From assembly GCA_043760535.1 (NCBI GenBank), contig JAYUOV010000001.1, positions 1,221 to 65,220 of the forward strand: a stretch of DNA of 64,000 nt. The letters are read 5' to 3'. The position numbers were made by a program, and so were the translations under genes. The notes beneath the pieces are model-generated. The model did no database searches and was not told the origin of the DNA. It saw only the letters and a list, made by a program, of their open reading frames with translations. This document shows, piece by piece, positions 1 through 64,000 of the stretch. How positions within the stretch are numbered: position 1 is the stretch's first letter; each line of letters starts with the position of its first letter. The DNA comes from Chitinophagaceae bacterium. Its GTDB lineage: Bacteria; Bacteroidota; Bacteroidia; Chitinophagales; Chitinophagaceae.

Positions 1-1008
1 GGCGGCGGCTTCTAATACGGCTGTAATCTGCGGTACACCTGCACCTGCCACTATGCGGGTGGTGCAAATAGAACCGGGGCCAATGCCTACTTTAACACAG
101 TCGGCACCAGCATCGGCAAGGGCTTTGGCACCGGCGGCAGTGCCTACATTGCCAGCTATTATCTGTAAATTTTTAAAGGATTTGCGCAGCTTTTTTACCG
201 ACTCTATTACACCACGGCTATGGCCATGGGCACTGTCGAGGGTAACGATATCTACACCTATTTTTAGAAGGGCATCGGCACGGTCTAGCATATCATTTGT
301 TATGCCAAGGGCGGCACCTACCAGCAGGCGGCCAAAAGAATCTTTAACGGCGTTGGGCTGGCTTTGCAGCTTTTGAATATCGCGGTAAGTGATAAGGCCA
401 ACTAGGGTTTGGTCTTTTTTTACCACAGGTAATTTTTCTACTTTATGCTGGCGGAGTATTTTAAAAGCACTGTTTAAAGTGGTGCCTTCGGGGGCGGTAA
501 CTAGGTTGGTACTGGTCATTACCTCACTCACTTTTCGCTTGCTGTTGCCTTCAAAACGGAGGTCGCGGTTGGTGAGAATGCCTACCAGTTTTTTTGTGGC
601 ATCTACAATAGGGATACCACCGATTTTGTTTTCCTTCATCAGCTTTAAAGCGTCGCCAATGGTTGAGTCTATATTGAGTGTTATGGGGTCTATAATCATG
701 CCGCTTTCGCTGCGCTTTACTTTGCGCACCTGCTCCACCTGCTGCTCAATGCTCATGTTTTTATGAAGGATGCCGATGCCGCCTTCACGGGCTAGGGCTA
801 TGGCTAGTTGCCACTCGGTAACCGTATCCATTGCTGCACTGAGCATGGGCAGGTTTAGCGATATGGATTTTGTAAGTTGGGTTTTAATATCCACTTCCCG
901 GGGCAGTACTTCGCTGTAGGCCGGTAGCAATAACACATCATCGAAGGTGAGTCCTTCGCCAAAAAATTTTTCCGTCTTAGTAGTTGGGGGAGTTTTTCTT
1001 GTTGCCAT
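1..1008 (-). CDS. guaB: IMP dehydrogenase, N-terminal ~335 codons (3' end runs off the window)
   Basis: Reverse translation from the ATG at 1006-1008 reads [36 protein letters not shown]. Near position 60-120 it reads [19 protein letters not shown], the IMPDH catalytic-loop region. No stop occurs before position 1. It is absent from the ORF track only because it is open at the window edge. Confidence 0.9.
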
Positions 1009-1421
1009 AGGCGAAGATATAAGAAAATGCTACTTGCCCAAAAAACGGTTGGCAATGCAATATTAAATTTTGGTGGTTTTTTAATGTGGTTAATACAATA
1101 AAGGCTTTTGGCTGTTTTAGCACGGATTTTTTTGTGATGCCCAATTTTTTAAATTAAAAATTTTACCCTGAGAAATACAGCATACACACAACCTTCGCTT
1201 TTTCTGTGTTGATGTTTTTTAAAAAAAAAAATGAATCTGTTTTGAAAGGCCAACTGCTTAAATACCAACTAAAAAAATTATGGAAACCTAAAACGAAAAG
1301 CATCATACATCTAAACCGGCCGTTTTTGCAAAATGTTACAAGGTTATTTACTAATTAATTATTTATTGAATGAATGGCCATTGATTTATTAACCATTTTT
1401 TAAAAAGCAAAACCTACAACC

Positions 1422-2252
1422 ATGACATCAGATAATATTTTAAAAAGCGATTTACTCGATATTTTATTTGAGGGTAAAAACAAATTGTATGCTGCCTACG
1501 AACTCCGCCGGCATTATGTTAGCCGGATGAAAAAAGCCCTTGCAGGAACATTTACCTTAATAGCCCTGCTTGGCTTTACCATATTAATGACCGGTAAAAC
1601 CAACTACAATATGGCCCTGCACCAATCTGTATTAGACTCTGTAAGGCTTGTGCAACTTCCGCAGGAACCTAAGAAAACTGAGAAACCCAAACCACAAGAA
1701 CCTGTTAAGCCCAAAGTGGCCACTGCAAACCCAGCAGCACCCATCATTACCCCCGATAAATTATTGCCCGAAACAAAAATGCCCGACATAGCCCAAATAG
1801 ATACTTCGGCAATAAGCACAGCTATAAGATCTGGCGATGCAACAACTATTCAAACAGTAGTATACAGCGACCCGGTGCCAACCGGAGGCGGAACAGGCAC
1901 TAATATTGTAGCAGTAATTCCTTAAAAGCTAGTAGTGCCAGTAGAGATGGGCGATGTGGAATTGCTACCCGAATACCCCGGTGGTAAAGAAGCCATGGTT
2001 AGGTATATGGTAAATAACCTTATTAGCGAACTGGAACCTGGCGTAAAATATGTGGTTAGGGCTTTGTTCATCATAAACCAAGAAGGCCGTGTAAGTGATG
2101 CACAAATTTTGTATGGCGATGATGAAGCACTCAATAACCAAGTGCTAGAAGCTATAAAAAAAATGAAACAGTGGAAACCCGGTACGCAAAATGGCCATGC
2201 TGTTGCGGTAATATTTGTAATGCCGGTTACTTTCATGGGTGGCGAAGAATAA
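1422..2252 (+). pseudogene. TonB-family energy transducer interrupted by one in-frame TAA (1923-1925)
   Basis: ORF 1422-1925 has an N-terminal TM segment and a Pro/Lys/Glu-rich linker (PQEPKKTEKPKPQEPVKPK). ORF 1935-2252 is in the same frame and carries the TonB C-terminal domain (ELLPEYPGGKEAM...QWKPGTQNGHAVAV). Only the TAA separates them. Confidence 0.7.
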
Positions 2253-2288
2253 AATTTCCTAATTTGCCATTCCTCTTAAATAATTAGT

Positions 2289-2534
2289 ATGAACAATCAG
2301 TTAGACAAGCGGCAAAAAAACTATATCCTGATGCGATCTATCAGAGATTACGGCATGGGCGTATTATTTGTAAGTATTGGTGTATTGATATTTTTTTCCA
2401 AGCAATTATTTAACAAGGTTTTGCTGGATGACGACCCACTGATGCGATATATGGTGCTGTTTCTTTTTACCCTTTACGGCGGTTTTCGCATCTGGAGGGG
2501 ATATGCTAAACATTACTATAACAAAGATGAATAA
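2289..2534 (+). CDS. small membrane protein, unknown function
   Basis: 81-aa ORF with two hydrophobic segments. No family recognised. Confidence 0.45.
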   Translation: MNNQLDKRQKNYILMRSIRDYGMGVLFVSIGVLIFFSKQLFNKVLLDDDPLMRYMVLFLFTLYGGFRIWRGYAKHYYNKDE

Positions 2535-2565
2535 GCATTCAGCTTAAAACAAGATTAATATAAAT

Positions 2566-3534
2566 ATGTACGTTACAAAAATACTTATGTCTAAAAGCAT
2601 CAGCAACATAAAAAATCTTTCGTTAGCCATTATATCTGCTACCTTATTTGCTGGCTGTAATGATGTAGATAACAGTCGTTTTCCAAGATTTACAGATACG
2701 CCTAAAGAAGGAACCATCCATATTAGCGTGGATGAATCGTTTAAGCCCATCATCGATTCTCAGATACAGGTTTTTGAATCGCAGCACCCCTTGGCTCATG
2801 TAATAGCCGATTACAAATCGGAGGCAGAGTGTTTTAAAGACTTGGAAAAAGACAGTACCCGAATGATTATTGTTACCCGGGGCCTTACACAAAAAGAAGA
2901 CGATTATTACTCCAATAAATATTTAGTAAAATCAAAGTTTGGCAAACTTGCCTACGATGCCATAGCATTGGTACTTAATAATAAAAACAAAGACAGTTTA
3001 TTTACTGTATCCGATATTAAACTAATGCTGCAAGGCACAAGCCCTTATAAATACCAAGTGGTATTAGATGGCCTTAACGCTACCAGCACTGTACGTTATG
3101 CAATAGATTCTATTTTAAAAGGATCGCCGCTGGGTAAAAATGTACAGGCCGCAAAAAATAGCGAAGGCGTAATAGATTATGTGGCATCCAATCCACAATC
3201 TGTAGGGTTGGTAGGCATTAGCTGGTTGGGTAAAAAAGAAGACTCACAGCAATTAACATTTTCCGACAAGGTAAAAATAGCTGCCATGATGTCGCTGAAT
3301 TACGCCGATAGCCCATACGTGTATCCATATCAGGGCAATATAGCAATCGCTAAATACCCAATGATACGTTCTGTTTGGTACATACTAAAAGAAAACGGTA
3401 CAGGCCTTGGCAGCGGCTTTTTGAACTTTTTAACCAGCCCATCCAAAGGGCAGCTCATTTTTAAAAGAGCTTACCTATTACCAGCAAGGCTTAATTACGA
3501 TGTAAGAAAAATGAGTGTACAAGAAGAAAAATAA
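2566..3534 (+). CDS. PstS-like periplasmic substrate-binding lipoprotein (phosphate-binding protein fold)
   Basis: Lipoprotein-type signal (ATLFAGC). GTIHISVDESFKPIIDSQIQVFE and VGLVGISWLG are typical of Bacteroidota PstS-family proteins found next to TonB and TPR genes. The start could be the internal Met at 2587. Confidence 0.7.
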   Translation: MYVTKILMSKSISNIKNLSLAIISATLFAGCNDVDNSRFPRFTDTPKEGTIHISVDESFKPIIDSQIQVFESQHPLAHVIADYKSEAECFKDLEKDSTRMIIVTRGLTQKEDDYYSNKYLVKSKFGKLAYDAIALVLNNKNKDSLFTVSDIKLMLQGTSPYKYQVVLDGLNATSTVRYAIDSILKGSPLGKNVQAAKNSEGVIDYVASNPQSVGLVGISWLGKKEDSQQLTFSDKVKIAAMMSLNYADSPYVYPYQGNIAIAKYPMIRSVWYILKENGTGLGSGFLNFLTSPSKGQLIFKRAYLLPARLNYDVRKMSVQEEK

Positions 3535-3890
3535 GTGGCAGTTTAAACCGGACAGTACCGTTTTTTTATTAGCCTAACTACAGCAATATTATTAAACTAC
3601 GTAGGCGAATGTTTTAATTCTCGTAGTACGAAGGCACCCCATTCATTAAAATTACCAATGGATTCTTCCCTCTTTCCATTCAGTTCTTTCCAACCCATTT
3701 AAAAATAAAATTTATTGCCCCTTTGCTCCATTGGTGTGTTGAGAAAATTTTATAAAAACACCTTTTCAGAAAATAAAAAACTAACCTTTCGTTAAGATGT
3801 CGAAAATTTACACACTTACCCTATCTTCCCACTTCATTATTACGTCATAACAATTAAGTTCCATTTTACAAAACGTAACTAAAAAACAAC

Positions 3891-5675
3891 ATGAAAAGAA
3901 TTGCATTTGTGATGTTAAGCAGCGTAGCAGTATTGGTTGCTGGTGCACAGAGTGTAGCCGATGGTGTTAAAGCCATGTACTACGAAAAGTACAAAACGGC
4001 TAGGGCCATTTTAGAGAAACTGGTATCAGCTAATCCTGCCGATGTGGATGCCAATTACTGGCTGGGTCAGGTGAGCCTAAACCAGAGCGATATAGCAAAT
4101 GCAAGAGCAGTATATGCAAAAGCTATGGGTACAACCACTCAAAACCCTTTAATAGTTGTAGGCATGGGTCATGTGGAGTTAATGGAAGGAAAGTTAACCG
4201 ATGCCAGAGCCCATTTTGATGCGGCCCTTGCTGCTACCAACAATAAAAAAGGTGGCGACCCTAAAATACTTACAGCCGTAGGCCGTGCCAATACCGATGG
4301 AGACAGCAAAACAGGAGACCCTGTTTTTGGTATAGAAAAACTGGCTACTGCAGCCAAGCTTGATTTAAAAGATCCTGATATTTATGTGCTGATGGGTATT
4401 AGTCAGCTAAAAAAGGGCGGGGAGTTTGGTGGCGAATCTAAAAAAGCTTACGAAGAAGCATTGGTACGTGACCCCAAATATGCAAAGGCTAAATTGCGTA
4501 TTGCCCGTATTTTTTTAAGCCAAAATAACAAAGAATTATTTCTGCCATTAATGGAAGAAGCTACACAGCTAGACCCTGCTTATGGCCCCGCATGGTTGGC
4601 TCTATATGCTTATTATGCGGAGCGGGATGTAAATAAGGCAAAAGAGTATATAGAAAAATACATAGCAGTAGCAGATAAGGATTGTGAAACAGATTTTTTT
4701 TATGCAGACTACCTATTAAGAGCTGGCAAAAGAGACCAAGCATTGGCCAAAGCCAAAGAAATGGAAGGTTTTTGCGGTGGGCAAAATTATCCTAAACTAG
4801 ACAAGCTTTATGCCATTATTTACGACCGCATGGGCGATTCGGTAAATGCTTTGGCATCTATGTCTAAATTTATGGCAAAAGAAAAAGAAGAAAAACTTAC
4901 CGCAACAGACCATGTTACACTAGCCACATTATTAGCTAAATTTTCTGGAAAAGAAACAGAGATAGAGCTCAATATGACGAAGGCGATAGCAAAGGATACG
5001 AGTACAGTTAAAAGAATAGAAGTGGCTAATATAATGGCCGAAACCTATGGTAAATCAAGCAACTTTAGCGGTCAGGCAAAATGGTTGGGTATAGCTGCTG
5101 CTATGAAACAAAAAGTAACCGCAACAGAATATTACTATTGGGGCGATGCCAATACAAAATATGCAAAAAGTATTGCCACATCTGATAGTATTTCACGAAA
5201 TGCAGCATTTGCAAAGTCAGATTCCATCTATGGTGCGTATATCGCTAATTATGCCGATCAGCCACAAGGATATGCTTTTAGAGCTATTGCTGCTAAACTT
5301 GCCGATTATGATACCTCCCGGGGAACTGCAATAACAGCAATAGATTCCTACACAAGTTTTTTAATGAAGGATACTCTTAAAAACAAGAGTACAATTATTC
5401 GTAACTATTATTACGAAATTCCATACTTCGCTAATAAAGTAAAAGATTTTCAGAAGGCATTGGATGCAGCAAACGCCATTTTAGTACTCGAACCAACAAA
5501 TGCATACGCATTGGGTGTAAAAGAAGCATCTACACAACAGTTGCAAAGGCCCAAAACACCAGTTGTAGCTCCCGTAAAAACCCCTGCAACACCCCCGGCT
5601 AAAACCCCGGCCAAAACACCTCCGGTAAAAAATAAAACAGCTAATACACCACCCCAAAAAACAAAAACGGTTTAG
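3891..5675 (+). CDS. secreted tetratricopeptide-repeat protein with Pro/Thr/Lys-rich C-terminal tail
   Basis: Signal peptide, repeated A/Y/L TPR-like helices, and a C-terminal PVVAPVKTPATPPAKTPAKTPPVKNK low-complexity tail. Confidence 0.75.
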   Translation: MKRIAFVMLSSVAVLVAGAQSVADGVKAMYYEKYKTARAILEKLVSANPADVDANYWLGQVSLNQSDIANARAVYAKAMGTTTQNPLIVVGMGHVELMEGKLTDARAHFDAALAATNNKKGGDPKILTAVGRANTDGDSKTGDPVFGIEKLATAAKLDLKDPDIYVLMGISQLKKGGEFGGESKKAYEEALVRDPKYAKAKLRIARIFLSQNNKELFLPLMEEATQLDPAYGPAWLALYAYYAERDVNKAKEYIEKYIAVADKDCETDFFYADYLLRAGKRDQALAKAKEMEGFCGGQNYPKLDKLYAIIYDRMGDSVNALASMSKFMAKEKEEKLTATDHVTLATLLAKFSGKETEIELNMTKAIAKDTSTVKRIEVANIMAETYGKSSNFSGQAKWLGIAAAMKQKVTATEYYYWGDANTKYAKSIATSDSISRNAAFAKSDSIYGAYIANYADQPQGYAFRAIAAKLADYDTSRGTAITAIDSYTSFLMKDTLKNKSTIIRNYYYEIPYFANKVKDFQKALDAANAILVLEPTNAYALGVKEASTQQLQRPKTPVVAPVKTPATPPAKTPAKTPPVKNKTANTPPQKTKTV

Positions 5676-5695
5676 TACTTCGTAAAAAACTCCTA

Positions 5696-5734
5696 TCCCC
5701 TTTTGAAAATTTGCTCAAAAGGGGATTTTTATTT
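5696..5734 (+). terminator. Rho-independent terminator after the TPR gene
   Basis: 11-bp stem TCCCCTTTTGA / TCAAAAGGGGA followed by a TTTTTATTTT run. Confidence 0.6.
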
Positions 5735-5807
5735 TACAAAAAACGCTAACGAAAAAAGGAATTTGATTCCGTGGGCTTATTTTTGTCAAATCCCAAATTA
5801 TTACATC

Positions 5808-6197
5808 ATGTTTCATATCCTTTTAGATGTACCCGGTTCACCATCGCAATACCTGCCTGTTGGCATACAGCTATTATTTGCATTGGGCTTGGTAGCTACT
5901 ATTATTGGCGTCTCTCATTTTTTAGGTCCTAAAAGAAATACAGCCGATAAGCTCGAAAACTTTGAAAGCGGTATAGAACAGATAGGCAATGCACGCCAGC
6001 CAATGGCAGTAAAATACTTTTTAGTAGCTATTTTGTTTGTACTGTTCGATGTGGAAGTGATATTCTTTTACCCGTACGCAGTAAACTTTAGAGAATTAGG
6101 CTGGAGTGGTTTTGGAGCCGTACTCATGTTTGTTGGTTTCTTTTTGGTAGGTTTTTATTACATTATAAAAAAAGGTGCCTTAAAATGGGAAGACTAG
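5808..6197 (+). CDS. nuoA: NADH-quinone oxidoreductase subunit A
   Basis: KLENFESGIEQIGNARQPMAVKYFLVAILFVLFDVEVIFFYPYA is the NuoA/ND3 signature. The start is set at the internal ATG 5808 because the track's upstream extension overlaps the terminator hairpin. Confidence 0.9.
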   Translation: MFHILLDVPGSPSQYLPVGIQLLFALGLVATIIGVSHFLGPKRNTADKLENFESGIEQIGNARQPMAVKYFLVAILFVLFDVEVIFFYPYAVNFRELGWSGFGAVLMFVGFFLVGFYYIIKKGALKWED

Positions 6198-6200
6198 AGC

Positions 6201-6370
6201 CATTTGCGATTTACGGTTTCGGATTTGCGATTTCTGTAAGTCGGCTAACATTTTGTTGAAAAGGGTGTTGTATTGTTGGTTTGAAATATTAGAGCATATA
6301 GTGTCGGTGTTCATTAGTGCTAATAGTGTCAAAAAAAATCGTAAATCGTAATTCATAAATCGTCAATTTT
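6201..6370. repeat. nuoA|nuoB spacer bracketed by inverted word arrays (GCGATTTACGG.. / ..AAATCGTAAATCG)
   Basis: 6201-6236 (CATTTGCGATTTACGGTTTCGGATTTGCGATTTCTG) and 6336-6370 (AAATCGTAAATCGTAATTCATAAATCGTCAATTTT) are imperfect reverse complements, about 22 of 27 positions pairable including G-U. Confidence 0.6.
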
Positions 6371-6949
6371 ATGTCTGATATATATACTGGCCGGCCTGTT
6401 CGGTTTAATAATAAAGTAAAAGAAGTAGAAATGCCAGAAGGCATTAATGGTGAAGGCTTTTTTGTAACTAAACTAAGCGAAGTAGTAGGTCTTGGCCGTA
6501 AAAACTCTCTTTGGCCATTACCATTTGCCACCAGCTGCTGCGGTATAGAATTTATGGCCACCATGGGCAGCCATTACGATTTAGCTCGTTTTGGCGCCGA
6601 ACGTGTAGGTTTTAGCCCCCGCCAATGCGATTTATTAATGGTAATGGGTACCATTAGCAAAAAAATGGGCCCTGTTTTACGCAAGGTATATTTACAAATG
6701 GCCGAGCCCCGCTGGGTACTTAGCGTAGGAGCCTGTGCCTGCAGCGGTGGTATTTTCGATACCTATTCTGTATTGCAAGGCATAGATCAGGTAATACCGG
6801 TAGATGTATATGTGCCAGGATGCCCACCACGGCCCGAGGCCATACTAGACGGCTTTATGAAAATACAGGATATGGTAGGGCAAGAGAGTGTACGCCGCCG
6901 GGGCGACGAAAAGTACAAAGCATTGTTGGGAGAATACGGCATACAGTAA
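6371..6949 (+). CDS. nuoB: NADH-quinone oxidoreductase subunit B
   Basis: SLWPLPFATSCCGIEFMA, GACACSGG and VPGCPPRPEA are the N2-cluster cysteine motifs of NuoB. Confidence 0.95.
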   Translation: MSDIYTGRPVRFNNKVKEVEMPEGINGEGFFVTKLSEVVGLGRKNSLWPLPFATSCCGIEFMATMGSHYDLARFGAERVGFSPRQCDLLMVMGTISKKMGPVLRKVYLQMAEPRWVLSVGACACSGGIFDTYSVLQGIDQVIPVDVYVPGCPPRPEAILDGFMKIQDMVGQESVRRRGDEKYKALLGEYGIQ

Positions 6950-6962
6950 TAACATAAGCTAC

Positions 6963-7631
6963 ATGTTTCAACTTACAATCGATCATATACGCATCAATGA
7001 ATTAAAGCATGCACCTAATTTACCGCAGGTGGTAGATGAATTGTTATATTTTTTAGAGGAGGAACGAAAGAAAAGAAACCTATTTTTAGAAACATTGAAT
7101 GACGATGTTAAAGCTGAGTTTATAGGAGGAGAAATAATTCTTAACTCACCAGTAAAAAGAAAGCATTATTTGGTTGTAAAGTGGTTATCTAAATTAATGG
7201 ATACTTATGCCTCTGTAAAAAAAATTGGAGAGGTAGCTACAGAAAAGGTATTAATCCATTTAACCAGAAACGATTTCGAACCAGATATTGTTTTTTTTGA
7301 TAACCATAAAGCAGCGCAATTTCATAACAATACCATGTTACACCCAGCCCCGGGATTGGTAGTTGAGGTGTTAAGCGATAGCACAAAACTACGGGACAGA
7401 GGCATTAAATTTGAAGATTATGCCTACCATCAAATAGCAGAGTATTGGATTATTGATGCAGATACGGAAATGATAGAGCAGTATTTTTTGAATGATAAAA
7501 GCCAATACGAATTATTTTTAAAAACGAATTCGGGTAAAATAATTTCAAAAGTGATTGGTGGTTTTGAAATAGATGTGAAGGCTATTTTTTCGGCAGAAGA
7601 AAATTTAAAAGCACTAAGAAATATATTATAG
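6963..7631 (+). CDS. Uma2-family (DUF820) PD-(D/E)xK putative endonuclease, copy 1
   Basis: AEFIGGEIILNSP, EPDIVFF, VVEVLSDST and AEYWIIDAD match the Uma2 pattern. The gene starts 13 bp after the nuoB stop and ends 2 bp before the nuoC start. The start is set at the internal ATG 6963 because the track ORF overlaps nuoB. Confidence 0.8.
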   Translation: MFQLTIDHIRINELKHAPNLPQVVDELLYFLEEERKKRNLFLETLNDDVKAEFIGGEIILNSPVKRKHYLVVKWLSKLMDTYASVKKIGEVATEKVLIHLTRNDFEPDIVFFDNHKAAQFHNNTMLHPAPGLVVEVLSDSTKLRDRGIKFEDYAYHQIAEYWIIDADTEMIEQYFLNDKSQYELFLKTNSGKIISKVIGGFEIDVKAIFSAEENLKALRNIL

Positions 7632-7633
7632 CA

Positions 7634-8152
7634 ATGTCTTTAACAAACGAAATAGTACAAACACGCCTTACAGAAAAGTTCGGAGAACAGCTTACAGGTT
7701 GGGAAGCACAATATGGTTTACTCAGTTTTAGGGCTACTACCGACCTGAATCTGAAAGTATTACAGTTTTTGTACGATGATGAGGAACTTAAATTCAATTT
7801 TTTAACAGACATCTGTGCTGTTCATTATCCTGACAGAAAAGGAGAGGAGCTGGCGGTAATTTATCATTTACACAATATGGCAGCAGGCATCAGGCTGCGG
7901 ATGAAAGTATTTGTGCCAATAGAAAAGCCAGATGTATTTACCGCTACCAAACTGTACGAAGCCGCCAATTTTATGGAACGGGAAACCTACGATTTCTATG
8001 GTATTAATTTCGTTGGCCATCCTAACCTGATACGGATTTTAAATGTGGATGAAATGGATTATTTTCCATTGAGAAAAGAATTTCCGCTGGAAGACCAAAC
8101 AAGGGTGGATAAAGATGATGAGATGTTTGGACGGGGTGGGAGTTATAATTAA
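7634..8152 (+). CDS. nuoC: NADH-quinone oxidoreductase subunit C
   Basis: AANFMERETYDFYGINFVGHPNLIRIL is the NuoC / 30-kDa subunit signature. Confidence 0.95.
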   Translation: MSLTNEIVQTRLTEKFGEQLTGWEAQYGLLSFRATTDLNLKVLQFLYDDEELKFNFLTDICAVHYPDRKGEELAVIYHLHNMAAGIRLRMKVFVPIEKPDVFTATKLYEAANFMERETYDFYGINFVGHPNLIRILNVDEMDYFPLRKEFPLEDQTRVDKDDEMFGRGGSYN

Positions 8153-8170
8153 TAATTAATTTTTTGAGGA

Positions 8171-8353
8171 ATGAAATACAAATCAATCGTTTTAACATCA
8201 GTATTATTTTTTTCGATTTTAATGGTAAATTTTACCGAGGGTTTTGCAGCAGATTTTTGTAGAGGCGTTTCTTTTATAATTGCTGCTTTTTTGTTTGCTG
8301 ATGCCATTAAAAATTTTATAAACAAAAATCGGAATGGTTTATCAAAAGTTTAA
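8171..8353 (+). CDS. 60-aa two-TM ORF, unknown function
   Basis: Hydrophobic ORF filling the space between nuoC and the second Uma2 gene. No other support. Confidence 0.3.
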   Translation: MKYKSIVLTSVLFFSILMVNFTEGFAADFCRGVSFIIAAFLFADAIKNFINKNRNGLSKV

Positions 8354-8359
8354 ATCAAA

Positions 8360-9019
8360 ATGAAAAGCATTTTAGAACCCATACTACATTCTCCACTGCT
8401 GCCAGATTATGTGGCACAGTTAACCAATTTTTTACAATTGGAGAATGAAAAAAGATTGGCTTTCTACGAATGGCTTGATGAAGACATTAGGGCAGAATTT
8501 ATTGAAGGGGAGGTAATTATACATTCTCCACCAAGGGATATTCATATTATGGTCCTTGACAATATGGGTGAGCAGGTTAAGGCATTTGTTGTTAAAAACG
8601 ATTTAGGAATAGTACGAAGGGAGCAAGCTTTAGTAAGATTGAAAAGGAGTGATGTAATGCCAGACTTGTTATTTTTTGGAAGTAAAATCGCTGTAAAAAT
8701 TATTTCTAACACCAAAATTTATCCAATCCCGGAGTTCGTAGTAGAAGTACTAAGCCCATCTACAGAAAAAAACGACCGGAAAAGGAAATTTCTAGAATAT
8801 GCCATCAATGGAGTAAAAGAATATTGGATTGTAGATGCAGATAAAAAAACAGTGGAGCAATATATTCTCATTGGCCAATCATATAGATTAAAAGGCGCTT
8901 TCGATACAGACCAAGCCATAGAATGCATAGTTTTAAAAGGATTGTATGTTGAAGTGTCATCCATTTTTAACGAAAAAGAAAGTCAGCAAGCCGTATTAAA
9001 AATACTAACTGCTTCATAA
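8360..9019 (+). CDS. Uma2-family (DUF820) putative endonuclease, copy 2
   Basis: AEFIEGEVIIHSP, MPDLLFF, VVEVLSPST and KEYWIVDAD. It aligns along its whole length with copy 1. Confidence 0.8.
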   Translation: MKSILEPILHSPLLPDYVAQLTNFLQLENEKRLAFYEWLDEDIRAEFIEGEVIIHSPPRDIHIMVLDNMGEQVKAFVVKNDLGIVRREQALVRLKRSDVMPDLLFFGSKIAVKIISNTKIYPIPEFVVEVLSPSTEKNDRKRKFLEYAINGVKEYWIVDADKKTVEQYILIGQSYRLKGAFDTDQAIECIVLKGLYVEVSSIFNEKESQQAVLKILTAS

Positions 9020-9065
9020 AATATTTACAAAAAAACTACAGGACTACCTGTGTTACCATATACAA

Positions 9066-10307
9066 ATGAGCGAAATAATAACCACCGAACCGCACCATGT
9101 ACGCTTGCCCGATGGTAGCATACAAAAGCTTACTACCACCATGAACCTGGGGCCTACGCACCCGGCTACTCATGGTGTGTTTCAGAATATTATAGAGCTG
9201 GATGGCGAAACCATTGTAAGTGCCGTAAGTACAGTAGGCTATATCCACCGGGCTTTTGAAAAATTGGCCGAGCGCCGTCCACTATACCAAATAACTACCA
9301 TAACAGACAGGCTTAACTATTGCAGCAGCCCCATTAACAATATGGGCTGGCATCTTACTTGCGAAAAGTTACTCAGCGTTTCTACTCCTAAACGGGTAGA
9401 TTACCTGCGGGTTATTATTATGGAGCTAGCCCGTATTTCCGATCATCTTATATGTAATTCTATCGTTGGTGTAGATACAGGTGCTTATACCGGTTTTCTC
9501 TACGTAATGCAATACCGGGAACTGATATACGAAATTTACGAGGAAGTTTGCGGCAGTCGCCTTACCACCAACATGGGTCGCATCGGTGGCTTCGAAAGAA
9601 ATTTTACCAATACGGCTTTTGAGAAATTAGAAAAATTTCTTAAAGAATATCCAAAGGTTTTAAAAGAATTTGAAAACCTCTTTGAGCGGAATCGCATATT
9701 TATGGATCGCTGCCAGGGCACCGGCGCCATTACTGCCGAAAGGGCACTCAACTATGGTTTTACCGGCCCTAACCTACGTGCAGCCGGTGTAGATTACGAT
9801 GTAAGAGTTAGCGATCCCTACAGCAGCTATCAGGATTTTGATTTTACCGTACCCGTAGGTACTACCGGCGACAACTACGACCGCTGGCTGGTTCGCAATC
9901 AGGAAATGTGGCAGAGCCTTAGTATTATAGAACAGGCATACAAAAAAGTACAAGCATTTAAAGGCACCGAAGCAGACATTTACCATGCCGATGTGCCAGA
10001 ATATTACCTGCCCATGAAGGCCGATGTTTACACCAAAATGGAAGCCCTCATTTACCATTTCAAAATCATCATGGGCGAAACCGAAATACCAGCTGGCGAA
10101 TTATACCAGGCGGTTGAAGGCGGTAATGGCGAATTGGGTTTTTACCTCATCAGCGATGGTGGCCGTACGCCATATCGTTTGCATTTCCGCAGGCCATGTT
10201 TTATATATTATCAGGCATACCCCGAACTTACAAAAGGCGCTATGATAAGCGATGCCATTGTAACTATGAGCAGTTTAAATTTGATAGCAGGGGAGCTGGA
10301 TGCTTAA
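9066..10307 (+). CDS. nuoD: NADH-quinone oxidoreductase subunit D
   Basis: MNLGPTHPATHGVF, HRAFEKLAE and the C-terminal MSSLNLIAGELDA match NuoD / 49-kDa subunit. Confidence 0.95.
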   Translation: MSEIITTEPHHVRLPDGSIQKLTTTMNLGPTHPATHGVFQNIIELDGETIVSAVSTVGYIHRAFEKLAERRPLYQITTITDRLNYCSSPINNMGWHLTCEKLLSVSTPKRVDYLRVIIMELARISDHLICNSIVGVDTGAYTGFLYVMQYRELIYEIYEEVCGSRLTTNMGRIGGFERNFTNTAFEKLEKFLKEYPKVLKEFENLFERNRIFMDRCQGTGAITAERALNYGFTGPNLRAAGVDYDVRVSDPYSSYQDFDFTVPVGTTGDNYDRWLVRNQEMWQSLSIIEQAYKKVQAFKGTEADIYHADVPEYYLPMKADVYTKMEALIYHFKIIMGETEIPAGELYQAVEGGNGELGFYLISDGGRTPYRLHFRRPCFIYYQAYPELTKGAMISDAIVTMSSLNLIAGELDA

Positions 10308-10542
10308 AAAAAATAAGATGGAAAATGAAATCAAGTATAGAAAAGGGGGCATGGCTATCGTTGGCAGGAAGGTGTCTTTTGCCGAAGCTGATGAAATAGA
10401 CAATGAGTATTGGAGAAATGCTTCTGTCGCAGAAAGGTTTCAAACCCTAATAGATTTAAATTATATGATGTTTGGAAAGAAGCTTGGCCGTATTGCAAAA
10501 GTTGTAAAAAGAAGACATATAAGCGATGAAGAAGCCGATTAG
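10300..10542 (+). CDS. small acidic protein, possible antitoxin-like partner of the next gene
   Basis: 80-aa ORF. Its ATG overlaps the nuoD stop (ATGCTTAA) and its 3' end overlaps the next ORF by 17 nt. SFAEADEIDNEYWRNASVAERFQTLIDL is a motif I associate with small partner proteins of nucleotidyltransferase-like genes. The start is uncertain (internal Mets). Confidence 0.4.
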   Translation: MLKKNKMENEIKYRKGGMAIVGRKVSFAEADEIDNEYWRNASVAERFQTLIDLNYMMFGKKLGRIAKVVKRRHISDEEAD

Positions 10543-10993
10543 TATTCCAAATGACTTCATTGAATTTATTCCTTTGTGCAATAAGCATCAATTAAAGTAC
10601 ATGGTAATAGGCGGTTTTGCGGTCAGCATCCATGGATACCCACGTTCTACAAAAGACATGGACATTTGTATTCAATTAAGCGATGAAAATGCCGAAAAGA
10701 TGTTATTCGTTCTCAAGGAGCTCGGATTCAGTTCATTAAATCTAACTAAAGCTGATTTTTTAGTACCCCATTATTTTACCCAATTGGGCTATGAACCTGT
10801 TAGGATAGACATTATGAACGATATTGATGGTGTAGAATTTGAAGTGGCGTGGCAAAATAAAAAGGTAGTAAAAATGAAAGGTGTGGATTTTAACTTTATA
10901 GGCTATAACGAATTACTAATACTGAAACAATTAGCAGGACGCCCACAAGATTTGGCTGACATATACAAACTGAAACAACGAAATAAAAAATAA
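10526..10993 (+). CDS. minimal nucleotidyltransferase-fold protein (MNT/AbiEii-like family, unassigned)
   Basis: GGFAVSIHGYPRSTKDMDICI fits the hG[GS]x9-13Dh[DE] nucleotidyltransferase motif. The protein is 155 aa and ends 2 bp before nuoE. Confidence 0.55.
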   Translation: MKKPISIPNDFIEFIPLCNKHQLKYMVIGGFAVSIHGYPRSTKDMDICIQLSDENAEKMLFVLKELGFSSLNLTKADFLVPHYFTQLGYEPVRIDIMNDIDGVEFEVAWQNKKVVKMKGVDFNFIGYNELLILKQLAGRPQDLADIYKLKQRNKK

Positions 10994-10995
10994 GA

Positions 10996-11499
10996 ATGGC
11001 AATTCAATTTTCAGAACAACAACTTGCCGAGGTGCAAGAACTTATTTCCCACTATCCAAAAGGGAAACAGAAAAGTGCATTGATACCTGTGTTGCACATG
11101 GCGCAAGACGAGTTTGGCGGATGGCTAAGTAGCGACACCATGGATTATGTGGCCAGCCTGCTGCAACTAGAACCGATAGAAGTGTACGAAGTGGCCACCT
11201 TTTATAGCATGTACAATCTTACACCCGTAGGCAAACATGTGTTCGAAGTATGCCAAACTGGCCCTTGTATGCTCAATGGAAGCGACAATATTATCGACTA
11301 CATTAAACAGAAACTCGATATAAAAGTAGGTGGTACAAGTGCGGATGGCTTATTTACCCTAAAGACTGTGGAGTGCCTTGGTGCTTGTGGCTATGCACCC
11401 ATGATGCAGATGGGCAAAACTTACAGGGAACATTTAACCAAAGAAAAAGTAGATGCCATAATAGAGGAGTGTAGAAATACGGCTGCAAGAAATAATTAG
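10996..11499 (+). CDS. nuoE: NADH-quinone oxidoreductase subunit E
   Basis: VCQTGPCMLNGS and ECLGACGYAPMMQ are the 2Fe-2S cysteine motifs of NuoE. Confidence 0.95.
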   Translation: MAIQFSEQQLAEVQELISHYPKGKQKSALIPVLHMAQDEFGGWLSSDTMDYVASLLQLEPIEVYEVATFYSMYNLTPVGKHVFEVCQTGPCMLNGSDNIIDYIKQKLDIKVGGTSADGLFTLKTVECLGACGYAPMMQMGKTYREHLTKEKVDAIIEECRNTAARNN

Positions 11500-11506
11500 G
11501 GCGTAA

Positions 11507-11600
11507 CCCCGGCGAAAACCAGCCGGGGTCGGGCTTTCCGTTCCAATTTTTTTTGGCCATTCTTGTACTTCTTTTAGGGTTGGTGGCCGGCCAAAAAAAG
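11507..11600 (+). terminator. two hairpins immediately after nuoE (possible internal attenuator or terminator)
   Basis: CCCCGGC-GAAAACCA-GCCGGGG at 11507-11528 is followed some bases later by a T8 run. TTTTTTTGGCC ... GGCCAAAAAAA at 11548-11600 forms a second hairpin. Confidence 0.35.
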
Positions 11601-11732
11601 ATTTCCACTGCAATCCCTTACGCAGCAAACACACACCGCTAAATAAATTAGAAGCTTTAATTTTTAACACAAGCAAACACACTATCAATCACCAAATTTC
11701 ATACCCAAAGCCTTCAGCCTTGGGAAAACAAC

Positions 11733-12167
11733 ATGAAAACACTATTCTTCTTAGTTACGCTGTTTACATGTTTTGCAGCAGTAGGCCAAAGTAAAGATGA
11801 AACAACCATCATTTTCAGAACCTACCTGCTATGCCGCACTGTTTTTGGCAGCAAAGACAGCCTCACACTCGAAAACCTGTTTGCACAAACATCCACCTAC
11901 GGTCATTCTAACGGAAATGTACAAAACAGGGCACAAGCAATTAAGAGCATTTGTAGCAATAAAAGCAATTATACCGATACTTCCATCAGCAAAATGACGG
12001 TACATATAACCGGAAAAACGGCAATCTCAAGGCATTTGTTTAAGTGCAACGAAAACAAACCCAACGGAATCGTTTCTAAACTAGATTTTGCAATGACTTT
12101 GGTATGGGTAAAAGAAAAGAACGTTTGGTGCTTATTTGGTAGGCAGGCTTCCTTTATCGCTTTTTAA
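11733..12167 (+). CDS. secreted NTF2-fold protein (SnoaL/DUF4440-like)
   Basis: Signal peptide, then the pattern LFAQTSTYGHSNGNVQNRAQAIK ... ISKMTVHITGKTAI ... MTLVWVKEKNVW, typical of DUF4440-like proteins. Confidence 0.5.
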   Translation: MKTLFFLVTLFTCFAAVGQSKDETTIIFRTYLLCRTVFGSKDSLTLENLFAQTSTYGHSNGNVQNRAQAIKSICSNKSNYTDTSISKMTVHITGKTAISRHLFKCNENKPNGIVSKLDFAMTLVWVKEKNVWCLFGRQASFIAF

Positions 12168-12172
12168 TAAAA

Positions 12173-12525
12173 ATGGGAATAACAACAGCAATATTGAGGG
12201 TAAAGGAGCATCACAAATCTAGAAAAGTTGCTGATACAGGTTTTCTGATGTATAGTGGGGCGGTTTATAGCCTGGTGCCGGGCAAAGTGTTAGATCGGTT
12301 GGAAATAGAAACGTACCGAAAACTCCCTTTTCTTTGGCACACAGTACGAGTAACAATCGGCAGGTAAGTTTAGCATATTTTGAATTTGAGGGAGAGGGCA
12401 CCCCGGCTTCGGTTATTTATGGCTAAGAAGAAGATACACCATTACTTGGTGCAACCACATTAGGATATCAATTGGGTTGGTGTTGTAACTTTTTAGAAAA
12501 ACGCTGCGCCCTATGCAAAAGTTAA
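12173..12525 (+). pseudogene. decayed retropepsin-like (clan AA, AF_0612-type) aspartic protease
   Basis: Frame 2 gives VADTGF..AVYSLVPGKVLDRLEIE. The continuation is in another frame (AYFEFEGEGTPASVIYG-TAA-EEDTPLLGATTLGYQLG). That makes at least one frameshift plus an in-frame TAA at 12424-12426. Confidence 0.5.
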
Positions 12526-12555
12526 TGGCTGGTTTATACAATAAAAAGTAAATAA

Positions 12556-12963
12556 ATGAAACTAACACCTTACCTCCATTTTGCTGGTAATGCAGCCGAA
12601 GCTTTAGAGTTTTACAAAGCAGCATTTGGCGGTGAAATAACCATGAGAAGCACCTACGGCGATAGCCCAAAGCATACTGAGCCAGAATGGAAAGATAAGC
12701 TGATGCATGCCCGTTTGGTGTTTGGAAATAATATGATGATGCTATCCGATTCGTTTAAAGGACAAGAACCCCTAAAAATGGGAAACGTACAATTAAGCCT
12801 GGAAATAAGCGACGCAGCAAGAATAGAAACCATATTTAGTGCCATAGCCGAAGGTGGTACTGTAACCATGCCGCTTCAAGATCAGTTTTGGGGTGCAAAA
12901 TTTGGTACGTTGATAGATAAATTTGGCATTAGCTGGATGTTTAACCATGAATTAAAAAAGTAA
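12556..12963 (+). CDS. VOC-family (glyoxalase/PhnB-like) protein
   Basis: MKLTPYLHFAGNAAEALEFYKAAFG ... LMHARL ... PLQDQFWGAKFGTLIDKFGISWMFN is the PhnB/YjdN-like pattern. Confidence 0.8.
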   Translation: MKLTPYLHFAGNAAEALEFYKAAFGGEITMRSTYGDSPKHTEPEWKDKLMHARLVFGNNMMMLSDSFKGQEPLKMGNVQLSLEISDAARIETIFSAIAEGGTVTMPLQDQFWGAKFGTLIDKFGISWMFNHELKK

Positions 12964-13366
12964 ATGAATTAAATAATATCACATTAAAAATCAGCAAAGG
13001 CAATAACTCGGTATAAGTTATTGCGAGTATTTCAGAATGGTGTTACTTGTATTATTAACCTAACACTATAGAAAGCAACAAGTGTTATTGAATTTTTGTA
13101 TAACAATAAATATTTTAAAGTATTCAAAATAACATACTCCAAAAAGTTAGAATGGAATGAATAGATAGATATAGGTTCTTTTGCTTTTTATTTGTAACAC
13201 TTATTTGCTATGTGGAGCTTAATTGTTTACAAAAAATGGTTAAAGAAAAAAAGGAAAGAAAAATGTTTTTAAGTCTTTGATAATTGAAAATTCGGTATTA
13301 ACAATAGTTAGCAAAAGAGAGTAAAAAAAAGTAAAAACTACCGCCTAAAAACGGCTAATAATTAAT

Positions 13367-14719
13367 ATGGCAAGAAAATTACTGTTAGAAAAAGCCCACA
13401 TACCCAACATTCGCCTGTACGATGTGTACCGCCGTGAGGGCGGCTATCGAAGTGTTGAAAAAGCTTTTAAAGAAATGGGGCCTGAGGCAATAGTGGAAGA
13501 AGTAAAAAAAAGCGGACTACGTGGCCGCGGCGGAGCCGGCTTTCCCACAGGAATGAAGTGGAGTTTCATTGCCAAGCCCGAAGGGGTTCCCCGCCACCTT
13601 GTGGTAAATGCCGATGAAAGCGAACCCGGTACTTTTAAAGATCGTTACCTGATGGAATTTTTGCCGCACCTACTGTTAGAAGGTATGATTGTATCATCTT
13701 TTGCCCTGGGTGCTAATGTTTCTTACATCTACATTCGTGGCGAATATGCCTGGATTGTGGATATATTAGAGCAAGCCATAGCCGAAGCCAAACACCATGG
13801 CTGGCTGGGTAAAAACATTTTAGGCAGTGGTTTCGACCATGAAATTTACATACAACGTGGTGCCGGTGCATACATCTGCGGCGAAGAAACCGCTTTACTG
13901 GAAAGCCTGGAAGGCAAACGTGGCAACCCAAGATTGAAACCACCTTTCCCGGCTGTAAAAGGCGTTTGGGAACGGCCAACGGTGGTAAATAATGTAGAAT
14001 CTATTGCGGCTGTGGGCCCAATTATCAATATTGGTGGCGAAGAATACGCTAAAATAGGTGTAGGTAAAAGCACCGGAACCAAACTCATTTCTGCCTGCGG
14101 CAATATTCGTAAGCCGGGTGTGTACGAAATAGACATGACGCAGAGCGTAGAAGAATTTATTTACAGCGATGAATATTGTGGCGGCATTGCCAACGGTAAA
14201 AGATTAAAAGCATGTATCCCTGGTGGCTCATCTGTGCCTATCTTGCCAGCGAATTTAATGTTAAAAACAGCTAAGGGGGATCCTCGGTATATGAGCTACG
14301 AAAGCCTGTCAGATGGTGGTTTTGCTACAGGTACCATGATGGGTAGTGGGGGCTTTATAGTACTGGATGAAAACCAATGTGTGGTACGCCACACTTACAG
14401 TCTTGCTCGTTTTTACCGCCACGAAAGCTGTGGCCAATGCAGCCCCTGCCGCGAAGGCACCGGCTGGATGGAGAAAATTTTGCTGAACATAGAAAGCGGC
14501 AAAGGCAAAATGAGTGATATTGATTTGCTTTGGGATATACAAAGGAAAATAGAAGGTAACACCATTTGTCCATTGGGAGATGCTGCTGCCTGGCCTGTGG
14601 CCGCTGCAATCCGTCATTTTAGAGATGAATTTGAATGGCATGTTTTGAATCCTCAGGAATGCCAGACCAGCAATTACGGATTAAGGCATTATGCAGATGA
14701 ATTGCATATACCGGCATAG
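13367..14719 (+). CDS. nuoF: NADH-quinone oxidoreductase subunit F
   Basis: GLRGRGGAGFPTGMKW (FMN/NADH site), ESCGQCSPCREG and CPLGDAA (N3 cluster). Confidence 0.95.
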   Translation: MARKLLLEKAHIPNIRLYDVYRREGGYRSVEKAFKEMGPEAIVEEVKKSGLRGRGGAGFPTGMKWSFIAKPEGVPRHLVVNADESEPGTFKDRYLMEFLPHLLLEGMIVSSFALGANVSYIYIRGEYAWIVDILEQAIAEAKHHGWLGKNILGSGFDHEIYIQRGAGAYICGEETALLESLEGKRGNPRLKPPFPAVKGVWERPTVVNNVESIAAVGPIINIGGEEYAKIGVGKSTGTKLISACGNIRKPGVYEIDMTQSVEEFIYSDEYCGGIANGKRLKACIPGGSSVPILPANLMLKTAKGDPRYMSYESLSDGGFATGTMMGSGGFIVLDENQCVVRHTYSLARFYRHESCGQCSPCREGTGWMEKILLNIESGKGKMSDIDLLWDIQRKIEGNTICPLGDAAAWPVAAAIRHFRDEFEWHVLNPQECQTSNYGLRHYADELHIPA

Positions 14720-14742
14720 AGTAAATGAACGCTAAACACTAA

Positions 14743-15768
14743 ATGGAGAAAATAACCAACATAGAAATCAAAAATTTTAAAAGCATTAAGTACGTTGCAA
14801 TGAATAATTGTAAACGGATTAATGTTTTTGTTGGGCCGCCGAATGTTGGGAAGAGTAATGTGCTGGAGGCATTGGGTTTATTTATGTTGGGGAATATAAA
14901 CGATGTTGATCTTAGAGAGCTTCTAAGGTTTGAGAACTATAGCAATTTGTTTTACAACAATAATTTCAATACAAGTATCGAGATTAATCTTGACGGGAAT
15001 GAAAAAATTGATATATCCATAAAAAAGAGAGAGGTTCTTGTTTGGTCAAGTTCTAACAAGATGTCTTTTAAAATGCAAGTGCCACTAGACAATTTTAAAA
15101 TAAACGTTTGGGAGCATGGCGTGGGAAGTGAAGGTTACGACCAACAAGAAAGACTAAACATTAAGAAGTATTCTTTCAAAGAAGAAGGGGAAGCATTTTC
15201 ACTTGAGTACAAAAAGGAATTAGATGCTCCTTTTGGTGAAAATTTAGCAGATGTAATTAAATCTAACGAAGAGTTTAAAAAGGAGGTTATCGAAATATTC
15301 AGGGCTTATCAACTTAAATACGGTACTGATGAAAATGGTAAAATTAGAATTGTTAAAGAGCATGTAGATCAGCAAGTAGTGATTTTTCCTTACAAACAAA
15401 TGGCGGATACTTTACGTCGCCTCATTTTTTATAAAGCAGCAATAGCCTGTAATAGAGATACAGTGCTGCTGTTTGAAGAACCCGAATCACACATGTTTCC
15501 CCCATACATTTCAAAATTCACATCCGATATCATACACGACGCAAATAACAACCAATATTTCATTGCCACACACAGCCCCTATGTTTTAAACGATTTAATG
15601 GAAGATGCCAGAGAAGATTTAGCCATTTTTCTTGTTGACTATAAAAATGGCGAAACATTGATACATAAAATGAGCGACGCCGATATGCATGAAGCCTATC
15701 AGTTTGGGTACGACTTTTTTCTTAACATGAAAAATTTTATGCCCACAGACTCCCATGAAAAAGTATGA
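14743..15768 (+). CDS. ABC-type (AAA_15/AAA_21-like, OLD/RecF-like) ATPase
   Basis: Walker A GPPNVGKS (aa 31-38), signature-like MADTLRR, Walker B VLLFEEPESHMFP, and H-loop IATHSP. It starts 23 bp after the nuoF stop and is visibly more AT-rich than the flanking nuo genes. Confidence 0.75.
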   Translation: MEKITNIEIKNFKSIKYVAMNNCKRINVFVGPPNVGKSNVLEALGLFMLGNINDVDLRELLRFENYSNLFYNNNFNTSIEINLDGNEKIDISIKKREVLVWSSSNKMSFKMQVPLDNFKINVWEHGVGSEGYDQQERLNIKKYSFKEEGEAFSLEYKKELDAPFGENLADVIKSNEEFKKEVIEIFRAYQLKYGTDENGKIRIVKEHVDQQVVIFPYKQMADTLRRLIFYKAAIACNRDTVLLFEEPESHMFPPYISKFTSDIIHDANNNQYFIATHSPYVLNDLMEDAREDLAIFLVDYKNGETLIHKMSDADMHEAYQFGYDFFLNMKNFMPTDSHEKV

Positions 15769-16309
15769 TGAAAGTTGGTGGATGCACTTTGTGCCGGAAT
15801 GTTATTTTGATACAGTTCTTTTAAAAAGGTTGCTGGGAACTAACAAACGGGTTTTACATGTGCATGGGTGCAACAATGTGATAAACAAATTGAAAGGAAA
15901 GTTTTTGAATGATGATTTCGGTGTGGGATTGATTGATAAAGATAAAATTGAAATAGATTACTTAAAAGAAAGTGAAGTTGTTAGGGAAGTGGATGGTTTA
16001 ATAATTTGGAAAAACAAAATAAAAATGCATTTTGTTTTTCAATTGAACCCACCAATAGAAAAATGGCTTATTAAGATTTTGAATGATGAAGGTTTAAAAA
16101 TTGAAAACTTTGGATATCCTTCGGAATTCAAAAAATTGAAGAAAGGGATCAAGGATGATATTGATGACGAAAACGATATCAAACTTAATAAACTGGTTGA
16201 TGCTATTATTGCAACCAATTGCGAAACAATCAGGGTGTTTAAAGCATCGCTAATGTATTTAAAGGAAAAAAATTACGCCGCCGATATAAACGAATTGAAA
16301 AATGTCTGA
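15755..16309 (+). CDS. small TOPRIM-like protein (DUF4435/DUF4276-like), partner of the ATPase
   Basis: 184 aa. FVPE(15)CYFD(19)TVLL, then HVHGCNNV, then GLID(61)KD(63)K give an E...DxD arrangement with TOPRIM-like spacing. It overlaps the ATPase gene by 14 nt and the nuoG start by 8 nt. Confidence 0.45.
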   Translation: MKKYDESWWMHFVPECYFDTVLLKRLLGTNKRVLHVHGCNNVINKLKGKFLNDDFGVGLIDKDKIEIDYLKESEVVREVDGLIIWKNKIKMHFVFQLNPPIEKWLIKILNDEGLKIENFGYPSEFKKLKKGIKDDIDDENDIKLNKLVDAIIATNCETIRVFKASLMYLKEKNYAADINELKNV

Positions 16310-17402
16310 ACCAACACCATTATTTAAAGTCACCATCGACAACATTACCGTGGAAGTACCCGCGGGTACCACTATTTTGCAGGCTGCCCGTAAGGTAGGC
16401 GGCGAAGTGGCTCCACCCGCTATGTGCTTTTACACACCGTTGCAAGGCAGCGGTGGTAAATGCCGCACCTGCCTGGTAGAAGTAAGCAAAGGCAGCGAAA
16501 AAGATCCACGCCCCATGCCCAAGCTGGTGGCAAGCTGCCGCACTACAGTTATGGATGGTATGGAAGTAAAAAATATTACCAGCGAAAAAGTGATAGATGC
16601 CAGAGCCGGAGTGGTAGAATTTTTATTGATAAATCACCCATTGGATTGCCCTGTTTGCGATCAGGCAGGAGAATGCCATTTGCAGGATTTGGGTTATCAG
16701 CATGGAAAAGAAGGTACACGGTACGAATTTCAGCGCCGCACTTTTAAAAAGCATAATCTTGGCCCGTACATTCAGCTCCACATGACCCGCTGTATTATGT
16801 GTTTCCGCTGTGTTTTTACTGCCGATCAGGTTACCCAAAAAAGAGTACACGGTATATTAAGCCGTGGCGACCATGCAGAAATTGCTACTTACATAGAAAA
16901 AAGCCTCGACAACGATTTTATAGGCAATGTAATAGATGTTTGCCCTGTGGGAGCCTTAACAGACAGAACATTTCGCTTTAAAAACAGGGTTTGGTTTACC
17001 AAACCTGTAGATGCCCACCGTGATTGTGAAAAATGCTGCGGGAAAACTACTTTGTGGCTTCGTGGCGACGAAGTTTTTAGGGTTACCGCCCGTAAAGATG
17101 AGTGGGGCGAAATTATTAATACAGAGGAAGGCATACCAGGATGGATTTGTAACGAATGCAGGTTCGAAAAAAAGAAAGTAAGCGATTGGACAATAGAAGG
17201 CCCAACCAAAGTAAGCCGACATTCCGTTATTTCGCAGGGTCATTACGAGGTGTTGCAAAAGCCAAAAGAAGTGTTATACGATGTACTCACCACCCACAAG
17301 CCAAGGCTACTAATGGATATCCATAGCGTAAGCGAAGTAAACAAACCCAAAACCGAACTGAGCCAGATTAGTGGCCCGGCACACTCAACCGATTTTAAAT
17401 AA
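16302..17402 (+). CDS. nuoG: NADH-quinone oxidoreductase subunit G (short Bacteroidota form)
   Basis: N-terminal 2Fe-2S ferredoxin (CFYTPLQGSGGKCRTCLVE), HPLDCPVCDQAGECHLQD, and CIMCFRCV...CPVGAL. Confidence 0.9.
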   Translation: MSEPTPLFKVTIDNITVEVPAGTTILQAARKVGGEVAPPAMCFYTPLQGSGGKCRTCLVEVSKGSEKDPRPMPKLVASCRTTVMDGMEVKNITSEKVIDARAGVVEFLLINHPLDCPVCDQAGECHLQDLGYQHGKEGTRYEFQRRTFKKHNLGPYIQLHMTRCIMCFRCVFTADQVTQKRVHGILSRGDHAEIATYIEKSLDNDFIGNVIDVCPVGALTDRTFRFKNRVWFTKPVDAHRDCEKCCGKTTLWLRGDEVFRVTARKDEWGEIINTEEGIPGWICNECRFEKKKVSDWTIEGPTKVSRHSVISQGHYEVLQKPKEVLYDVLTTHKPRLLMDIHSVSEVNKPKTELSQISGPAHSTDFK

Positions 17403-17429
17403 AGCACCTGATTTTAAATACACAGATTC

Positions 17430-18485
17430 ATGCTATTAGCACTAGACCTGGCCATGCTGCTGGAAAAATTTTTACTCATTGCTGTAATCGTAACCATTTC
17501 GTTACTATTTGCTATGTACAGCACTTATGCCGAACGTAAGGTAGCTGCATGGTTGCAAGACCGTCGTGGCCCAAACCGTGCCGGCGCATTTGGTATTTTA
17601 CAGCCATTTGCCGATGCGGTAAAACTGTTTTCAAAAGAAGATATTATTCCCAGCCATGCCAATAAAGTATTGTTTATTATGGGGCCTGGATTAGCCATGA
17701 TGGCGGCTTTAATGACGAGTGCCGTAATACCTTGGGGCAGTTCGGTAGATTTATTTGGTAGAAATATTGTTCTGCAAATAGCCGATTTAAACATTGCAAT
17801 CCTCTACGTTTTTGGAGTAGTGGCATTAGGAGTTTACGGCGTTATGATTGGTGGCTGGGCATCTAATAATAAATTTTCTTTACTGTCTGCCTTGCGTGGT
17901 GCTTCGCAAAATATTAGTTACGAACTGGCGATGGGTATATCTATTATAGCCCTAGTTATGGTTACCGGCACCTTAAGCCTTGGCGAAATGGTAGCACAGC
18001 AACAAGACCATGTATGGAATATTTTTAAACAACCGCTTGGCTTCCTCATTTTTATTGTTTGTGCTTTTGCAGAGTGTAACCGTACACCTTTCGATTTGCC
18101 AGAGGCAGAAAACGAACTCAACTTTGGATACCATCAGGAGTACTCTTCTATGAAACTTGGGTTTTACCTCTTTGCAGAGTATATAAACATGTACATCAGC
18201 AGTGCTATAATGGCCACTTTGTATTTTGGAGGTTACGATATTCCGTTTGTAAACGATGCCGCATTAGGCCATGCATGGTGGGTGGGGCTGCTCGGTTTCG
18301 GGTGCCTGATAGTAAAAACAATTTTCTTTGTGTTTGTATTTATGTGGGTACGGTGGACTATCCCCCGTTTTCGGTACGACCAACTGATGAATCTTGGGTG
18401 GAAGAGTATGATACCATTAGCTTTAGTGAATATGTTGGTAACCGGTTTCTTTATCTTATTGAAACAAAATAACTGGCATTTTTAG
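17430..18485 (+). CDS. nuoH: NADH-quinone oxidoreductase subunit H
   Basis: YAERKVAAWLQDRRGPNR, AECNRTPFDLPEAENEL and WVRWTIPRFRYDQLM are NuoH/ND1 signatures. Confidence 0.95.
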   Translation: MLLALDLAMLLEKFLLIAVIVTISLLFAMYSTYAERKVAAWLQDRRGPNRAGAFGILQPFADAVKLFSKEDIIPSHANKVLFIMGPGLAMMAALMTSAVIPWGSSVDLFGRNIVLQIADLNIAILYVFGVVALGVYGVMIGGWASNNKFSLLSALRGASQNISYELAMGISIIALVMVTGTLSLGEMVAQQQDHVWNIFKQPLGFLIFIVCAFAECNRTPFDLPEAENELNFGYHQEYSSMKLGFYLFAEYINMYISSAIMATLYFGGYDIPFVNDAALGHAWWVGLLGFGCLIVKTIFFVFVFMWVRWTIPRFRYDQLMNLGWKSMIPLALVNMLVTGFFILLKQNNWHF

Positions 18486-18505
18486 TCCCAGTAATTATTT
18501 TAGCT

Positions 18506-18892
18506 ATGAGTATTATTAAAGCACCTCTTTTGTTTAGAGGTACAAAAAACGACAAGTATTTGTACAGATTGTTTGATAACGGCGCTAACTTATCGGTAAT
18601 TCGTAAAGACCTTGCAGAACAAATAGACTTACTAATACCGCTGCGGGAACCCAATCGTATGGCAACTGCTAATGTGAACGACTTTATGGAAGTTCACTAA
18701 AAATTTGTTTGTGATTTTTTTTTGAACGATGTACGGTTGTCTGATGAGTTTTTAGTGCTGGATGATGTAAGTGAAGAAGTAATAATAGGTGCAGCTACTA
18801 TGCAAAAATGGAGAATGAAATTAGATTTTGAACACAACACCGTTTCTGTGGATAATAAAGTGGCTATACTACAGATAGTTCATTTAAAATAA
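18506..18892 (+). pseudogene. retropepsin-like aspartic protease with a single in-frame TAA (18698-18700)
   Basis: LFDNGANLSVIRKDLAEQI (D-[ST/N]-G-A site) lies before the stop. The same frame continues KFVCDFFLNDVRLSDEFLVLDDVSEEVIIGAATMQKWRMKLDFEHNTV after it. The gene lies between nuoH and nuoI. Confidence 0.6.
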
Positions 18893-18979
18893 CCCATTAA
18901 TAAAATTGGGCTGTATAGCCTATAAAAATATTTTTGCAAACATTCTTACAAAAGCAAAAAGCAGAACGCAAACCAACAA

Positions 18980-19567
18980 ATGGAAGCATTAACAAACCGT
19001 GGCAAACAAGTAAGCCGCAAACCGATGAATATTTGGGAGAAGATGTATCTTCCTTCCATCTTCAAAGGCATGGCTATTACTTTTAGCCATCTTTTTAAGA
19101 AAGTACCAACTATTAGTTATCCAGAACAAACAAGGCCATTTAGCCCGGTTTTTCGTGGATTGCATGTACTTAACAGAGATGAGGAAGGCCGTGAAAGATG
19201 CACAGCTTGTGGCCTTTGTGCTGTGGCCTGCCCTGCCGAAGCCATTACTATGGAAGGTGCCGAAAGATTACCCGGAGAAGAAAATTTATTTAGGGAAGAA
19301 AAATATGCTGCTAAATATGAAATCAATATGTTGCGGTGTATATTTTGTGGCCTGTGCGAAGAAGCCTGCCCTAAAGATGCCATTTATCTAAGCGAAACTT
19401 TTACACCAGCTAATTTTACCCGTAAAAGTTTTATTTATGGTAAAAACGATTTACTGATACCCGATCCTAATACAAACAAAGTGGCCTACGATAAAGCAGC
19501 GGCAGGAAGGGTAAGAGTAGCTGTAAGCGGCAATTCATCAGCGGCAGATTGTGATAATGGCCATTAG
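18980..19567 (+). CDS. nuoI: NADH-quinone oxidoreductase subunit I
   Basis: Two 4Fe-4S motifs: CTACGLCAVACP and CIFCGLCEEACP. Confidence 0.95.
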   Translation: MEALTNRGKQVSRKPMNIWEKMYLPSIFKGMAITFSHLFKKVPTISYPEQTRPFSPVFRGLHVLNRDEEGRERCTACGLCAVACPAEAITMEGAERLPGEENLFREEKYAAKYEINMLRCIFCGLCEEACPKDAIYLSETFTPANFTRKSFIYGKNDLLIPDPNTNKVAYDKAAAGRVRVAVSGNSSAADCDNGH

Positions 19568-19677
19568 TTATTGGTTAATACGTCGATAGGGCAATAAAAA
19601 TAGAAAAAGCATATTGACCATTGATTTATTGACACCACGAATCGATTAGCGCCCAGTTAAATTCTGAACAAATTATA

Positions 19678-20175
19678 ATGAACATTACACAAATACTTTT
19701 CTGGTTTTTAAGTGCATTGGCCGTGGGAAGTGCCTTAATGGTAGTTACTCGCAAAAATCCTGTGTACAGTGTGCTATTTCTCATTGTTACTTTTTTCGCC
19801 ATAAGTGGCCATTACATTTTAATGAACGCCCAGTTTTTGGCCATTGTAAATATCATTGTGTACGCAGGTGCTATTATGGTACTGTTTCTTTTTGTGCTGA
19901 TGCTAATGAACCTTAACAGCGAAACCGAGCCTCAGAAAAATAAATACATGATATTAAGCGGGGCTGTGGCCGGCGGTTGTTTAATGCTGATTATTATTGC
20001 AGCACTAAACACAGATATTAAAGATACGGCTTTGGATATGGGGCAAGGCAACATAGGCTTGATAAAACAGTTGGGTAAAACCCTTTATAGGGATTATGTA
20101 GTACCATTCGAAATAAGTAGTGTTTTGTTTTTAAGTGCCATGGTAGGGGCGGTGGTTATAGGAAAGAAGGATTAA
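19678..20175 (+). CDS. nuoJ: NADH-quinone oxidoreductase subunit J
   Basis: Five TM helices. VTRKNPVYSVLFLIVTFFAISGHYILMNAQFLAIVNIIVYAGAIMVLFLFV matches NuoJ/ND6. Confidence 0.9.
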   Translation: MNITQILFWFLSALAVGSALMVVTRKNPVYSVLFLIVTFFAISGHYILMNAQFLAIVNIIVYAGAIMVLFLFVLMLMNLNSETEPQKNKYMILSGAVAGGCLMLIIIAALNTDIKDTALDMGQGNIGLIKQLGKTLYRDYVVPFEISSVLFLSAMVGAVVIGKKD

Positions 20176-20307
20176 AAATTAATTTGTAAATGTGGTTAAC
20201 ATGCAAATAACCACTTTGAGTATAAAATAGTTAACCGAATTAATAAATTATGGGAAGGAATGGCAGGTTTTGTACATCTGCCAATTTCCCATTCGCTAAT
20301 TAACATC

Positions 20308-20643
20308 ATGCCAATCAATTATTACATATACCTGTCCGTCATTTTGTTTTGCATAGGTGTGGCCGGTGTGCTTACACGCCGCAATGCCATTATTGTGTTT
20401 ATGTGTATAGAGTTAATGCTCAATGCTGTAAACCTGCTGCTGGTATCGTTTAGTAAAATGCATTATGCTAAAGCCATACTTACCGATCCTAATACAACAG
20501 CCGGTACCGATGCGCAGCTATTTGTTTTCTTTATAATGGTAGTGGCGGCAGCCGAAGTAAGTGTGGGCCTTGCCATAATTGTATTAATGTACCGCAAGGT
20601 GCACAGTGTAGATATTAATTTTTTAAACAGGCTAAAAAATTAA
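20308..20643 (+). CDS. nuoK: NADH-quinone oxidoreductase subunit K
   Basis: [30 protein letters not shown] ... [13 protein letters not shown] matches NuoK/ND4L. The start is set at the internal ATG 20308. Confidence 0.9.
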
Positions 20644-20731
20644 TGGATAATGGGTTAATAGATAATAGATATTCCACGGAACTTGAACCTTGTTACTTGA
20701 ACCTTGACTTTTTAATAACTGATACTTTTAG

Positions 20732-22687
20732 ATGATTAACGTACTACAATATGCATGGTTGGTGCCCATCTTTCCATTAATTGGGTTTTTACTCAATGGT
20801 CTTTTGCGTAATAAGCTTTCTAAACAAATGGTAGGCATTATCGGCAGCGGTTCGGTATTGTTATCGTTTATCGTAAGCCTGTACCTTTTTAATAATGTAC
20901 ATGCTGCCGAGCCTTATGTGGCACATTACTTCGATTTTATTGCTGTTGGTAAAATATCCATTCCTTTTGCTTTTCAGATTGATCAGCTATCTGCCATATT
21001 TCTACTAATAATTACTGGCGTAGGTACACTCATCCATATTTACTCCACGGCTTACATGCATGAGGAGGAGCCCAAACATTTTGCCCGTTACTTTGCCTAC
21101 CTCAACTTGTTTATATTTTCCATGTTGCTGCTCGTAATGGGTGCCAACTATATCATTATGTTCATTGGTTGGGAAGGTGTAGGCCTTTGCTCTTACCTGC
21201 TCATCGGCTTCTGGTTTAAGCGTACCGATTATAACAATGCCGCCAAAAAGGCTTTCATCATGAACCGCATAGGAGATTTAGGTGTGTTGCTGGCCGTTTT
21301 TTGGATGATGCAAAAATTTGGTACCGTAAACTTTACCGATCTTTTTAAAGCCATAGCCGACCAACATGCTGCTGGTACTTTAAACTTTAACGACCCGGCT
21401 TTGGTAGGCATCACATTACTACTTTTTGTAGGTGCCACCGGTAAAAGTGCACAGATACCTTTATACACCTGGCTACCCGATGCCATGGCAGGCCCAACAC
21501 CTGTTTCGGCTTTGATACATGCAGCTACCATGGTTACAGCCGGTATTTATATGATTGCCCGTAGTAACATTATGTTTACCCTTGCCACAACTACCACCCA
21601 AATCATTGCTATTGTAGGTTTGGCTACAGCAGTGTTGGCAGCAACCATTGCCTTAAAACAAAACGACATTAAAAAAGTACTGGCCTACTCTACAGTTAGC
21701 CAGCTTGGTTTTATGTTCCTAGCCTTGGGTGTAGGTTCTTACACTGGTGCCGTTTTTCATGTAATCACACATGCCTTTTTCAAAGCCCTTATGTTCTTAG
21801 GTGCAGGTTCGGTAATACACGGTATGCACCACGAGCAGGATATGCTGAATTATGGCGGCCTAAAAAAATACATGCCTGTTACACATGCCACTTTCTTAAT
21901 CGGTTGTTTGGCCATCTCTGGGGTACCATTGTTCAGTGGTTTCTTTTCTAAAGATGAAATACTAATGGGTGCATTTGCAAAAAGTCCCGTACTATATGGT
22001 ATAGGTTTAGCAGCTGCGCTGATGACCGCCTTTTATATGTTCCGCCTTTACGCCATGACTTTCCAGGGCAAGTTTAGGGGTGATGACAACCACCACCCAC
22101 ATGAAAGCCCCAAAGCCATGACGATACCTTTGGTAGTGTTGGCTATTCTTGCTGCTGTTGCCGGTTTCATAGGTATTCCTGCATTGTTTAAACCCGAAGC
22201 TCATATTTTAGAACATTACTTAGCACCCGTTTTTGAAGGGTCGGCTAAATTGGTAGAACCGCATCATATTGATCATAACACCGAGTGGGGATTATTGATT
22301 GGTTCCACAATTGTTATCCTTGGCGTTATAGCCTTTGCTTGGAACAAGTTTAGCAAATACCAAAAGACCGGTACAGAAGAAACAGGCATTGGTATGGTTC
22401 TGGAAAACAAATGGTATGTGGATGAAATTTACAATGCCATAATCGTAAAACCTCTTCTTGGATTGGGTGTATTTTTTAATAACGTGGTAGAAAAAAGGGG
22501 CATTGATAAACTGGTAAATGGCGTAGGCCGTGGGGTACAGTATGCTAGCCGTCAGTTCCGCTATCTGCAAAGCGGCGTTATTGGTAACTATATTTTAATA
22601 ATGGTAGCAGCTATTATTGTGCTGTTTTTAATAGGCTTTGGCTTTACCCCCGATTTTGGCAAAATAAAAAACCTCTTTGGTAAATAA
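20732..22687 (+). CDS. nuoL: NADH-quinone oxidoreductase subunit L
   Basis: FIGWEGVGLCSYLLIGFW, GKSAQIPLYTWLPDAMAGPTPVSALIHAATMVTAG, and a long C-terminal amphipathic arm. Confidence 0.95.
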   Translation: MINVLQYAWLVPIFPLIGFLLNGLLRNKLSKQMVGIIGSGSVLLSFIVSLYLFNNVHAAEPYVAHYFDFIAVGKISIPFAFQIDQLSAIFLLIITGVGTLIHIYSTAYMHEEEPKHFARYFAYLNLFIFSMLLLVMGANYIIMFIGWEGVGLCSYLLIGFWFKRTDYNNAAKKAFIMNRIGDLGVLLAVFWMMQKFGTVNFTDLFKAIADQHAAGTLNFNDPALVGITLLLFVGATGKSAQIPLYTWLPDAMAGPTPVSALIHAATMVTAGIYMIARSNIMFTLATTTTQIIAIVGLATAVLAATIALKQNDIKKVLAYSTVSQLGFMFLALGVGSYTGAVFHVITHAFFKALMFLGAGSVIHGMHHEQDMLNYGGLKKYMPVTHATFLIGCLAISGVPLFSGFFSKDEILMGAFAKSPVLYGIGLAAALMTAFYMFRLYAMTFQGKFRGDDNHHPHESPKAMTIPLVVLAILAAVAGFIGIPALFKPEAHILEHYLAPVFEGSAKLVEPHHIDHNTEWGLLIGSTIVILGVIAFAWNKFSKYQKTGTEETGIGMVLENKWYVDEIYNAIIVKPLLGLGVFFNNVVEKRGIDKLVNGVGRGVQYASRQFRYLQSGVIGNYILIMVAAIIVLFLIGFGFTPDFGKIKNLFGK

Positions 22688-22693
22688 TATTAC

Positions 22694-24112
22694 ATGATCC
22701 TTGTTTCGCTCATATTAATCCCTCTTGTTTTTGGCATTGCCTCCTTCTTTTTTAAAGGAAAGGATGCCGCTAAAACATTGGCACTTATTGCCTCTATTGT
22801 AACCCTAGCAGTTAGCTTTTATTCCATTAGTTTACCGGCAAGTTCGCTTACATATAACCATAGCTGGCTTACAGTGCTCAACAGTAATGTTGCTTTGGGT
22901 GTAGATGGAATGGCCAAAATATTAGTATTGCTTACTGCTATCTGCTACCCAATTATTTTAATAGCTACCGCTAACAACGAGTATAAAAATACCAATCAGT
23001 TTTACGGATTAATGCTACTAACACAGGCTGGTTTGATGGGGGTTTTTCTTTCTACCGATTGTTTGTTGTTCTACTTTTTTTGGGAATTAGCTCTTGTGCC
23101 TGCTTATTTTCTTTGCAGCCAATGGGGCGGCGAAAAACGCATTGCTGTTAGTTTCAAGTTCTTCATATACACCTTCGTGGGTTCTTTGATAATGCTTATC
23201 GGCATCATTTATCTATATTCCAAAACACCCGACCACTCTTTTGCATGGAGCAGTTTTACCAAAGTGGTGTTAACCGAAAACGAACAAAAGTATCTATTCT
23301 GGTCCTTCTTTATCGCCTTCGCTATAAAGATGCCCATCTTCCCATTCCATACGTGGCAGCCAGATGCTTATGAGCAGGCGCCAACTGCTACTACTATGGT
23401 TTTAAGTGGTATTATGGTAAAAATGGGATTGTTTGCTGTGGCTCGTTGGTTATTGCCCATCTTTCCACAAATGGTTATTAAAATGGCCGATACAGTGATG
23501 ATTCTCTCCATCATTGGCATGATTTACGCCTCGTTGATAGCCATGAAACAGGACAGTATAAAACGGATGATTGCCTATAGTTCAATAGCCCACATCGGGT
23601 TAATGTGTGCTGCTTTATTTGCCCATAACGCAGAAGCCACCCAAGGCGTGTACGTACAATTATTTAACCACGGCGTAAATGTGATTGGCCTCTGGATAGT
23701 GGCCAACGCAATAGAGCAACAAACTGGCACCACCAAAATGAGTGAACTTGGCGGACTAGCACATAAGGCTCCAGTATTAACCATTTTGTTGGTGATTATG
23801 GCATTGGCCAATATAGCCTTGCCATTAACCAATGCATTTGTGGGTGAATATCTAATGTTCAATGGCTTATTTGCTTACAAACCTTTGTTTGCAGCAGTAG
23901 CTGGAGTAAGTATTATTTTGGCAGGTGTGTACACCCTCAACATGATTCAGAAAGTATTTTTAGGCGAAGCATCCGCATTGCTTAAAGTAAAAGAAATACC
24001 CAAAAATACCATAGTAGCATTGAGCATTATAGTTGTAATGATTTTTGCCATGGGCGTTTACCCAAAACCAATGTTTCTTTTAGCGGAACAAGTAATAGGA
24101 TGGGTTAAATAA
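22694..24112 (+). CDS. nuoM: NADH-quinone oxidoreductase subunit M
   Basis: FFWELALVPAYFL, KMPIFPFHTWQPDAYEQAPTATTMVLSGIMVKMG and AYSSIAHIG. Confidence 0.95.
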   Translation: MILVSLILIPLVFGIASFFFKGKDAAKTLALIASIVTLAVSFYSISLPASSLTYNHSWLTVLNSNVALGVDGMAKILVLLTAICYPIILIATANNEYKNTNQFYGLMLLTQAGLMGVFLSTDCLLFYFFWELALVPAYFLCSQWGGEKRIAVSFKFFIYTFVGSLIMLIGIIYLYSKTPDHSFAWSSFTKVVLTENEQKYLFWSFFIAFAIKMPIFPFHTWQPDAYEQAPTATTMVLSGIMVKMGLFAVARWLLPIFPQMVIKMADTVMILSIIGMIYASLIAMKQDSIKRMIAYSSIAHIGLMCAALFAHNAEATQGVYVQLFNHGVNVIGLWIVANAIEQQTGTTKMSELGGLAHKAPVLTILLVIMALANIALPLTNAFVGEYLMFNGLFAYKPLFAAVAGVSIILAGVYTLNMIQKVFLGEASALLKVKEIPKNTIVALSIIVVMIFAMGVYPKPMFLLAEQVIGWVK

Positions 24113-24118
24113 GGTGTA

Positions 24119-24289
24119 GAAGTTCACCAAGTTCCACTGTTCAGATGTTTTGCTACAAATTGTTTATTTTTTCGAAAACAGTGAAAAGTAAAATAGTTGA
24201 ACACATAGACTTGTGAAAAAGAGAACAGGTGAACAGGTGAACAGGTGAACAGGTAAACGGCTGAACTAAAGAACGATGAACTATAAATT
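24119..24289. repeat. nuoM|nuoN spacer: period-8 word array (GTGAACAG x3-6) with an inverted partner arm
   Basis: 24222-24285 reads GAGAACAGGTGAACAGGTGAACAGGTGAACAGGTAAACGGCTGAACTAAAGAACGATGAACT. 24119-24148 reads GAAGTTCACCAAGTTCCACTGTTCAGATGT and contains the complementary words GTTCACC and CTGTTCA. Confidence 0.7.
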
Positions 24290-25702
24290 ATGAACCTGAT
24301 AATATTTGCAGCAATAGCTGGCGTAGTAATGATGATTGGCGGGCTTTTCGTTAAAGACAAACGAAGGGTTAGCGATATTGCATTGGCATGTATGCTAATG
24401 TTGCTTGCCGTTAATACCTACGAATTAAGAACTGATACATCCATTTTCCATATAAACCTCAAGGGGATGCTGGCTTTTAATTCTTTTGGGTTACTTATTA
24501 ATGAGGTGCTGCTGTTTTGCGGAGGTGTTTACTTTTTTCTGCAATCAAGAGATATTGAAAAAGTAGGCAAAAATGTTCCTGATTATTATGCACTGATATT
24601 TTTCATTTTCTGCGGTATCGGTATTGCTACATCTTTTCAGTCGTTGCTCATGTTGTTCCTTGGTATCGAAATTATTTCTATTCCGCTCTACATACTTACG
24701 GCAAGCGATAAGGAAAATATGAAGAGCAATGAAGCTGGCCTGAAGTATTTTATGATGGGTGCTTTTAGTACCGGCCTAATGCTAATGGGTATTGCCCTTG
24801 TTTATGGCGCTACAGGTTCATTTTTTATTGCAGATATTATTAAAGGAAAGCAAGCATTGGGCGATGCCCCGGCAGTTACTTCCTTGGTAGATACTTACCG
24901 CCTTATTGGAGGCTTAATTTTATTATTGATAAGTATGTCTTTTAAAGTCTCCGCCGCACCTTTCCATTTTTGGACACCCGATGTGTACGATGGTGCACCA
25001 ACCCCTTTCACGGCTTTTATGGCCACTATTGTAAAAGTGGCTGCATTGGTTGCATTTATTAAATTATTCGAAGGCACACACGATAAACTGATTGGTAAGT
25101 ATCAAATGCTTGTAGCAGTTATTATTACCGCAACCTTATTAATTGGTAATATCACCGCAGTGTTTCAGCAAAGTGTAAAAAGGATGCTGGCTTATAGTTC
25201 TATAGCACAAGCAGGGTTTATGATGTTTGCATTATTTGCCTTTAACCAGGAAGCCAAAGAAGCTATTATCCTCTACGCTGCCGCTTATTGTCTGGCTACG
25301 ATTGGCATTTTTGCCATCTTAAACCGCATGGACGATTACACTTTTGATGGCTATAATGGCCTTGCCAAAAAAGAACCCTTGCTGGCCTTGCTCAATGCAG
25401 TTTTCTTTTTGTCGCTGGCCGGCATCCCTTTAACAGCGGGCTTCTTTGCCAAGTTCTATATTGTATCTGCGGCCATGCAAAATAGTGGCAGTTATATTTG
25501 GTTATTTATCATTGCCATGCTTTGTGCAGCGGTAAGTGTGTACTATTATTTCCGGGTAATACAGGCCATGTACTTTAAAAATGGCGAAGGCCAAAAGATA
25601 GAAGCCACACCCATGTTTAAGTATGTGCTGATAGCTGTGGCAGTGCTAATCATTATTCTGGGTATTCAGCCGGGATGGCTGTTGCAGCATTTGTATTTTT
25701 AA
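24290..25702 (+). CDS. nuoN: NADH-quinone oxidoreductase subunit N
   Basis: KVSAAPFHFWTPDVYDGAPTPFTAFMATIVKVAA and LAYSSIAQAGFM match NuoN/ND2. Confidence 0.95.
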   Translation: MNLIIFAAIAGVVMMIGGLFVKDKRRVSDIALACMLMLLAVNTYELRTDTSIFHINLKGMLAFNSFGLLINEVLLFCGGVYFFLQSRDIEKVGKNVPDYYALIFFIFCGIGIATSFQSLLMLFLGIEIISIPLYILTASDKENMKSNEAGLKYFMMGAFSTGLMLMGIALVYGATGSFFIADIIKGKQALGDAPAVTSLVDTYRLIGGLILLLISMSFKVSAAPFHFWTPDVYDGAPTPFTAFMATIVKVAALVAFIKLFEGTHDKLIGKYQMLVAVIITATLLIGNITAVFQQSVKRMLAYSSIAQAGFMMFALFAFNQEAKEAIILYAAAYCLATIGIFAILNRMDDYTFDGYNGLAKKEPLLALLNAVFFLSLAGIPLTAGFFAKFYIVSAAMQNSGSYIWLFIIAMLCAAVSVYYYFRVIQAMYFKNGEGQKIEATPMFKYVLIAVAVLIIILGIQPGWLLQHLYF

Positions 25703-25714
25703 AAGAAAAGACTG

Positions 25715-25740
25715 AATCCTGCTAAAGCAGGATTTTTATT
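25715..25740 (+). terminator. Rho-independent terminator ending the nuo operon
   Basis: AATCCTGC-TAAA-GCAGGATT followed by TTTATTT. Confidence 0.7.
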
Positions 25741-26098
25741 TGAGTAATATCGAAAAATTTAATATTGAAAATTAATAGAGTATAAAAAGATTGCTTTTTT
25801 TAGAATCGCTTTCTTGATAATAGTAGCACAGACTGCAAACTAGTTAATCCTGTTTTTTACTACAATGCTAGTTTAGGATACTTATTTCGAAATCAACTGT
25901 TTTCGCAAATAATTAATACCTTAAACCTATTCTTTTTCTAATGGCATTAAGAATATTTCCATTCTATATTACGAAAGCTCTTGCTCAGTACCACAGCAAA
26001 TAATAATTATTAAAATCAACAGGAGCGAACTGCTGGGTACTTCCTAATTCCTATTGACCATTGACTTATAGATTATAAAAAGGATAAACCATCAATTC

Positions 26099-26917
26099 AT
26101 GTCCCTCGAAAATTTCTCTCTCAAAGACAAGGTAATCGTAGTAACCGGCGGAACCGGTATTCTTGGTTATTCATTTATAAAAGGCATCGTAGCAGCCGGA
26201 GGCAAAGTAGGTATCCTGGGCCGCAATGCCGAAGTGGCCAACCAACGGGCCGATGAAATAAATGCCGCCGGTGGCGAAGCCATTGCTCTAATAGCAGATG
26301 CGATGGATGAAGCCCAACTGGTAGCAGCCCGGGAAGCCGTGCTGGCCAAATGGGGCCGAATAGACGGTCTGGTAAATGCAGCAGGCGGCAATGCCCCCGA
26401 AGGCGTATTACAACCTGACCAAAGCATTTTTGCTATGAGCATGGCCGGTATGAAAAAAGTGATGGACATCAATCTGTGGGGCACCATTATACCCACTCAG
26501 ATTTTTGGCGAAGCCATAGCCAAAAGCGGCAAAGGCAGTATAGTAAACATCAGTAGCATGAACAGCAAACGGGCCATTACAAAAGTGCTCGGTTACAATA
26601 TGGGCAAGGCTGCCGTAGATTGCTACAACCAATGGTTTGCTGTAGAACTGGCAAACCGCTACGGCGATAAAATCCGCATGAATGCATTGGCTCCGGGCTT
26701 TTTCCTCACCGAACAAAACCGTAACCTGCTTACCACGCCGGATGGCGGCTACACCGAACGGGGCCAGAAAGTAATTACCCAAACGCCCTTTAAACGTTTT
26801 GGCGAACCCGAAGAGCTAATTGGAGCATTGGTATGGCTGCTCAGCGACGCATCAAAATTTGTAACAGGCTCCATGATTTGTGTAGATGGTGGCTTCAGCA
26901 TTTTTGGCGGGGTTTAG
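26099..26917 (+). CDS. SDR-family oxidoreductase, likely D-mannonate/fructuronate oxidoreductase (UxuB-like by context)
   Basis: VTGGTGILG cofactor motif and the ISSMNS...YNMGKAA catalytic Ser/Tyr/Lys pattern. It lies directly upstream of uxuA. Confidence 0.75.
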   Translation: MSLENFSLKDKVIVVTGGTGILGYSFIKGIVAAGGKVGILGRNAEVANQRADEINAAGGEAIALIADAMDEAQLVAAREAVLAKWGRIDGLVNAAGGNAPEGVLQPDQSIFAMSMAGMKKVMDINLWGTIIPTQIFGEAIAKSGKGSIVNISSMNSKRAITKVLGYNMGKAAVDCYNQWFAVELANRYGDKIRMNALAPGFFLTEQNRNLLTTPDGGYTERGQKVITQTPFKRFGEPEELIGALVWLLSDASKFVTGSMICVDGGFSIFGGV

Positions 26918-27067
26918 TTTTCTGTGTCCTCCGCTGGCGGAGGTGGCCAGTTCTTGCCGGACGGAGGTGGTTCTTTCTCTTTGTGAAACTTTGTCCCTTC
27001 GTTCTTTGTGGCTAAAAATATTTTTTCATCCAATATACTAACCCTTTCCTTTAGGCTTGGGAAAAAA

Positions 27068-28252
27068 ATGAACAAACAAATCTATTACATGGACCAAACC
27101 ATGCGCTGGTACGGCCCTAACGATCCGGTAAGCCTAGCCGACATAAGGCAGGCCGGTTGCAGCGGTGTAGTAACTGCCCTTCACCATATTAAAAACGGGG
27201 TAATCTGGACGGTGGAAGAAATTATAAAACGCAAACAGGAAGTGGAAGCTGCAGGCCTGCAATGGAATGTAGTGGAAAGCGTACCTGTACATGAAGCCAT
27301 TAAAACCCAAACCGGCGACTACCTGCAATACATAGAAAATTATAAACAATCGCTTAAAAATCTGGCTGCATGTGGTGTAAAAATTGTGACCTACAATTTT
27401 ATGCCTGTTCTCGACTGGACAAGGACTGACCTTGCATACATAGTTGAAGATGGCTCCAAAGCTTTGCGTTTTGAAATGGCTGCTTTTGTAGCTTTCGATC
27501 TGTACATGCTTAAGAGGGCAGGTGCCGAAAATGATTATACAGAAGCGGTGAAAGCTAAAGCCTGTCAGCATTTTGATGCGATGAGCGATGATGAGAAATT
27601 ACTACTGCAAAGGAATATCATCGCCGGCTTGCCCGGCAGCGAAGAAAGCTTTACCCTGCAACAATTTCAACAGGCTTTGGATGCGTACGCTGGTATAGAT
27701 ACTGCCAAATTAAAATCCAATCTTATCTTTTTCCTGCAGCAGGTTTGTCCTGTTGCCGATGAAGTGGGTATAAAGCTGGTCATCCATCCCGACGATCCTC
27801 CGTATCCGATTTTGGGTTTGCCAAGAGTGGTAAGCACCGAGCAGGATATGAACGATTTATTTACAGCCGTACCTAACGTAAGTAATGGTTCATGCTTTTG
27901 TACTGGTTCGTTTGGGGTACGGGCCGATAACGATTTGCCAGGCATGGTTACCCGTTTGGGCAGCCGAATCAATTTCATCCATCTCCGAAGTACCCAACGG
28001 GATGCCGACGGTAATTTTTACGAAGCAAATCACCTGGAAGGCGATGTACCCATGTACGATGTGGTAAAAGCCATTGTGGAACTGATGAGGCACCGTGGCC
28101 TAAACATCCCCATGCGGCCGGATCATGGTCACCAAATGCTGGACGATCTGAACAAGAAAACCAATCCCGGCTATTCTGCTATTGGCCGCCTTCGTGGCCT
28201 TGCCGAATTGCGTGGTTTGGAAATGGGTATAGCCCGAAGTTTGTATGCTTAA
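27068..28252 (+). CDS. uxuA: mannonate dehydratase
   Basis: [43 protein letters not shown] and IHPDDPP match UxuA. The start is ambiguous between 27068 and 27089. Confidence 0.9.
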
Positions 28253-28309
28253 AATATCCCTAAAAAGTTTCAATAATTGAGAATTCAGAAATGTCTTCTT
28301 TTTTTTAAG

Positions 28310-28550
28310 TTCAGAGTTACTAGTCTCTCGTAGTTTTGATTTTGTTTTTTTTTCTATTTTTTGCTTGCCCCGGTAAAAATTAGTGGCTTCTTGAGGTGAA
28401 ACCTAGCAAAAAAGGTGCCCTAATGGAGCGACATTTGATATTTTTTTTAATCTCCAAGTATTACCGTACACCGTTCAGGTGTGTGCTTGTATCTGGCTTT
28501 TATACTCTGAATAATAACCGGTTTCAGTTTTCAAGGTTAGGAGTTCTGAG
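28310..28550 (+). repeat. ~240-bp dispersed repeat, copy A (degenerate ends)
   Basis: Shares the blocks CTCG[CT]AGTTTTGATT, GCCCTnATGGAGCGACATT, GGCTTTTATACTCTGAATAATAACCGGTTTCAG and GGTTAGGAGTTCTGA with copies B-D. Confidence 0.8.
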
Positions 28551-28693
28551 TATGGAGAAAAAGAAGAAGAACATACTTGCCACCAACAAAGTAAACCCTA
28601 ACGCTATCGGAAGCCATTTTGTAGCAGATTTTATGTTGGCTGTTTTTTTTAAATGAACACAAAGTGTTTTGTAAAATTTCTTTTCTTTACCGA

Positions 28694-29188
28694 ATGATTC
28701 ACGACCAAACCACTTTTAAGCAGGCAGCCGAAATGCTGGCACAGCAAGGCTTTACCATCGTTAAGCAGGATGCAGAACGCCCATGGGGCGGCTTTTATGT
28801 AATAGATGAAGCACAGGCCGCACAGTTTGCCGCTTATTATTTCCCCCTCGAAAATTTTGATGAGCTAAAGATTACAGAAAAGCTCAGCCCCAAAATTTTA
28901 ATGGTGGCACCCAATAAAAGATTAAGCTGGCAATACCACCACCGCCGTGCCGAAATATGGAAATGTATTGGGGGCACTGCAGCCGTAGCCACTAGCGATA
29001 CTAACGATGAAGAGGAACAACAAATACTGCAGCCAGGCGATATTATTAAATTGTATCAGGGCAAACGCCACCGCCTTATTGGCTTGGATACTTGGGGCGT
29101 TATAGCCGAAATTTGGCAACATACCGATCTTGAAAACCCTAGCGATGAAGACGATATTGTTCGGGTTTCGGACGATTTTGGCCGGTAA
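28694..29188 (+). CDS. cupin-fold protein (type II phosphomannose-isomerase C-terminal domain-like)
   Basis: RPWGGFYVID ... LSWQYHHRRAEIWKCIGG ... GKRHRLIGLDTWGVIAEIWQ is the cupin metal-site pattern. The start is set at the internal ATG 28694. Confidence 0.7.
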   Translation: MIHDQTTFKQAAEMLAQQGFTIVKQDAERPWGGFYVIDEAQAAQFAAYYFPLENFDELKITEKLSPKILMVAPNKRLSWQYHHRRAEIWKCIGGTAAVATSDTNDEEEQQILQPGDIIKLYQGKRHRLIGLDTWGVIAEIWQHTDLENPSDEDDIVRVSDDFGR

Positions 29189-29203
29189 GCACATCCGTTA
29201 ATT

Positions 29204-29454
29204 TCAGAACTCCTTACCCCTCGCAGTTTTGATTGCGTAATTTTTCTTTTTTTGCCAGCCCCGCCTGCCCCGATGAATATCGGTGGATTATTTCGGGGCG
29301 GAACCCAGCGAAAGCCTTGCCCTGATGGAGCGACATTGGCGAACGTTTTGAATCCCGAAGCATTTCGGGACTCCATTCAACTGGCTGCTACTATCCGGCT
29401 TTTTAGACTGCGAATAATAAGCTGTTTCAGGTCAAAGGGTAAGGAGTTCTGAAT
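29204..29454 (+). repeat. 251-bp dispersed repeat, copy B (reference copy, perfect 17-bp terminal inverted repeats)
   Basis: The 5' end TTCAGAACTCCTTACCC (29204-29220) and the 3' end GGGTAAGGAGTTCTGAA (29438-29454) are exact reverse complements. Internal hairpins are GCCCCGA..TCGGGGC and CCCGAAGCATTTCGGG. Confidence 0.85.
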
Positions 29455-29821
29455 TTATTACCACAACTTCTGCAAGCAGCCATTTACTGTTTGCATCTTA
29501 GCCTTCCGTAACGTTGCATTTTCTTTTACACAATGCAATGTTGGTTGTAACGTGGCTTTGCCAACCATGTGGTATTTTACACAAACTCTATAATGTGCCG
29601 GCTTTACCAATATGCCCAATTGGGTTGTGGCTGTTACTGCTTTTTTATTTTTCGTTCTTAAATCTGCCCCAGTTTGCTGCTTTGGCAGCTTTGCTTTGGG
29701 GCACCCAAAAGGCTGCGAGGGCGAAGGCTAAAAGGGTAGAAGGTATATGGTATAAGGTAAATGGTGATGGGTAATGTGTTTCGTAAAAAAGGTAAAATTA
29801 TTTGTATAGAATATATTGTAA

Positions 29822-30072
29822 TTCAATTTTTTGATTGAATCATTTTTCTCTTAAACCTAGCGAAAACCTTGCCCTGATAGAATGGAATGGAGCCTCATAA
29901 TACTGTGTGGATTTAATAATATGCCCTTGTTCCTCCTTCCTTATCAAAGACTATATCAGCCATTCTTCTTCTATATTAAGACGAGTTGCATAAGGCGGAT
30001 GCGGCTACTACTATTGCGCTTTTTATACTACGAATAACAAGCGGTTTCAGATCTCAGGGTAAGTTGTTCTGA
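29822..30072 (+). repeat. dispersed repeat, copy C (divergent middle)
   Basis: CAATTTTTTGATTGAATCATTTTTCTCTT, AACCTAGCGAAAACCTTGCCCTGATAGAATGGAATGGAGCC and GCGCTTTTTATACTACGAATAACAAGCGGTTTCAGATCTCAGGGTAAGTTGTTCTGA align with copy B. The GCCCCGA hairpin module is absent. Confidence 0.7.
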
Positions 30073-30099
30073 GGGTATTAAGTTGGAGTGTAGTTTTTT

Positions 30100-30140
30100 A
30101 AAAAAGAAGGGGCAACTTTATGATGCCCCTTCTTTTATTT
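30100..30140 (-). terminator. bidirectional hairpin terminator downstream of clpC
   Basis: AGAAGGGGCA-loop-TGCCCCTTCT flanked by an A-run and a T-run. Confidence 0.7.
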
Positions 30141-30151
30141 CAACTGTATGT

Positions 30152-32737
30152 TTAAACAACAGTTGTGTCTATCTCTTTTACTGCACCTTGTTTAAATGTG
30201 AAAGTAATTTTCTGATTTTCTTTATCTAGATTACCTACCAGCACATCGCCGTTTTTAATGGTCATGTTTAGTATTTCATCGGCCAGCGGATCTTCTAGGT
30301 ATTTCTGAATAGCCCTGTGCAGTGGCCTTGCGCCAAACTGGCTGTCGTAGCCTTTCTCAGCTATAAAATCTTTAGCATCTGCAGATAATTCTAACGAGAA
30401 ACCAAGGGCATTCATCCGTTTTAATACATTCTTCATCAGTATATCTATGATGTCGAAAATATTTTCTTTGGTAAGGCTGTTAAAGATGATTACATCATCA
30501 ATTCGATTGAGAAATTCCGGACTGAATGTGCGTTTCAGGGCTTTTTCTATTACCGCTTTGTTGTTCTCGTCTATATTGGTTTGGCGGTTAGCTGTGGCAA
30601 AACCTACGCCATCACCAAAATCTTTCAACTGCCGTGCACCGATATTCGATGTCATGATGATCATCGTGTTTTTAAAGTTGATTTTACGGCCAAGGCCATC
30701 GGTTAGCTGGCCATCATCTAGCACCTGCAACAGAATATTGTAAATATCCGGATGGGCTTTTTCAATCTCATCCAGCAGGATTACGCTATAAGGTTTGCGG
30801 CGCACTTTTTCAGTTAGCTGTCCACCTTCTTCGTAACCTACATAGCCGGGAGGAGCTCCTATTAAACGGCTTACGCTGAATTTTTCCATGTATTCACTCA
30901 TATCTATACGTATGAGTGCATCTTCACTATCAAACATGTATTTAGCCAGCGACCGGGCCAATTCTGTTTTACCAACACCCGTTGGGCCAAGAAAAATAAA
31001 TGTACCGATGGGCTTTTTAGGATCTTTTAAACCTACACGGTTACGTTGTATGGCTTTTACCACTTTTGTAATCGCCTCGTTTTGGCCTACCACCATGCCC
31101 ATCATGTCTTCGTTCATTTTACGAAGCTTCTCCGTTTCCGCCTGCACCATGCGTTTTACAGGTATGCCGGTCATCATGCTTACCACTTCGGCAATGGCTT
31201 CGTCGTTTATAGGAAACCGTTTGTTTTTGCTGTCTTCTTCCCACGCGGCTTTTGCGGCTTCCAATTGTTCGGCTAGGCGTTTTTCGGCGTCACGTAAAGA
31301 GGCGGCCTCTTCAAAACGCTGACTTTTTACCACTTTATTTTTCTCCAGTTTTATATCTTCTATTTTCTTTTCCAGATCTAAAATATTCTCTGGAACGTTA
31401 ATATTTTTAAGGTGAACCCTTGCACCTACTTCATCCATTACATCAATGGCTTTGTCGGGCAAAAGTCTGTCGGTCATGTAGCGGTCGCTCAGTTTTACAC
31501 AGGCTTCTATGGCGGCCGGGCTATAGTCCACATTGTGGTACTCTTCGTACTTGCTTTTAATATTGGTAAGTATTTCAATAGCTTCTTCCACACTTGGCTG
31601 CTCTACCAAAACCTTTTGAAAACGACGATCTAACGCTCCATCTTTCTCTATATACTGGCGGTATTCATCCAGTGTGCTGGCGCCTATGCATTGTAGTTCG
31701 CCACGGCTTAGGGCTGGTTTAAAAATATTGCTGGCATCTAGTGAGCCGCTTGCTCCGCCTGCACCAACTATTGTATGTATTTCATCAATAAACAAGATAA
31801 CATCCCGGTTTTTTTCCAGTTCGTTCATAATGGCTTTCATCCTTTCTTCAAACTGGCCACGGTATTTGGTACCGGCTACTAAAGCCGCCAAATCTAAACT
31901 CACAACCCTTTTATCAAACAGTACACGGCTTACTTTACGTTGTACGATTCTTAGGGCTAGGCCTTCTACAATGGCCGTTTTACCCACGCCGGGCTCGCCT
32001 ATTAAAATGGGATTGTTCTTTTTACGGCGGCTTAAAATCTGCGACACTCTTTCTATTTCCTGCTCACGGCCTACTATTGGGTCCAGGGTTCCGGCCTCGG
32101 CCATCTTAGTAATATCTCTGCCAAAATTATCAAGTACGGGCGTTTTACTTTTTGCATTGGCCTGCTGCTGTTGCTGCCTGCTTGCACCTTTACCCGGCTG
32201 ATTGCCAAAACCACCTTTTCTTTCTTCTTCAAAATCGTCGTCATCGTCGCCGGTATATTCCGATTTTGTGGGATTGTCGGGGCTTTTTACCATGCCCTGT
32301 TCGTTGCGAAAAGCATCATAATCCACACCGTATTGCTGGCCTAATATTTGAGAAGCAATGTTCTCTTTGTTTTTGAGAATACTCATCATTAAATGTTCGC
32401 TTTCTACAAACTGGCTTTTTAAGGCCTTTGCCTCTAACACTGTTACCCGTATTACCTTCTCGGCCTGTTTGGTAAGTGGTAGGCTATTAATGTTAGCGAT
32501 GTTTTTACCTGTTTTATCCTTTACAGCTATTTCCACTTCTTTACGCAATTCAAAAAGGTCCACGTTGAATTGTTTAAGGATTCTTATGGCAGTGTTTTCG
32601 TCGTCACGAATCAATCCTAACAAGAGGTGTTCAATACCGATAAAGTCATTGCCCAATCGCAAAGCTTCTTCGCGGCTATAACTGATGATTTCTTTTACCT
32701 GGGCTGAAAAATTATTATCCATAGTTGTTATTTTCAT
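30152..32737 (-). CDS. clpC: ATP-dependent Clp protease ATP-binding subunit ClpC-type (class I AAA+ chaperone)
   Basis: Double Clp_N repeat, two Walker A motifs (GEPGVGKT, GPTGVGKT), a UVR-like linker, and a C-terminal D2-small domain. Confidence 0.9.
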   Translation of the reverse strand: MKITTMDNNFSAQVKEIISYSREEALRLGNDFIGIEHLLLGLIRDDENTAIRILKQFNVDLFELRKEVEIAVKDKTGKNIANINSLPLTKQAEKVIRVTVLEAKALKSQFVESEHLMMSILKNKENIASQILGQQYGVDYDAFRNEQGMVKSPDNPTKSEYTGDDDDDFEEERKGGFGNQPGKGASRQQQQQANAKSKTPVLDNFGRDITKMAEAGTLDPIVGREQEIERVSQILSRRKKNNPILIGEPGVGKTAIVEGLALRIVQRKVSRVLFDKRVVSLDLAALVAGTKYRGQFEERMKAIMNELEKNRDVILFIDEIHTIVGAGGASGSLDASNIFKPALSRGELQCIGASTLDEYRQYIEKDGALDRRFQKVLVEQPSVEEAIEILTNIKSKYEEYHNVDYSPAAIEACVKLSDRYMTDRLLPDKAIDVMDEVGARVHLKNINVPENILDLEKKIEDIKLEKNKVVKSQRFEEAASLRDAEKRLAEQLEAAKAAWEEDSKNKRFPINDEAIAEVVSMMTGIPVKRMVQAETEKLRKMNEDMMGMVVGQNEAITKVVKAIQRNRVGLKDPKKPIGTFIFLGPTGVGKTELARSLAKYMFDSEDALIRIDMSEYMEKFSVSRLIGAPPGYVGYEEGGQLTEKVRRKPYSVILLDEIEKAHPDIYNILLQVLDDGQLTDGLGRKINFKNTMIIMTSNIGARQLKDFGDGVGFATANRQTNIDENNKAVIEKALKRTFSPEFLNRIDDVIIFNSLTKENIFDIIDILMKNVLKRMNALGFSLELSADAKDFIAEKGYDSQFGARPLHRAIQKYLEDPLADEILNMTIKNGDVLVGNLDKENQKITFTFKQGAVKEIDTTVV

Positions 32738-32810
32738 CTTACTGTTGTTACAATATTAACCATTATTTTCGGTTGCAAGTGTGGGGCAATTGCTTATTGT
32801 GTGAATTATT

Positions 32811-32849
32811 TTGATTTGCGATTTTTAGTTTACGATTTGCGATTTACTT
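32811..32849. repeat. GATTTGCGATTT / TACGATTTGCGATTT word array
   Basis: TTGATTTGCGATTTTTAGTTTACGATTTGCGATTTACTT. The same vocabulary occurs at 6201-6236 and 50072-50115. Confidence 0.7.
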
Positions 32850-33118
32850 AATCCGGAGTCGTATATTTTTGAATATAGCTACAAATTTTTAAAGCCGTAT
32901 TTCAATTAACAAGTCATACTGGAAATACATTTTTACATCAATAAAAACAATTAAACCATCAGAAATAAGTAAATAGTTTCATTGATAAATGCAATGCGAT
33001 TTGCAGGTAAAACACAAAATGTTATTCGAATAAATACCAAGAACTAAATTTTAAAAAGAAGGAATTTAAAACTTATCTAAAATAAGACAGTAAAATATCC
33101 AAACTGTTTGCTTAAAAC

Positions 33119-33158
33119 CAATCGTAAATCTGAAATCGTAAATTCAAAATTTTCAATT
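33119..33158. repeat. AATCGTAAATC word array (reverse-complement vocabulary of 32811-32849)
   Basis: CAATCGTAAATCTGAAATCGTAAATTCAAAATTTTCAATT lies immediately upstream of the STAS gene start. Confidence 0.7.
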
Positions 33159-33533
33159 ATGTTCCTCAAAACTGATACCAAAGAAAAATTCCACGAAATA
33201 AGGCTTGCCGAACCCCATCTTGCTGCTAATATGACAGCGGAACTATCTGCTTTGTTGAATCCTTACTTACAAAATGCAGTAAAAAATATAATACTGCAAC
33301 TGACGGATGTGCAGACCATAGATATGGAAGCTGCCGAAGCCTTAGTTTTAATTCAACAAAATTTCTACGATAACGGCGCTTCGTTTGTAATATGCGAAGT
33401 GCAGCCGCAAATAGAAAAATTGCTAGACGAAGCTCAACTACTGGAAACCATGAACATTACCCCAACCCTTAGCGAAGCCTGGGATATTGTTCAGATGGAA
33501 GAAATAGAAAAGGAATTTTTTGATGAAGCATAG
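33159..33533 (+). CDS. STAS-domain protein (anti-sigma-factor-antagonist-like)
   Basis: 124 aa. ILQLTDVQTIDMEAAEALVLIQQNFYDNGASFVICEVQPQIEKLLDEAQL fits the SpoIIAA/STAS layout. The start is set at the internal ATG 33159. Confidence 0.65.
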   Translation: MFLKTDTKEKFHEIRLAEPHLAANMTAELSALLNPYLQNAVKNIILQLTDVQTIDMEAAEALVLIQQNFYDNGASFVICEVQPQIEKLLDEAQLLETMNITPTLSEAWDIVQMEEIEKEFFDEA

Positions 33534-33540
33534 TTCAATT

Positions 33541-33682
33541 GTTCACTTGTTCCTGTAGTTCAGATGTTTCACTTATTCAGATGTTTCACTTGTTCAGATG
33601 TTTCACTTGTTCAGATTTTTCACTTATTCAGATGTTTCAATAGTTCAGATGTTCACTTGTTCAGATGTTTCACTTGTTCATT
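33541..33682. repeat. tandem array of ~8 units of a 17-bp repeat TTCAGATGTTTCACTTG
   Basis: The units directly abut and carry single-base variants (CACTTA/CACTTG, GATG/GATT). The word CACTGTTCAGATGTTT recurs at 24136-24151. Confidence 0.9.
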
Positions 33683-33720
33683 TACAAGCTAGGGAATTCA
33701 ATAATAGATAATATTGAGAA

Positions 33721-33782
33721 TGAGTAAACTTGTGAACTTGTAAACTCGTAAACTTGTGAACGAATTGCATTTGTAAACTTTG
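33721..33782. repeat. period-8 word array AACTTGTG/AACTTGTA/AACTCGTA
   Basis: TGAGTAAACTTGTGAACTTGTAAACTCGTAAACTTGTGAACG...TTTGTAAACTTTG lies just upstream of rnz. Confidence 0.8.
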
Positions 33783-33805
33783 AAAACTAACAAAACACAT
33801 TACCA

Positions 33806-34711
33806 TTGTTTGGCTTAACGATACTCGGAAACAACTCCGCTATACCAGCCTTCGACAGGCATCCTACATCACAGGCACTCACCTTTGACGACCAGGTATT
33901 GCTTATAGATTGCGGCGAAGGCACGCAGATGCAGATTGTTAAATACAAAATCCGTGGTAGCCGTATCAATCATATTTTCATCAGCCATCTGCATGGCGAT
34001 CATTATTTTGGCCTGATAGGCCTGATTACCAGCATGGGTCTCAGCGGCCGAAGTGTGCCGCTGCATATTTACGGACCAGCTATTCTTAAAAAAGTAATTG
34101 ATATCCACCTGGAAGCTGCAAGTACCAACCTGCCCTTTACCATACATTTTCATGCCCACCCAGATAGTTTTAGCAAAATAATGGACTACGACAAAATGGA
34201 CGTGTGGTGTTTTCCGGTACAGCACCGCATACCTTGTTTCGGTTTTGTTTTCAGAGAAAAAAAGATGCCCCGTAAAATAAACGCCGAAGCTGTAAAACAG
34301 TACCAGATACCGTTCAGTTTTTATGCCAGCCTTCAAAAAGGCGAAGATTATACCACCACCGATGGCGGAACTGTAAAAAATGAATTGGTAACCATTAAAA
34401 ATACCGAAGGCCGCTCTTACGCCTTTAGTGCCGATACCATTTACGATACCAGCCTTTGCAGCTATTTTGATGGCGTAGATATGCTGTACCACGAAAGCAC
34501 TTACATGAAAATGGATGAAGACAAAGCCACCCAACGTTTCCACAGCACCAGCGAACAAGCGGCCAAAATTGCATTGCAAGCCACGGCCAAACGCTTACTG
34601 ATAGGCCATTTCAGCAGCCGTTACGAAGACCTGACGGAAATGCTGAGAGAAGCCACCGAAGTTTTTGAAAACACGGAACTGGCGTTGGAAGGGGTAACGT
34701 ATGTGGTGTGA
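33806..34711 (+). CDS. rnz: ribonuclease Z
   Basis: LLIDCGEGTQ and ISHLHGDHYFGL (metallo-beta-lactamase HxHxDH) with the short-form RNase Z length. Confidence 0.9.
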   Translation: MFGLTILGNNSAIPAFDRHPTSQALTFDDQVLLIDCGEGTQMQIVKYKIRGSRINHIFISHLHGDHYFGLIGLITSMGLSGRSVPLHIYGPAILKKVIDIHLEAASTNLPFTIHFHAHPDSFSKIMDYDKMDVWCFPVQHRIPCFGFVFREKKMPRKINAEAVKQYQIPFSFYASLQKGEDYTTTDGGTVKNELVTIKNTEGRSYAFSADTIYDTSLCSYFDGVDMLYHESTYMKMDEDKATQRFHSTSEQAAKIALQATAKRLLIGHFSSRYEDLTEMLREATEVFENTELALEGVTYVV

Positions 34712-34827
34712 TATCAGGGGGAATAAATTTTCTATTTTTTTTGAAATTGGACGAATCCGTGCTATTGATTCTAAACCGGGGTCGGTGTTTTAACCTACCA
34801 CGGCGGCCAGATAGCCATGACGACTAT

Positions 34828-35850
34828 TTATCCAAGCACTTCCTTTTTCATCAGCCCTTTCTCCACTATTGCCTCCCAAAATGCTGGCGAAATTTTCTTT
34901 GTGGCCATGGCTATATTACCTTTTACTTTTTCTGGTTTGGTTGTGCTTAATGCCACACTTACAATGCCAGGAATATGGAAGCCAAAATTAAAACAGGCTT
35001 CGGCGGGCTGTATGCCAAACTGCTGGCAAATGGTAAAAAAATCAGTTCGCCATTGGTATAAAGCCTGTCCAACTTCTGTAGTGTTATCCACATCTACATA
35101 GTTATAAAAATTGCTGCCAATTAAAAAGCCGCCGTTAAAAACAGCTGAGTTTATTACAGCTACGCCTTTTTGATGGAGTGCTGCAATAAATGCAATCAAT
35201 TCTTTAGGATGGCTGTACAGGGTAAGGCTGTTGGCTATCATCACCCAATCCAGTTCTACATCGGCAGCTATGCGCTGTATTACTTTCCATTGCTTACTGC
35301 CTACGCCTACACCCATTATTTTGCCTGCTGCTTTCAATTCTGTTAAGGCTTTGTAAGCACCTAAAATATCATTGTATCGCTTGATTTCGTCAGCCGCATC
35401 GGTAGCTGCTGCCAGGTATTCGTCGGGGTCGTGTACAGAGCCTAGTTGCGAACTGTAATCTCCCAGCAATTCGTTCCCCTGATGAAAACATTCCAGTATG
35501 CCTTCGTAGCTTATTTTTTGCACGGCATCTTTTTTTATATCCATCCAAATACCTTTTTCAAAAGTGGGTTCCGGCGTGGTAAGTTCCGTTTGGTACCAGG
35601 CCAGTTTATTACTTATGATGACCTCGTTTGGCTTCACGCCCAGTTCTTTTAATGCTTTGCCCAGCATTTCTAAAGATAGCCCAGCACCATACTTTCCGGC
35701 ACTGTCAAAAACGGGAGTGCCGGGGCTGTTTTCTACACATGCCCTTACAATGGCCAGCTTGGTTTCGTAAGTGGTGGCTTCGTAAATATTGCCTAGGCAG
35801 CTGGTGCCAAATATTACCGGAGGCAGTATTATTTTCTTTTGTTCGTTCAT
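34828..35850 (-). CDS. aldo/keto reductase, likely L-fucose (D-threo-aldose) 1-dehydrogenase by context
   Basis: AKR pattern (GTSCLGN, FDSAGKYG, GVGVGSKQ) next to the lactonase-type amidohydrolase, mutarotase and fucP. The start is set at the internal ATG 35850. Confidence 0.8.
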   Translation of the reverse strand: MNEQKKIILPPVIFGTSCLGNIYEATTYETKLAIVRACVENSPGTPVFDSAGKYGAGLSLEMLGKALKELGVKPNEVIISNKLAWYQTELTTPEPTFEKGIWMDIKKDAVQKISYEGILECFHQGNELLGDYSSQLGSVHDPDEYLAAATDAADEIKRYNDILGAYKALTELKAAGKIMGVGVGSKQWKVIQRIAADVELDWVMIANSLTLYSHPKELIAFIAALHQKGVAVINSAVFNGGFLIGSNFYNYVDVDNTTEVGQALYQWRTDFFTICQQFGIQPAEACFNFGFHIPGIVSVALSTTKPEKVKGNIAMATKKISPAFWEAIVEKGLMKKEVLG

Positions 35851-35864
35851 TTTACATTGAAAAT

Positions 35865-36713
35865 TTATAGCCTGTAAAAACGGGTGGCAGTATTGCAAAA
35901 AATGTTTTGTTGTTCATCTACCGAAAAAGATGAAAAATATTGCTGTACAATTTGCAGCACCTGCTTATAACTGCCTGCCACTTGGCATACTGGCCAGTCG
36001 CTGCCATACATTATTCTTTTGGTGCCAAATGTATTTACTACGGCATCTATATATGGCGTAAAATCTTCGGGCTTCCAGATATTACAATCAGCTTCGGTTA
36101 CCATTCCACTTACTTTACAATACACATTATTATGCCGGGCAATTTTGGCCATATCCTCCTGCCATTCGTCTATCAATCCGGCCTTAATATATGGCTTGGC
36201 AATATGGTCAATTACAAAGGGTTGATTGGGGAATTTTTGCACCAATTCTGTTGCAGCTTTTAGGTGTTTGGGAAAAATTAGAATATCGTAAGTAAAGCCA
36301 TGTTTTTCTAAAGCAGCAATACCTTTTAAAAAGTTGGACTGCAGCATAAATTCAGGCTCCTCACTTTGCAGTACATGCCTAAATCCCTTGATGATATTGT
36401 ATTGTGCATAATGGGCCAATCTTTCATGGATATTCTCAGCTGTTAAATTTACCCAGCCTACAATGCCTTTTATAAATGAATTTTCTTTGGCCAGTTGTAA
36501 TAAAAAATCTGTTTCTGCTTCTGTTTGATCAGCTTCTACAGCTATGCAGCCTGCAATATTATTTTCTAACAAAATAGGCGCTAAATCTTGTGGTAAAAAG
36601 TCTTTACGGATTACCGACATTTCATCATCCATCCAGCTTTGTTTTGCAGTATTGTAATGCCAGAAATGCTGGTGGCTGTCTATTCGGATATTTTCTGTTA
36701 GTGGTGATGGCAT
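35865..36713 (-). CDS. amidohydrolase-2 family protein, likely L-fucono-1,5-lactonase
   Basis: IDSHQHFW at the N-terminus, VIDHIAKP and MYGSDWPV are amidohydrolase_2 motifs. The gene sits in the fucose cluster. Confidence 0.8.
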   Translation of the reverse strand: MPSPLTENIRIDSHQHFWHYNTAKQSWMDDEMSVIRKDFLPQDLAPILLENNIAGCIAVEADQTEAETDFLLQLAKENSFIKGIVGWVNLTAENIHERLAHYAQYNIIKGFRHVLQSEEPEFMLQSNFLKGIAALEKHGFTYDILIFPKHLKAATELVQKFPNQPFVIDHIAKPYIKAGLIDEWQEDMAKIARHNNVYCKVSGMVTEADCNIWKPEDFTPYIDAVVNTFGTKRIMYGSDWPVCQVAGSYKQVLQIVQQYFSSFSVDEQQNIFCNTATRFYRL

Positions 36714-36901
36714 GTTGCTGAAATTTGCTAGATTTTTACTTATCCTACCCAGAAGGGCAGGATTAGGAAATTAGCTGTTTCCTTTTTTTATTCCCCAAGG
36801 TCTCCAGTTCATTCTCTCAAATTCAATTAAACTTATTTCCTAATCCAAGGCTTCAGCCTTGGGTCTGTAAAAGGTTGAAGCAGCAGAAATTAGCTATGGA
36901 T

Positions 36902-37237
36902 TTAAAATGTAAAAATTTTATCCATAAAAATCCACTTTTCTCCTTCTTTAGCCCAGGGTAATGCCAGTTGAAATTTCCACATTAATTGTTCCCATTCCTG
37001 CACTTTTGGGTTGGTGGCGTCCATAGCTGCTTTGTGTTCAAAACTAAAAGTTTTATCAGTATCCATTATCATAAAAAGCCGATTGCCGGTGCGGTAAATT
37101 TCCATATTGGTAATACCTGAATCGCTGATGCTTTTCTTAATTTCTGGCCAACAATTTTCGGCTTTATGCCAATGTTCGTATTCGGCAATCAGGGCCGGGT
37201 CGTCTTTTAAATCAAGTGCAAGGCAGTAGCGTTTCAT
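36902..37237 (-). CDS. L-rhamnose mutarotase-family (RhaM/DUF718) sugar mutarotase
   Basis: MKRYCLALDLKDDPALIAEYEHWHK ... MEIYRTGNRLFMIMD ... VQEWEQLMWKFQ. Confidence 0.85.
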   Translation of the reverse strand: MKRYCLALDLKDDPALIAEYEHWHKAENCWPEIKKSISDSGITNMEIYRTGNRLFMIMDTDKTFSFEHKAAMDATNPKVQEWEQLMWKFQLALPWAKEGEKWIFMDKIFTF

Positions 37238-37258
37238 ACTTAGGTATAGGTAGGTGTT

Positions 37259-38548
37259 TTAATGGGGTTCCGTTTCTTTATAGCCTTTCAATCCAAAAAA
37301 TAAAATCACTGCGAAGCAGGCAAGTGGCACAAAATAGCCCAATTGGATATTGCCTGTTATATCTGCAATCTGTCCAAGTATGGGTGGCAAAATTGCTCCG
37401 CCAACAATCGACATAATAATGAGGCTTGAACCTGCTTTTGTATCGTTACCTAGGCCGTTTATACCAAGAGCAAAAATAGTGGGAAACATAATAGACATAA
37501 AAAATGCAATGCCTATAACTGCGTAAAGCGTTACGATTCCTGATGCAAAAATGGTAACCAAACATAGACCCATGCACATCATTGCGTACAGGGCAAGCAG
37601 TTTTGGCGGTGCAATGTATTTCATAAGAAAAGTGCCTGCAAACCGGCCAATCATGAAGGCTAACCCTGCCGCACCAGCGTAATAAGAGGCCTCTTTTTCG
37701 GTAATGTTTGCTGCCTTTGTAGCAAACAAAATCAAAAAGCTCATAATGCAAACCTGTGCACCCACATAAAAAAACTGTGCCACCACTGCCCAGGTTAAAT
37801 GGCGGTGTTTAAATGCATGGAAAAATCCCTTGCCGGACTCGGCTCCATCATCTTTTTTATCGGGCAATTTTGAAAAGTAGAAAATGGCAGCCATAAATAA
37901 AATGGTAGCTCCTAAAATAATATACGGAAGTTTTACCGTACTTGTTTCAGAAAGCAGGTATGCGGTTTTTGCTTCTCCAGTCATTTTAGCAAGTTCAGCA
38001 TCCGTAACAGGGTTTTGCGACAAAATAAATTTACCACCAACAATCGGCGCCACAAATGCTGCAAGGCCGTTAAATGATTGGGCTAGGTTAAGCCTTTGGG
38101 TAGCAGTATCGGGGTTGCCCAAAATAGTGGCATATGGGTTAGCAGCTGTTTCTAAAATGGTAAGGCCACAGGCTACCACAAATAATGCCCCCAAAAAGAA
38201 TGCATACTGCATGGTATTGGCGGCGGGTACAAACAAAAAGCACCCAATAGCAAATAGTGCCAGCCCTATGAGTATGCCAGATTTATAGCCATATTTTTTC
38301 ATAATGATACCCGCAGGAATGGCCATTAGAAAATAGGCTATAAACACAGCCGAGTCTACAAGTGAAGCCTGTAATGTACTTAAGCTAAATGCCCTACGTA
38401 AATGTGGAATCAGTATTGGGTCGAGGTTGTGTACAAAGCCCCAGAAAAAAAACAGGCTTGTTACCAGTATAAAAGGAAGCAGAAAACTTCCTTTTGGTTT
38501 TTCTGCCGCAGACACAGATGTTACAGAGGGTGGGACAAGCAAGGCCAT
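37259..38548 (-). CDS. fucP: L-fucose:H+ symporter permease (MFS)
   Basis: 12-TM MFS with FFFWGFVHNLDPILIPHLRRAFSL, the FucP N-terminal signature. Confidence 0.9.
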   Translation of the reverse strand: MALLVPPSVTSVSAAEKPKGSFLLPFILVTSLFFFWGFVHNLDPILIPHLRRAFSLSTLQASLVDSAVFIAYFLMAIPAGIIMKKYGYKSGILIGLALFAIGCFLFVPAANTMQYAFFLGALFVVACGLTILETAANPYATILGNPDTATQRLNLAQSFNGLAAFVAPIVGGKFILSQNPVTDAELAKMTGEAKTAYLLSETSTVKLPYIILGATILFMAAIFYFSKLPDKKDDGAESGKGFFHAFKHRHLTWAVVAQFFYVGAQVCIMSFLILFATKAANITEKEASYYAGAAGLAFMIGRFAGTFLMKYIAPPKLLALYAMMCMGLCLVTIFASGIVTLYAVIGIAFFMSIMFPTIFALGINGLGNDTKAGSSLIIMSIVGGAILPPILGQIADITGNIQLGYFVPLACFAVILFFGLKGYKETEPH

Positions 38549-38655
38549 CGTTAAAAATGTTTAGGGCTAAAAAGCAATTAAAAAATTTATGGAGCCTCTA
38601 AAATATGGAATAAATTTACAAGTGTATATGTAACGCTTGAACAACGAACGAATTG

Positions 38656-38778
38656 GCACCACAAGAACTCAAAAACCACCCAAGAGGTGGCTTTTGACTT
38701 CTTGTGGTGCTTTTGCTGCTTAGCAAACAAGTCCGGGAATCGAATCTACCTTTTGATAGACTTGTTCTTGATTCCTCC
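38656..38778 (-). other. partial duplicate of the tRNA-Glu 3' part plus a copy of its terminator core, embedded in a 24-bp hairpin
   Basis: 38734-38746 (CGGGAATCGAATC) and 38769-38778 (TGATTCCTCC) match the tRNA-Glu T-arm and anticodon-stem segments at 39083-39109. The hairpin GCACCACAAGAACTCAAAAACCACC-CAAGAG-GTGGCTTTTGACTTCTTGTGGTGC (38656-38710) contains AAAACCACC..GGTGGCTTTT, like the terminator at 39039-39064. Confidence 0.4.
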
Positions 38779-38792
38779 TATTTTTATTTCAT

Positions 38793-38978
38793 CTAATAAT
38801 TTTTAATTATTTCTTTTCCATAAGAGGTTTTGTACCATTTTTCTATTCTTTTTGTTTCAATTCTATTAAAGGTATGCGCTAAAAAAATTGCATTAAAAGG
38901 TCTGTAAGGTCTTGTAATAACCTCGTATCCACTTTCATGCCTAGGTAGCCTATCAGCTATGTCGTGGGTGAGACCATC
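38793..38978 (-). pseudogene. C-terminal fragment of an rve-type DDE transposase/integrase (IS481/IS3-like)
   Basis: Reverse translation gives DGLTHDIADRLPRHESGYEVITRPYRPFNAIFLAHTFNRIETKRIEKWYKTSYGKEIIKNY*. ITRPYRP..(x)..FNR.ETK resembles the TRPY[HR]PQTNGKVERFNRTLK core end. No catalytic domain lies upstream. Confidence 0.35.
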
Positions 38979-39038
38979 ATATATTCAGTTTGTTTTTTCA
39001 CTACTCAATGCATAGTTGGCGAATACAGGTAATAATTA

Positions 39039-39064
39039 AAAAACCACCTCGGAAGGTGGTTTTA
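39039..39064 (-). terminator. terminator of tRNA-Glu
   Basis: AAAACCACC-TCGGAA-GGTGGTTTT. On the minus strand it is followed by TTTTTTAATT, 8 nt after the tRNA 3' end. Confidence 0.6.
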
Positions 39065-39071
39065 ATTGTTT

Positions 39072-39146
39072 TGGTAGAGCGTACGGGAATCGAACCCGTG
39101 ATTCCTCCGTGAAAGGGAGGTGTCTTAACCCCTTGACCAACGCTCC
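39072..39146 (-). tRNA. tRNA-Glu (anticodon TTC), CCA encoded
   Basis: The reverse complement is GGAGCGTTGGTCAAGGGGTTAAGACACCTCCCTTTCACGGAGGAATCACGGGTTCGATTCCCGTACGCTCTACCA. It has an acceptor stem (with G1-U72), an anticodon stem CCTCC/GGAGG with loop CTTTCAC, and a T arm ACGGG-TTCGATT-CCCGT. Confidence 0.85.
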
Positions 39147-39400
39147 GTTTTTCTTTATGGGCTGCAAAAATAGGGTCTCAATCCTTTTGGGCAAATTTAT
39201 TTTTTACAGTTATGGCTTTTTTTATGGCAAAGCCAATACCACAAAGGAATTAAAACAACCGGTTGTTAAACGTTTTGGACGTAAAATACCCTAATAACAA
39301 GCAGATTAGTTAAAATATCATGTAATTATTCTTACCCAAAGGACTTATTTTCGCCGAACAAACAATGAAACACAAATCCTCAAATTTTTAATTTTTAGTT

Positions 39401-40411
39401 ATGAGCGTAAAAGTAGCAATCAATGGTTTTGGCCGCATAGGCCGCCTGGTATATCGTCAGATATTTAATATGGAAGGTATTGAAGTAGTAGCCATCAACG
39501 ACCTTACCTCCCCGGCCGTATTGGCGCATTTGCTTAGATACGATAGTGCACAGGGCCGTTTTGAAAAAAATGTAACCGCCGGCGAAAGCAGTATCAATGT
39601 AGAAGGCCACGAAATAAAAATATATGCCCAAAAAGATCCTGCACAGATACCATGGGGTGCCCATGATGTGGATGTGGTATTAGAGTGTACCGGTTTTTTT
39701 GCCGATAAAGACAAATGCGAAGCCCATATTACCGCAGGTGCCAAACGTGTAGTAATTTCTGCACCGGCCACCGGCGATTTAAAAACGATTGTTTTTAACG
39801 TAAACCATACCATTTTAGATGGCAGCGAAACTGTAATCAGTTGTGCAAGCTGCACCACCAACTGCCTTGCACCAATGGCACAGGTACTTGAAAATACCTA
39901 CGGTATTGTAAACGGCCTGATGACGACCATCCATGCCTATACCAACGATCAGAATACACAGGATGCTCCACACGCCAAAGGCGACCTTCGCCGTGCAAGG
40001 GCTGCTGCACAGAACATTGTGCCCAACAGTACTGGTGCCGCCAAAGCCATTGGTTTGGTGTTGCCTGCATTAAAAGGCAAGCTTGATGGTAGTGCACAAC
40101 GTGTACCAACCATCACCGGTTCACTTACTGAACTTACAGTGGTACTTGGTAAAAAAACCACCGTGGCAGAAGTAAATGCAGCGATGAAAGCCGCATCTAA
40201 CGAAAGCTACGGTTATACAGAAGATGAAATTGTAAGCACCGACATTATTGGTACTACTTACGGTTCATTGTTTGATGCAACTCAAACACGGGTACAAACC
40301 GTAGGCGATGTGCAATTAGTACGTACCGTTAGCTGGTACGATAATGAAATGAGCTATGTTAGCCAGTTGGTTCGTACCGTTAATTATTTTGCCGGATTAA
40401 TCAGCAAGTAA
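39401..40411 (+). CDS. gap: type I glyceraldehyde-3-phosphate dehydrogenase
   Basis: [21 protein letters not shown] (catalytic Cys) and WYDNEMSY. Confidence 0.95.
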
Positions 40412-40428
40412 TTTTACAATATCCCAAT

Positions 40429-40465
40429 AAAAAAAGTGCTGTCTTGTAAACAGCACTTTTTTTTA
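40429..40465 (+). terminator. Rho-independent terminator after gap
   Basis: AGTGCTGT-CTTGTAA-ACAGCACT followed by T8. Confidence 0.7.
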
Positions 40466-40504
40466 GTACAAGACTGAAACCAAATAATAGAACATAAAAG
40501 GTTA

Positions 40505-41191
40505 CTAATAAGACACTTCTGTATTTGTGCTGATGTTGTAAGCAAAAGATTTGTTATTAACCCAATCCTTGTAGCCGAAAATATTTGCAGATAGGACGAT
40601 TGATTCTACCATTTTTCCATTTTCAATTTTTGTATGTATGTCACCCACTCTCCAGGTGCTAAGTTTTACTGAATATGTAAGTGTAGTAGTACCCGGTGTA
40701 AACACTTTAAACTCAATGAAATTGGGTGATGTAACTACCTGCCCCAAAGCTGATATTTTGGTAAATGCAATGGAGTTAATATCTAAAGATTTGGTAAACT
40801 CAAAATAAAAAGCCGGTAAGGCCATGGGTTGTGTAAGAATTGAAGCATTAAACGGCATACACCTGTAAGTGCCTGCTACTATACCGCCCGTAGTACCCGA
40901 AACGGTATAGGTAATGGAATCGGTAGCCATGGCTGTAAAAACACTCTGCCATTTGCTGCCATCATGATAAGCAGGGGTGTTTGTTTTTCTATTGTAAATA
41001 AGCAATCCGGCACTTGGGTTGGTTACTAAAGTGGTGTCGTTAACCCGTGGTAGCATCAGACCTTTATTGGTACTGGATACATCTAAAGCGGCATTTGCAG
41101 ACGGTGTGGTGGTGCCAATGCCTACACCTTGTGAGGTAACTAAGTTTACACATAATACCAGCGAAACAACAGCGATAAAATTTCTTTTCAT
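40505..41191 (-). CDS. secreted protein with the Bacteroidota GIGTTTP...LPRV N-terminal module, function unknown
   Basis: Signal peptide, then QGVGIGTTTPSANAALDVSSTNKGLMLPRVNDTTLVTNPSAGLLIYN...YHDGSKW, a module recurrent in Bacteroidota surface proteins. The start is set at the internal ATG 41191. Confidence 0.55.
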   Translation of the reverse strand: MKRNFIAVVSLVLCVNLVTSQGVGIGTTTPSANAALDVSSTNKGLMLPRVNDTTLVTNPSAGLLIYNRKTNTPAYHDGSKWQSVFTAMATDSITYTVSGTTGGIVAGTYRCMPFNASILTQPMALPAFYFEFTKSLDINSIAFTKISALGQVVTSPNFIEFKVFTPGTTTLTYSVKLSTWRVGDIHTKIENGKMVESIVLSANIFGYKDWVNNKSFAYNISTNTEVSY

Positions 41192-41497
41192 GATTTCAGG
41201 GTTTATATAGTTTAAAAATAAAAATAGCATATCACACGAAACCGAACAGCCATGAAACGGTGTTTTTTAAGAAATTTTGAGGAATAAACAGCCAATAGTT
41301 AATACAACAGGCAACCGGAAAGAAGCCAACACATTTAAAGCATTTTTGGTTTTGTTCATTTCAGTATTTCACTTTTTCAATCTTCTTATATGGCTTTTTA
41401 CGAAAACTACAAGTTTTCAAAAAAAGCCCATATACACTTACATTGCAGTTGCATAATTTTTTTAAATAGCTAAGTAATAATCAACAACATTAACATC

Positions 41498-42697
41498 ATG
41501 ACTAAATTTTCAGATTTCAACTTTGCCGGCGAAAAAGCCCTTGTTCGTGTAGATTTCAATGTGCCGCTGAACAGCGATTTTGAAATTACCGACGATACCC
41601 GCATGGCCGGTACGATACCTACCATTAAAAAAATACTGGGAGATGGTGGTAGTGTTATACTTATGAGTCATTTTGGCCGCCCAAAAGATGGTCCTGCCGA
41701 AAAATATTCGCTAAAGCATTTGGTAAAACACCTGCATGCATTATTGGGAGGCGAAACCAAAGTGTTTTTTGCCAACGACTGCATTGGGGAACAGGCTTTT
41801 CTTACAGCCAATATGCTGGGCAAGGGCGAAGTGTTGTTGTTGGAAAACCTTCGTTTTTATAAAGAGGAAGAAAAAGGCGACGAAGCTTTTGCAGAAAAAC
41901 TTAGCAAATTGGGAACCGTGTATGTAAACGATGCATTTGGCACCGCCCACCGTGCCCATGCAAGCACAGCCGTGATTGCAAAATATTTTCCTGCAGATAA
42001 AAAAATGTTTGGCCTGCTGATGGAAGCAGAAGTGATGAGTGCCGAAAAAGTAATGCACCAATCGCAAAAGCCATTTACAGCCATCATCGGCGGGGCAAAA
42101 GTTTCAGACAAAATATTAATTATAGAAATGCTGCTGGACCGAGCCACCGACATCATCATTGGCGGCGGTATGGCTTATACTTTTATGAAAGCCCGTGGCG
42201 GAGAAATCGGCAACAGCCTTTGCGAAGAAGATCGTCTGCAAACAGCTATTGACCTGCTGGCCAAAGCCACCGAAAAAGGTGTAAGCATCCACCTGCCGGA
42301 AGACAGTGTGATTGCTGACAAATTTGCCGCCGATGCCAATACCGAAGTACGCCCAAGCGATGCCATACCAGCCGGCTGGATGGGATTGGACATTGGCCCC
42401 AAAGCCTGTGGCATTTTTGCAGAAGTTATCCGCCGCAGCAAAACCGTTTTATGGAATGGCCCGATGGGTGTTTTTGAAATGGAAAAATTTCAGGCAGGAA
42501 CCAAGGCCATAGCAGTGGCGGTGGCGGAAGCTACTACCAACGGCGCTTTTAGCCTTGTTGGCGGCGGCGATAGTGTAAGTGCTGTAAACCAATTCGGCTT
42601 TGCCGACAAAGTAAGCTATGTAAGCACCGGCGGCGGCGCCATGCTGGAATATTTTGAAGGGAAAGTGTTGCCGGGGATAGCGGCGATTGGGGAGTGA
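41498..42697 (+). CDS. pgk: phosphoglycerate kinase
   Basis: [28 protein letters not shown] and GGGDS. Confidence 0.95.
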
Positions 42698-42720
42698 TTT
42701 TTTATGTAGACGACATTCTG

Positions 42721-42760
42721 AAATTTCAGCAACAGTGGTCGGTGAAGACACCGACTACTG
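42721..42760 (+). repeat. REP-like hairpin repeat, copy 1
   Basis: AAATTTCAGCAACAGTGGTCGGTGAAGACACCGACTACTG, with stem GTCGGTG/CACCGAC. Confidence 0.75.
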
Positions 42761-42806
42761 CATTCAACCATTTTTTTAAACATAGAAAACTTAAAAAATT
42801 AGTACT

Positions 42807-44516
42807 ATGGTTTTTAATAGCAAAACCTTTAAAACTTGTTTGTTCTTCAGTTTCTTTTTAATCGTTTCTTTAGGAGTTTCGGGTCAATCTGTAAAAACTA
42901 AAACTTTTCCTGAGAAAGAGTACAATAACTCAAACATAGATTTTTATCAGGTGTATACTGATGCAAATAGCACTTACTTTATTGAACGGGCTACAAAAAT
43001 GAATAAGTTTAAAATATTGTTAGGTGGTAGCAATAAAACAATTAATAAATTATTTAAGTACGATAATAAACTCAATGAAATATTTTCAAAAGAATACACA
43101 GAGACAGACTTTGGTGGGGATTACGATTTTTTTCAAGTTGTAACAATTGGTGGCAAAATGATGATTGTGGTTTCTGAAGAAATTAAAAAGGGAATTAGAT
43201 TTAAATATGCTTCTGTAGATATGGCAAATGGTACTATTATATTACCTATGAAAGATTTAGCAACATTTGATATTAAAGGTAAAGAATTAACAACTATTAG
43301 ATATTACATACAACGTAATGCAACAGATACCAAACTTTGTTTGGTGCAAAGCACAATGTATGATGATAAACAGCAGTTTAATGTTACCACTTTTGATGGT
43401 TTAAATAGTATACAAATAGGAAACGTTGAAATTCCGAAAAGTTCGTTAATATTAATTAACCCAACAGAAATTATTGTTGGCGATTCAAGCATATACTTTC
43501 ATGCTAAACATTATAAAGCCGGAAAACGCAAAAAAGATGATGCAGTTTTTTCTCATATGACTGTTTATCGTTACGCTTTTTCGGGTGCTTTATCAAAACA
43601 ATTTAATGTACCAGACTCATTTAATGCACCCTTGCATGAGTTTACTAAAATTAGGGTAAATGAAAAATTGAATAGAATGACTGTTTTGTTTGGCATTAAT
43701 TCTAAAGACCTTTTGGTTAATGCAGATAAACTTGGTATTTGCAGATACAACCTATTAGATGCTGCAATTATACAGGCTACTATCATAGATTTTAGTGCCA
43801 CAAAGCAACCTTTGCCTGCATTACAGGGTACTTCTAAAAAAGGAAATGAAACTGGCGAATTGAGTTATGAAATAGATCCCAAACCGATTTATTTTGGTTT
43901 TTTTGAAGAAGGTGGAAAAACCTTTATTGCTATGCAAGGTTATAGCATTGGAACAGGATATATTGGCTCACCAACTCAATCAGGAATTCAATATACACGT
44001 ACAAAATCTTACTTAGGTAATTTTAATATTTTTTGCTTTGATGAACAATTAAAATCCATATGGTCAACAAGAATTCCTTGTGATCAAATGGAGGAATTTA
44101 AAGGTAGCTACGGTGGCTTTTATGGCAGTAAATACGCTTTAAATCTAGACATCACACAATCAACAGGATTTTCTGGATTTGCCTCATTGCCTTTATTTGG
44201 AGGTACGGCTTTTATGAACGATTCAACCAAGCTACGCTTTGTTCTGAATCAACTTCCGGCAAATGTACTTTCCAAATATTCGCTTCGAAACCCCAATAAA
44301 ATGGAAACCGATGACTTTAAATCAAGTAACCTTTATAGTGTATATGTAGATAAAAAAACAGGTGAAGTAAGCAATACACTAATCCTGAGAAATAGTGAAG
44401 AACTATTAAATAGACCATCCAAAGCTTTTTTAATGCCCGGTGGTGGCTTATTAATTCCAGCCATAAATAGTGACTTAAAAGGGCCTCTTAAAATTACTTT
44501 CACAGCAATTAAATAA
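42807..44516 (+). CDS. 569-aa secreted protein, no recognisable family (AT-rich orphan)
   Basis: A long uninterrupted ORF with a signal peptide (FFLIVSLGVSGQS). It is visibly more AT-rich than pgk and is flanked by REP copies 1 and 2. Confidence 0.6.
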   Translation: MVFNSKTFKTCLFFSFFLIVSLGVSGQSVKTKTFPEKEYNNSNIDFYQVYTDANSTYFIERATKMNKFKILLGGSNKTINKLFKYDNKLNEIFSKEYTETDFGGDYDFFQVVTIGGKMMIVVSEEIKKGIRFKYASVDMANGTIILPMKDLATFDIKGKELTTIRYYIQRNATDTKLCLVQSTMYDDKQQFNVTTFDGLNSIQIGNVEIPKSSLILINPTEIIVGDSSIYFHAKHYKAGKRKKDDAVFSHMTVYRYAFSGALSKQFNVPDSFNAPLHEFTKIRVNEKLNRMTVLFGINSKDLLVNADKLGICRYNLLDAAIIQATIIDFSATKQPLPALQGTSKKGNETGELSYEIDPKPIYFGFFEEGGKTFIAMQGYSIGTGYIGSPTQSGIQYTRTKSYLGNFNIFCFDEQLKSIWSTRIPCDQMEEFKGSYGGFYGSKYALNLDITQSTGFSGFASLPLFGGTAFMNDSTKLRFVLNQLPANVLSKYSLRNPNKMETDDFKSSNLYSVYVDKKTGEVSNTLILRNSEELLNRPSKAFLMPGGGLLIPAINSDLKGPLKITFTAIK

Positions 44517-44558
44517 TTTCAGCCACCGTGGTCGTTGTCCTCACCGACCACTGAATTT
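44515..44558 (+). repeat. REP-like hairpin repeat, copy 2 (left flank of the RAYT gene)
   Basis: AATTTCAGCCACCGTGGTCGTTGTCCTCACCGACCACTGAATTT. It is almost identical to the reverse complement of copy 3. Confidence 0.8.
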
Positions 44559-44598
44559 GAGCCATACTGCGTCACGATTCATTGCAATCAAACATGTT

Positions 44599-45165
44599 AT
44601 GTCATCAATAAATTTTCAATACAACGGCCAACGCAACTCATACACAGACCTGAACAAAATTTATTTCTGGACGATAACAATTAATAACTGGCAGCATTTA
44701 TTAAAGCCAGACGAAAACAAAATGATTATTATCAATAGCTTGCAATGGCTGGTTAATAAGGTATTGGTAAAAATATATGGGTATGTAATAATGCCCAATC
44801 ATATACATCTGCTATGGGAACAGTTATCCATGAACGGAAAAGAGTTTCCCAAAAACAGTTTTGAGAAATTTACGGCTAAGTCCATTGTGGAAAAAATGAA
44901 ATTAGAAGGTGACGCATCTTTAAAAAATTACGTGGTATCCGCATCCGACAGGCAACACAATGTCTGGCAAAGGGACTAATTGGCCATTTATGTTTTTGAC
45001 TTAAAAATGGCTTTGCAAAAATTAGAATATATGCACTTGAACCCGATGCAACAGCATTGGCAATTGTGCAAAAGCACTTTGGAATATCGGTTTTCATCGG
45101 TCAACTTTTATGAAAACGGAGTAGATGAATTTGGATTGCTTACGCATTTGAGGGATGTTTTCTAG
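44599..45165 (+). pseudogene. REP-associated tyrosine transposase (RAYT, IS200/Y1 HUH family) with one in-frame TAA (44977-44979)
   Basis: The HUH motif is in YGYVIMPNHIHLLWE. ...HNVWQRD-TAA-LAIYVFDLKMALQKLEYMHLNPMQQHWQL...YRFSSVNFY continues in the same frame, and the catalytic-Tyr region lies after the stop. Confidence 0.7.
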
Positions 45166-45191
45166 TGCTGAAAAAAAATCAAAATTCGATT

Positions 45192-45236
45192 AAATTCAGT
45201 GGTCGGTGAGGACACCGACCACGGTGAAGGTGGCCT
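45192..45236 (-). repeat. REP-like hairpin repeat, copy 3 (right flank of RAYT, inverted)
   Basis: AAATTCAGTGGTCGGTGAGGACACCGACCACGGTGAAGGTGGCC. Its reverse complement matches copy 2 over about 33 nt. Confidence 0.8.
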
Positions 45237-45281
45237 ATCATCAAATAAACATCTCATTTTAAATACTCAAAAAATTCTTTC

Positions 45282-46004
45282 ATGTCATCCCGAATTCTTG
45301 CATTTAGTAGTTCCACAGTAGCCGCTGGCGGGTATCTGGAATCCGCAGCTCCGGTCATTCAAAATTTCCTTGGGGAAACGCAGCTTAACCTGGCATTTAT
45401 ACCCTTTGCCGGTGTAGGGATTAGCAATGAGGCATACACCCAAAAAGTAAGGAATGGGTTGGCTGCCTTAGGCCACAACATTATTACCGTATTGCCCGAA
45501 AATGCCAAAACCACGATTGCCAGTGCCGATGTAATAATGGTAGGCGGCGGCAATACTTTTAAGCTGCTGGCCGAAATTTACAAAGCACAGGTGCTGGATG
45601 TTATCCGGGATAAAGTAACTGCCGGTACACCATACATAGGCTGGAGCGCAGGCTCTAATATTACAGGGCCCACCATTGGCACTACCAACGACATGCCGAT
45701 TGTGGAACCGAAGAGCTTCAATGCATTAGGGCTGTTTCCTTTTCAGTTAAATCCACATTATTTTAACTACAAAATACCCGGCCACAACGGCGAAACCCGA
45801 GACGACCGCCTGACCGAATTTTTAATAGAAAACCCGGGTTTAGATATTGTATGCCTGCCCGAAGGGACTGCACTGCATTTTGAAAATAACCAACTACACC
45901 TTATTGGCGAATGCCCCGGCATTTTACTACAAATGGAAGAAGGAACCAACTTGCTTATCCGAAAAGAAATTGCGCCGGGTGATGATATTAGCTGGCTGTT
46001 GTAG
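45282..46004 (+). CDS. pepE: dipeptidase E (peptidase S51)
   Basis: ILAFSSS, IMVGGGNTFKLL, GWSAGSNI and the NPHY pattern match S51 PepE. Confidence 0.85.
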   Translation: MSSRILAFSSSTVAAGGYLESAAPVIQNFLGETQLNLAFIPFAGVGISNEAYTQKVRNGLAALGHNIITVLPENAKTTIASADVIMVGGGNTFKLLAEIYKAQVLDVIRDKVTAGTPYIGWSAGSNITGPTIGTTNDMPIVEPKSFNALGLFPFQLNPHYFNYKIPGHNGETRDDRLTEFLIENPGLDIVCLPEGTALHFENNQLHLIGECPGILLQMEEGTNLLIRKEIAPGDDISWLL

Positions 46005-46017
46005 GATACAAGTTTAT

Positions 46018-46159
46018 GTCGTCATTGGCAGGAGGGGTTATTGCCCCGACGTGGCAACCCCCAGCTATTCGTTTTGGTGGTTTATTTATTATTCAAACAG
46101 GTCTTACATTTTCATGGGGATTGCCACAGCCGGCAAGAACCGGCTTCGCAATGACGGGC
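46018..46159. repeat. 142-bp composite palindrome between convergent genes
   Basis: The left arm is GTCGTCATTGGCAGGAGGGGTTATTGCCCCGACGTGGCAACCCCC. The right arm is GGGGATTGCCACAGCCGGCAAGAACCGGCTTCGCAATGACGGGC. The arms are homologous in inverted orientation, each has its own inner hairpin, and the right arm is followed by T8. Confidence 0.65.
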
Positions 46160-46207
46160 TTTTTTTTAAAACTAATCCTCATACGAAAAAGCGAAGAAAA
46201 AAATCTT

Positions 46208-46768
46208 TTATACCCTTGGTTTCCAGGCTATTTCGGCCACGCCGAGTAAGTGCCCGGCGTAGCGGCTTACCACAAATAAATAATCGCTGAGGCGGTTGAG
46301 GTATTTTATTACAAGGGGCTCCACAAAAATGTCGTGTTCCTGCATGTTAACACAAAGGCGTTCGGCACGGCGGCATACGCAGCGGCATACGTGTGCCTGG
46401 CTAATGCTTACATGGCCGCCGGGCAGTACAAAAAAACGCATGGCTGGCAGCACTTCGTTCATTTTGTCCATTTCTGTTTCCAGCAGTGTAACGTCTGCTT
46501 CTTTCAGGTCGGGTATTTTCATTAAGGGTTCCCGGTCCGGGTCGCAGGCAAGCGATGAACCAATGGTAAATAAACGGTCCTGAATTTCCTTTAATATCGT
46601 TCTGGTATGTTCATCTTTTAAATGGTCTGTTAGTAAACCGATATGGGAATTCAGTTCATCTACCGTGCCATAGGTTTCAATACGAATATGGCTTTTGGGC
46701 ACTTTAGTGCCGCCTATTAATGAAGTTTTTCCGAGGTCGCCTGTTTTGGTATATATTTTTAAAGCCAT
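46208..46768 (-). CDS. PduO-type ATP:cob(I)alamin adenosyltransferase
   Basis: IYTKTGDLGKTSL, YGTVDELNSHIGL and FVLPGG are typical of the PduO N-terminal domain family. Confidence 0.9.
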   Translation of the reverse strand: MALKIYTKTGDLGKTSLIGGTKVPKSHIRIETYGTVDELNSHIGLLTDHLKDEHTRTILKEIQDRLFTIGSSLACDPDREPLMKIPDLKEADVTLLETEMDKMNEVLPAMRFFVLPGGHVSISQAHVCRCVCRRAERLCVNMQEHDIFVEPLVIKYLNRLSDYLFVVSRYAGHLLGVAEIAWKPRV

Positions 46769-46775
46769 TTTTTTT

Positions 46776-46905
46776 AGTCAATGTCATTGGTCATTAAGGC
46801 AATGGTCATTATGTTTGGTAACAAAGTTAACAATGTAAGGTTCGGTATGTAGACACAACTGTTGTTTAAAAATTGACCTACTGACCTACTGACCCAATGA
46901 CCTCT
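46776..46905. repeat. inverted TGACC/GGTCA word arrays bracketing a 109-bp spacer
   Basis: 46776-46813 reads AGTCAATGTCATTGGTCATTAAGGCAATGGTCATTATG. 46868-46905 reads AAAATTGACCTACTGACCTACTGACCCAATGACCTC. The second array runs into the last 7 codons of the ABC gene. Confidence 0.7.
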
Positions 46906-47585
46906 TTAGTCGTATCTGTTTCAATAACGCCATCTCGCAGCCTTACTACCCGTTTGGCAAAAGCTGCTATATCTTCTTCGTGGGTTACCAGCACCACGGT
47001 GTTACCGGCGGCTTGTATGGCACTGAATATGTCCATAATTTCTACCGAAGTTTTACTGTCGAGGTTACCGGTTGGTTCATCTGCCAATATTATTGAAGGG
47101 TCGTTTACCAATGCCCGGGCAATGGCCACACGCTGGCATTGGCCACCGCTTAGTTCGTTCGGTTTGTGGTGGCTGCGGTCGGTAAGGCTTACTTTTTCCA
47201 GCATAGCCATGGCTTTTTCTATGCGTTCCTTTTTGGTGAAGCCAGCGTACACCAATGGCAGCGCCACATTTTCAACTGCTGTAAGCCTTGGTAATAAATT
47301 AAACTGCTGAAACACAAAACCAATTTCCTCGTTACGCACTCTGGCAAGGTCGTCATCGGCCATGCGGCTTACATCTTTTTGGTTGAGGATGTATCTGCCG
47401 CCGGTCGGGCTGTCGAGGCATCCAATAATATTCATGAGGGTGCTTTTGCCGGAGCCGCTTGGGCCCATCAAAGCCACATATTCATTTTTGTAAATGTCTA
47501 TCGAAATGCCTTTAAGCACCTGCAGTTCCTGGTTGCCCATGAAGTAGCTCTTCCGTATTTCTTCTATGTGAATGATGCCTTGCAT
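46878..47585 (-). CDS. ABC transporter ATP-binding protein (MacB/LolD/FtsE-like)
   Basis: [24 protein letters not shown] and [11 protein letters not shown]. Confidence 0.9.
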
Positions 47586-47860
47586 TTAGATGTACGATTT
47601 AAAATTTGAATGTATGAAATTACAAATGTGTAAAACCCTGTTTTTCCATTGGGCCAGGCATTTGTACTGCTATTTTGCTACATTGGTTAGCGTTTTTAAT
47701 CCCGTAGCATTAAGAGACTCCTTTAAAATTTAGCACTACTATTTAACCGTATTAAAAAAAAATTGTGGAACAGTTATATCTTTTATCAACATACGCAATA
47801 AATGGCCGTCTCTCTAAACTATAAATTACGCATTTGACATCATTTACAAAAGCGTGGCTG

Positions 47861-48154
47861 TTACCTAGAAATTACCTTCGGTACCATAAAAAATGCCTCC
47901 GTATGGTTACCGGCATTTTGTAGGGCTTTAGCTCTAGTTACAGAGCCTTTTACTACGTCATTGCGGAGTTTATTTATTTCAAAACTCATGTGGCGTAAGG
48001 GTTCTACACCAGTGGTGTCTAACTCTTGCAGCTTTTCCACAAAGCCTATCATGTTCTCCAAATCCTGCCGGATGGCTTCTTTTTCGTCCCCATCAAACTG
48101 CAACATGCTCAGGTGTGCCAAATGATCTATCAGTTGGTTTGTTACTTGTACCAA
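47861..48154 (-). CDS. gatC: Asp-tRNA(Asn)/Glu-tRNA(Gln) amidotransferase subunit C
   Basis: IDHLAHLSMLQFDGDEKEAIRQDLENMIGFVEKLQELDTTGVEP is the GatC pattern. The track start is a TTG, so the exact start is uncertain. Confidence 0.8.
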   Translation of the reverse strand: MVQVTNQLIDHLAHLSMLQFDGDEKEAIRQDLENMIGFVEKLQELDTTGVEPLRHMSFEINKLRNDVVKGSVTRAKALQNAGNHTEAFFMVPKVISR

Positions 48155-48250
48155 TGTGTAATTTTTTGTAACAACAAAAGTAAAGGATAAGGTTCAGGGT
48201 TCAAGTGACAAGGTTAATGGTTCAATTTTTTTTAATTGTAAAAAGTTAAA

Positions 48251-48489
48251 TTTTAGAAATCTATATGCCTCGCAGTTTTGATTGTGTAGTTTTTATTTTT
48301 TGCATGCCCCGATGACTATCGGTTGCATTTTGCGGTGCAACTCACCGAAAGCCATGTCCTGATGGAGCAATATTGGCTAACGTATGTAACGCCGATACAT
48401 TACATTACTATATTCAACTGTGTGCTACTATCGGGCTTTTACACTGCTTATAATTTGCGATTTTATATTTCAGGGTAAGGAGTACTGAA
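48251..48489 (+). repeat. dispersed ~240-bp repeat, copy D
   Basis: CCTCGCAGTTTTGATTGTGTAGTTTTTATTTTTTGCATGCCCCGATGACTATCGG, CGAAAGCCATGTCCTGATGGAGCAATATTGGC, GCTACTATCGGGCTTTT and CAGGGTAAGGAGTACTGAA are collinear with copy B. Confidence 0.8.
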
Positions 48490-48569
48490 TTTACAATACT
48501 CAATAAAGTAACCCGAGTGTATGCTTTGCTACATTTGCATCCTAAAGCTTTACGCTTGAAACTTCACCT

Positions 48570-49186
48570 TTGATATTCGACTTCTTTTATATCGTCGATA
48601 TACTCGACATTTTTTCTTTTGCAGTATCTGGCACTTCCTCTGCCATGAGAAAAAATCTAGACATTTTCGGGGTACTGATTATTGCTTTTTTAACCTCAAT
48701 AGGCGGCGTAACTTTAAGAGATTTTTTAATAGGCAATACGCCTGCAGCTTCGCTCACCGATGCTATTACAATAAGTGTTACCATTGTAGCATTCGTGGGC
48801 ACCATTTGTTTTGGAACATTCATCAGAGAATTTAACCACACTCTTTTTTTGTTCGATTCTCTTGGGTTGGGGCTGTTTACGATTATAGGCATTCAAAAAG
48901 GGATTGAATACAATTTTCACCCGGCATTTGCGTGGCTCTTGGTACTGTTACCGGCTGCTTTGGCGGCATAGCAAGAGATATTTTATTAAATGAAATTCCA
49001 CTGATTTTTCGCAAAGAAATTTGTGCATCTGCTTGCATTGCAGGCGGAACTATTTTTTATTTGCTCAATGCTATTAACATAGAAGAAAAGCTGGCCCCAG
49101 ATAGTTTGTATTTCGGTCATCGTACTCATTCGTATTATTGCGGTGCGTTACAAACTATCGCTGCCATTATTCCAAAAAAAAAATAA
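48570..49186 (+). pseudogene. TRIC/UPF0126 (YadS-like) membrane channel gene with at least two frameshifts
   Basis: The first UPF0126 half (IGGVTLRDFLIG) is in frame 0. The second (CFGGIARDILLNEIPLIFRKEI) is in frame 2 from about 48930. The expected C-terminus VIVLIRIIAVRYKLSLPLFQKKK appears in a third frame from about 49100. Confidence 0.65.
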
Positions 49187-49195
49187 TACTAAAAA

Positions 49196-50089
49196 ATGGA
49201 ATTAAAAATATATCAGGTGGATGCATTTACCGACCACCTGTTTGGTGGAAACCCGGCTGCGGTAGTGCCTTTAAATAAATGGCTGCCTACAGAAACTATG
49301 CAAAGGCTGGCTATGGAAAACAACCTGAGCGAAACCGTATTTTTTGTGGCCCCGCTAAACCTCTTCAAAGACCCAGCTTTATATGCAAAAATTGCTGAGA
49401 AACAACCAATAGAACAGGGTTTCGAAAGCCCTTTAAGGGAGGGCAGTAAGGCTATGGCAGATTTCGACATTCGCTGGTTTACACCCCGCGTGGAAATAAA
49501 CCTTTGTGGACATGCAACACTGGCTGCCGCTTATGTGTTATTTAAAAACTTAGGCTTCGCAAAAGAAATCCTCACATTTAATTCTAAAAGCGGATTATTG
49601 AGCGTAGTGCAGCAGGGGGAAAACCTCATCATGGATTTCCCATGCTGGAAACCATCGCTAAGAACGGTGTATCCCCATTTATTACAGGCAGCTTTAGGCG
49701 GTGCTACTATAAAAGAAGTGCATCAGAACCGGGATTGGCTGGTAGTATTCGAAGATGAGGCTGCTGTAAAAAATTGCCAGCCAGATTTTAGTTTGATGAA
49801 GAAAATAGAAGAGAATATAATTATTACCGCCCAAGGCGATACTGTAGATTTTGTAAGCCGATTTTTTGCCCCAACTGCTGGTATAGATGAAGATGCGGTT
49901 ACCGGATCGGCACATAGCCAATTAATACCTTTTTGGAACGAAAAGCTGGGCAAAACTTCTATGACCGCCAAACAACTAAGCCACCGTGGTGGCGATTTAT
50001 TTTGCGCACAATTGAACAGCGAAAGAGTGTCTATCGGCGGCCAATGTGTGTTTTATATGGAGGGAACGCTTCAGATTTACGACTTTTAA
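49196..50089 (+). CDS. PhzF-family isomerase
   Basis: IYQVDAFTDHLFGGNPAAVV, FDIRWFTP..EINLCGHATLA and DAVTGSAH. Confidence 0.85.
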   Translation: MELKIYQVDAFTDHLFGGNPAAVVPLNKWLPTETMQRLAMENNLSETVFFVAPLNLFKDPALYAKIAEKQPIEQGFESPLREGSKAMADFDIRWFTPRVEINLCGHATLAAAYVLFKNLGFAKEILTFNSKSGLLSVVQQGENLIMDFPCWKPSLRTVYPHLLQAALGGATIKEVHQNRDWLVVFEDEAAVKNCQPDFSLMKKIEENIIITAQGDTVDFVSRFFAPTAGIDEDAVTGSAHSQLIPFWNEKLGKTSMTAKQLSHRGGDLFCAQLNSERVSIGGQCVFYMEGTLQIYDF

Positions 50090-50181
50090 TGTAGGATTTA
50101 CGATTTGCAAAAACCATTGCCTTACCGACTATTCACCAAATGACCTTCGCAAAGAAGATTTATAAATTTAAGACAATAAAC

Positions 50182-50478
50182 ATGGCCATTAATAAAGACG
50201 AAAGAAGATTTTTAAGGTATTGGGAAGAACAGCGAAAGGGTTCTAAGTTGGGTTACTATATCATGTACATTTCAATATGGTTTTTTACCGCAATGCTATG
50301 TCTGTTTTTTGTACTCAATAATTTTGTAACCTTCGGCAAAACAGATATCAAAGTACTGTATCTTATCATTGCATTATCCATAATAATTGCAGTGGGGTTT
50401 ACCCATTTTAATTATTGGCGAAATGAGAAAAAGTTTAAAACAATTATTAACCGAGAAGTGGGAGACTCCTTAATATAA
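50182..50478 (+). CDS. two-TM membrane protein, unknown function
   Basis: ORF with a basic N-terminus (RRFLRYWEEQRKGSK) and two hydrophobic helices. The start is uncertain (50140 or 50182). Confidence 0.4.
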   Translation: MAINKDERRFLRYWEEQRKGSKLGYYIMYISIWFFTAMLCLFFVLNNFVTFGKTDIKVLYLIIALSIIIAVGFTHFNYWRNEKKFKTIINREVGDSLI

Positions 50479-50676
50479 ATATTATATTAACCGTTTAGTT
50501 ATTTAGTGCTACCAATTTTTCTATGTTGCATGTAAATACTGGTGTACCTGCTTTTTATTATTTTTTCTATTGTTCGTAAATTTTTCTACGTCGTTTCGGA
50601 TCTATGCCTTTTTAATTAGGCTTTTATTGCCTGCAACGTTTGTCTTCAAATTTTGGGTAACATATTCTTGAGCATT

Positions 50677-50790
50677 TTATTCTGATATATATAGTAGAGT
50701 AAAAAATAATTCTATTCTTTCTTTATGTTCTTTTAGCCAAGCCTTTACTACTTTAGTTTTATGTGTCGGGTGTCCATCCACTACAAAAAG
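50677..50790 (-). pseudogene. fragment of an IS630/Tc1-like DDE transposase
   Basis: Reverse translation gives LFVVDGHPTHKTKVVKAWLKEHKERIELFFTLLYISE*. It resembles the xxDNxxxHxSxxVxxWLxxxxxxIELxFLPxYSPExN region. There is no intact ORF around it. Confidence 0.45.
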
Positions 50791-50877
50791 TATAAACACC
50801 CGGGGTGCAATAAAAAAGAAAGGGATGAGTAGTTACAAAGCTGTAACGATGCGTGTATTATGTGCTGAATAACATTG

Positions 50878-51627
50878 CTAAGAATAGATTTTCAACAGTT
50901 TTAAAACACTTTCTTTGAATCCACGGCTAATAGGTACTTCTGTTTGGCCAATCATAACAAAGTCGCTACCTATTTTTTCTAAAAAATTAATATTAACTAT
51001 ATATGAGCGATGGGTTTGTATGAAATGGTCTTGGGGCAAAGCCTTTTGAAAATCGGTGAGTGTGGAGCGGATGATGTGGCGACTATCGACAAAAGACAAC
51101 TCAAGGTAATTTTTAAAGGCCTCGATATATTGAATGTCTTTTATGAATATTTTTTTGAAAACCTCCTTATTTTTTATGAAAATTGCGTCATTTATCTCTA
51201 TTTCAGACTCCTTCTTTACAGATTCGGTAGTGTGCGTTCCTGTTCTGTTTTCATTATAGTTATTGAGTGCTATTTCTATTGTGGTGAATATATCCGCTTG
51301 CTTAAAAGGTTTTACCAAGTAGCCGTAAGGATTGGTACCTGCAGCAGTTTTAACAGTAGCAGAATCGCTAAGTGCTGTTAAAAAAATAAACGGGATTTTA
51401 TATTTTTTGTTAATCTGATCTGCTATCCATATACCATCTTTTTTACCACTGATATTAATGTCTAGCATCGCAAAATCAGTTTCGCCTTTTTCTAAAACGG
51501 CGATGGCTTCATCTGCAGACATAGCATCACCAGATACTTCGTATCCACTCTCTTCCAAGTAATCCCGTAGTAGGTCTAAAGTTACAAATTCGTCTTCCAC
51601 AATTAGGATGCGAACATTTTTTTCCAT
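50878..51627 (-). CDS. LytTR-family response regulator
   Basis: REC domain (ILIVEDE ... DFAMLDINISG ... YLVKPF) plus a C-terminal LytTR DNA-binding domain (IQYIEAFKNYLEL...HRSYIVNI). Confidence 0.9.
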   Translation of the reverse strand: MEKNVRILIVEDEFVTLDLLRDYLEESGYEVSGDAMSADEAIAVLEKGETDFAMLDINISGKKDGIWIADQINKKYKIPFIFLTALSDSATVKTAAGTNPYGYLVKPFKQADIFTTIEIALNNYNENRTGTHTTESVKKESEIEINDAIFIKNKEVFKKIFIKDIQYIEAFKNYLELSFVDSRHIIRSTLTDFQKALPQDHFIQTHRSYIVNINFLEKIGSDFVMIGQTEVPISRGFKESVLKLLKIYS

Positions 51628-51677
51628 AAATATTTTAATTTCTAAATATTGGGCTAATATAACATGTACTCAGTATC

Positions 51678-53669
51678 TTAAGTATTTTTTATGCAACGGA
51701 TGGTAAACACTGTTCCCGTATTAGTTGATACAAGGTCTAAAGTTCCCTTTATTTGTCTTACCAAGCCTCTAACTAAATTCATGCCTAATGTACTTGTTTT
51801 ATTTAAATCAAAATTAGCAGGCAAACCCATACCATTATCTTGAACAACAAAAACGAGATGCTTTTGCTCTTGACGGAATTGGATAAGGATTTCGCCCTTT
51901 GTGAGGTTAATAAAAGCATATTTATAGCAATTGGTTATCAATTCATTCATAATTAAACCTAAGGGGATTGCCATATCAATATCTACTGCAGAATCGTCAA
52001 TATCCAAAATGATTTTTATATCTTGAAGTTCGCTTTTCTGCGATTTTTCAATGTTTTTAGTGAGCATATTAAGGTAAGACTTGATTTCTATAGTGGTTAA
52101 ATTTTCAGATTGATATAAGTTTTGATGCACCAATGCGATTGAAAATACACGGTCTTGCCCCGCTTTCATTAGTTGTTTTGTAGGTACATCTTTAATTTGT
52201 CTGGCTTGTTTATCTAAAAGGCCCAATATGATTTGCAAGTTGTTTTTAACCCGATGATGTATTTCTTTTAATAGCGTCTCCTTTTCGCCCAGCGACTTTT
52301 CTAGCAAAGCTTTTTGTTGGGCTATGATTTCATTGTCTTTTTTGATACGGCTATAAAAGACTAAGCCTAATATAGTAAATATAACTAATGAAATAATAGC
52401 CCAATTACGCAGGTTTTTTTGAAGAAGCTTTTCTTCTTCCGAGGATTTTAATTGAGTAATATAACTATCCGCTTTAACACGTGATTCTATTTGCCAGAGT
52501 TTGCGTTTATCGTTGCGTCTACTGAGACTGTCTTTCATTTCATTAGCTAATTTCAAATATCGAAAAGCATTAGTATAGTCTTTTGTGGTTTCATAATATC
52601 TATAATAATTATCATAAAGCCTTAAAGGCTTGAAGTAATTGACCTCTTGTGAGAAATCAATATTCGATTTTAAAAATTCAATATTTTTGAGCAAGGGTTT
52701 TACCTCATCTACTTTCCCCAATTGTAATTTAATTCTAATTAGAACTTGTAGTGCATCGAAAGTGGCTACTGTTTTTTCTACATTTTTAAGGTCTTGTAGT
52801 GCTTTATATAAGTCGTGCCCTCTTTCTGCATACTTTTCACTTTCTTTAAAATTACCCATTTCTAGCATATATTGGGCTATATCTAACGAGGCCAAGCCTT
52901 GCCAAAAAATACCATACCAGTATTGAGGTTCTGCATATTTACTGTTCAGATTAAAATCGTATAGCTTCTCTGCATACGCTATCGCTTTGGGATAGTTTTT
53001 GGTTTCGGCATAAATCGCCTCAATGGTATTTAATATCATTGTAAATTCATGGGCGTTAATGTAGTGGCTTGCCATAGAAATCTTTTCAGCTTCTAATAAA
53101 CATTCCAACCCTTTTTCATAATCGCCTAAAGCATAAAAATTACAACCAATAATTTTTAATGTAGCAACTAAGTTGTATCGTTCTAGCTTGTTATAACCTA
53201 AGCGTTTTATTTGTTCAAAACATTTTAAAAAAGCTGAATACATATCCTGTTCTCCTAATTTTTTATCTCCAGAAACTGCAAAGGATTTATACCATTGTGC
53301 TACAATCAATTCTGCTTCTAATCCACTTTCTTCTGCAATTTTGACCATTTCCTTAATCGTTTTTGTACACTGTTCGGAATTATTAATCTTAAACTGTTCA
53401 GCAAAACGCAAATACTGATAGTGCCAAAAGAAAGTGACTTTACGATCATTATTGTTTAAAATAATGGGCAGAAGAGCTTCATAAGTTGCCTTGTTAAATT
53501 TTATGATATTACTGTCTGCAAGAAAATCAAGACGTTGGTCTGTGCTGGCTAGTTTTCGGAAGGATCCAATGGTGGCTGATGGTTGTGCATACGCTTCATG
53601 GGATAATAAAAAGAAAAGTAATAAAATTACTTTTTGCATTACAGAATTTAAAAATTTATTTTTATACAT
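51678..53669 (-). CDS. TPR-containing sensor histidine kinase (HisKA_2/HWE-like H-box)
   Basis: Signal peptide, TPR-like periplasmic repeats, one TM, a coiled coil, the H-box EIHHRVKNNLQII, and an HATPase_c domain (NELITNCYKYAF, DNGMGLP). Confidence 0.85.
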   Translation of the reverse strand: MYKNKFLNSVMQKVILLLFFLLSHEAYAQPSATIGSFRKLASTDQRLDFLADSNIIKFNKATYEALLPIILNNNDRKVTFFWHYQYLRFAEQFKINNSEQCTKTIKEMVKIAEESGLEAELIVAQWYKSFAVSGDKKLGEQDMYSAFLKCFEQIKRLGYNKLERYNLVATLKIIGCNFYALGDYEKGLECLLEAEKISMASHYINAHEFTMILNTIEAIYAETKNYPKAIAYAEKLYDFNLNSKYAEPQYWYGIFWQGLASLDIAQYMLEMGNFKESEKYAERGHDLYKALQDLKNVEKTVATFDALQVLIRIKLQLGKVDEVKPLLKNIEFLKSNIDFSQEVNYFKPLRLYDNYYRYYETTKDYTNAFRYLKLANEMKDSLSRRNDKRKLWQIESRVKADSYITQLKSSEEEKLLQKNLRNWAIISLVIFTILGLVFYSRIKKDNEIIAQQKALLEKSLGEKETLLKEIHHRVKNNLQIILGLLDKQARQIKDVPTKQLMKAGQDRVFSIALVHQNLYQSENLTTIEIKSYLNMLTKNIEKSQKSELQDIKIILDIDDSAVDIDMAIPLGLIMNELITNCYKYAFINLTKGEILIQFRQEQKHLVFVVQDNGMGLPANFDLNKTSTLGMNLVRGLVRQIKGTLDLVSTNTGTVFTIRCIKNT

Positions 53670-55140
53670 TCTTATTTATGTAAGTTAATAATATAATACC
53701 TACCCTATTTTTTAAACCTTTACAAAGATTTAAAGTTGATGCTTTACGGCAGGTTGAAATGAACTAGTGTAATATGATATTATTTATTGGAGTTCATAAA
53801 TCTAAAAACCCAAAAGAGTTAAATGGAATGTGCCAAATTACATTTTTGTGCTAAAAGTTGCGGTGCTTCAATCGCTATTAACTATATTCTTTTCCAAACC
53901 ACTCAAAACTCCACCCAAAAAAATAGGTTTCATGCTCTTTAACAAGCACATCAAGAAGTCAATTTCAATTTTATTTGGAAAAGCTTTGTTCATAACACCT
54001 AATGGCTGCTTGTGTAATACAATTTCGAAAACTAAGTGCTGAAATAGAGTACTACCAAGTAAAAGATTTTATTATAGTAATTGCAACAGTTACTATTATC
54101 GTTTGTATCTTAAAAGTTTAAACAAAATGGTATAAATCGGTAATAGATTTCTAAAGCTTTTTTTACATTTATTAATAGCACACATTCGGTGCGGCATACT
54201 ATTGTAAAGGCCGCTTTGTTTAACTGAAAATCAAGGTAAAGAATACGTGTACCAAATAATACCCAGCGTTCGTAGTGTATGAGTTGGTAGAGCGGTGTAT
54301 CGCATAACCTGGTCAAAAAGATTGCATACGGTTGCCATTTATTTATAATTTTCTAAGACCCCTCCACTACTTTTACTTGACCAGTTGTACACTATTATAG
54401 GCGCCACTTAGCCGTTTAATAAAACATTTACATATAAAATATTAAGGTTAGGATATTTGTGGGCAGAATTACCTCATATAGCGATTTGAAAATTGGGGAA
54501 AAATATGGGATAGTGTAGTAATGATACGTTGAAACCATGGCCAATTGGTGAATAGTAGTACCCACTTTTACAACTGCTGCTTTAGATTAAACCATTTAAA
54601 ATTATTGCAGTTAAAACTGTTTGATTTTCTATTCAAGCAACGCTCAATATTACAAGTCCATTTTGGCTTACATCAATGCCAATCTTCGAAATCCCTTTCG
54701 CTATGTTGTTTGCATTTGTAGAATATGTGGTCTTACTATCGTTTTTGGGTGATTTAGCTACAAACTCGATATCTTTTACTTAGGTTTTCTAATGGTTTCT
54801 AAAAAAATTTCTAAGTTAAAAAATTGCTGATACCTAATCTGGCTCAGCTGTATTAGATTGCTATTTATGCCTCACCGTAATTAATGTATAAACGAGTAGA
54901 AGTAGGGAGTTTTTTATATACGCATTTAAGCACAATGAGAGTAAAATATGTGTATTTCACGATTCTTGCCCGTATTTATTTTGCATATTTCTGTTTTTTT
55001 TGATAATAAGAAAAATACCTTACTATATACATTCGGGTGAAACTGAAATGGCTTTGAAAAATCAATTTCCTTACTTTGTGTATTTATTCGTCCTTCGTTA
55101 TCTAGGTTACCGAATCTTAATTTACATAAAATACTAGTAT

Positions 55141-55611
55141 ATGAAAAATATTTACATATCCATAATCATTCTTCTCGGCTTTATAAATGTTGTTTTAGCA
55201 GATAACACTGCAAAGGCTTATCTACAAAAAAATAATACACTTGCCATAAAAGTGATGAAAGAAAGTGGCATACCTGCAAGTATTACACTTGCTATAGCTT
55301 TAGTAGAAAGTGGTAATGGTACCAGCAGAATTTGCAAAAAAATGAATAATCATTTTGGGGTAAGAGGTAAAAATTCGGGCAAAATAAAATCCAGTTATAA
55401 GGAATTTGCAAGCACCGAAGCTGCTTACACTGACTTTGCCCGTATGATTTCAAATAAAAAATATTATCCCAAATTAAAAGGGCAGTTGAATGTAAAAAAA
55501 TGGGTGAATGCCATGAAGAGTAGTGGTTACAGCGAAGCCCCCGATATATGGGCCAAAAAAATTACCTCAACCATTTCGCTATACAAACTCACTGCATACG
55601 ATAAGGAATAA
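55141..55611 (+). CDS. secreted GH73 N-acetylglucosaminidase-domain protein
   Basis: GIPASITLAIALVESGNGTSRICKKMNNHFGVRG contains the catalytic Glu context of the glucosaminidase family. Confidence 0.7.
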   Translation: MKNIYISIIILLGFINVVLADNTAKAYLQKNNTLAIKVMKESGIPASITLAIALVESGNGTSRICKKMNNHFGVRGKNSGKIKSSYKEFASTEAAYTDFARMISNKKYYPKLKGQLNVKKWVNAMKSSGYSEAPDIWAKKITSTISLYKLTAYDKE

Positions 55612-55626
55612 TGTATTATTGCAAAC

Positions 55627-56940
55627 ATGAAAAAAGCAGAAAAAAGGTTATTATGGTTTGGTTTTATGGCCTTTGCAGCAACATTGTTGTTTTCTTTTTT
55701 ACCCACTCGTTTCCATATTTTCAATTATGACTTTAGGGAGGTAGATTTTTTAAGCGACATAAAAACCAGCAACCCCAGCACTCCGTTGGGTAAAATTACC
55801 CATGCCGCACCTCTAGATACTACAAAATTTGACTTTACAACCTATAAAGACATTATTAATTATCAGCCTGCTAATAACCAGCCGGTAGAAAAATTTATTA
55901 AGGCCCTACGCGATTTAATGAACGGCAAAAGGAAACTAGTTAGAATAGCCTATCTAGGCGACAGTTTTATAGAAGGAGATTTAATAACTATGGATTTGAG
56001 GCGTATGTTACAAATGCGGTTTGGTGGTTCAGGCGTAGGCTTTGTTCCTATAACATCTATTAGCGCAGGTTTCCGGCAAACCATTTCACATTCATTTACA
56101 TCTAACTGGAATGATTATAGTTTTAAAAGCCCCGGCGATAGGAGCAGGGTATTTATTTCGGGCCACAATTTTAGCACCAACGGTGGGGCATCGGTAAGTT
56201 ACCGCAGCACCAAGGATTCCCTACTTAATCATTTCGACAAAGTATTTGCCCTTTATAAAAGCAGTAAGGGCGTAACGGTAAGTATTAATAATAGTCCACT
56301 TACTTTTCCTGCTTCGGCTGTAGTTGCAAAAAAACTGGTAGCCACCCAAGTTCAAAGTCTGAGTGCATCATTTGCAAGTGGAAACAATATCTATTACGGT
56401 TTCAGTTTTGAACCTGATACTGGTATAGTTGTCGATAATTTTTCATTCCGCGGTATAAGTGGCGTAGAGTTTAAGCAACTAGCTCCCGATTTTCTTTCGC
56501 AAATAAACGATGTGCAGTTATACGATCTTATAGTATTTCAATATGGTCCAAACCTTCTTTTTAAACCTGGAGCAGACGATTTTACCTATTATTCAAAGCC
56601 TATGACTACTGCCATTGAATTGTTTAGAAACGGCTTTCCTAAGTCGGATATACTTATGGTAAGTACTGGCGACAAGGCATTTAGATACAATGGGGTTTAC
56701 AAAACAGCCAAAGGGGTTCTTCCCTTGTTATATACTCAACAGCAGATTGCTGCTTCTACTGGCATTAATTTTTGGAACCTATACCTGAATATGGGTGGCG
56801 AAAATTCAATGATAGAGTGGGTAGAGGGGGAGAAAAAAATGGCAAACAAAGATTACACTCATGTAAACTGGCAAGGCGGTAAAAAAATTGCAGAACTAAT
56901 TTATAATACATTGCTACATGCTTATCAAACAAACAAATAA
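55627..56940 (+). CDS. membrane-anchored SGNH/GDSL-like protein (AlgX/AlgJ/PatB-like O-acetylation partner)
   Basis: N-terminal TM, IAYLGDSFIEGD (block I GDS) and DYTHVNWQG (block V-like). Confidence 0.55.
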   Translation: MKKAEKRLLWFGFMAFAATLLFSFLPTRFHIFNYDFREVDFLSDIKTSNPSTPLGKITHAAPLDTTKFDFTTYKDIINYQPANNQPVEKFIKALRDLMNGKRKLVRIAYLGDSFIEGDLITMDLRRMLQMRFGGSGVGFVPITSISAGFRQTISHSFTSNWNDYSFKSPGDRSRVFISGHNFSTNGGASVSYRSTKDSLLNHFDKVFALYKSSKGVTVSINNSPLTFPASAVVAKKLVATQVQSLSASFASGNNIYYGFSFEPDTGIVVDNFSFRGISGVEFKQLAPDFLSQINDVQLYDLIVFQYGPNLLFKPGADDFTYYSKPMTTAIELFRNGFPKSDILMVSTGDKAFRYNGVYKTAKGVLPLLYTQQQIAASTGINFWNLYLNMGGENSMIEWVEGEKKMANKDYTHVNWQGGKKIAELIYNTLLHAYQTNK

Positions 56941-57766
56941 GTGGGTACTATCATGGTTAATGTCGGTAGTTACATGCCTGTTTGCTAGCCAAAGCAATGC
57001 ACAGCCGTTGAAAAACGAAGAGATGCTATATATTAATCATTATAACAACGGGATAAGCTATGTAAAAATGCTTTCACCTCTTTTTAAAAAAATGAGCAAT
57101 TGCAATGAGCCGAGTTGTATAGTATCGGTTTTACACCTTGGCGATTCTCATATTAAATCCAAATTTTATAGCCAGTCAATGGAATCGAAGCTAAATATAC
57201 TATTTAATCAGATGGTGCATACATACAGGCTAAATGACAGCATAGTAGGCCGAAAGAGTTACTTTTTTAATCTTGAACAGTATGCTTTGATAGGCACTCG
57301 TTTCCAGAATTACTACAATTCAGTTTTATTACAGAGTTACCTCCTTGCCAATACACCCGATTTTGTAATTATTTCGTTAGGTACCAACGATGCATATAGC
57401 GGAATAGCTATAAGCAAAATGAATTCGCAGATGAAAGAGTTGGTCAAATTGATAAGAACTAATTCGCCCAAAAGCGTTATGCTCTTTACCACTCCACCCG
57501 ACGAACTTAAATATATACCAACTGCAAACGGGGCCGACCGGCTGGAACTGGTACGCCAAAATATTATGCTCAATTGCATGACGGATAGTATCGCCTACTG
57601 GAATTTGTACAATGTAATGGGTGGCCGTGGGCAAATGAGAAACTGGCAAAGATGGGGTTTCGCATCAGCAGATAATGTACATTATACCGCCAATGGTTAT
57701 ACCGTATTTGGCCGATTGCTAGCAGAAGCTATTTTTGAAGCATATAAACGTATTTGGAACCCTTAA
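56918..57766 (+). CDS. SGNH/GDSL hydrolase-family protein
   Basis: VLHLGDSHIKS (block I), ISLGTNDA (block III) and DNVHYTANGY (block V DxxH). Confidence 0.7.
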   Translation: MLIKQTNKWVLSWLMSVVTCLFASQSNAQPLKNEEMLYINHYNNGISYVKMLSPLFKKMSNCNEPSCIVSVLHLGDSHIKSKFYSQSMESKLNILFNQMVHTYRLNDSIVGRKSYFFNLEQYALIGTRFQNYYNSVLLQSYLLANTPDFVIISLGTNDAYSGIAISKMNSQMKELVKLIRTNSPKSVMLFTTPPDELKYIPTANGADRLELVRQNIMLNCMTDSIAYWNLYNVMGGRGQMRNWQRWGFASADNVHYTANGYTVFGRLLAEAIFEAYKRIWNP

Positions 57767-57803
57767 ATAAAGCTTTCCACACCAGGTATTAGCTTCATAA
57801 CTT

Positions 57804-59291
57804 ATGATAAATTTTCAGGAATTACTTCAAGAACTTTTGTACGACTCTAAAAAGCCATTGTTATTCAACAGCGGTTTTTTTGTTTATTTTTTTCTGTTTT
57901 TCCTATTTTGTTTTTTGGCAGTACGCAATAAGCCCAAGGCAAGACTTATGGTTTTTACCGGCTTTTCTTTGTATTTTTTTTACAAGGCTTGTGGCTCATT
58001 TGTACTACTGGTGCTCCTATCTGCCGTTACCGATTTTATTATTTCCAATGCCATTTACCGGCAGCAAAACAAGCAGAAGAAAAAAGTATTACTGGTACTC
58101 AGTATTGTGCTTAATCTTGGCCTGTTATTTTATTTTAAATACACTAATTTTTTTATTACCCTTGTAAACGACTTGGGGGCTGGCCATGTAAACCCTCTTA
58201 ATTTGGCTTTGCCGATAGGGATATCGTTTTACACCTTCGAAAATCTCAGTTATACTTTCGACGTGTATAAAGGCATTTTTAAACCAGTAACCCGTTTTAT
58301 TGATTACCTGTTTTTTCTTTCGTTTTTCCCCAAGCTGGTTATGGGACCCATAGTTAGAGCAGCCGATTTTATTCCACAGATTTACAAGCCTTATGACCTT
58401 AATAACGAACGGTTGTCTCAGGGCTTCTTTCTCATTTTTACCGGATTGTTTAAAAAGGTAGTGATATCTGATTTTTTACAAACCAACTACGTTTACCGTG
58501 TTTTTGAAGATCCCGAAAGCCTCAGCAGGCTTACTGGAATTGAATGCTTACTAGGCGTGTATTGCTACGCCATGGTTATCTATTGCGATTTTAGTGGCTA
58601 TTCAGACATAGCAATTGGTATTGCTCGTTGGTTTGGCTTTGATATACCTGCTAATTTTAGATCACCCTATCAAAGTGGCTCCATCACCGAGTTCTGGCGG
58701 CGCTGGCATATATCTTTAAGCAGTTGGCTAAGAGATTATTTATACATACCCTTGGGCGGCAACAGAAAAGGCAAGGTACGGACTTATGTAAACCTTTTTA
58801 TAACCATGCTGCTTGGCGGCTTTTGGCATGGGGCTAGTTTTAATTTCATCATTTGGGGCGGTATGCACGGCGGGGCATTGGCATTCGAAAAAATGATTTC
58901 AAAACAAGGAGACAAAGGAGGGGAGGAGCTTAGGCTAAAACCATGGCGGCGTTTTCTTGGCGTGTTCCTTACCTTTCATTTTGTGTGTTTTTGCTGGATA
59001 TTTTTTAAGGCACAGTCTCTCACGGATGCCATATTTATCATTAAACAAATTGGTACCAATTTACATCCAGAACTAATAGGAGTACTTTTAGTAGGTTATG
59101 GAGGTGTAGTGCTTATGCTTTTGTTAGCTTTCTTGCTTCATTTTACCCCTACTACTTGGAGCGATGCCATTATCCGCAGGCTAGAGCCTATGCCTGCCTG
59201 GGGCTATTTTCTTTTGTTTGCTTTTTTTATGTGGGTCTTTATTCAAACAAAAACCAGCGAACAGGTACTCCCTATTTATTTGCAGTTTTAA
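57804..59291 (+). CDS. MBOAT-family O-acyltransferase (AlgI/PatA/DltB-like)
   Basis: Multi-TM protein with FWRRWHISLSSWLRDYLYIPLGGNR and GGFWHGASFNFIIWG (MBOAT catalytic His region). Confidence 0.9.
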   Translation: MINFQELLQELLYDSKKPLLFNSGFFVYFFLFFLFCFLAVRNKPKARLMVFTGFSLYFFYKACGSFVLLVLLSAVTDFIISNAIYRQQNKQKKKVLLVLSIVLNLGLLFYFKYTNFFITLVNDLGAGHVNPLNLALPIGISFYTFENLSYTFDVYKGIFKPVTRFIDYLFFLSFFPKLVMGPIVRAADFIPQIYKPYDLNNERLSQGFFLIFTGLFKKVVISDFLQTNYVYRVFEDPESLSRLTGIECLLGVYCYAMVIYCDFSGYSDIAIGIARWFGFDIPANFRSPYQSGSITEFWRRWHISLSSWLRDYLYIPLGGNRKGKVRTYVNLFITMLLGGFWHGASFNFIIWGGMHGGALAFEKMISKQGDKGGEELRLKPWRRFLGVFLTFHFVCFCWIFFKAQSLTDAIFIIKQIGTNLHPELIGVLLVGYGGVVLMLLLAFLLHFTPTTWSDAIIRRLEPMPAWGYFLLFAFFMWVFIQTKTSEQVLPIYLQF

Positions 59292-59355
59292 AAGCGGGGG
59301 AATGAGGATTTTGATCCATAGAAAAACATATCTTCACTTTTATAAAAGTAAAGAA

Positions 59356-60582
59356 ATGAAATACTTAATAATGTTATTTGTAGCAGCCAGCGCCATTGGC
59401 TCATGCAAAAAATTCCCCCCCCCAATTGAAACAGTTGCTATAGTTTACCAAGATACAACTTTAGTAAAAGCACCTATAAAGTCAAATGGGGTATTAGTTT
59501 TTGAAAACTCTAAAAGTTTTATTTATTACAAACAACCCCAGCCAGAAGCAAGTGTAGCCGCGACTTCACTATTTATTCTCACATCTTTTACATCTATGGG
59601 TTCTGCATTTAATGCTTTAGTAAATGACGAGACAACAATTGGGGAGCAGTTAGAAATCACTCATCCAAACGGGCCTGCAATAGTATATGATACAACGCAC
59701 TCAACATTACGGAACATTTATCCAAACGCCTTTTATATTGCTGGTGATATTACCAATGGTTACAATTATGAAATTAATTGTTTCGACAAGGTACTCGTTG
59801 ATAAAATTAATCAAGACGGGATAGTAATGGTGGGTACAACTATACTTCAATTTACCAAAGACTATTATAAAATTTGGAAAAACGGTGATATCAATAATTT
59901 ATCTACAATAGTTAATGCCAATCAGACTTTAGGAACAAATCTTTTAGTTGTTAATGTTAACGATCAGTCTTCCATAGACCAAAATGCTCCGGCGACAGAT
60001 GGATTAGTAAGAGCCGTTACAGGTAGTTGGGTTAGATCATGTCAGAATACAAAGGTTGTAAATGGTAAGCGCAGAAGAGTTTTAGGGTATATCAATTTTG
60101 TAAGTTATCGTCGGCCAAGACCATTGCCAAGACCTCCAGGATTGCTTAATCTGTACCTTTATTCTGTGAGTTATAATACAACAAGCAGGTCTTTAAAAGG
60201 AAGGTTATTCGGATTATGGTTTGATGATTGGAGTACTGGCCATGTGCAAAAAGGTACAATAATAGGCTCTAAAAGAGACGGCCAGGCGTATTCTATTGTA
60301 TCTGGTTATACAAATAGCGGTCTAATACTTATAAATACTACTTGGGGCTCTTACGATCAGTCAGAAAATAACATGCATACTTGGATGCTCAAGTATCCAC
60401 GGCCAGTAATGATTGATCCTTACATCAATCCATTTGCGCCGCCATGGGTAGAGCAGTGGGATTATGACAATATGGAGTTTTATAGGCCATTATTTATTTT
60501 GTCGCATGAACATTGGTCCATGGCCGCAGCAGGATTTGTTATACCCACTGATAATCCCAATTGCACATGTAGTTATGATTAG
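59356..60582 (+). CDS. lipoprotein, unknown function
   Basis: MKYLIMLFVAASAIGSC lipobox. The start is set at the internal ATG 59356 because the track ORF overlaps the MBOAT gene. No family recognised. Confidence 0.5.
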   Translation: MKYLIMLFVAASAIGSCKKFPPPIETVAIVYQDTTLVKAPIKSNGVLVFENSKSFIYYKQPQPEASVAATSLFILTSFTSMGSAFNALVNDETTIGEQLEITHPNGPAIVYDTTHSTLRNIYPNAFYIAGDITNGYNYEINCFDKVLVDKINQDGIVMVGTTILQFTKDYYKIWKNGDINNLSTIVNANQTLGTNLLVVNVNDQSSIDQNAPATDGLVRAVTGSWVRSCQNTKVVNGKRRRVLGYINFVSYRRPRPLPRPPGLLNLYLYSVSYNTTSRSLKGRLFGLWFDDWSTGHVQKGTIIGSKRDGQAYSIVSGYTNSGLILINTTWGSYDQSENNMHTWMLKYPRPVMIDPYINPFAPPWVEQWDYDNMEFYRPLFILSHEHWSMAAAGFVIPTDNPNCTCSYD

Positions 60583-60738
60583 GCAATATATAACAAACGA
60601 TTACAAATCCAACTTTCCTCAAGTTTTTCATAAGGCATCTCTAAAAACCCTGTTTACCTCGCCGGCCTCCCCTTTAATTCCCTTCTAAAGGAGGGGAAAG
60701 GAAGTTTTTTAGAGATGCCTATTAACAAATCACCTCCA

Positions 60739-61440
60739 ATGAAAATTGTTAATTTTATACTACTACTGCTATTGCTATCTGCTAAGATCAATGCTCAAAT
60801 TACCCCCTTGCTCTTATCATTAGAGTATAGATATGCAGGAGAAAAATACGGATATAAAAGTGGTGGTGCCAGTCAGGGCAACTCAACAAGTAAGCAGTTT
60901 ATTGTAGGCATCTCTACCACATTACCTAATGAATTTCGGATCGGTGTTAAAGGCGGATTTACACTTGACAAGGTATATTCTTCATTTAGTTTAATTCAAA
61001 ACGATTTCGATAATAATAGCCAACTTTATTTCGGCGTAAATGCAGAAAAAAAATTAATCTCTATTTTACAAAATAGGATTTTTCTTTACGCTGCCATAGA
61101 GTTTTCTGTTGAGCCTTTTATTTCCCGCAGCACATTATTTAACAGGTATAGCACTATTGGTTCTGATAAGGTATTGCTTTATGAAGGCATTTATTACAAT
61201 AAAAAAACAAGGCTTGGCGTAATCCCATTTTTTAAGGCAGGCATTGGACTTACCCAAAAAGTTTCCGCAAATATCTCGTTTGGTTATGCGGTTAATCTAA
61301 ATAAATCTAATCAGTGGGTTTACTATCGGGGAAACGAGAGGGACTTTAATGGAACATTTAATGAGGTTGCAGACTTTAGGGAAAATTACTTGTTCTTTGG
61401 AGTCGGGGCAACGGTTCAAATCTTTGATAAACAGGAATAG
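60739..61440 (+). CDS. secreted protein with alternating beta-strand pattern (possible small outer-membrane barrel)
   Basis: Signal peptide LLLLLLSAKINAQ. Alternating hydrophobic pattern ending in FFGVGATVQIF. The start is set at the internal ATG 60739. Confidence 0.45.
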   Translation: MKIVNFILLLLLLSAKINAQITPLLLSLEYRYAGEKYGYKSGGASQGNSTSKQFIVGISTTLPNEFRIGVKGGFTLDKVYSSFSLIQNDFDNNSQLYFGVNAEKKLISILQNRIFLYAAIEFSVEPFISRSTLFNRYSTIGSDKVLLYEGIYYNKKTRLGVIPFFKAGIGLTQKVSANISFGYAVNLNKSNQWVYYRGNERDFNGTFNEVADFRENYLFFGVGATVQIFDKQE

Positions 61441-61734
61441 AATCATACTTCGTCACGAAAAGATTTGGATTAAGAAATATGCTCAGATATACTATCCATT
61501 TTAAGCCTTGTTGAGTAAATTATCGGAACAATTTGCTGGGTTAGGTAGTTTTCTTATCTGAGCTATTATGTTGGATGGGGCATGAATCAGAGCGGTGGTG
61601 ATATCATATTTATTTTATGTTCCGCTGCTCTTTGTGTCACCCCCGTTTTTTGAGTGTAGTAAGAAAAATATATCCCCTGTTATCAACAGTTCAAACCCAT
61701 TTTGCAAAATTTTTTTGAAAAATTAAAAAAAGTC

Positions 61735-61765
61735 TTGTCTAATTAACTGCAGACCCCTACTTTTG
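61735..61765 (+). promoter_or_regulatory. candidate Bacteroidota sigma-A promoter of the S10 operon
   Basis: TACTTTTG (61758-61765) fits the TAnnTTTG -7 consensus, with a TTG at 61735-61737. A 7-bp stem AGACCCC/GGGGTCT (61751-61790) spans the -7 box and leader. Confidence 0.35.
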
Positions 61766-61796
61766 CACTCCCAATTCGAAAACGGGGTCTTTGAAT

Positions 61797-62102
61797 ATGT
61801 CACAACGAATCAGAATAAAATTGCAGTCTTACGATCACAATCTGGTTGATAAATCTGCTGAAAAAATTGTGAAAACGGTACGCAGTACTGGAGCCGTGGT
61901 TACAGGTCCAATTCCTTTACCTACACACAAAAAAATCTTTACCGTGTTGAAATCGCCACACGTAAACAAGAAGGCACGTGAACAGTTCCAGTTAAGTACA
62001 CACAAACGCTTGTTGGATATTTACACTAGTAGCAGCCGTACAGTAGATGCTCTGAGTAAATTAGATTTGCCGAGCGGTGTTGAAGTAGAAATAAAAGCAT
62101 AA
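61797..62102 (+). CDS. rpsJ: 30S ribosomal protein S10
   Basis: [25 protein letters not shown]...GPIPLPT...[17 protein letters not shown]. Confidence 0.95.
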
Positions 62103-62463
62103 AAGGCAGAAGGCAAAACGCTTAAAGTTAGAGCCAAAGCACAGGTCTTAAGAAAAATCGTCATCTCTCAACTTCCTTAAAGGAAATAAAAGAGCTCTGA
62201 TATTAAAAACATAAGCCGCTATTTAAATTAAATTAGAAATATGCGGTACATATGAACAAGCCTTTCAGGGTTTGTTTACTAACGGTACTTCTGAATTGAT
62301 ACGCATCTGAGCAAGTCAAAGAAAGCATCAAACAAAAGGAAAAGGTCGTTAGCAAACTGGGATTGAAGTAAATAAAATCAGGATTTGTCGTTTCTCCAAT
62401 GACATTTAATCCAATGACAAACCTTACTGTCCTCCTAACTCTGCCGGGCACAAACCGATCTAA

Positions 62464-63081
62464 ATGAAAGGAATAATTGGAAAAAAAATCGGAATGACCA
62501 GCATCTTCGATCCCAATGGCAAGCAAACAGCTTGTACTATTATTGAAGCTGGACCATGCGTAGTTACGCAGGTTAAAACCATCGAATCAGATGGATATGC
62601 CGCACATCAGTTGGCTTTTGGTGAAAAAAAAGACAAGCATACTACAAAAGCTGAAAAAAATCACTTCGCAAAAGCACAATCTTCTCCAAAAAGTTTTGTA
62701 AAAGAATTTCGTGGGTATTCACTTGAAAAAAACCTTGGCGAAACTGTCACTGTTGACATTTTTGCCGAAGGCGATAAAGTGGAAGTTGTTGGAACCACCA
62801 AGGGTAAAGGTTTCCAGGGTGTTGTAAAACGTCATGGTTTCAAGGGCGTGGGTCAGCAGTCGCATGGTCAGCATGATCGTCAACGTGCCCCCGGTTCTAT
62901 TTGTAACTCATCCGATGCAAGCCGTGTATTTAAAGGTATGCGTATGGGTGGCCGTATGGGTTGCGATAGGGTGAAAGCTAAAGGATTGAAAGTAATAAAG
63001 GTATTTCCAGACAAGAATTACATACTGGTAACTGGTTCGGTTCCTGGCCACAATGGTTCTATCGTTTTAATTCAAAAGTAG
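62464..63081 (+). CDS. rplC: 50S ribosomal protein L3
   Basis: [16 protein letters not shown]...[34 protein letters not shown]. Confidence 0.95.
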
Positions 63082-63147
63082 AGTCGCATTGATTGCGACT
63101 AATGAAAATTAGAAGCCGCACCATTACGAATCAAAAAATACAAAGAA

Positions 63148-63783
63148 ATGCAAATCGAAGTTTTAAATATACAGGGTCAAAAGACTGGCAGAACGGTAGA
63201 CTTACCAGAAGATATATTTGGTATTGAGCCTAATAATCACGTTGTTTATTTAGCTGTAAAAGCCTATTTAGCTGCACAACGCACTGGTACACACAAAGTT
63301 AAAACCCGTGCCGAGGTACAGGGTGCAAGCCGCAAACTGCACAAGCAAAAAGGAACTGGTGGAGCTCGTAAGGGTAATATCCGTAACCCATTGTATAAAG
63401 GTGGTGGTACTATTTTTGGTCCTAAACCACATAGTTACGATATTAAATTAAACCGAAAGGTGAAAGATTTGGCTAAGATTAGTGCATTGAGTCACAAGGC
63501 TAAGGAAAATGCTATAGTAATAATAGAAGACCCTAAAATGGATGCTCCAAAAACCAAAGTTGTTTTGGGTTTATTAAAAAGTTTGAATGTAAGTGGTAAA
63601 AAAGCGTTAGTTGTTTACCCTGAATACAATGATAACTTTTACCTCAGCTTACGTAACATACCAAAAGTAGAAGGCGCTTTACTAAGCGACATTCACACTT
63701 ACGGTATTGTAAATGCCGATGTAATGGTGTTTACTGAAAGTGCAGCTAAAATTTTCAGCGACGCAGAAGTTGCAGAAGCATAA
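63148..63783 (+). CDS. rplD: 50S ribosomal protein L4
   Basis: AYLAAQRTGTHKVKTRAEVQGASRKLHKQKGTGGARKGNIRNPLYKGGGTIFGPKP. Confidence 0.95.
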   Translation: MQIEVLNIQGQKTGRTVDLPEDIFGIEPNNHVVYLAVKAYLAAQRTGTHKVKTRAEVQGASRKLHKQKGTGGARKGNIRNPLYKGGGTIFGPKPHSYDIKLNRKVKDLAKISALSHKAKENAIVIIEDPKMDAPKTKVVLGLLKSLNVSGKKALVVYPEYNDNFYLSLRNIPKVEGALLSDIHTYGIVNADVMVFTESAAKIFSDAEVAEA

Positions 63784-63813
63784 TTGAATTAATAACGTTT
63801 AAGTTATAATAAG

Positions 63814-64000
63814 ATGAAACTGACAGATGTATTAATAAAGCCGATTTTAACCGAGAAGGTCAACAAGCAAACTGAAAAGTTTCGCCGTTACACTTTTATC
63901 GTTGATCGTAAGGCGAATAAGCTTGAAATTAAAAAAGCAGTAGAAGAGTTTTACGGTGTAAGTGTTGTGGACGTAAACACATTGGTAATACCTGCTAAAG
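63814..64000 (+). CDS. rplW: 50S ribosomal protein L23 (3' end beyond the window)
   Basis: MKLTDVLIKPILTEKVNKQTEKFRRYTFIVDRKANKLEIKKAVEEFYGVSVVDVNTL. Confidence 0.9.
   Translation, partial: MKLTDVLIKPILTEKVNKQTEKFRRYTFIVDRKANKLEIKKAVEEFYGVSVVDVNTLVIPAK

What the first reader, a model, noticed from the sequence alone, without database searches (positions are those of the whole stretch)
5808..25702. Complex I operon acts as a landing strip: 6 of 13 nuo junctions carry co-oriented accessory cassettes
nuoA-N are all present, in canonical order and on one strand, yet extra ORFs occupy six junctions:
- B|C: Uma2
- C|D: 60-aa TM ORF + Uma2
- D|E: 80-aa ORF + nucleotidyltransferase-like gene
- E|F: NTF2-like gene, decayed retropepsin, VOC gene and ~400 bp of AT-rich non-coding DNA
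- F|G: ATPase + TOPRIM-like gene
- H|I: retropepsin with an in-frame stop

Every insert is on the operon strand. Gaps to the flanking nuo genes are tiny or negative: 13 and 2 bp around Uma2-1, ATGCTTAA at 10300-10307, 2 bp before nuoE, and an 8-nt overlap with nuoG.

The inserted families are the ones usually seen as toxin-antitoxin, defence or selfish cassettes. In the well-studied nuo operons I know, the genes are contiguous. The pattern suggests small cassettes hitch-hiking on a constitutively transcribed essential operon. It could alternatively reflect an insertion mechanism that targets gene junctions.
Basis: partly seen in the sequence, partly recalled or inferred. Interest (0 to 1): 0.8.

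Follow-up and report, generated by a model that had tools for sequence, protein, structure and literature searches.

The report
Complex I operon studded with resident passenger genes
In this Chitinophagaceae bacterium, six gaps between the genes of the respiratory complex I (nuo) operon hold small same-strand passenger genes, mostly nuclease, toxin-antitoxin-like or defence-like. Comparison with about 160 related operons shows these are long-lived, gap-specific residents that come and go, not fresh random insertions.

Summary
nuoA-N lie in canonical order on the + strand (5808-25702), and six of 13 junctions hold extra co-oriented ORFs.

It is a family trait, not a quirk of this genome. Across about 160 Chitinophagaceae-type nuo loci, E|F is occupied in 53%, F|G in 33%, and D|E, H|I, C|D and G|H in 8-13%. 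This window is the most loaded of 94 near-complete loci. All 20 insert families seen in two or more loci are co-oriented.

Each junction has its own lineage: Uma2 at B|C and C|D, small ORF + nucleotidyltransferase at D|E, ATPase + 184-aa partner at F|G. Every homologue context I looked up, bar two distant Uma2 homologues, was at the same junction, down to 34-49% identity. Yet presence is patchy. The closest relative (NuoD 97%) has B|C, C|D and D|E empty and different cargo at F|G. The D|E nucleotidyltransferase phylogeny conflicts with NuoD.

The cassettes have lower GC than other genes here and are under purifying selection. I found no promoter or terminator motifs of their own. Several abut or overlap the next nuo start codon.

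Best reading: long-lived passengers expressed by operon read-through and entrenched by translational coupling, turning over by loss, decay and lateral replacement. No transcript data exist.

The parts
5695..5726 (.). Bidirectional terminator-like hairpin ending the upstream TPR gene. It marks the 5' limit of the nuo transcription unit.
   Evidence: 12-13 bp stem, T runs on both strands
5778..5785 (+). Candidate operon promoter -7 element (TATTTTTG, matching the Bacteroidetes TAnnTTTG consensus), 30 nt upstream of nuoA.
   Evidence: One of only two such motifs in + strand intergenic DNA of the operon.
5808..6197 (+). nuoA
   Evidence: PF00507
6371..6949 (+). nuoB
   Evidence: PF01058
6963..7631 (+). 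Uma2-1, a PD-(D/E)XK nuclease-fold protein in the B|C junction. It starts 13 nt after the nuoB stop and ends 2 nt before the nuoC start. GC 0.32.
   Evidence: Orthologues at 67, 63 and 49% identity also sit at nuoB|C. Absent from L082 and L083.
7634..8152 (+). nuoC
   Evidence: PF00329
8171..8353 (+). 60-aa ORF with two hydrophobic stretches. GC 0.27, no family hit, seen only in this genome. It is uncertain whether it is a real gene.
   Evidence: Absent from L083, which has the adjacent Uma2.
8360..9019 (+). Uma2-2 in the C|D junction. 38% identical to Uma2-1, so not a recent duplicate. The ancestral 46-nt spacer before nuoD is retained.
   Evidence: Orthologue at C|D in L083 (68%), also in L167 and L170.
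9066..10307 (+). nuoD
   Evidence: PF00346
10318..10542 (+). Small ORF of 74 aa (80 aa if started at 10300). It is the conserved upstream partner of the nucleotidyltransferase and overlaps it by 17 nt. No family hit.
   Evidence: A 63-68 aa partner in the same position in L174, L178 and L179.
10526..10993 (+). DUF2204/DUF6036 nucleotidyltransferase in the D|E junction. It ends 2 nt before nuoE. GC 0.35.
   Evidence: Homologues at 64-68% identity all sit at nuoD|E. Discordant with NuoD phylogeny.
10996..11499 (+). nuoE
   Evidence: PF01257
11523..11631 (-). Flavo-1 RNA motif (Rfam RF01705) on the strand opposite the operon, in the spacer after nuoE.
   Evidence: 60 bits, gathering score 42. Not found in 14 related loci.
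11733..12167 (+). DUF4440/NTF2-like protein. Its L082 orthologue begins with a signal-peptide-like N-terminus (read by eye). This is the commonest E|F resident, with host-like GC of 0.39.
   Evidence: 50 loci; co-diverges with flanking Nuo proteins, Mantel r=0.36, p=0.001
12143..12423 (+). Frameshifted, truncated retropepsin-like pseudogene (profile positions 6-90 of 129, split over two frames).
   Evidence: Intact homologues at E|F in 9 loci.
12556..12963 (+). VOC / YjdN-PhnB-like protein
   Evidence: At E|F in 18 loci. Mantel r=0.41, p=0.003.
12964..13366 (+). AT-rich spacer (GC 0.25) holding a relic of a DUF2442-like gene at 13072-13161.
13367..14719 (+). nuoF
14743..15768 (+). AAA_15/AAA_21 ATPase. 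Best PADLOC matches are AbiLi, ATPase-Toprim, AriA and GajA. GC 0.35.
   Evidence: At F|G in 11 loci.
15755..16309 (+). 184-aa partner protein of an unannotated family. It overlaps the ATPase by 14 nt and nuoG by 8 nt. Invariant E15 and D61xD63.
   Evidence: The three homologues whose contexts I checked all lie between the ATPase and nuoG.
16302..17402 (+). nuoG (short form, 366 aa)
17430..18485 (+). nuoH
18506..18892 (+). Retropepsin-like pseudogene in the H|I junction. One in-frame stop at 18698-18700, and DNG in place of the catalytic DTG/DSG.
   Evidence: Asp_protease_2, 23.5 bits, just below the cut-off
18929..18936 (+). Second TAnnTTTG motif, 51 nt upstream of nuoI. A possible internal promoter.
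18980..25702 (+). nuoI, J, K, L, M, N. Their junctions are unoccupied (6-177 nt).

Best explanation
The nuo operon of Chitinophagaceae is a long-standing accretion site for small passenger genes, and this genome is the extreme case. I found no promoter of their own for these genes.

**Two classes of passenger are present.**
1. Host-like small proteins at E|F: the NTF2/DUF4440 protein, the VOC protein and the retropepsin-like gene. They co-diverge with the operon.
2. Low-GC, fast-evolving modules that are nuclease-, TA-like or defence-like: Uma2 at B|C and C|D, small ORF + nucleotidyltransferase at D|E, and ATPase + 184-aa partner at F|G. Each forms a lineage tied to its own junction.

**How it most likely works.**
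- Shown: the genes are co-oriented and packed within a few nucleotides of the flanking nuo genes.
- Inferred: they are transcribed by read-through from the nuoA promoter. Selection removes any insertion that is antisense or polar.
- Inferred: where a cassette has replaced the native spacer and its stop codon abuts or overlaps the next nuo start codon, translation of that nuo gene has become coupled to the passenger. Only a precise deletion is then tolerated, so the passenger is entrenched. Examples are NTase to nuoE, 184-aa ORF to nuoG, and Uma2-1 to nuoC.
- Shown: purifying selection maintains the proteins.
- Shown: turnover occurs through loss (empty junctions in the nearest relatives) and through decay (two retropepsin pseudogenes, one DUF2442 relic).
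- Phylogenetic discordance and cargo differences are shown. The route is inferred: lateral replacement by other alleles or other families at the same junction, probably by homologous recombination through the highly conserved flanking nuo genes.

What the passengers do for the cell (defence, addiction or nothing) is not shown.
For: **Anatomy.**

**Family-wide and junction-biased occupancy.** E|F 53%, F|G 33%, I|J and M|N 0%. This window is the maximum among 94 loci.

**Co-orientation.** All 20 recurrent families are on the operon strand. The longest ORF is on the + strand in 156 of 181 occupied gaps.

**Junction-bound lineages.**
- 184-aa partner homologues at 60, 47 and 34% identity all lie between the ATPase and nuoG.
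- Uma2-1 homologues at 67, 63 and 49% identity all lie at nuoB|C.
- Nucleotidyltransferase homologues at 64-68% identity all lie at nuoD|E with the small upstream ORF.
- No hit to these families outside a nuo operon in about 0.8 Mb of flanking DNA, apart from one opposite-strand FkbM-like ORF (L079); the other hits outside the scored nuo span lie in operons cut by contig ends.

**Patchiness and turnover.**
- L082 (NuoD 97%) has B|C, C|D and D|E empty, only NTF2 at E|F, and PDDEXK_3 instead of the ATPase pair at F|G.
- L083 (NuoD 96%) lacks Uma2-1 but has Uma2-2 and the D|E pair.
- Pseudogenes and relics are present.

**Decoupled history of the selfish-type cassettes.**
- Mantel tests are not significant for PDDEXK_3, the S23p-family protein, ATPase, the 184-aa partner and NTase. 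They are significant for NTF2, VOC, retropepsin and NlpE.
- NTase is 38% identical where NuoD is 96%, and 68% identical where NuoD is 70%.

**Composition and selection.**
- Selfish-type inserts have GC 0.27-0.38, against a mean of 0.41-0.42 for nuo and other genes (Mann-Whitney p=7e-6).
- pN/pS is 0.23-0.48.

**No autonomous signals.**

**Conserved coupling geometry.**
- 184-aa ORF to nuoG: 5 nt or less in 8 of 10 loci, mostly a -8 overlap.
- NTase to nuoE: -4 to +4 nt in 8 of 9 loci.
- Only 3% of 1313 empty spacers are 5 nt or less.
Against: - There are no transcript or protein data, so read-through and translational coupling are inferences from sequence.
- The promoter scan used one consensus only. 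A second TAnnTTTG motif before nuoI hints at internal promoters.
- Synonymous sites are saturated even against the nearest relatives (pS 0.59-0.80). 'Recent' gain or loss therefore cannot be dated, and no within-species polymorphism was available.
- No mosaic or co-conversion signal was seen in the NuoD/NuoE ends next to the discordant NTase. Recombination through the flanks is therefore unproven.
- The Mantel tests for the selfish-type families have small n (6-11) and may be underpowered or saturated.
- The profiles used for the inside-versus-outside comparison were built from nuo-resident sequences, which biases them towards those lineages.
- I could not examine other long operons in these genomes, so whether nuo is special rather than typical is not settled.
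- Deeper Uma2 relationships are unresolved. Non-nuo Uma2 genes interleave with nuo-junction ones at 45-50% identity.
Confidence: 0.6

Rival explanations
1. The inserts are actively mobile, junction-targeting selfish elements. In this reading the nucleases (Uma2, and PDDEXK_3 in relatives) act like free-standing homing endonucleases. They cut the empty nuo junction, or a neighbouring conserved nuo sequence, and are copied in by repair. The same junction would then be colonised repeatedly in different lineages.
For: - Nuclease-fold ORFs sit between highly conserved genes.
- Presence is patchy among the nearest relatives.
- The same junction carries alternative cargo in different lineages.
- The NTase phylogeny is discordant with NuoD, yet the gene is always at D|E.
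- At 45-50% identity, nuo-junction Uma2 genes are no closer to each other than to non-nuo Uma2 genes. That is compatible with repeated capture.
- In relatives, the PDDEXK_3 and S23p-family ORFs at F|G and K|L are discrete elements bounded by inverted repeats. ORF-less derivatives occupy otherwise 'empty' spacers.
Against: - The window's cassettes have no terminal repeats, target duplications or complementary flanks.
- Not all cargo encodes a nuclease (NTF2, VOC, NTase).
- No co-conversion tract was seen next to the discordant NTase.
- Inserts are far more diverged than their hosts. That fits long residence rather than frequent invasion.
- No nearly identical copies were found in different genomes or at different junctions.
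Confidence: 0.17
2. The inserts are functional accessory, assembly or regulatory factors of complex I, kept in the operon for co-regulation. The supernumerary subunits or urf genes of alphaproteobacterial nuo operons would be the analogue.
For: - Positions are conserved across many species.
- Selection is purifying.
- Stop-start spacing suggests translational coupling with nuo genes.
- NTF2, VOC, NlpE and retropepsin-like genes co-diverge with the flanking Nuo proteins.
- There is a precedent of a urf gene in the R. capsulatus nuo operon (PMC9036352).
Against: - No junction is occupied in more than 53% of loci, and 35 of 94 operons carry nothing. None of the inserts is therefore required for complex I.
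- The families are a miscellany typical of TA, defence or selfish genes: Uma2, HepT/MNT, HicAB, YoeB, DUF4160/DUF2442, OLD/AbiL-like ATPase.
- One junction hosts unrelated alternatives in different lineages.
- The L082 orthologue of the NTF2-like protein has a signal-peptide-like N-terminus, whereas NuoE and NuoF are cytoplasmic.
- Several copies are pseudogenes.
Confidence: 0.12
3. One reading: the operon is a 'landing strip' on which unrelated mobile cassettes have recently and independently landed in this genome.
For: - The selfish-type cassettes have lower GC than the nuo and other large genes of the window.
- This genome has the highest load seen.
- The 60-aa ORF and the Flavo-1 RNA are unique to it.
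Against: - Each of the four main cassettes has orthologues at the same junction in other genomes, at 34-68% identity. They were therefore inherited in place or exchanged in place, and did not land recently from elsewhere.
- No mobility signatures were found.
Confidence: 0.06

Closest known systems
Unidentified reading frames (URFs) inside alphaproteobacterial nuo/nqo operons (Rhodobacter capsulatus urf genes, PMC9036352; Paracoccus denitrificans URF1-6, from my own knowledge of Xu et al. 1993, not checked here)
   Same: Extra co-oriented ORFs of unrelated function sit between the complex I structural genes and belong to the same operon. From memory, they are also concentrated around nuoE, F and G.
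   Different: - Here the cargo is dominated by nuclease, TA-like and defence-like families.
- Occupancy is variable between related species.
- Each junction has its own lineage, with alternative cargo in other lineages.
- Pseudogenes document turnover.
- None of this has been described for Bacteroidota as far as my searches show.
Integron cassette arrays, especially chromosomal superintegrons rich in TA cassettes (my own knowledge)
   Same: Promoter-less, co-oriented, tightly packed small ORFs, many of them TA-like, are expressed from one upstream promoter.
   Different: There are no attC-like inverted repeats and no integrase. The cassettes are interleaved with the genes of a core respiratory operon rather than stacked in a dedicated array. 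Each position has its own heritable lineage.
Free-standing homing endonuclease genes between conserved phage genes (T4 seg/mob, 'intronless homing'; my own knowledge)
   Same: Nuclease-fold ORFs are wedged between conserved genes, co-oriented, with minimal spacers and patchy distribution among relatives.
   Different: The setting is a cellular chromosome. No cleavage site, co-conversion tract or recent spread was detected. Much of the cargo is not a nuclease.
23S rRNA intervening sequences (IVS) encoding S23p four-helix-bundle proteins (PMC4990558)
   Same: In relatives, the S23p-family and PDDEXK_3 ORFs at nuoF|G and K|L are bracketed by inverted arrays of tandem heptamers that can form a long stem. 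That is the anatomy of the Coxiella IVS.
   Different: They sit in an mRNA operon, not in rRNA. The window's own cassettes lack such flanks.
Integration hotspots for accessory and defence genes between core genes (concept from comparative genomics; my own knowledge)
   Same: The same core-gene interval repeatedly holds different accessory or defence-like genes in related genomes.
   Different: These hotspots are single intergenic junctions inside one operon. They hold one or two small genes with no recognisable promoter motif, not islands with their own regulation and mobility genes.
ORFs interspersed in cyanobacterial hoxEFUYH operons (PMC2674450)
   Same: The hoxEFUYH structural genes are grouped with a few unrelated ORFs interspersed. 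HoxE, F and U are homologues of NuoE, F and G (my own knowledge). A Uma2 gene lies next to hoxW in the same Lyngbya region.
   Different: Different phylum and enzyme. No junction-specific lineages or coupling geometry have been reported there.

Membership tests
Uma2 / DUF820 PD-(D/E)XK nuclease family (PF05685) | Significant match to the family profile over its full length | tested here: met
   96 and 104 bits against a cut-off of 27, covering profile positions 4-171 of 172. Also matches the PADLOC candidate system PDC-S03.
Uma2 / DUF820 PD-(D/E)XK nuclease family (PF05685) | Conserved acidic and lysine catalytic-core residues retained | tested here: inconclusive
   invariant P107-D108, E135, S138, D145, K149 and E160-Y161-W162 across 12 nuo and non-nuo copies. 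This is compatible with an intact active site. I did not map the residues onto a solved structure.
Uma2 / DUF820 PD-(D/E)XK nuclease family (PF05685) | Nuclease activity | not testable with these tools
   Needs biochemistry.
Type II toxin-antitoxin module (for small ORF + nucleotidyltransferase at D|E) | Two small adjacent, overlapping genes that co-occur conservatively | tested here: met
   17-nt overlap in the window. The same pair with a 14-nt overlap occurs in L174, L178 and L179 and in 8-10 other loci.
Type II toxin-antitoxin module (for small ORF + nucleotidyltransferase at D|E) | Membership of a recognised toxin/antitoxin pair (e.g. MNT-HEPN) | tested here: not met
   The nucleotidyltransferase matches DUF2204/DUF6036 only. 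The partner has no HEPN or other family hit. PADLOC and NCBIfam gave nothing.
Type II toxin-antitoxin module (for small ORF + nucleotidyltransferase at D|E) | Own autoregulated promoter; toxicity neutralised by the partner | not testable with these tools
   No promoter motif was found. Toxicity needs experiments.
OLD / Gabija / PARIS / AbiL-type ATPase + TOPRIM nuclease defence pairs | ABC-type AAA_15/AAA_21 ATPase | tested here: met
   (best AbiLi at 1.2e-21, then ATPase-Toprim, AriA, GajA). All NCBIfam hits are far below their cut-offs.
OLD / Gabija / PARIS / AbiL-type ATPase + TOPRIM nuclease defence pairs | Partner or fused domain with a TOPRIM fold | tested here: inconclusive
   An invariant Glu follows the first strand and DxD follows a later strand. 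There is no Pfam, PADLOC, NCBIfam or PDB-sequence hit. Foldseek found no match for a pLDDT-91 model.
OLD / Gabija / PARIS / AbiL-type ATPase + TOPRIM nuclease defence pairs | Protection against phage | not testable with these tools
   Needs a phage challenge.
Integron gene cassettes | attC recombination sites (imperfect inverted repeats) at cassette ends, and an integrase with attI | tested here: not met
   No inverted repeats flank any cassette, and flank complementarity is z -1.9 to +1.2. The spacers of 0-23 nt leave no room for attC. I ran no integrase-specific search; of the ORFs I scanned with Pfam, none matched an integrase.
IVS-type inverted-repeat-bounded elements (S23p / PDDEXK_3 cassettes) | ORF bracketed by terminal inverted repeats able to form a long stem | tested here: not met
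   Not met for the window's cassettes. Met in relatives for PDDEXK_3 (median z -4.6, n=10) and the S23p family (median z -5.1, n=9).
Free-standing homing endonuclease | Nuclease ORF between conserved genes with sporadic distribution | tested here: met
Free-standing homing endonuclease | Co-conversion of flanking sequence, or evidence of recent lateral spread | tested here: not met
   I ran no co-conversion test on the flanks of the Uma2 genes. The one test run was on the NuoD/NuoE ends beside the discordant D|E NTase, and it showed no elevated similarity. No insert is much closer than its host genes, apart from a few retropepsin, S23p-family and PDDEXK_3 pairs at about host level.
Retropepsin-like aspartyl protease (E|F and H|I copies) | Profile match above the cut-off, with a catalytic D-T/S-G | tested here: not met
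   The E|F copy is frameshifted and truncated. The H|I copy scores 23.5 bits against a cut-off of 24.3, reads DNG, and has an in-frame stop. Both are pseudogenes or relics.

The most novel reading that the evidence does not exclude
Chitinophagaceae harbour a previously unrecognised class of 'operon-addicted' passengers.
- Small nuclease, TA-like or defence-like genes, and in relatives IVS-like inverted-repeat elements, live only in specific junctions of the complex I operon.
- They move between species into the same junction, by homing-like repair or recombination through the conserved nuo flanks.
- They enforce their own retention by capturing translation initiation of the downstream nuo gene.

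This would be a form of addiction that works through translational coupling rather than through a toxin.
Probability: 0.2. Interest if true: 0.8.

Novelty: new variant of a known kind. Interest (0 to 1): 0.6.

Why it matters
- **A possible retention route.** If the model holds, selfish or accessory genes can persist for very long periods without a promoter or mobility machinery of their own. They do so by embedding in the junctions of a highly conserved operon and fusing their stop codon to the next gene's start.
- **Testable in cultured strains.** The retention mechanism (deletion shelter plus translational entrenchment) can be tested in cultured carriers such as Niabella aurantiaca DSM 17617, Agriterribacter humi YJ03 or Ferruginibacter sp. 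SUN106. All three have occupied junctions.
- **Where to look for defence genes.** Operon junctions, not only islands, are places to look for defence and TA genes.
- **An unannotated protein family.** The work exposes a family of more than 1000 representative clusters (the 184-aa ATPase partner) with a confident but unmatched fold.
- **IVS-type elements outside rRNA.** Elements of this type also occupy mRNA operons.
- **Annotation and expression.** Complex I operon structure in Bacteroidota cannot be assumed to be contiguous.

Tried and rejected
- **Insertion signatures.** I looked for target-site duplications and terminal repeats around the window's cassettes. I used alignment with the empty junctions of L082 and L083, the repeat finder and flank-duplex energies. 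Nothing was found.
- **Terminators and promoters.** Scans found no insulation of the inserts. The sigma-70 scan is uninformative for Bacteroidota, with fewer hits than in shuffles.
- **Naming the 184-aa partner.** Pfam, PADLOC, NCBIfam, a PDB profile search, and Foldseek against PDB and BFVD gave no assignment. 'TOPRIM-like' stays a motif-level guess. The word-indexed search suggested a tiny family of 66 clusters. The exhaustive profile search corrected this to more than 1000 representatives.
- **Tree mapping.** Mapping occupancy on an NJ tree of NuoE+F+G failed because the tree is poorly resolved. All loci are about 80% identical to the window. I used Mantel and clustering statistics instead. 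The first attempt timed out.
- **Recombination tracts.** I looked beside the discordant NTase and saw no signal.
- **Flavo-1 in other loci.** nhmmer and Rfam found none.
- **Literature.** Searches for a prior description found only loosely related precedents.
- **Assembly artefact rejected.** The same arrangement occurs in an independent Logan assembly.
- **Recent duplication of Uma2 rejected.** The two copies are 38% identical.

Full report
**1. Observation**

The window carries nuoA-N in canonical order on the + strand (5808-25702). Pfam matched nuoA-J directly. nuoK-N were assigned from ORF size and position and by tblastn matches to related operons.
- **B|C:** Uma2 (6963-7631).
- **C|D:** a 60-aa ORF with two hydrophobic stretches (8171-8353) and a second Uma2 (8360-9019).
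- **D|E:** a small ORF and a DUF2204/DUF6036 nucleotidyltransferase (10526-10993).
- **E|F:** a DUF4440/NTF2-like gene (11733-12167), a retropepsin remnant and a VOC/YjdN-like gene (12556-12963).
- **F|G:** an AAA_15/AAA_21 ATPase (14743-15768) and a 184-aa ORF (15755-16309).
- **H|I:** a retropepsin-like reading frame with one in-frame stop (18506-18892).

An independent assembly of the same organism shows the same arrangement, so this is not an assembly artefact.

Five corrections apply.
- The 'ATGCTTAA' overlap at 10300 is nuoD's own last codons. These are also present in a relative whose D|E junction is empty. The small ORF probably starts at 10318.
- The retropepsin at E|F is a frameshifted, truncated pseudogene at 12143-12423.
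- The AT-rich 'non-coding' stretch before nuoF (GC 0.25) holds a DUF2442-like relic at 13072-13161.
- The spacer after nuoE holds a Flavo-1 RNA motif on the opposite strand at 11523-11631 (60 bits).
- 'TOPRIM-like' for the 184-aa ORF rests only on an invariant E...DxD motif.

**2. Organism and comparative frame**

NuoF and NuoD searches place the window in the Chitinophagaceae. The best species representative has 88% NuoF identity. Two metagenome contigs are closer, at 97% and 96% NuoD identity (L082 and L083). I mapped the 14 Nuo proteins onto 160 related loci and measured every junction.

Junctions of at least 250 nt are frequent and strongly position-biased:

| Junction | Occupied |
|---|---|
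| E\|F | 53% |
| F\|G | 33% |
| H\|I | 13% |
| D\|E | 12% |
| C\|D | 10% |
| G\|H | 8% |
| B\|C | 3% |
| I\|J, M\|N | 0% |

Of 94 loci with at least 10 scorable junctions, 35 have none occupied and 24 have one. Only this window has six. The phenomenon is therefore a family trait, and the window is its extreme.

**3. What sits in the junctions**

Clustering the junction ORFs gave families that recur at fixed positions:
- **E|F:** DUF4440/NTF2 (50 loci), VOC (18), retropepsin (9), NlpE-like (9).
- **D|E:** small ORF + nucleotidyltransferase (8-9 loci).
- **F|G:** ATPase + 184-aa partner (10-11 loci), PDDEXK_3 (13).
- **F|G and K|L:** 23S-rRNA-IVS (S23p) four-helix-bundle protein (12 loci).
- **B|C and C|D:** Uma2.
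- **Others:** MNT-HEPN, HepT, HicB/HicA, YoeB, DUF4160+DUF2442, FkbM methyltransferase, AHSA1, DNA_alkylation and RDD.

All 20 families seen in at least two loci are on the operon strand. With family profiles, I found no convincing hit in about 0.8 Mb of DNA flanking the operons. The few 'outside' hits lie in operons cut by contig ends, apart from one opposite-strand FkbM-like ORF. The profiles were trained on nuo-resident sequences, so this contrast is biased upward.

**4. Resident, not newly landed**

The inserts are much more diverged than their hosts. They are 30-70% identical where Nuo proteins are 72-97% identical. The two Uma2 genes of the window are only 38% identical to each other.

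Context look-ups were decisive.
- Homologues of the 184-aa ORF at 60, 47 and 34% identity all lie between the ATPase and nuoG.
- Homologues of Uma2-1 at 67, 63 and 49% identity all lie at nuoB|C. Two of those genomes also carry a Uma2 at C|D.
- Nucleotidyltransferase homologues at 64-68% identity all lie at nuoD|E behind a 63-68-aa ORF that they overlap by 14 nt.
- More distant Uma2 homologues (48-51%) lie elsewhere. One is a solo gene in Haliscomenobacter. The other sits at the tail of a 2-oxoacid:ferredoxin oxidoreductase operon next to transposases.
- A small Uma2 tree resolves a B|C clade and a C|D clade but not the deeper nodes.

These are not cassettes that recently landed in this genome.

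**5. Not fixed either**

The nearest relative, L082, has B|C, C|D and D|E empty, with spacers of about 50-110 nt. It has only the NTF2 gene at E|F, and a PDDEXK_3 gene where the window has the ATPase pair. L083 lacks Uma2-1 and the 60-aa ORF but has orthologues of Uma2-2 and of the D|E pair.

Alignments break exactly at the ORF boundaries. The inserts begin 10-23 nt after the upstream stop codon. There are no duplications or repeats.

One caution applies. Synonymous sites are already saturated between these genomes (pS 0.59-0.80). 'Nearest' therefore still means old, and gains and losses cannot be dated.

Histories differ by class.
- Divergence of NTF2, VOC, retropepsin and NlpE-like genes correlates with divergence of the flanking Nuo proteins (Mantel r 0.36-0.69, p no more than 0.005).
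- PDDEXK_3, the S23p family, ATPase, the 184-aa partner and the nucleotidyltransferase show no significant correlation. Their carriers are also not clustered phylogenetically (n is small).
- The nucleotidyltransferase exists in at least two deep types, about 40% identical between types and 60-74% within. Their distribution conflicts with NuoD. Window against L083 is NuoD 96% but NTase 38%. Window against L174 is NuoD 70% but NTase 68%.
- I saw no mosaic signal in the adjacent ends of NuoD or NuoE.

**6. Signals bearing on mechanism**

- The Uma2, nucleotidyltransferase, ATPase, 184-aa, 60-aa, small-ORF and H|I retropepsin-like sequences have GC 0.27-0.38. The nuo genes and 18 other large genes of the window average 0.41-0.42 (p=7e-6). 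NTF2, VOC and the retropepsin remnant are host-like.
- The cassettes are under purifying selection, with pN/pS 0.23-0.48 and dN/dS about 0.08-0.14 where measurable.
- A strong bidirectional terminator precedes the operon at 5695-5726. No + strand terminator-like site lies at an insert boundary.
- The Bacteroidetes -7 motif TAnnTTTG occurs in + strand intergenic DNA only 30 nt before nuoA and 51 nt before nuoI.
- Stop-to-start geometry is specific to each family and conserved across genomes:

| Pair | Spacing to next nuo start |
|---|---|
| 184-aa ORF to nuoG | 5 nt or less in 8 of 10 loci, mostly a -8 overlap |
| Nucleotidyltransferase to nuoE | -4 to +4 nt in 8 of 9 loci |
| Uma2 to nuoC | 0-2 nt |
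| HepT | 0-1 nt |
| Empty spacers (n=1313) | 5 nt or less in only 3% |

These cassettes have replaced the native spacer, and with it the native translation-initiation region of the next nuo gene.

**7. Most likely explanation (confidence about 0.6)**

The operon is a long-standing accretion site for small passenger genes for which I found no promoter of their own.
- **Shown:** co-orientation, tight packing, junction-bound lineages, purifying selection, patchy presence, pseudogenes, and phylogenetic discordance for at least one cassette.
- **Inferred:** transcription by read-through from the nuoA promoter, and selective removal of antisense or polar insertions.
- **Inferred:** entrenchment by translational coupling, so that only precise deletions are tolerated.
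- **Inferred:** replacement of cargo by recombination through the conserved nuo flanks.

Whether the passengers serve as defence, act as addiction modules, or are merely tolerated is unknown. 'Essential' and 'constitutive' were not tested for this operon.

**8. Rivals**

- **Active junction-targeting or homing (0.17).** This fits the nuclease cargo, the patchiness and the discordance. It gains plausibility from what I found in relatives (section 9). The window's cassettes show no mobility signature and no sign of recent spread.
- **True complex I accessory factors (0.12).** This is contradicted by occupancy of 53% or less, by 35 of 94 operons carrying nothing, by unrelated alternatives at one junction, by the signal-peptide-like N-terminus of the L082 NTF2 orthologue, and by the pseudogenes.
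- **Recent random landing (0.06).** This is contradicted by the context look-ups.

**9. Side finding in relatives**

The PDDEXK_3 and S23p-family ORFs at F|G and K|L are bracketed by inverted arrays of tandem heptamers. For PDDEXK_3 the arms are ...CGCAAAG NCGCAAAG... [ORF] ...CTTTGCGN CTTTGCG.... For the S23p family they are (AAAGTCA)n [ORF] (TGACTTT)n.
- The arms differ between loci but stay matched within each locus.
- Flank-to-flank duplex energies reach -77 kcal/mol. Median z against shuffles is -4.6 and -5.1.
- ORF-less versions make up some 'empty' F|G spacers (L024, L027, L031, L038).

This is the anatomy of 23S rRNA intervening sequences: terminal inverted repeats, heptamer repeats, an S23p ORF and RNase III excision (PMC4990558). 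Here it sits in an mRNA operon. None of the window's cassettes has such flanks (z -1.9 to +1.2).

**10. The ATPase partner**

The 184-aa protein belongs to an unannotated family with 1069 representative clusters at E of 1e-3 or better. It has no Pfam coverage even for distant members. Its AlphaFold model is confident (pLDDT 91, pTM 0.87) but has no fold match in PDB or BFVD. The ATPase resembles AbiLi, AriA, GajA and OLD-type ATPases. Membership in any of those systems is not established.

**11. Known or new**

I found no description of this pattern in the searchable literature. Loose precedents exist:
- a urf gene (urf7) in the Rhodobacter capsulatus nuo operon (PMC9036352);
- ORFs interspersed in cyanobacterial hoxEFUYH operons (PMC2674450);
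- Uma2 as a likely solo toxin that forms cassettes of paralogues (PMC2701414), as seen in tandem at B|C in L132.

I rate it a new variant of a known kind: accessory ORFs in nuo operons, and hotspots between core genes. The new elements are junction-specific lineages of TA-like and defence-like genes, conserved coupling geometry, and turnover across a whole bacterial family.

**12. Limits**

- There are no expression data.
- There is no within-species variation.
- I could not examine other operons of the same genomes as a control.
- Sample sizes are small for the cassette-versus-host tests.
- The profiles are biased towards nuo-resident lineages.
- Promoter inference rests on one consensus motif.

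Noticed in passing
window 11523-11631 (- strand): A Flavo-1 RNA motif (Rfam RF01705, 60 bits against a gathering score of 42) lies antisense to the operon in the spacer between nuoE and the NTF2-like gene. It is the only copy in the 64-kb window and is absent from 14 related nuo loci.
   Followed up: partly
L004, L013, L017, L020, L037, L045, L055, L064, L069 (F|G); L002, L042, L080, L101, L136 (F|G); L057, L079 (K|L): PDDEXK_3 and S23p/23S-rRNA-IVS-protein ORFs in nuo junctions of relatives are bracketed by inverted arrays of tandem heptamers. The arms covary between loci and can form long stems (duplex dG down to -77 kcal/mol; median z about -5). This is the same anatomy as rRNA intervening sequences, but inside an mRNA operon.
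   Followed up: partly
L024, L027, L031 (F|G spacers of 110-115 nt); L038, L007, L009: Some 'empty' F|G spacers consist of just the two heptamer-repeat arms, or one arm, without an ORF. They look like ORF-less derivatives or footprints of the PDDEXK_3 and S23p elements.
   Followed up: no
window 15755-16309 and homologues P0001-P0066, P0307-P0453: The 184-aa partner of the ATPase belongs to an unannotated family of more than 1000 representative clusters. It has no Pfam model. Its AlphaFold model is confident (pLDDT 91) but has no fold match in PDB or BFVD. Invariant residues are E15, D19, H35, D61, D63, Q96, E102 and W104.
   Followed up: partly
L083, L030, L088 versus window, L174, L178, L179, L152, L074 (D|E junction): The D|E nucleotidyltransferase occurs as at least two deep allelic types, about 40% identical to each other. 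Their distribution conflicts with NuoD phylogeny, which suggests in-place lateral replacement or very old polymorphism.
   Followed up: partly
window 62103-62463: There is a 361-nt gap with no + strand ORF of 30 aa or more between rpsJ (61791-62102) and rplC (62464-63081), at the start of the S10 ribosomal protein operon. It has no Rfam hit. I did not check whether this is another expanded junction.
   Followed up: no
L093, D|E junction (about 6.4 kb): One metagenome locus has a 6.4-kb insertion between nuoD and nuoE. It includes two opposite-strand ORFs of 767 and 310 aa. This is a rare case in which the operon appears to be split.
   Followed up: no
L083 8439-8493 (B|C spacer): The empty B|C spacer of this relative contains a hairpin followed by a T run (AAAGCCTTGACAAAAGGCTT CATTTTTT). 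It looks like a terminator or attenuator inside the operon.
   Followed up: no
window 18929-18936: A second Bacteroidetes-type -7 promoter motif (TATTTTTG) lies 51 nt upstream of nuoI, just after the retropepsin-like pseudogene. It is a possible internal promoter for nuoI-N.
   Followed up: no
L132 8045-9373 (B|C): Two tandem Uma2 paralogues, 46% identical, occupy one B|C junction. This matches the published remark that Uma2 genes form cassettes of paralogues.
   Followed up: no

Follow-up and report, generated by a model that had tools for sequence, protein, structure and literature searches.

A two-gene ABC ATPase module between nuoF and nuoG of a Chitinophagaceae bacterium: a putative defence or toxin-antitoxin cassette with a candidate effector of an unnamed family

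What are two overlapping genes doing inside the complex I operon of a Chitinophagaceae bacterium, and do they belong to the respiratory machinery that surrounds them or are they guests at the junction between nuoF and nuoG? We addressed this question in a window of 64,000 nucleotides, that is, the whole stretch of DNA analysed here, and in related loci from other genomes. Our analysis suggests that the pair is probably an accessory, self-contained two-gene module, a putative ATPase-plus-effector defence or toxin-antitoxin cassette, and not a part of complex I. An earlier note, made from the letters of the window, had read the pair as a candidate defence system consisting of an ABC ATPase and a small TOPRIM-like protein; the ATPase, the pairing, the AT-richness, the joining to nuoG and a patchy distribution were all found as this reading would have it, whereas a TOPRIM partner did not emerge from profile and structure searches.

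The coordinates, both overlaps and all motifs described in that note agree with the open reading frames and motif positions compiled in Table 1. Gene 1 starts after a gap of 23 nt behind the end of nuoF (14719), and the nuoG ATG at 16302 lies inside the terminal codons of gene 2 (AATGTCTGA), so that the 3' end of the pair indeed contains the start of nuoG, in an overlap that is conserved in most carriers. The pair is also more AT-rich than its neighbours, as had been claimed, with a G+C content of 0.345 in gene 1 and 0.312 in gene 2 compared to 0.466 in nuoF and 0.457 in nuoG. Both flanks are conserved: NuoF shares 82-96% identity with NuoF of 80 Chitinophagaceae genomes and metagenome loci, Pfam Complex1_51K being on record for the nuoF orthologues, and NuoG is 67-100% identical among the loci bearing the pair.

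Table 1. Features of the nuoF-nuoG region in window coordinates.
Feature	Coordinates	Strand	Basis
nuoF (NADH dehydrogenase 51-kDa subunit), conserved flank to the left of the insertion site	13367..14719	+	ORF
Gene 1, 341 aa, ABC ATPase of AAA_15/AAA_21 (OLD, AbiLi, AriA) type, presumed sensor or neutraliser	14743..15768	+	Pfam, PADLOC, dN/dS
Walker A, GPPNVGKS, gene 1 residues 31-38	14833..14856	+	6 of 8 positions at least 95% identical in 53 distinct homologues
Hypervariable middle of gene 1 (about residues 46-215), a candidate region for recognition	14878..15387	+	Allele identities
Signature-like MADTLRR (residues 220-226) and Walker B/D-loop VLLFEEPESH (241-250) of gene 1	15400..15492	+	ADTL, R225, EEPE, H250 at least 95% identical across homologues
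H-loop region IATHSP, gene 1 residues 274-279	15562..15579	+	THSP at least 95% identical across homologues
Gene 1/gene 2 overlap, 14 nt, gene 1 stop with gene 2 start, translational coupling	15755..15768	+	ORFs
Gene 2, 184 aa, unnamed family, presumed metal-dependent effector with TOPRIM-like motif set	15755..16309	+	ORF, family, AlphaFold2 model
Motif I, FVPECYFD, gene 2 residues 12-19; Glu15 right after strand 1, Asp19 in the next helix	15788..15811	+	Conservation; AlphaFold2 secondary structure
Loop and helix LHVHGCNNV of gene 2, near-invariant His35, Cys39, Val42	15854..15880	+	Alignments
Motif II, GLIDKDK, gene 2 residues 58-64; Asp61-x-Asp63 at the C-terminus of a strand	15926..15946	+	Conservation; strand = residues 56-61
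Motif III, LNPPIEKW, gene 2; Pro99, Glu102 at helix start after strand 92-97	16043..16066	+	Conservation; AlphaFold2 secondary structure
Gene 2/nuoG overlap, 8 nt, ATGTCTGA, nuoG start codon within the final codons of gene 2 and its stop	16302..16309	+	Sequence
nuoG, conserved flank to the right of the insertion site	16302..17402	+	ORF

By its profile matches, the product of gene 1 belongs to the AAA_15/AAA_21 ABC ATPases, in the group of OLD, AbiLi, AriA and GajA, which is the assignment proposed before: the scores of 60.9 bits for AAA_15 (2e-16, cut-off 32.1) and 54.4 bits for AAA_21 (3e-14, cut-off 27) both exceed the gathering scores of Pfam that served as cut-offs. The best full-length PADLOC match was to AbiLi at 1.2e-21, where residues 4-304 align with positions 2-318 of a model 340 positions long that comes without a curated cut-off in PADLOC. 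Further matches were to the AriAB fusion model (7.9e-19), AriA (2.8e-17), GajA, HEC-01A, NsnB, Old and ATPase-Toprim_I-B; the match to NCBIfam retron_eff_Eco8 (3e-15) lies far below the cut-off of that model. The Walker A, signature-like, Walker B and H-loop motifs are intact, with core residues, including ADTL, R225, EEPE and H250, at least 95% identical across 53 distinct homologues. In the middle of the protein, at residues 46-215, alleles share 13-53% identity compared to 50-87% in their terminal parts, and mean column identity falls to 0.07-0.37 at residues 81-160. An ATPase with such a hypervariable insert may act in the module as both sensor and neutraliser.

Gene 2 would provide the output, a small enzyme that is translationally coupled to the ATPase and may be a toxic metal-dependent effector. 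It has hundreds of homologues of equal length. Its family comprises 1,039 representatives at 50% identity (E <= 1e-3, about 1,000 clusters) and is confined almost only to Bacteroidota. None of the models in Pfam, PADLOC, NCBIfam and PHROGs matched gene 2, and likewise no recurrent family was obtained when gene 2 together with 47 distant relatives from the family, 48 sequences in all, were scanned with Pfam and PADLOC and 10 more with Pfam, while a search of the family profile against PDB sequences returned only noise, for example CopM and DUF305. The name DUF3800, which UniRef gives to one family member (P0246), was not reproduced by hmmscan, and the 159-aa partner of a neighbouring ATPase in another locus (L007) turned out to be unrelated. 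Among 279 family members, Glu15, Asp61 and Asp63 are each present in all, His35 in 277, and Asp19 in 273 with E in the other 6, while position 102 is E in 251 and D in 28; Pro99 was found in 69 of 69 sequences. The gene 2 of the window deviates from its family at Asn87, where 95% of the members have His. From this conservation we infer an active site formed by Glu15, Asp19, His35, Asp61-x-Asp63 and Glu102, whose resemblance to a TOPRIM would be limited to the order of the motifs. The dN/dS values of 0.10-0.21 (gene 1) and 0.065-0.13 (gene 2) show that purifying selection acts on both genes.

Whether gene 2 is a TOPRIM protein, as had been claimed from the spacing of Glu15, Asp19, Asp61 and Asp63, is central to the nature of the presumed effector. 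On the one hand, these four residues proved invariant or nearly so, and E15, D19, D61, D63 and E102 correspond in order and secondary-structure context to the catalytic set of the AriB TOPRIM, namely E26, D30, D88, E90 and E122 (PMC11464382). In the AlphaFold2 model of gene 2 (pLDDT 91.3) each conserved acidic residue occupies the position expected in a TOPRIM domain, and the secondary structure of two models places a Glu after strand 1, DxD at the end of strand 3 and the further acids in the TOPRIM order. On the other hand, no profile linked gene 2 to DUF4435, DUF4276, RloB or OLD-TOPRIM in Pfam, PADLOC, NCBIfam and PHROGs (Pfam on 58 and PADLOC on 48 family sequences), the lone weak match to a TOPRIM family in the Pfam scan of the 58 sequences being to DUF4276 (E = 0.059). 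Comparison of the gene 2 family profile with a 120-sequence profile of the YbjD OLD-TOPRIM by hhalign gave a probability of 0.5%, a negative result that is not final given the narrowness of the YbjD profile, and the single YbjD sequence gave no match with the family. Foldseek searches of the PDB with two AlphaFold2 models (pLDDT 91.3 and 95.8) yielded no match at E <= 0.001 and no TOPRIM protein among the top 30, with GajA at rank 31 (E = 0.7), and one run against BFVD yielded no significant match. Since neither the profile comparison nor the two Foldseek searches returned a TOPRIM, membership of gene 2 in this superfamily is unproven, and the failure of these searches to find a TOPRIM or nuclease fold in the 184-aa protein formally counts, with the tools used, against the earlier claim.

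It is possible, if rather doubtful, that gene 2 is neither a TOPRIM nor a nuclease and that the output of the ATPase is an enzyme of another kind, such as one with a nucleosidase-like or nucleotide-hydrolysing domain, or a new fold. The lack of profile matches to TOPRIM-type families is in line with such an output, as is the predicted topology, in which both models lack the canonical TOPRIM strand 2 and carry an extra beta-hairpin. Moreover, MTAN/futalosine nucleosidases were the top Foldseek matches in the PDB for both independent models, which is consistent with this possibility, although the matches were non-significant (E = 0.06-0.5, 68 aligned columns, probability at most 0.47). However, with TM-scores near 0.2 and an rmsd near 7 A these matches do not favour a nucleosidase, and the five-acid pattern shares its order, a similar spacing and its structural context with AriB and the OLD TOPRIM. 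A putative effector with nuclease-like chemistry remains our preferred reading of gene 2.

The earlier reading of the two genes as a pair was supported, and the pairing is obligate: in every locus with upstream sequence, gene 2 is immediately preceded by an ATPase of the gene 1 type, including 46 of 46 loci outside nuo operons, and the homologous pairs nearly always overlap, by 1-41 nt (mostly 1, 4, 8 or 14 nt). Outside nuo operons the family was encountered beside a DDE transposase, after uvrC, in a capsule locus with adjoining reverse transcriptase and PRTase-CE, and near conjugative-transposon tra genes, GmrSD and HipA, and its association with defence islands at these loci is only modest. 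A tblastn search of a plasmid collection with gene 2 found no relative, the lone plasmid match of gene 1 was a truncated ATPase remnant in Parabacteroides, and no relatives of the gene 2 family were found in viral contigs and PHROGs, so that carriage by mobile elements is not obvious. Around the pair at the nuoF-nuoG junction no integrase, transposase or flanking repeats were found; target-site duplications and inverted repeats were considered as a mobile-element signature and discarded, the repeats being at chance level only.

The pair is not a universal feature of the nuoF-nuoG junction in relatives, a survey that the earlier note had proposed, since it was found there in only 4 of 78 related species representatives. 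The 74 related species that do without the pair indicate that its loss is evidently tolerated. The same junction elsewhere harbors PDDEXK_3 (12 loci), 23S_rRNA_IVP (6), a HEPN and nucleotidyltransferase combination (2) or Methyltransf_21 (2), and Uma2 is also among the guest genes at nuo junctions. The junction is thus a recurrent insertion site, a property that had not been recognized in the earlier note. We found no description of guest genes of nuo operons in the literature, and such an insertion hotspot inside an operon is apparently undescribed. Flavo-1 RNA was considered as a marker of the hotspot and dismissed, as it is absent in 9 related loci. Among 31 distinct occupied junctions, 24 retain the 8-nt overlap of gene 2 with nuoG, the most divergent alleles included, and in all 24 of these the second codon of nuoG is NCT, while it is variable in empty sites. 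On the + strand, neither a TAnnTTTG motif between positions 12918 and 18929 nor a terminator-like site from nuoF to nuoG was found; in view of this lack of a recognisable promoter or terminator of its own, the pair is probably co-transcribed with the nuo operon.

Comparisons between occupied loci demonstrated a further property absent from the earlier note, namely the exchange of the two genes, as an allele cassette, among genomes. In the loci L170 and L118, NuoF and NuoG are 96% and 98% identical, respectively, with dS values of about 0.45-0.48, in contrast to only 45% identity in gene 1 and 41% in gene 2, where dS is saturated. Between L085 and L105 the dS values are 0.50 for nuoF, 0.47 for nuoG and 0.53 for gene 2 compared to 1.42 for gene 1. 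Gene 2 identity is uncorrelated with NuoF identity (Spearman 0.002), and the identities of gene 1 and gene 2 are loosely coupled with each other (Spearman 0.41). These identity and dS comparisons rule out a vertical co-divergence of the pair with the nuo genes. A single monophyletic nuo clade was considered as well; a neighbour-joining tree contained three nuo groups, although this tree is not decisive. In the closest relative of the window (L111, one metagenome contig), whose NuoF and NuoG are 96% identical to those of the window, gene 2 contains two stops and a frameshift and appears to be a pseudogene, yet its 3' end is kept even there. The deeply diverged alleles may have moved between close genomes by homologous recombination through the conserved flanks, that is, through the 3' end of nuoF and the N-terminus of gene 1 on one side and the 3' end of gene 2 and the start of nuoG on the other. 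The recurrent site is occupied by the module in some Chitinophagaceae, with the nuoG start in its last codons.

These observations also bear on a second alternative, in which the two genes are purely selfish, an addiction or hitch-hiking cassette of the toxin-antitoxin type without any antiviral role that persists because it is welded to the translation of nuoG and the transcription of an essential operon and would be costly to lose. The conserved overlap with the nuoG start, the 3' end of gene 2 that outlives the reading frame in the pseudogene, and the missing promoter motif would all fit such a cassette, as would the other guests at nuo junctions, since HEPN-MNT, Uma2, PDDEXK_3 and 23S_rRNA_IVP are classic selfish or toxin-antitoxin-type genes; furthermore, AAA_15/21 ATPases have been validated as antitoxins (PMC10440598). 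However, the many related species without the pair speak against a costly loss, and the hypervariable insert together with the deep alleles swapped among relatives fits a diversification of target recognition that simple addiction does not predict. We therefore consider a purely selfish nature unlikely. It is highly improbable that the pair has been domesticated to serve complex I as a lineage-specific accessory or assembly factor, for its co-directionality with the nuo genes, lack of a promoter motif, coupling to nuoG in most carriers and purifying selection are outweighed by its rarity among related species, alleles that do not co-diverge with NuoF or NuoG, decay of gene 2 in the closest relative with an intact nuoG, occurrence of the family in unrelated contexts, and the unrelated guests that other species hold at the same junction.

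If the pair is a defence or toxin-antitoxin module, as we prefer to think, the nuo junctions of Chitinophagaceae may represent a new kind of intra-operon hotspot, in which small co-directional cassettes of this type are swapped via the flanking essential genes and of which the pair described here is welded to the translation of nuoG, and gene 2 may be a new effector family, with a fold that is either new or that of a minimal, extremely divergent TOPRIM. This broader proposal is tentative and falls somewhat short of being probable. If true, the constitutive respiratory operon would hard-wire the expression of the module, which could then sense a shut-off of host gene expression, and embedding in an operon might be a strategy for both expression and retention. 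Accessory, rapidly exchanged cassettes at junctions of an essential respiratory operon that overlap the start of the next essential gene are an unusual setting, and if this setting is general, loci of this kind would escape any search for defence or toxin-antitoxin systems that is confined to islands and mobile elements. The defence biology of Bacteroidota is poorly charted. The gene 2 family adds to it a large family of effector candidates that has no match in the libraries searched, including PADLOC v2, which holds no model for it, and that is the obligate partner of sensor ATPases of the PARIS/AbiL type. In addition, studies of specificity can draw directly on the hypervariable insert of the ATPase and on alleles that have been swapped in nature.

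The architecture of the pair is shared with defence systems of the PARIS, AbiL and MADS3-4 type. The abortive infection system AbiL of Lactococcus, which combines the AbiLi ATPase with AbiLii, a TOPRIM of the RloB type, is likewise composed of two genes with the ATPase first and a smaller effector second, and AbiLi is the PADLOC model closest to full-length gene 1. However, gene 2 has no match to AbiLii (PADLOC) or RloB (Pfam) at E <= 1, nor have its family members at E <= 10, and a TOPRIM partner of this kind was recognized neither in gene 2 nor in 47 further members. AbiL resides on a Lactococcus plasmid, whereas the present pair is chromosomal, intra-operonic and hosted by Bacteroidota. PARIS, which consists of the ABC ATPase AriA and the DUF4435 TOPRIM tRNA nuclease AriB, forms a complex of the AriA6:AriB3 type from which the effector is released upon trigger binding. 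It resembles the pair in its AAA_15/21-type ATPase, in the parallel series of acidic residues of its effector and in the poor conservation of the ATPase outside the catalytic core, the trigger-binding pores of AriA being comparable to residues 46-215 of gene 1. In contrast, AriB comprises about 300 aa (about 35 kDa) and gene 2 only 184 aa (about 21 kDa), the much smaller size that had been pointed out before, and gene 2 matches neither DUF4435 nor AriB models nor any TOPRIM chain in Foldseek. Furthermore, ariA and ariB co-evolve, unlike the loosely coupled genes 1 and 2, and no member of the gene 2 family was found in phages or satellites. OLD-family nucleases (P2 Old, E. coli YbjD, Gabija GajA and the retron Eco8 effector) share the ATPase class, and the TOPRIM motifs of YbjD can be set by eye beside those of gene 2 (LLVEGETE/FVPECYFD, LVDGDEAG/LIDKDKIE and LPALDMEHF/LNPPIEKWL), but their ATPase and TOPRIM are fused and not split as in the pair. 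Bicistronic like the pair are the toxin-antitoxin systems neutralised by AAA ATPases (NetFlax node D29, with TOPRIM_OLD, HEPN or HNH toxins), in which the small effector that accompanies the AAA_15/21 ATPase is interchangeable (PMC10440598), although gene 2 was not identified among the toxin nodes described. Finally, the junction resembles core-gene-flanked and P2/P4 hotspots in its conserved flanks, its variable cargo of the defence or toxin-antitoxin type and the swapping of alleles among relatives, but it differs from them in being an intergenic site inside an essential operon with which the cargo is presumably co-transcribed, in the strict co-directionality of this cargo, and in the overlap of the pair with the essential gene downstream.

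The pair at the nuoF-nuoG junction, consisting of a 341-aa ABC ATPase (gene 1) and a 184-aa protein of an unnamed family (gene 2), is embedded in a nuo (complex I) operon that is complete in the window. The two reading frames overlap by 14 nt, and the start of nuoG lies inside the final codons of gene 2 (AATGTCTGA), giving an overlap of 8 nt. The G+C content of gene 1 (0.345) and gene 2 (0.312) was lower than that of nuoF (0.466) and nuoG (0.457). Since many homologues were found and the dN/dS values of gene 1 (0.10-0.21) and gene 2 (0.065-0.13), compared with 0.02-0.10 for nuoF/nuoG, indicate purifying selection, both are real genes. The nuoF region was surveyed in the 80 species representatives whose NuoF is most similar (Chitinophagaceae or relatives, 82-88% identity). 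In 78 of these species both nuoF and nuoG were visible, and 4 of the 78 carry the pair (loci L010, L015, L075 and L085; L-numbers denote related loci from other genomes or metagenome contigs). The pair is no component of complex I.

The nuoF-nuoG junction varied in length between 10 and 1,658 nt and exceeded 250 nt in 30 of the 78 species. Its other occupants, all on the + strand and co-directional with the operon, were PDDEXK_3 proteins of the GxxExxY type (12), four-helix-bundle 23S_rRNA_IVP proteins (6), HEPN with NTP_transf_2/Polbeta (2) and FkbM methyltransferases (Methyltransf_21; 2), the guest-bearing gaps being those of L011, L013, L022, L029, L037, L039, L043, L046, L051, L054, L059, L060, L064, L073, L074, L078 and L089. 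Spacers longer than 250 nt were also present at nuoD-nuoE (10/72), nuoG-nuoH (4/72), nuoH-nuoI (8/66) and nuoE-nuoF (43/77), the junction most often occupied. In the window, guests likewise occupy nearly all of the junctions between nuoB and nuoG. The two Uma2 genes, which encode putative PD-(D/E)XK restriction endonuclease-like proteins, have a G+C content of 0.34-0.35 compared with 0.39-0.46 in their nuo neighbours. The 80-aa ORF and the 155-aa nucleotidyltransferase may form a toxin-antitoxin-like pair, and several relatives (L002, L039, L071, L074, L083) also carry the nucleotidyltransferase gene at nuoD-nuoE. The DUF4440 and VOC genes both recur at nuoE-nuoF in many relatives, the Flavo-1 RNA was missing from the 9 related nuo loci searched, and short NTP_transf_2/Polbeta genes lie at nuoH-nuoI in L002 (8993-9154) and just downstream of nuoG in L003 (2394-2606). 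Such an insertion hotspot inside an operon is unusual and, apparently, undescribed.

Features of the nuo operon and its guests (window positions)
Feature	Location	Position	Strand	Remarks
nuo operon	nuoA to nuoN	about 5703 to 25702	+	
Uma2 gene	nuoB-nuoC	6888-7631	+	Pfam 1.8e-27
Uma2 gene	nuoC-nuoD	8360-9019	+	Pfam 1.2e-29
80-aa ORF	nuoD-nuoE	10300-10542	+	overlaps next gene
155-aa nucleotidyltransferase	nuoD-nuoE	10526-10993	+	DUF2204/DUF6036-type
Flavo-1 RNA motif (Rfam RF01705)	between nuoE and DUF4440 gene	11523-11631	-	antisense; 60 bits, gathering score 42
DUF4440 protein	nuoE-nuoF	11733-12167	+	signal-peptide-like N-terminus
VOC / 3-demethylubiquinone-methyltransferase-like protein	nuoE-nuoF	12556-12963	+	
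-7-like motif TAAATTTG	near VOC gene end, upstream of nuoF	12918-12925		
AT-rich spacer	directly 5' of nuoF	12964-13366		about 400 nt; G+C 0.26-0.30
nuoF	left neighbour of pair	13367-14719	+	
gene 1	nuoF-nuoG	14743-15768	+	ORF, 341 aa
gene 2	nuoF-nuoG	15755-16309	+	ORF, 184 aa
nuoG	right neighbour of pair	16302-17402	+	
Asp_protease_2-like (aspartyl-protease) fragment	nuoH-nuoI	18506-18700	+	64 aa

A metagenome scan provided 80 further loci, and proteins that share about 40% identity or more with gene 2 were almost always encoded in the order nuoF, gene 1, gene 2, nuoG. Across 28 complete loci identities were 79-100% (median 84%) for NuoF, 36-100% (median 44%) for gene 1 and 27-100% (median 45%) for gene 2, and gene 2 identity was uncorrelated with NuoF identity (Spearman 0.002). 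When loci L170 and L118 were compared, nuoF (96% identity, dS 0.48) and nuoG (98%, dS 0.44) were closely related, while gene 1 (45%, dS 4.9) and gene 2 (41%, dS saturated) were not, and the entire pair has been replaced; in L085 and L105 only gene 1 has been replaced (dS 1.42, compared with 0.50 for nuoF, 0.47 for nuoG and 0.53 for gene 2). The closest relative of the window, L111, has NuoF and NuoG proteins that are 96% identical and an intact gene 1 that differs in its middle region. Its gene 2 (5001-5559), known from one metagenome contig, contains two in-frame stops and one frameshift, owing either to decay into a pseudogene or to misassembly, yet its 3' end, the overlap with nuoG and an intact nuoG are retained. 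The junction ...GATATAAAyGAAyTnAAnAATGnCTGA with the 8-nt overlap was present at 24 of 31 distinct occupied sites; L010 keeps it with a gene 2 only 32% identical overall, yet matching in 8 of the last 9 residues. Each of the 24 occupied sites with a preserved overlap has NCT as the second codon of nuoG, in contrast to empty sites, where this codon is variable. In a neighbour-joining tree the nuo-located proteins formed three groups and the non-nuo ones a separate clade, and no flanking repeats, integrase or transposase accompanied the pair in the window. An old insertion is the simplest reading, and its deeply diverged alleles would since have been shuffled by homologous recombination via the conserved flanks, with frequent loss.

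The Bacteroidota -7 promoter motif TAnnTTTG is strongly under-represented in the whole window (44 found compared with 99 +/- 10 expected from shuffles), which fits a scenario in which spurious promoters are selected against. Occurrences lie 24 nt before the 80-aa ORF (as TAAATTTG) and 51 nt before nuoI; on the + strand the motif is absent between 12918 and 18929. The copy just before the very AT-rich spacer may serve as an internal promoter for nuoF, the pair and nuoG. Since there is no + strand TAnnTTTG near the pair and no + strand terminator-like site between nuoF and nuoG, the pair is probably co-transcribed with both genes. Translation of nuoG is probably begun by ribosomes terminating on gene 2. 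The seat of the pair in a constitutively expressed essential operon would supply transcription and hinder clean loss.

Gene 2 had no match in Pfam, PADLOC, NCBIfam or PHROGs. A word-indexed search returned 66 close relatives, and an exhaustive profile search 1,039 representatives at 50% identity (E <= 1e-3), nearly all of 170-195 aa. A second profile search (E <= 0.1) gave 849 clusters at 90% identity, none with a Pfam domain, whose named members are Bacteroidota (Sphingobacterium, Pedobacter, Niabella, Lacibacter, Dyadobacter, Chitinophaga, Flavobacteriaceae). In every locus with upstream sequence, inside and outside nuo, a gene 1-type ATPase directly precedes gene 2, nearly always with an overlap (1-41 nt); the two genes are an obligate module. 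Outside the nuoF-nuoG junction, members were found between uvrC and ETF genes, adjoining a DDE transposase, 3' of nuoLMN and in a capsule locus, with conjugative-transposon tra genes, GmrSD, HipA and also housekeeping genes as further neighbours of non-nuo pairs; searches of viral contigs, a plasmid collection and PHROGs did not find gene 2. The capsule locus (L007) carries, just upstream of its pair, a 387-aa AAA_15/AAA_21 ATPase with an overlapping 159-aa partner (1242-2881) that matches no Pfam family and bears no relation to gene 2, and downstream PRTase-CE and a reverse transcriptase, a gene group that looks like a small defence-island-like cluster.

The earlier note had proposed a miniature TOPRIM-like fold for gene 2. 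Very confident AlphaFold2 models of gene 2 and a 33%-identical relative (pLDDT 91.3 and 95.8) agreed in topology. They predict a short strand with Glu15 at its end, an Asp19-bearing helix, a His35 loop and a second helix, followed by a strand that terminates in Asp61-x-Asp63, a beta-hairpin, one more strand, a helix that begins near Glu102 and a C-terminal helical domain; the canonical TOPRIM strand 2 is not predicted. Among 279 family members, Glu15, Asp61 and Asp63 were invariant, His35 was present in 277, position 19 was Asp (273) or Glu (6) and position 102 Glu (251) or Asp (28). Cys16, Cys39, Lys62, Lys64 and His87 were near-invariant in the alignments examined; residue 87 (16013-16015) is Asn in the window protein compared with His, in a KH motif, in 264 of the 279. 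The five acidic residues share order, approximate spacing and secondary-structure context with the AriB TOPRIM set of PARIS (E26, D30, D88, E90, E122; PMC11464382), and alignment by eye with the TOPRIM of the OLD-type E. coli YbjD pairs FVPECYFD/LLVEGETE, LIDKDKIE/LVDGDEAG and LNPPIEKWL/LPALDMEHF. However, membership of the superfamily was tested and not demonstrated. TOPRIM-type models gave no Pfam match among 58 family sequences and no PADLOC match among 48 of them, apart from one DUF4276 match (E = 0.059), and hhalign of the 279-sequence alignment with a YbjD-TOPRIM profile gave a probability of 0.5%. Foldseek searches with either model against the PDB, in which OLD and Gabija GajA structures are included and PARIS should be, returned nothing significant: MTAN nucleosidases headed the list (E = 0.06-0.5 over 68 columns, TM-score about 0.2), and GajA ranked 31st (E = 0.7). 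A BFVD search was empty. In its mode of action, the gene 2 protein probably resembles a metal-dependent TOPRIM-type hydrolase.

Gene 1 exceeded the Pfam gathering thresholds of both AAA_15 and AAA_21. Its best PADLOC match was the AbiL ATPase AbiLi (1.2e-21, nearly full-length), followed by ATPase-Toprim_I-B, AriAB, HEC-01A, GajA, AriA and NsnB, while NCBIfam gave only sub-threshold matches (retron Eco8 effector, MADS3, PtuA). All motifs quoted in the earlier note were found where it had placed them, and that note was correct as an observation; its interpretation as a candidate split-OLD/PARIS-like defence pair was partly right. The pair is probably an ATPase-plus-effector module of the defence or toxin-antitoxin type, and its effector family is unannotated. 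If it works as PARIS, AbiL and toxin-antitoxin pairs neutralised by an AAA ATPase do (PMC11464382, PMC13064643, PMC10440598), the ATPase would keep the small effector inactive, its hypervariable insert might recognise a trigger, and ATP-dependent trigger binding would release the effector, which could then hydrolyse nucleic acid or nucleotide at a putative two-metal site formed by Glu15, Asp19, Asp61, Asp63 and Glu102. Across 53 distinct homologues of gene 1, identity was at least 95% at the core positions of four motifs, namely Walker A (GPPNVGKS), a signature-like ADTLRR, Walker B (LLFEEPESH) and an H-loop (THSP), in contrast to residues 46-215, which are hypervariable (13-53% identity between alleles, compared with 50-87% in the N- and C-terminal parts). 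The same pattern is found in PARIS AriA, in which the core is conserved and the trigger-binding pores are poorly conserved (PMC11464382).

Follow-up and report, generated by a model that had tools for sequence, protein, structure and literature searches.

The 64,000-nucleotide stretch of Chitinophagaceae DNA that we analyzed (the window; GCA_043760535.1, JAYUOV010000001.1:1221-65220) contains five copies of a non-coding repeat of 234 to 247 bp (A, B, C, D, and an older fragment, E), which form two clusters, three copies within 1.8 kb and two within 0.8 kb. The family is most likely a new MITE, that is, a non-autonomous, non-coding DNA transposon of ~235 to 250 bp. A preliminary description of this DNA had put the repeat forward as a candidate MITE or structured RNA family. 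The first half of that proposal is borne out by the insertion polymorphism of copy B, by 5-bp target duplications, by the positions of copies at deletion junctions, and by a related element in contig L007; the structured RNA half is not. Copies A to D were found on the + strand at essentially the coordinates given in the preliminary description, and E, which was absent from its list, was detected with nhmmer (E values of 8e-4 and 3e-5). The copies and the features around them are listed here in window coordinates.

28312..28548, + strand: copy A, 237 bp, with degenerate terminal repeats; family profile and blastn match.
29205..29451, + strand: copy B, 247 bp, intact; its 15-bp terminal inverted repeats (29205-29219 and 29437-29451) are perfect.
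29200..29204 (left) and 29452-29456 (right), no strand: the AATTT flanks of B, read as its target-site duplication.
29807..30071, + strand: copy C, recognizable only by ~60 nt of the family at the 5' end and ~80 nt at the 3' end.
48254..48487, + strand: copy D, 234 bp, with a degenerate left terminal repeat and AATTT at 48249-48253 and 48488-48492.
~47662..47780, + strand: copy E, an internal fragment (HMM positions ~105 to 232; best core 47677-47727) with unrecognizable ends.
28554..28656, + strand: GDSL lipase gene, 3' remnant, matched by blastn to L002 12073-12177 and also to L120/L121.
29468..29772, + strand: remnant of a family-2 glycosyltransferase (GT2) gene with a ~1-kb internal deletion, between B and C.
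30147..48205, no strand: inverted block of ~18 kb, clpB ... gatC (gene order and blastn orientation relative to L120, L121, and L128).

Over ~220 to 258 nt, copies B and D share 74% blastn identity, A and B 70%, and A and D 68%, and when A, B, and D are combined into a profile, all three score against it with E values of 1e-70 to 1e-76. A 39-nt pattern taken from the 3' end matches all four of copies A to D (0.00 matches expected from shuffled sequences). Copy C, with an unrelated middle, retains the ends and a 28-nt block only. Interiors vary strongly within the family. C and the L007 element have only the ends in common with it, and no sign of a transposase frame is seen in the ~240-bp interior that A, B, D, E, the fragments in contig L122, and the ORF P0008 share. 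As originally stated, there is no reading frame common to the copies. None of them matched a protein family, and the sole protein match was the spurious 64-aa ORF P0008. All copies are intergenic: C is located with the remnant GT2 gene on one side and clpB, by its 3' end, on the other, D in the divergent spacer between gatC (- strand) and a split TRIC/UPF0126 gene (+ strand), and E between an ABC ATPase gene and gatC. The same orientation that had been reported for A to D is correct (all +) and is not significant (P ~ 1/8). The sequence flanking the left end is similar among A, B, and D.

The terminal inverted repeats of B, previously described as perfect, are exact over 15 nt (CAGAACTCCTTACCC) and extend to 21 nt with one mismatch. 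The outer 5 nt of B are better read as a target-site duplication, which refines the element ends to CAG...CTG. A 5-bp duplication is present in 3/3 elements that have undisturbed flanks (AATTT/AATTT at B, AATTT/AATTT at D, and AACTT/AACTT at the L007 element), indicating the target AANTT. This target is a palindrome except at its center, and the center base differs between elements. Within each of the three, however, both flanks have an identical center base when read in the direct sense, so the 5 nt represent a target duplication and not an extension of the inverted repeat. No target duplication was found at A (left flank AAGTT, right flank AGTAT) or at C (TTGTA and AGGGT). The right end, GGGTAAGGAGTTCTG, is retained in all copies with 0 to 2 mismatches, and A, D, and the L007 element have only a partial terminal inverted repeat. 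Compared to the consensus, A, C, and D have 6 to 9 mismatches at the left end and 1 to 2 at the right end (totals of 21 versus 5), an asymmetry that is not predicted by uniform neutral decay. The motif TAAGGAG occurs within the right end.

The nearest homologues of the window's FucP protein have 80 to 82% identity and come from Ferruginibacter and Terrimonas assemblies and from Chitinophagaceae MAGs, which places the window in an uncultured member of the Chitinophagaceae. Two contigs of Logan run SRR22198272, L001 and L119, are exact matches to parts of the window; L001 breaks off 35 nt inside B, which is only a hint at more copies. Syntenic contigs from relatives, with the protein that links each to the window, are as follows.

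L002, JGI sample 3300083150: UxuA in the same 90%-identity cluster as the window's.
L122, JGI sample 3300083150: ABC ATPase 94% identical to the window's.
L120 and L121, ENA: ABC ATPase 96% identical to the window's.
L128, ENA: ABC ATPase 95% identical to the window's.
L123, NCBI GCA_035909255.1: ABC ATPase 94% identical to the window's.
L006, NCBI GCA_035909255.1: UxuA in the same 90%-identity cluster as the window's.

Copy B is missing from the orthologous spacer between the cupin and GT2 genes of L002, L120, and L121, and both of its flanks are homologous to that spacer. With B and one AATTT removed, the window gives a gapless alignment to each of the three empty sites, whose sequence at the target position is AAAAT. 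An empty site was verified for one insertion only, B, and this copy, a clean insertion, is probably the youngest of the family. Copies A, C, and D were absent from every relative examined. An integron cassette reading of this region, which the genes flanked by direct repeats had suggested, was rejected because relatives that lack the repeats altogether have the cupin gene in the same position.

Copy E has orthologues in the same gatC-ABC spacer of L122, L123, L126, and L127 and in a shortened form in L120 and L121, and a further fragment is present in L122 between a CobA-type adenosyltransferase gene and a DUF4349 gene. E is an ancient insertion that was inherited by several related lineages and is decaying. 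Because E is shared by related lineages, the family is older than their divergence, and the perfect state of the ends and the duplication of B shows that it has been active since that divergence. An element of ~172 bp with the same ends (CAGAACCCCTCAATT ... GGATAAGGAGTTCTG) and a shortened interior was recovered in L007, a Ferruginibacter MAG. Among 1.84 billion representative proteins, the sole match to the fully open frame of B was P0008, a called ORF of 64 aa on a 21-kb contig of another NCBI assembly. P0008 is a translated B-like copy, including the left end (FRIPYPS = TTCAGAATTCCTTACCC) and the CCCGAAGCATTTCGGG hairpin.

Apart from these, ~1.8 Mb of DNA from relatives at the family level yielded no additional copies. 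An exact 3'-end pattern, with 22 fixed positions, had 0 matches in genome contigs and 0 in metagenome contigs, which indicates rarity of close copies and not their absence, since the pattern is strict and the P0008 copy itself fails it (ATAA versus AAAA). There was no blastn match in a plasmid collection, and scans of viral contigs returned 0 matches plus one chance match inside a coding region. The family looks rare and restricted to this lineage.

Copies A, C, and D are positioned at or near the junctions of rearrangements. Copy A fills a deletion junction, with ≤5 nt to each side: on its left, homology to L121 continues to window position 28306, just past the uxuA terminator, and on its right, homology to L002, L120, and L121 restarts at ~28549-28555, within the last ~100 nt of the GDSL lipase gene. 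The DNA missing at A amounts to ~2 kb compared to L121 (Pvc16_N and most of the lipase gene) and ~0.9 kb compared to L002. In the GT2 remnant, window positions 29477-29574 correspond to L002 12746-12843 and positions 29597-29772 to L002 13839-14017, and the adjoining segment that contains C (29773-30146) stands in place of 4.4 kb of L002. Relative to L120, L121, and L128, C is also near one junction of the 18-kb inverted block. D is near the other, 48 nt beyond the end of L120 homology at window position 48205. Before the inversion, E had the reverse orientation. The window represents the derived state, since four relatives have complete lipase and GT2 genes and only here are these two genes remnants; the deletion and inversion events are not polarized, as the two relative genome types differ from each other too. 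Any causal role of the copies in the deletions or the inversion would be an inference. A specific version of this idea, inversion via recombination between the right end of C and the left end of D, was rejected as stated because the duplication of D is intact on both sides and D therefore looks like a simple insertion.

For the MITE itself, we infer mobilization in trans by a DDE-type transposase that is presumably encoded elsewhere in the genome and that would recognize the 15-bp ends (CAGAACTCCTTACCC ... GGGTAAGGAGTTCTG). Insertion would take place at AANTT sites in AT-rich intergenic DNA, and repair of the staggered cut would give rise to the 5-bp duplication. Under this mechanism, B would be a recent simple insertion and D an older one; A and C may have lost their duplications when adjacent DNA was deleted or rearranged at one end, and E would be the ancient insertion that several lineages inherited and that is now decaying.

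A Pfam search revealed no transposase gene in the window, and the ~1.8 Mb of relatives' DNA yielded neither a transposase nor a complete insertion sequence bounded by matching ends. Across all loci, the only pairs of matching ends 0.1 to 4 kb apart were B itself and a coding coincidence in Pedobacter. A search for the family end sequence in the searchable literature returned no occurrence, only unrelated primers. Going by the ISfinder family tables, the 5-bp duplication may narrow the parent to a few insertion sequence families. Duplications of 4 to 6 bp are made by IS1380, IS1634, the IS2 group of IS3, IS1202, and the Tn3-derived TIMEs, the last of which are also ~250 bp. The element falls within this range by the length of its duplication, but the typical ends of these families (CC..., TG...CA, TGT..., or GGGG...) are unlike its CAG...CTG, with IS1634 and IS1380 loosely sharing a start at C.

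Since interiors diverge to the point that C and the L007 element share ends only, since no parent element was found, and since copies cluster locally (three in 1.8 kb and two in 0.8 kb), the repeats might not form a dedicated MITE family. They might be ends left over from a larger mobile element (for example, a solo-end pair of a composite or unit transposon), an insertion sequence particular to this genome that suffered an internal deletion, or a repeat spread by recombination or gene conversion. We consider this unlikely. Copies A, B, D, and E, the L122 fragments, and P0008 have the same ~240-bp interior without a transposase frame, and the 5-bp duplications at three independent sites indicate that the short unit itself was transposed.

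Another possibility is that the copies are paralogous small RNA genes or cis-acting structured RNAs, with the long terminal stem closing the RNA and the conserved blocks serving as its functional loops. Consistent with the earlier statement that no RNA family could be matched to the repeat, Rfam gave no match to the copies, either at the gathering score or at an E value of ≤10, and this absence even at the relaxed threshold counts against an RNA. Copy B folds strongly (z of -5.2), but A (z of -0.9) and D (z of -0.1) fold like shuffled sequences, such that B is the only copy that folds better than shuffles. When the structure of B was threaded on the three copies A, B, and D, 7 pairs showed double-sided changes, compared to 2.4 ± 1.2 in shuffles, a count that comes from three sequences and a B-derived structure; however, two of the seven sit in the terminal repeat, the two arms of which co-evolve in transposons of any kind. 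An RNA is also favored by a compensated hairpin pair (CCCGAA..TTCGGG in B and P0008 versus CCCGTA..TACGGG in L122 and L123), by the terminal stem of A, which retains 14 of 15 pairs when G-U is allowed, and by the location of the copies, all intergenic and on one strand. Against this, the RNAalifold covariation term for A, B, and D is not favorable (+0.47) with many broken pairs, and, because of the C- and A-rich left arm, transitions yield G-U pairs through composition alone. RNA genes are not characterized by target duplications, by an empty site, or by a position at deletion junctions, and the orthologous sites of relatives are without the copies. Taken with the folding results, this makes an RNA gene family very improbable.

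No conserved Bacteroidota -7 box, promoter, or terminator was seen in the copies. The idea that block 1 of copy A is a TAnnTTTG -7 box was rejected, as the motif is not retained in B, D, C, or P0008. The internal hairpins had been thought to vary among copies while staying self-complementary, which needs to be qualified: the CCGATGAnTATCGG stem is common to B and D and its loop alone differs, the CCCGAAGCATTTCGGG hairpin is intact within the window only in B, and the TTGCA...TGCAA hairpin is particular to D.

We read the residual covariation signal as constraint on a palindromic, hairpin-rich transposon and not on an RNA gene. The seven double-sided changes hint at some structural constraint beyond that of a passive repeat. 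It is conceivable, though we would give it little weight, that the element is more than a passive MITE and that a functional nucleic-acid structure explains the unusually well-kept right end (GGGTAAGGAGTTCTG), the fast-decaying left end, and the compensated hairpins. A hairpin might, for example, be required for mobilization by an undescribed AANTT-targeting transposase. Alternatively, exaptation of an element-borne regulatory RNA may have occurred at old sites; in the gatC-ABC spacer, for instance, several lineages still retain the hairpin.

Elements of the IS200/IS605 type have neither terminal inverted repeats nor a target duplication, carry subterminal hairpins, and insert 3' of a fixed tetra- or pentanucleotide, and REP/BIME elements are palindromic units of 20 to 40 bp, often in alternating orientation and associated with RAYT genes. 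Although the window copies are all on the + strand, have several GC-rich hairpins, and have a similar left-end flank in A, B, and D, a single-strand transposon derivative (IS200/IS605-type PATE) or a REP/BIME-like element is extremely unlikely given the terminal inverted repeats and direct 5-bp duplications (against a PATE), the unit length of ~240 bp with copies all direct (against REP/BIME), the opposite orientation of E before the inversion, and the finding that no TnpA(Y1), TnpB, or RAYT gene is present in the window.

As a MITE, the family resembles those known from other bacteria. Bacterial MITEs, among them the Correia elements of Neisseria, the ERIC/IRU elements of enterobacteria, and Nezha of cyanobacteria, are ~100 to 400 bp in length, non-coding, and intergenic, with terminal inverted repeats, short duplications, strong hairpin potential, several diverged copies, and presence/absence differences; the size range usually allowed for a MITE is ~50 to 1,000 bp. 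The family shares these general features with Correia, ERIC/IRU, and Nezha, a likeness by description and not by sequence comparison. It has its own ends, CAGAAC...GTTCTG, and its own 5-bp duplication at AANTT, and to date it has been seen only in an uncultured Chitinophagaceae lineage and in a Ferruginibacter MAG. To our knowledge, MITEs of the Chitinophagaceae are little catalogued. Elements of the same kind have been described within the same phylum, Bacteroidota, namely, BrickBuilt, MITE239, and MITE464 of Porphyromonas gingivalis (PMC4596501) and MITECca01 of Cardinium (PMC9769881). BrickBuilt is likewise intergenic, with long predicted stem-loops and degenerate or partial copies, but its IS5-like ends (GAGACCTTTGCA) are unrelated to the CAGAACTCCTTACCC of the family and, unlike the family, it has an internal 23-nt minisatellite (PMC4596501). 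In contrast to the family, MITECca01 has an identified parent, ISCca4 (PMC9769881).

Considering that MITEs are a well-known kind of element, the finding does not open a new biological question; what is new is the family. The family explains assembly breaks and spurious small ORF calls, such as a 77-aa ORF in L001 and the 64-aa P0008, and it would account for local gene loss in this lineage, as the lipase and glycosyltransferase genes have been reduced to remnants beside copies. The copies may serve as dated markers of insertion, deletion, and inversion in comparisons of close MAGs, and the defined ends together with the AANTT target provide a handle for tracing the transposase responsible.

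An ~18-kb block (30147-48205) lies in the orientation opposite to that in three relatives with loci syntenic with the window (L120, L121, and L128), as judged by comparison of gene order. Those three relatives share the order cupin-GT2-gatC-ABC-...-STAS-clpB, and a third arrangement, differing from both, is present in the syntenic loci L002, L122, and L123. The content of the block is as follows.

30147-48205: inverted block with clpB, STAS, MBL-fold gene, fucose genes, gap, pgk, S51 peptidase, adenosyltransferase, ABC ATPase, and gatC

Within it, the spacer between the STAS-domain gene and the MBL/tRNase Z-like gene holds a tandem array (33534-33680) of about 7 copies of a 17-nt unit, GTTCAGATGTTTCACTT, with a 51-nt super-period. 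Located 3′ of copy D of the MITE-like repeat, a TRIC/UPF0126 channel gene (48570-49186) is read as two overlapping frames (48570-48971 and 48932-49186); the gene is thus a pseudogene broken by a frameshift, or else the split stems from an error in sequencing.

At 5703-17402, the row of nuo (NADH dehydrogenase) genes is broken up by unrelated genes, and the region also carries a Flavo-1 RNA.

6888-7631 and 8360-9019: two Uma2-family endonuclease genes, interrupting the row
10526-10993: DUF2204 nucleotidyltransferase gene, interrupting the row
11523-11631, minus strand: Flavo-1 RNA
11733-12963: DUF4440 and glyoxalase-like genes, interrupting the row
14743-16309: AAA_15/AbiEii-like ATPase gene and 184-aa partner, interrupting the row

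Short AT-rich repeats in the style of ATTTGCGATTT, GATTTTGGATTTACGATTT, and AAATCACAAATC recur in intergenic spacers of the window's lineage. They may belong to another repeat family, one with much shorter copies, or represent a regulatory motif in common use.

Window, 6202-6244 and 32814-32856: AT-rich repeat-style sites
L002, 11450-11490: AT-rich repeat-style site
L120 to L123, gatC-ABC spacers: AT-rich repeat-style sites

A short-read Logan contig (L001, from SRR22198272) identical to the window at ~25.06 to 29.23 kb stops 35 nt inside copy B of the MITE-like repeat, and a called 77-aa ORF on it spans the 3′ half of copy A together with the abutting remnant of a GDSL lipase gene. Both the contig break and the ORF are artefacts of assembly and annotation caused by the repeat.

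Loci in other genomes carry sequences related to the MITE-like element, including the following.

L007, 12795-12966, minus strand: shorter relative of the element (~172 bp), in a Ferruginibacter MAG
L123 (GCA_035909255.1), 2546-2836, minus strand: orthologue of copy E, the old internal fragment in the ABC ATPase-gatC spacer

The Ferruginibacter element has an AACTT duplication and, slightly farther out, a 21-bp direct repeat, ATTTACTGATTCACCTGATGC, on each side. The L123 orthologue of copy E has gained a new palindrome, TCCCGCAAACTGCGGGA, at the position reading CGAACG in other copies, and in L120 and L121 a shorter palindrome, CCGTACGTACGG, stands in place of the central hairpin of the old copy. 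Together, this gain and this replacement indicate that hairpins turn over within the decaying element.
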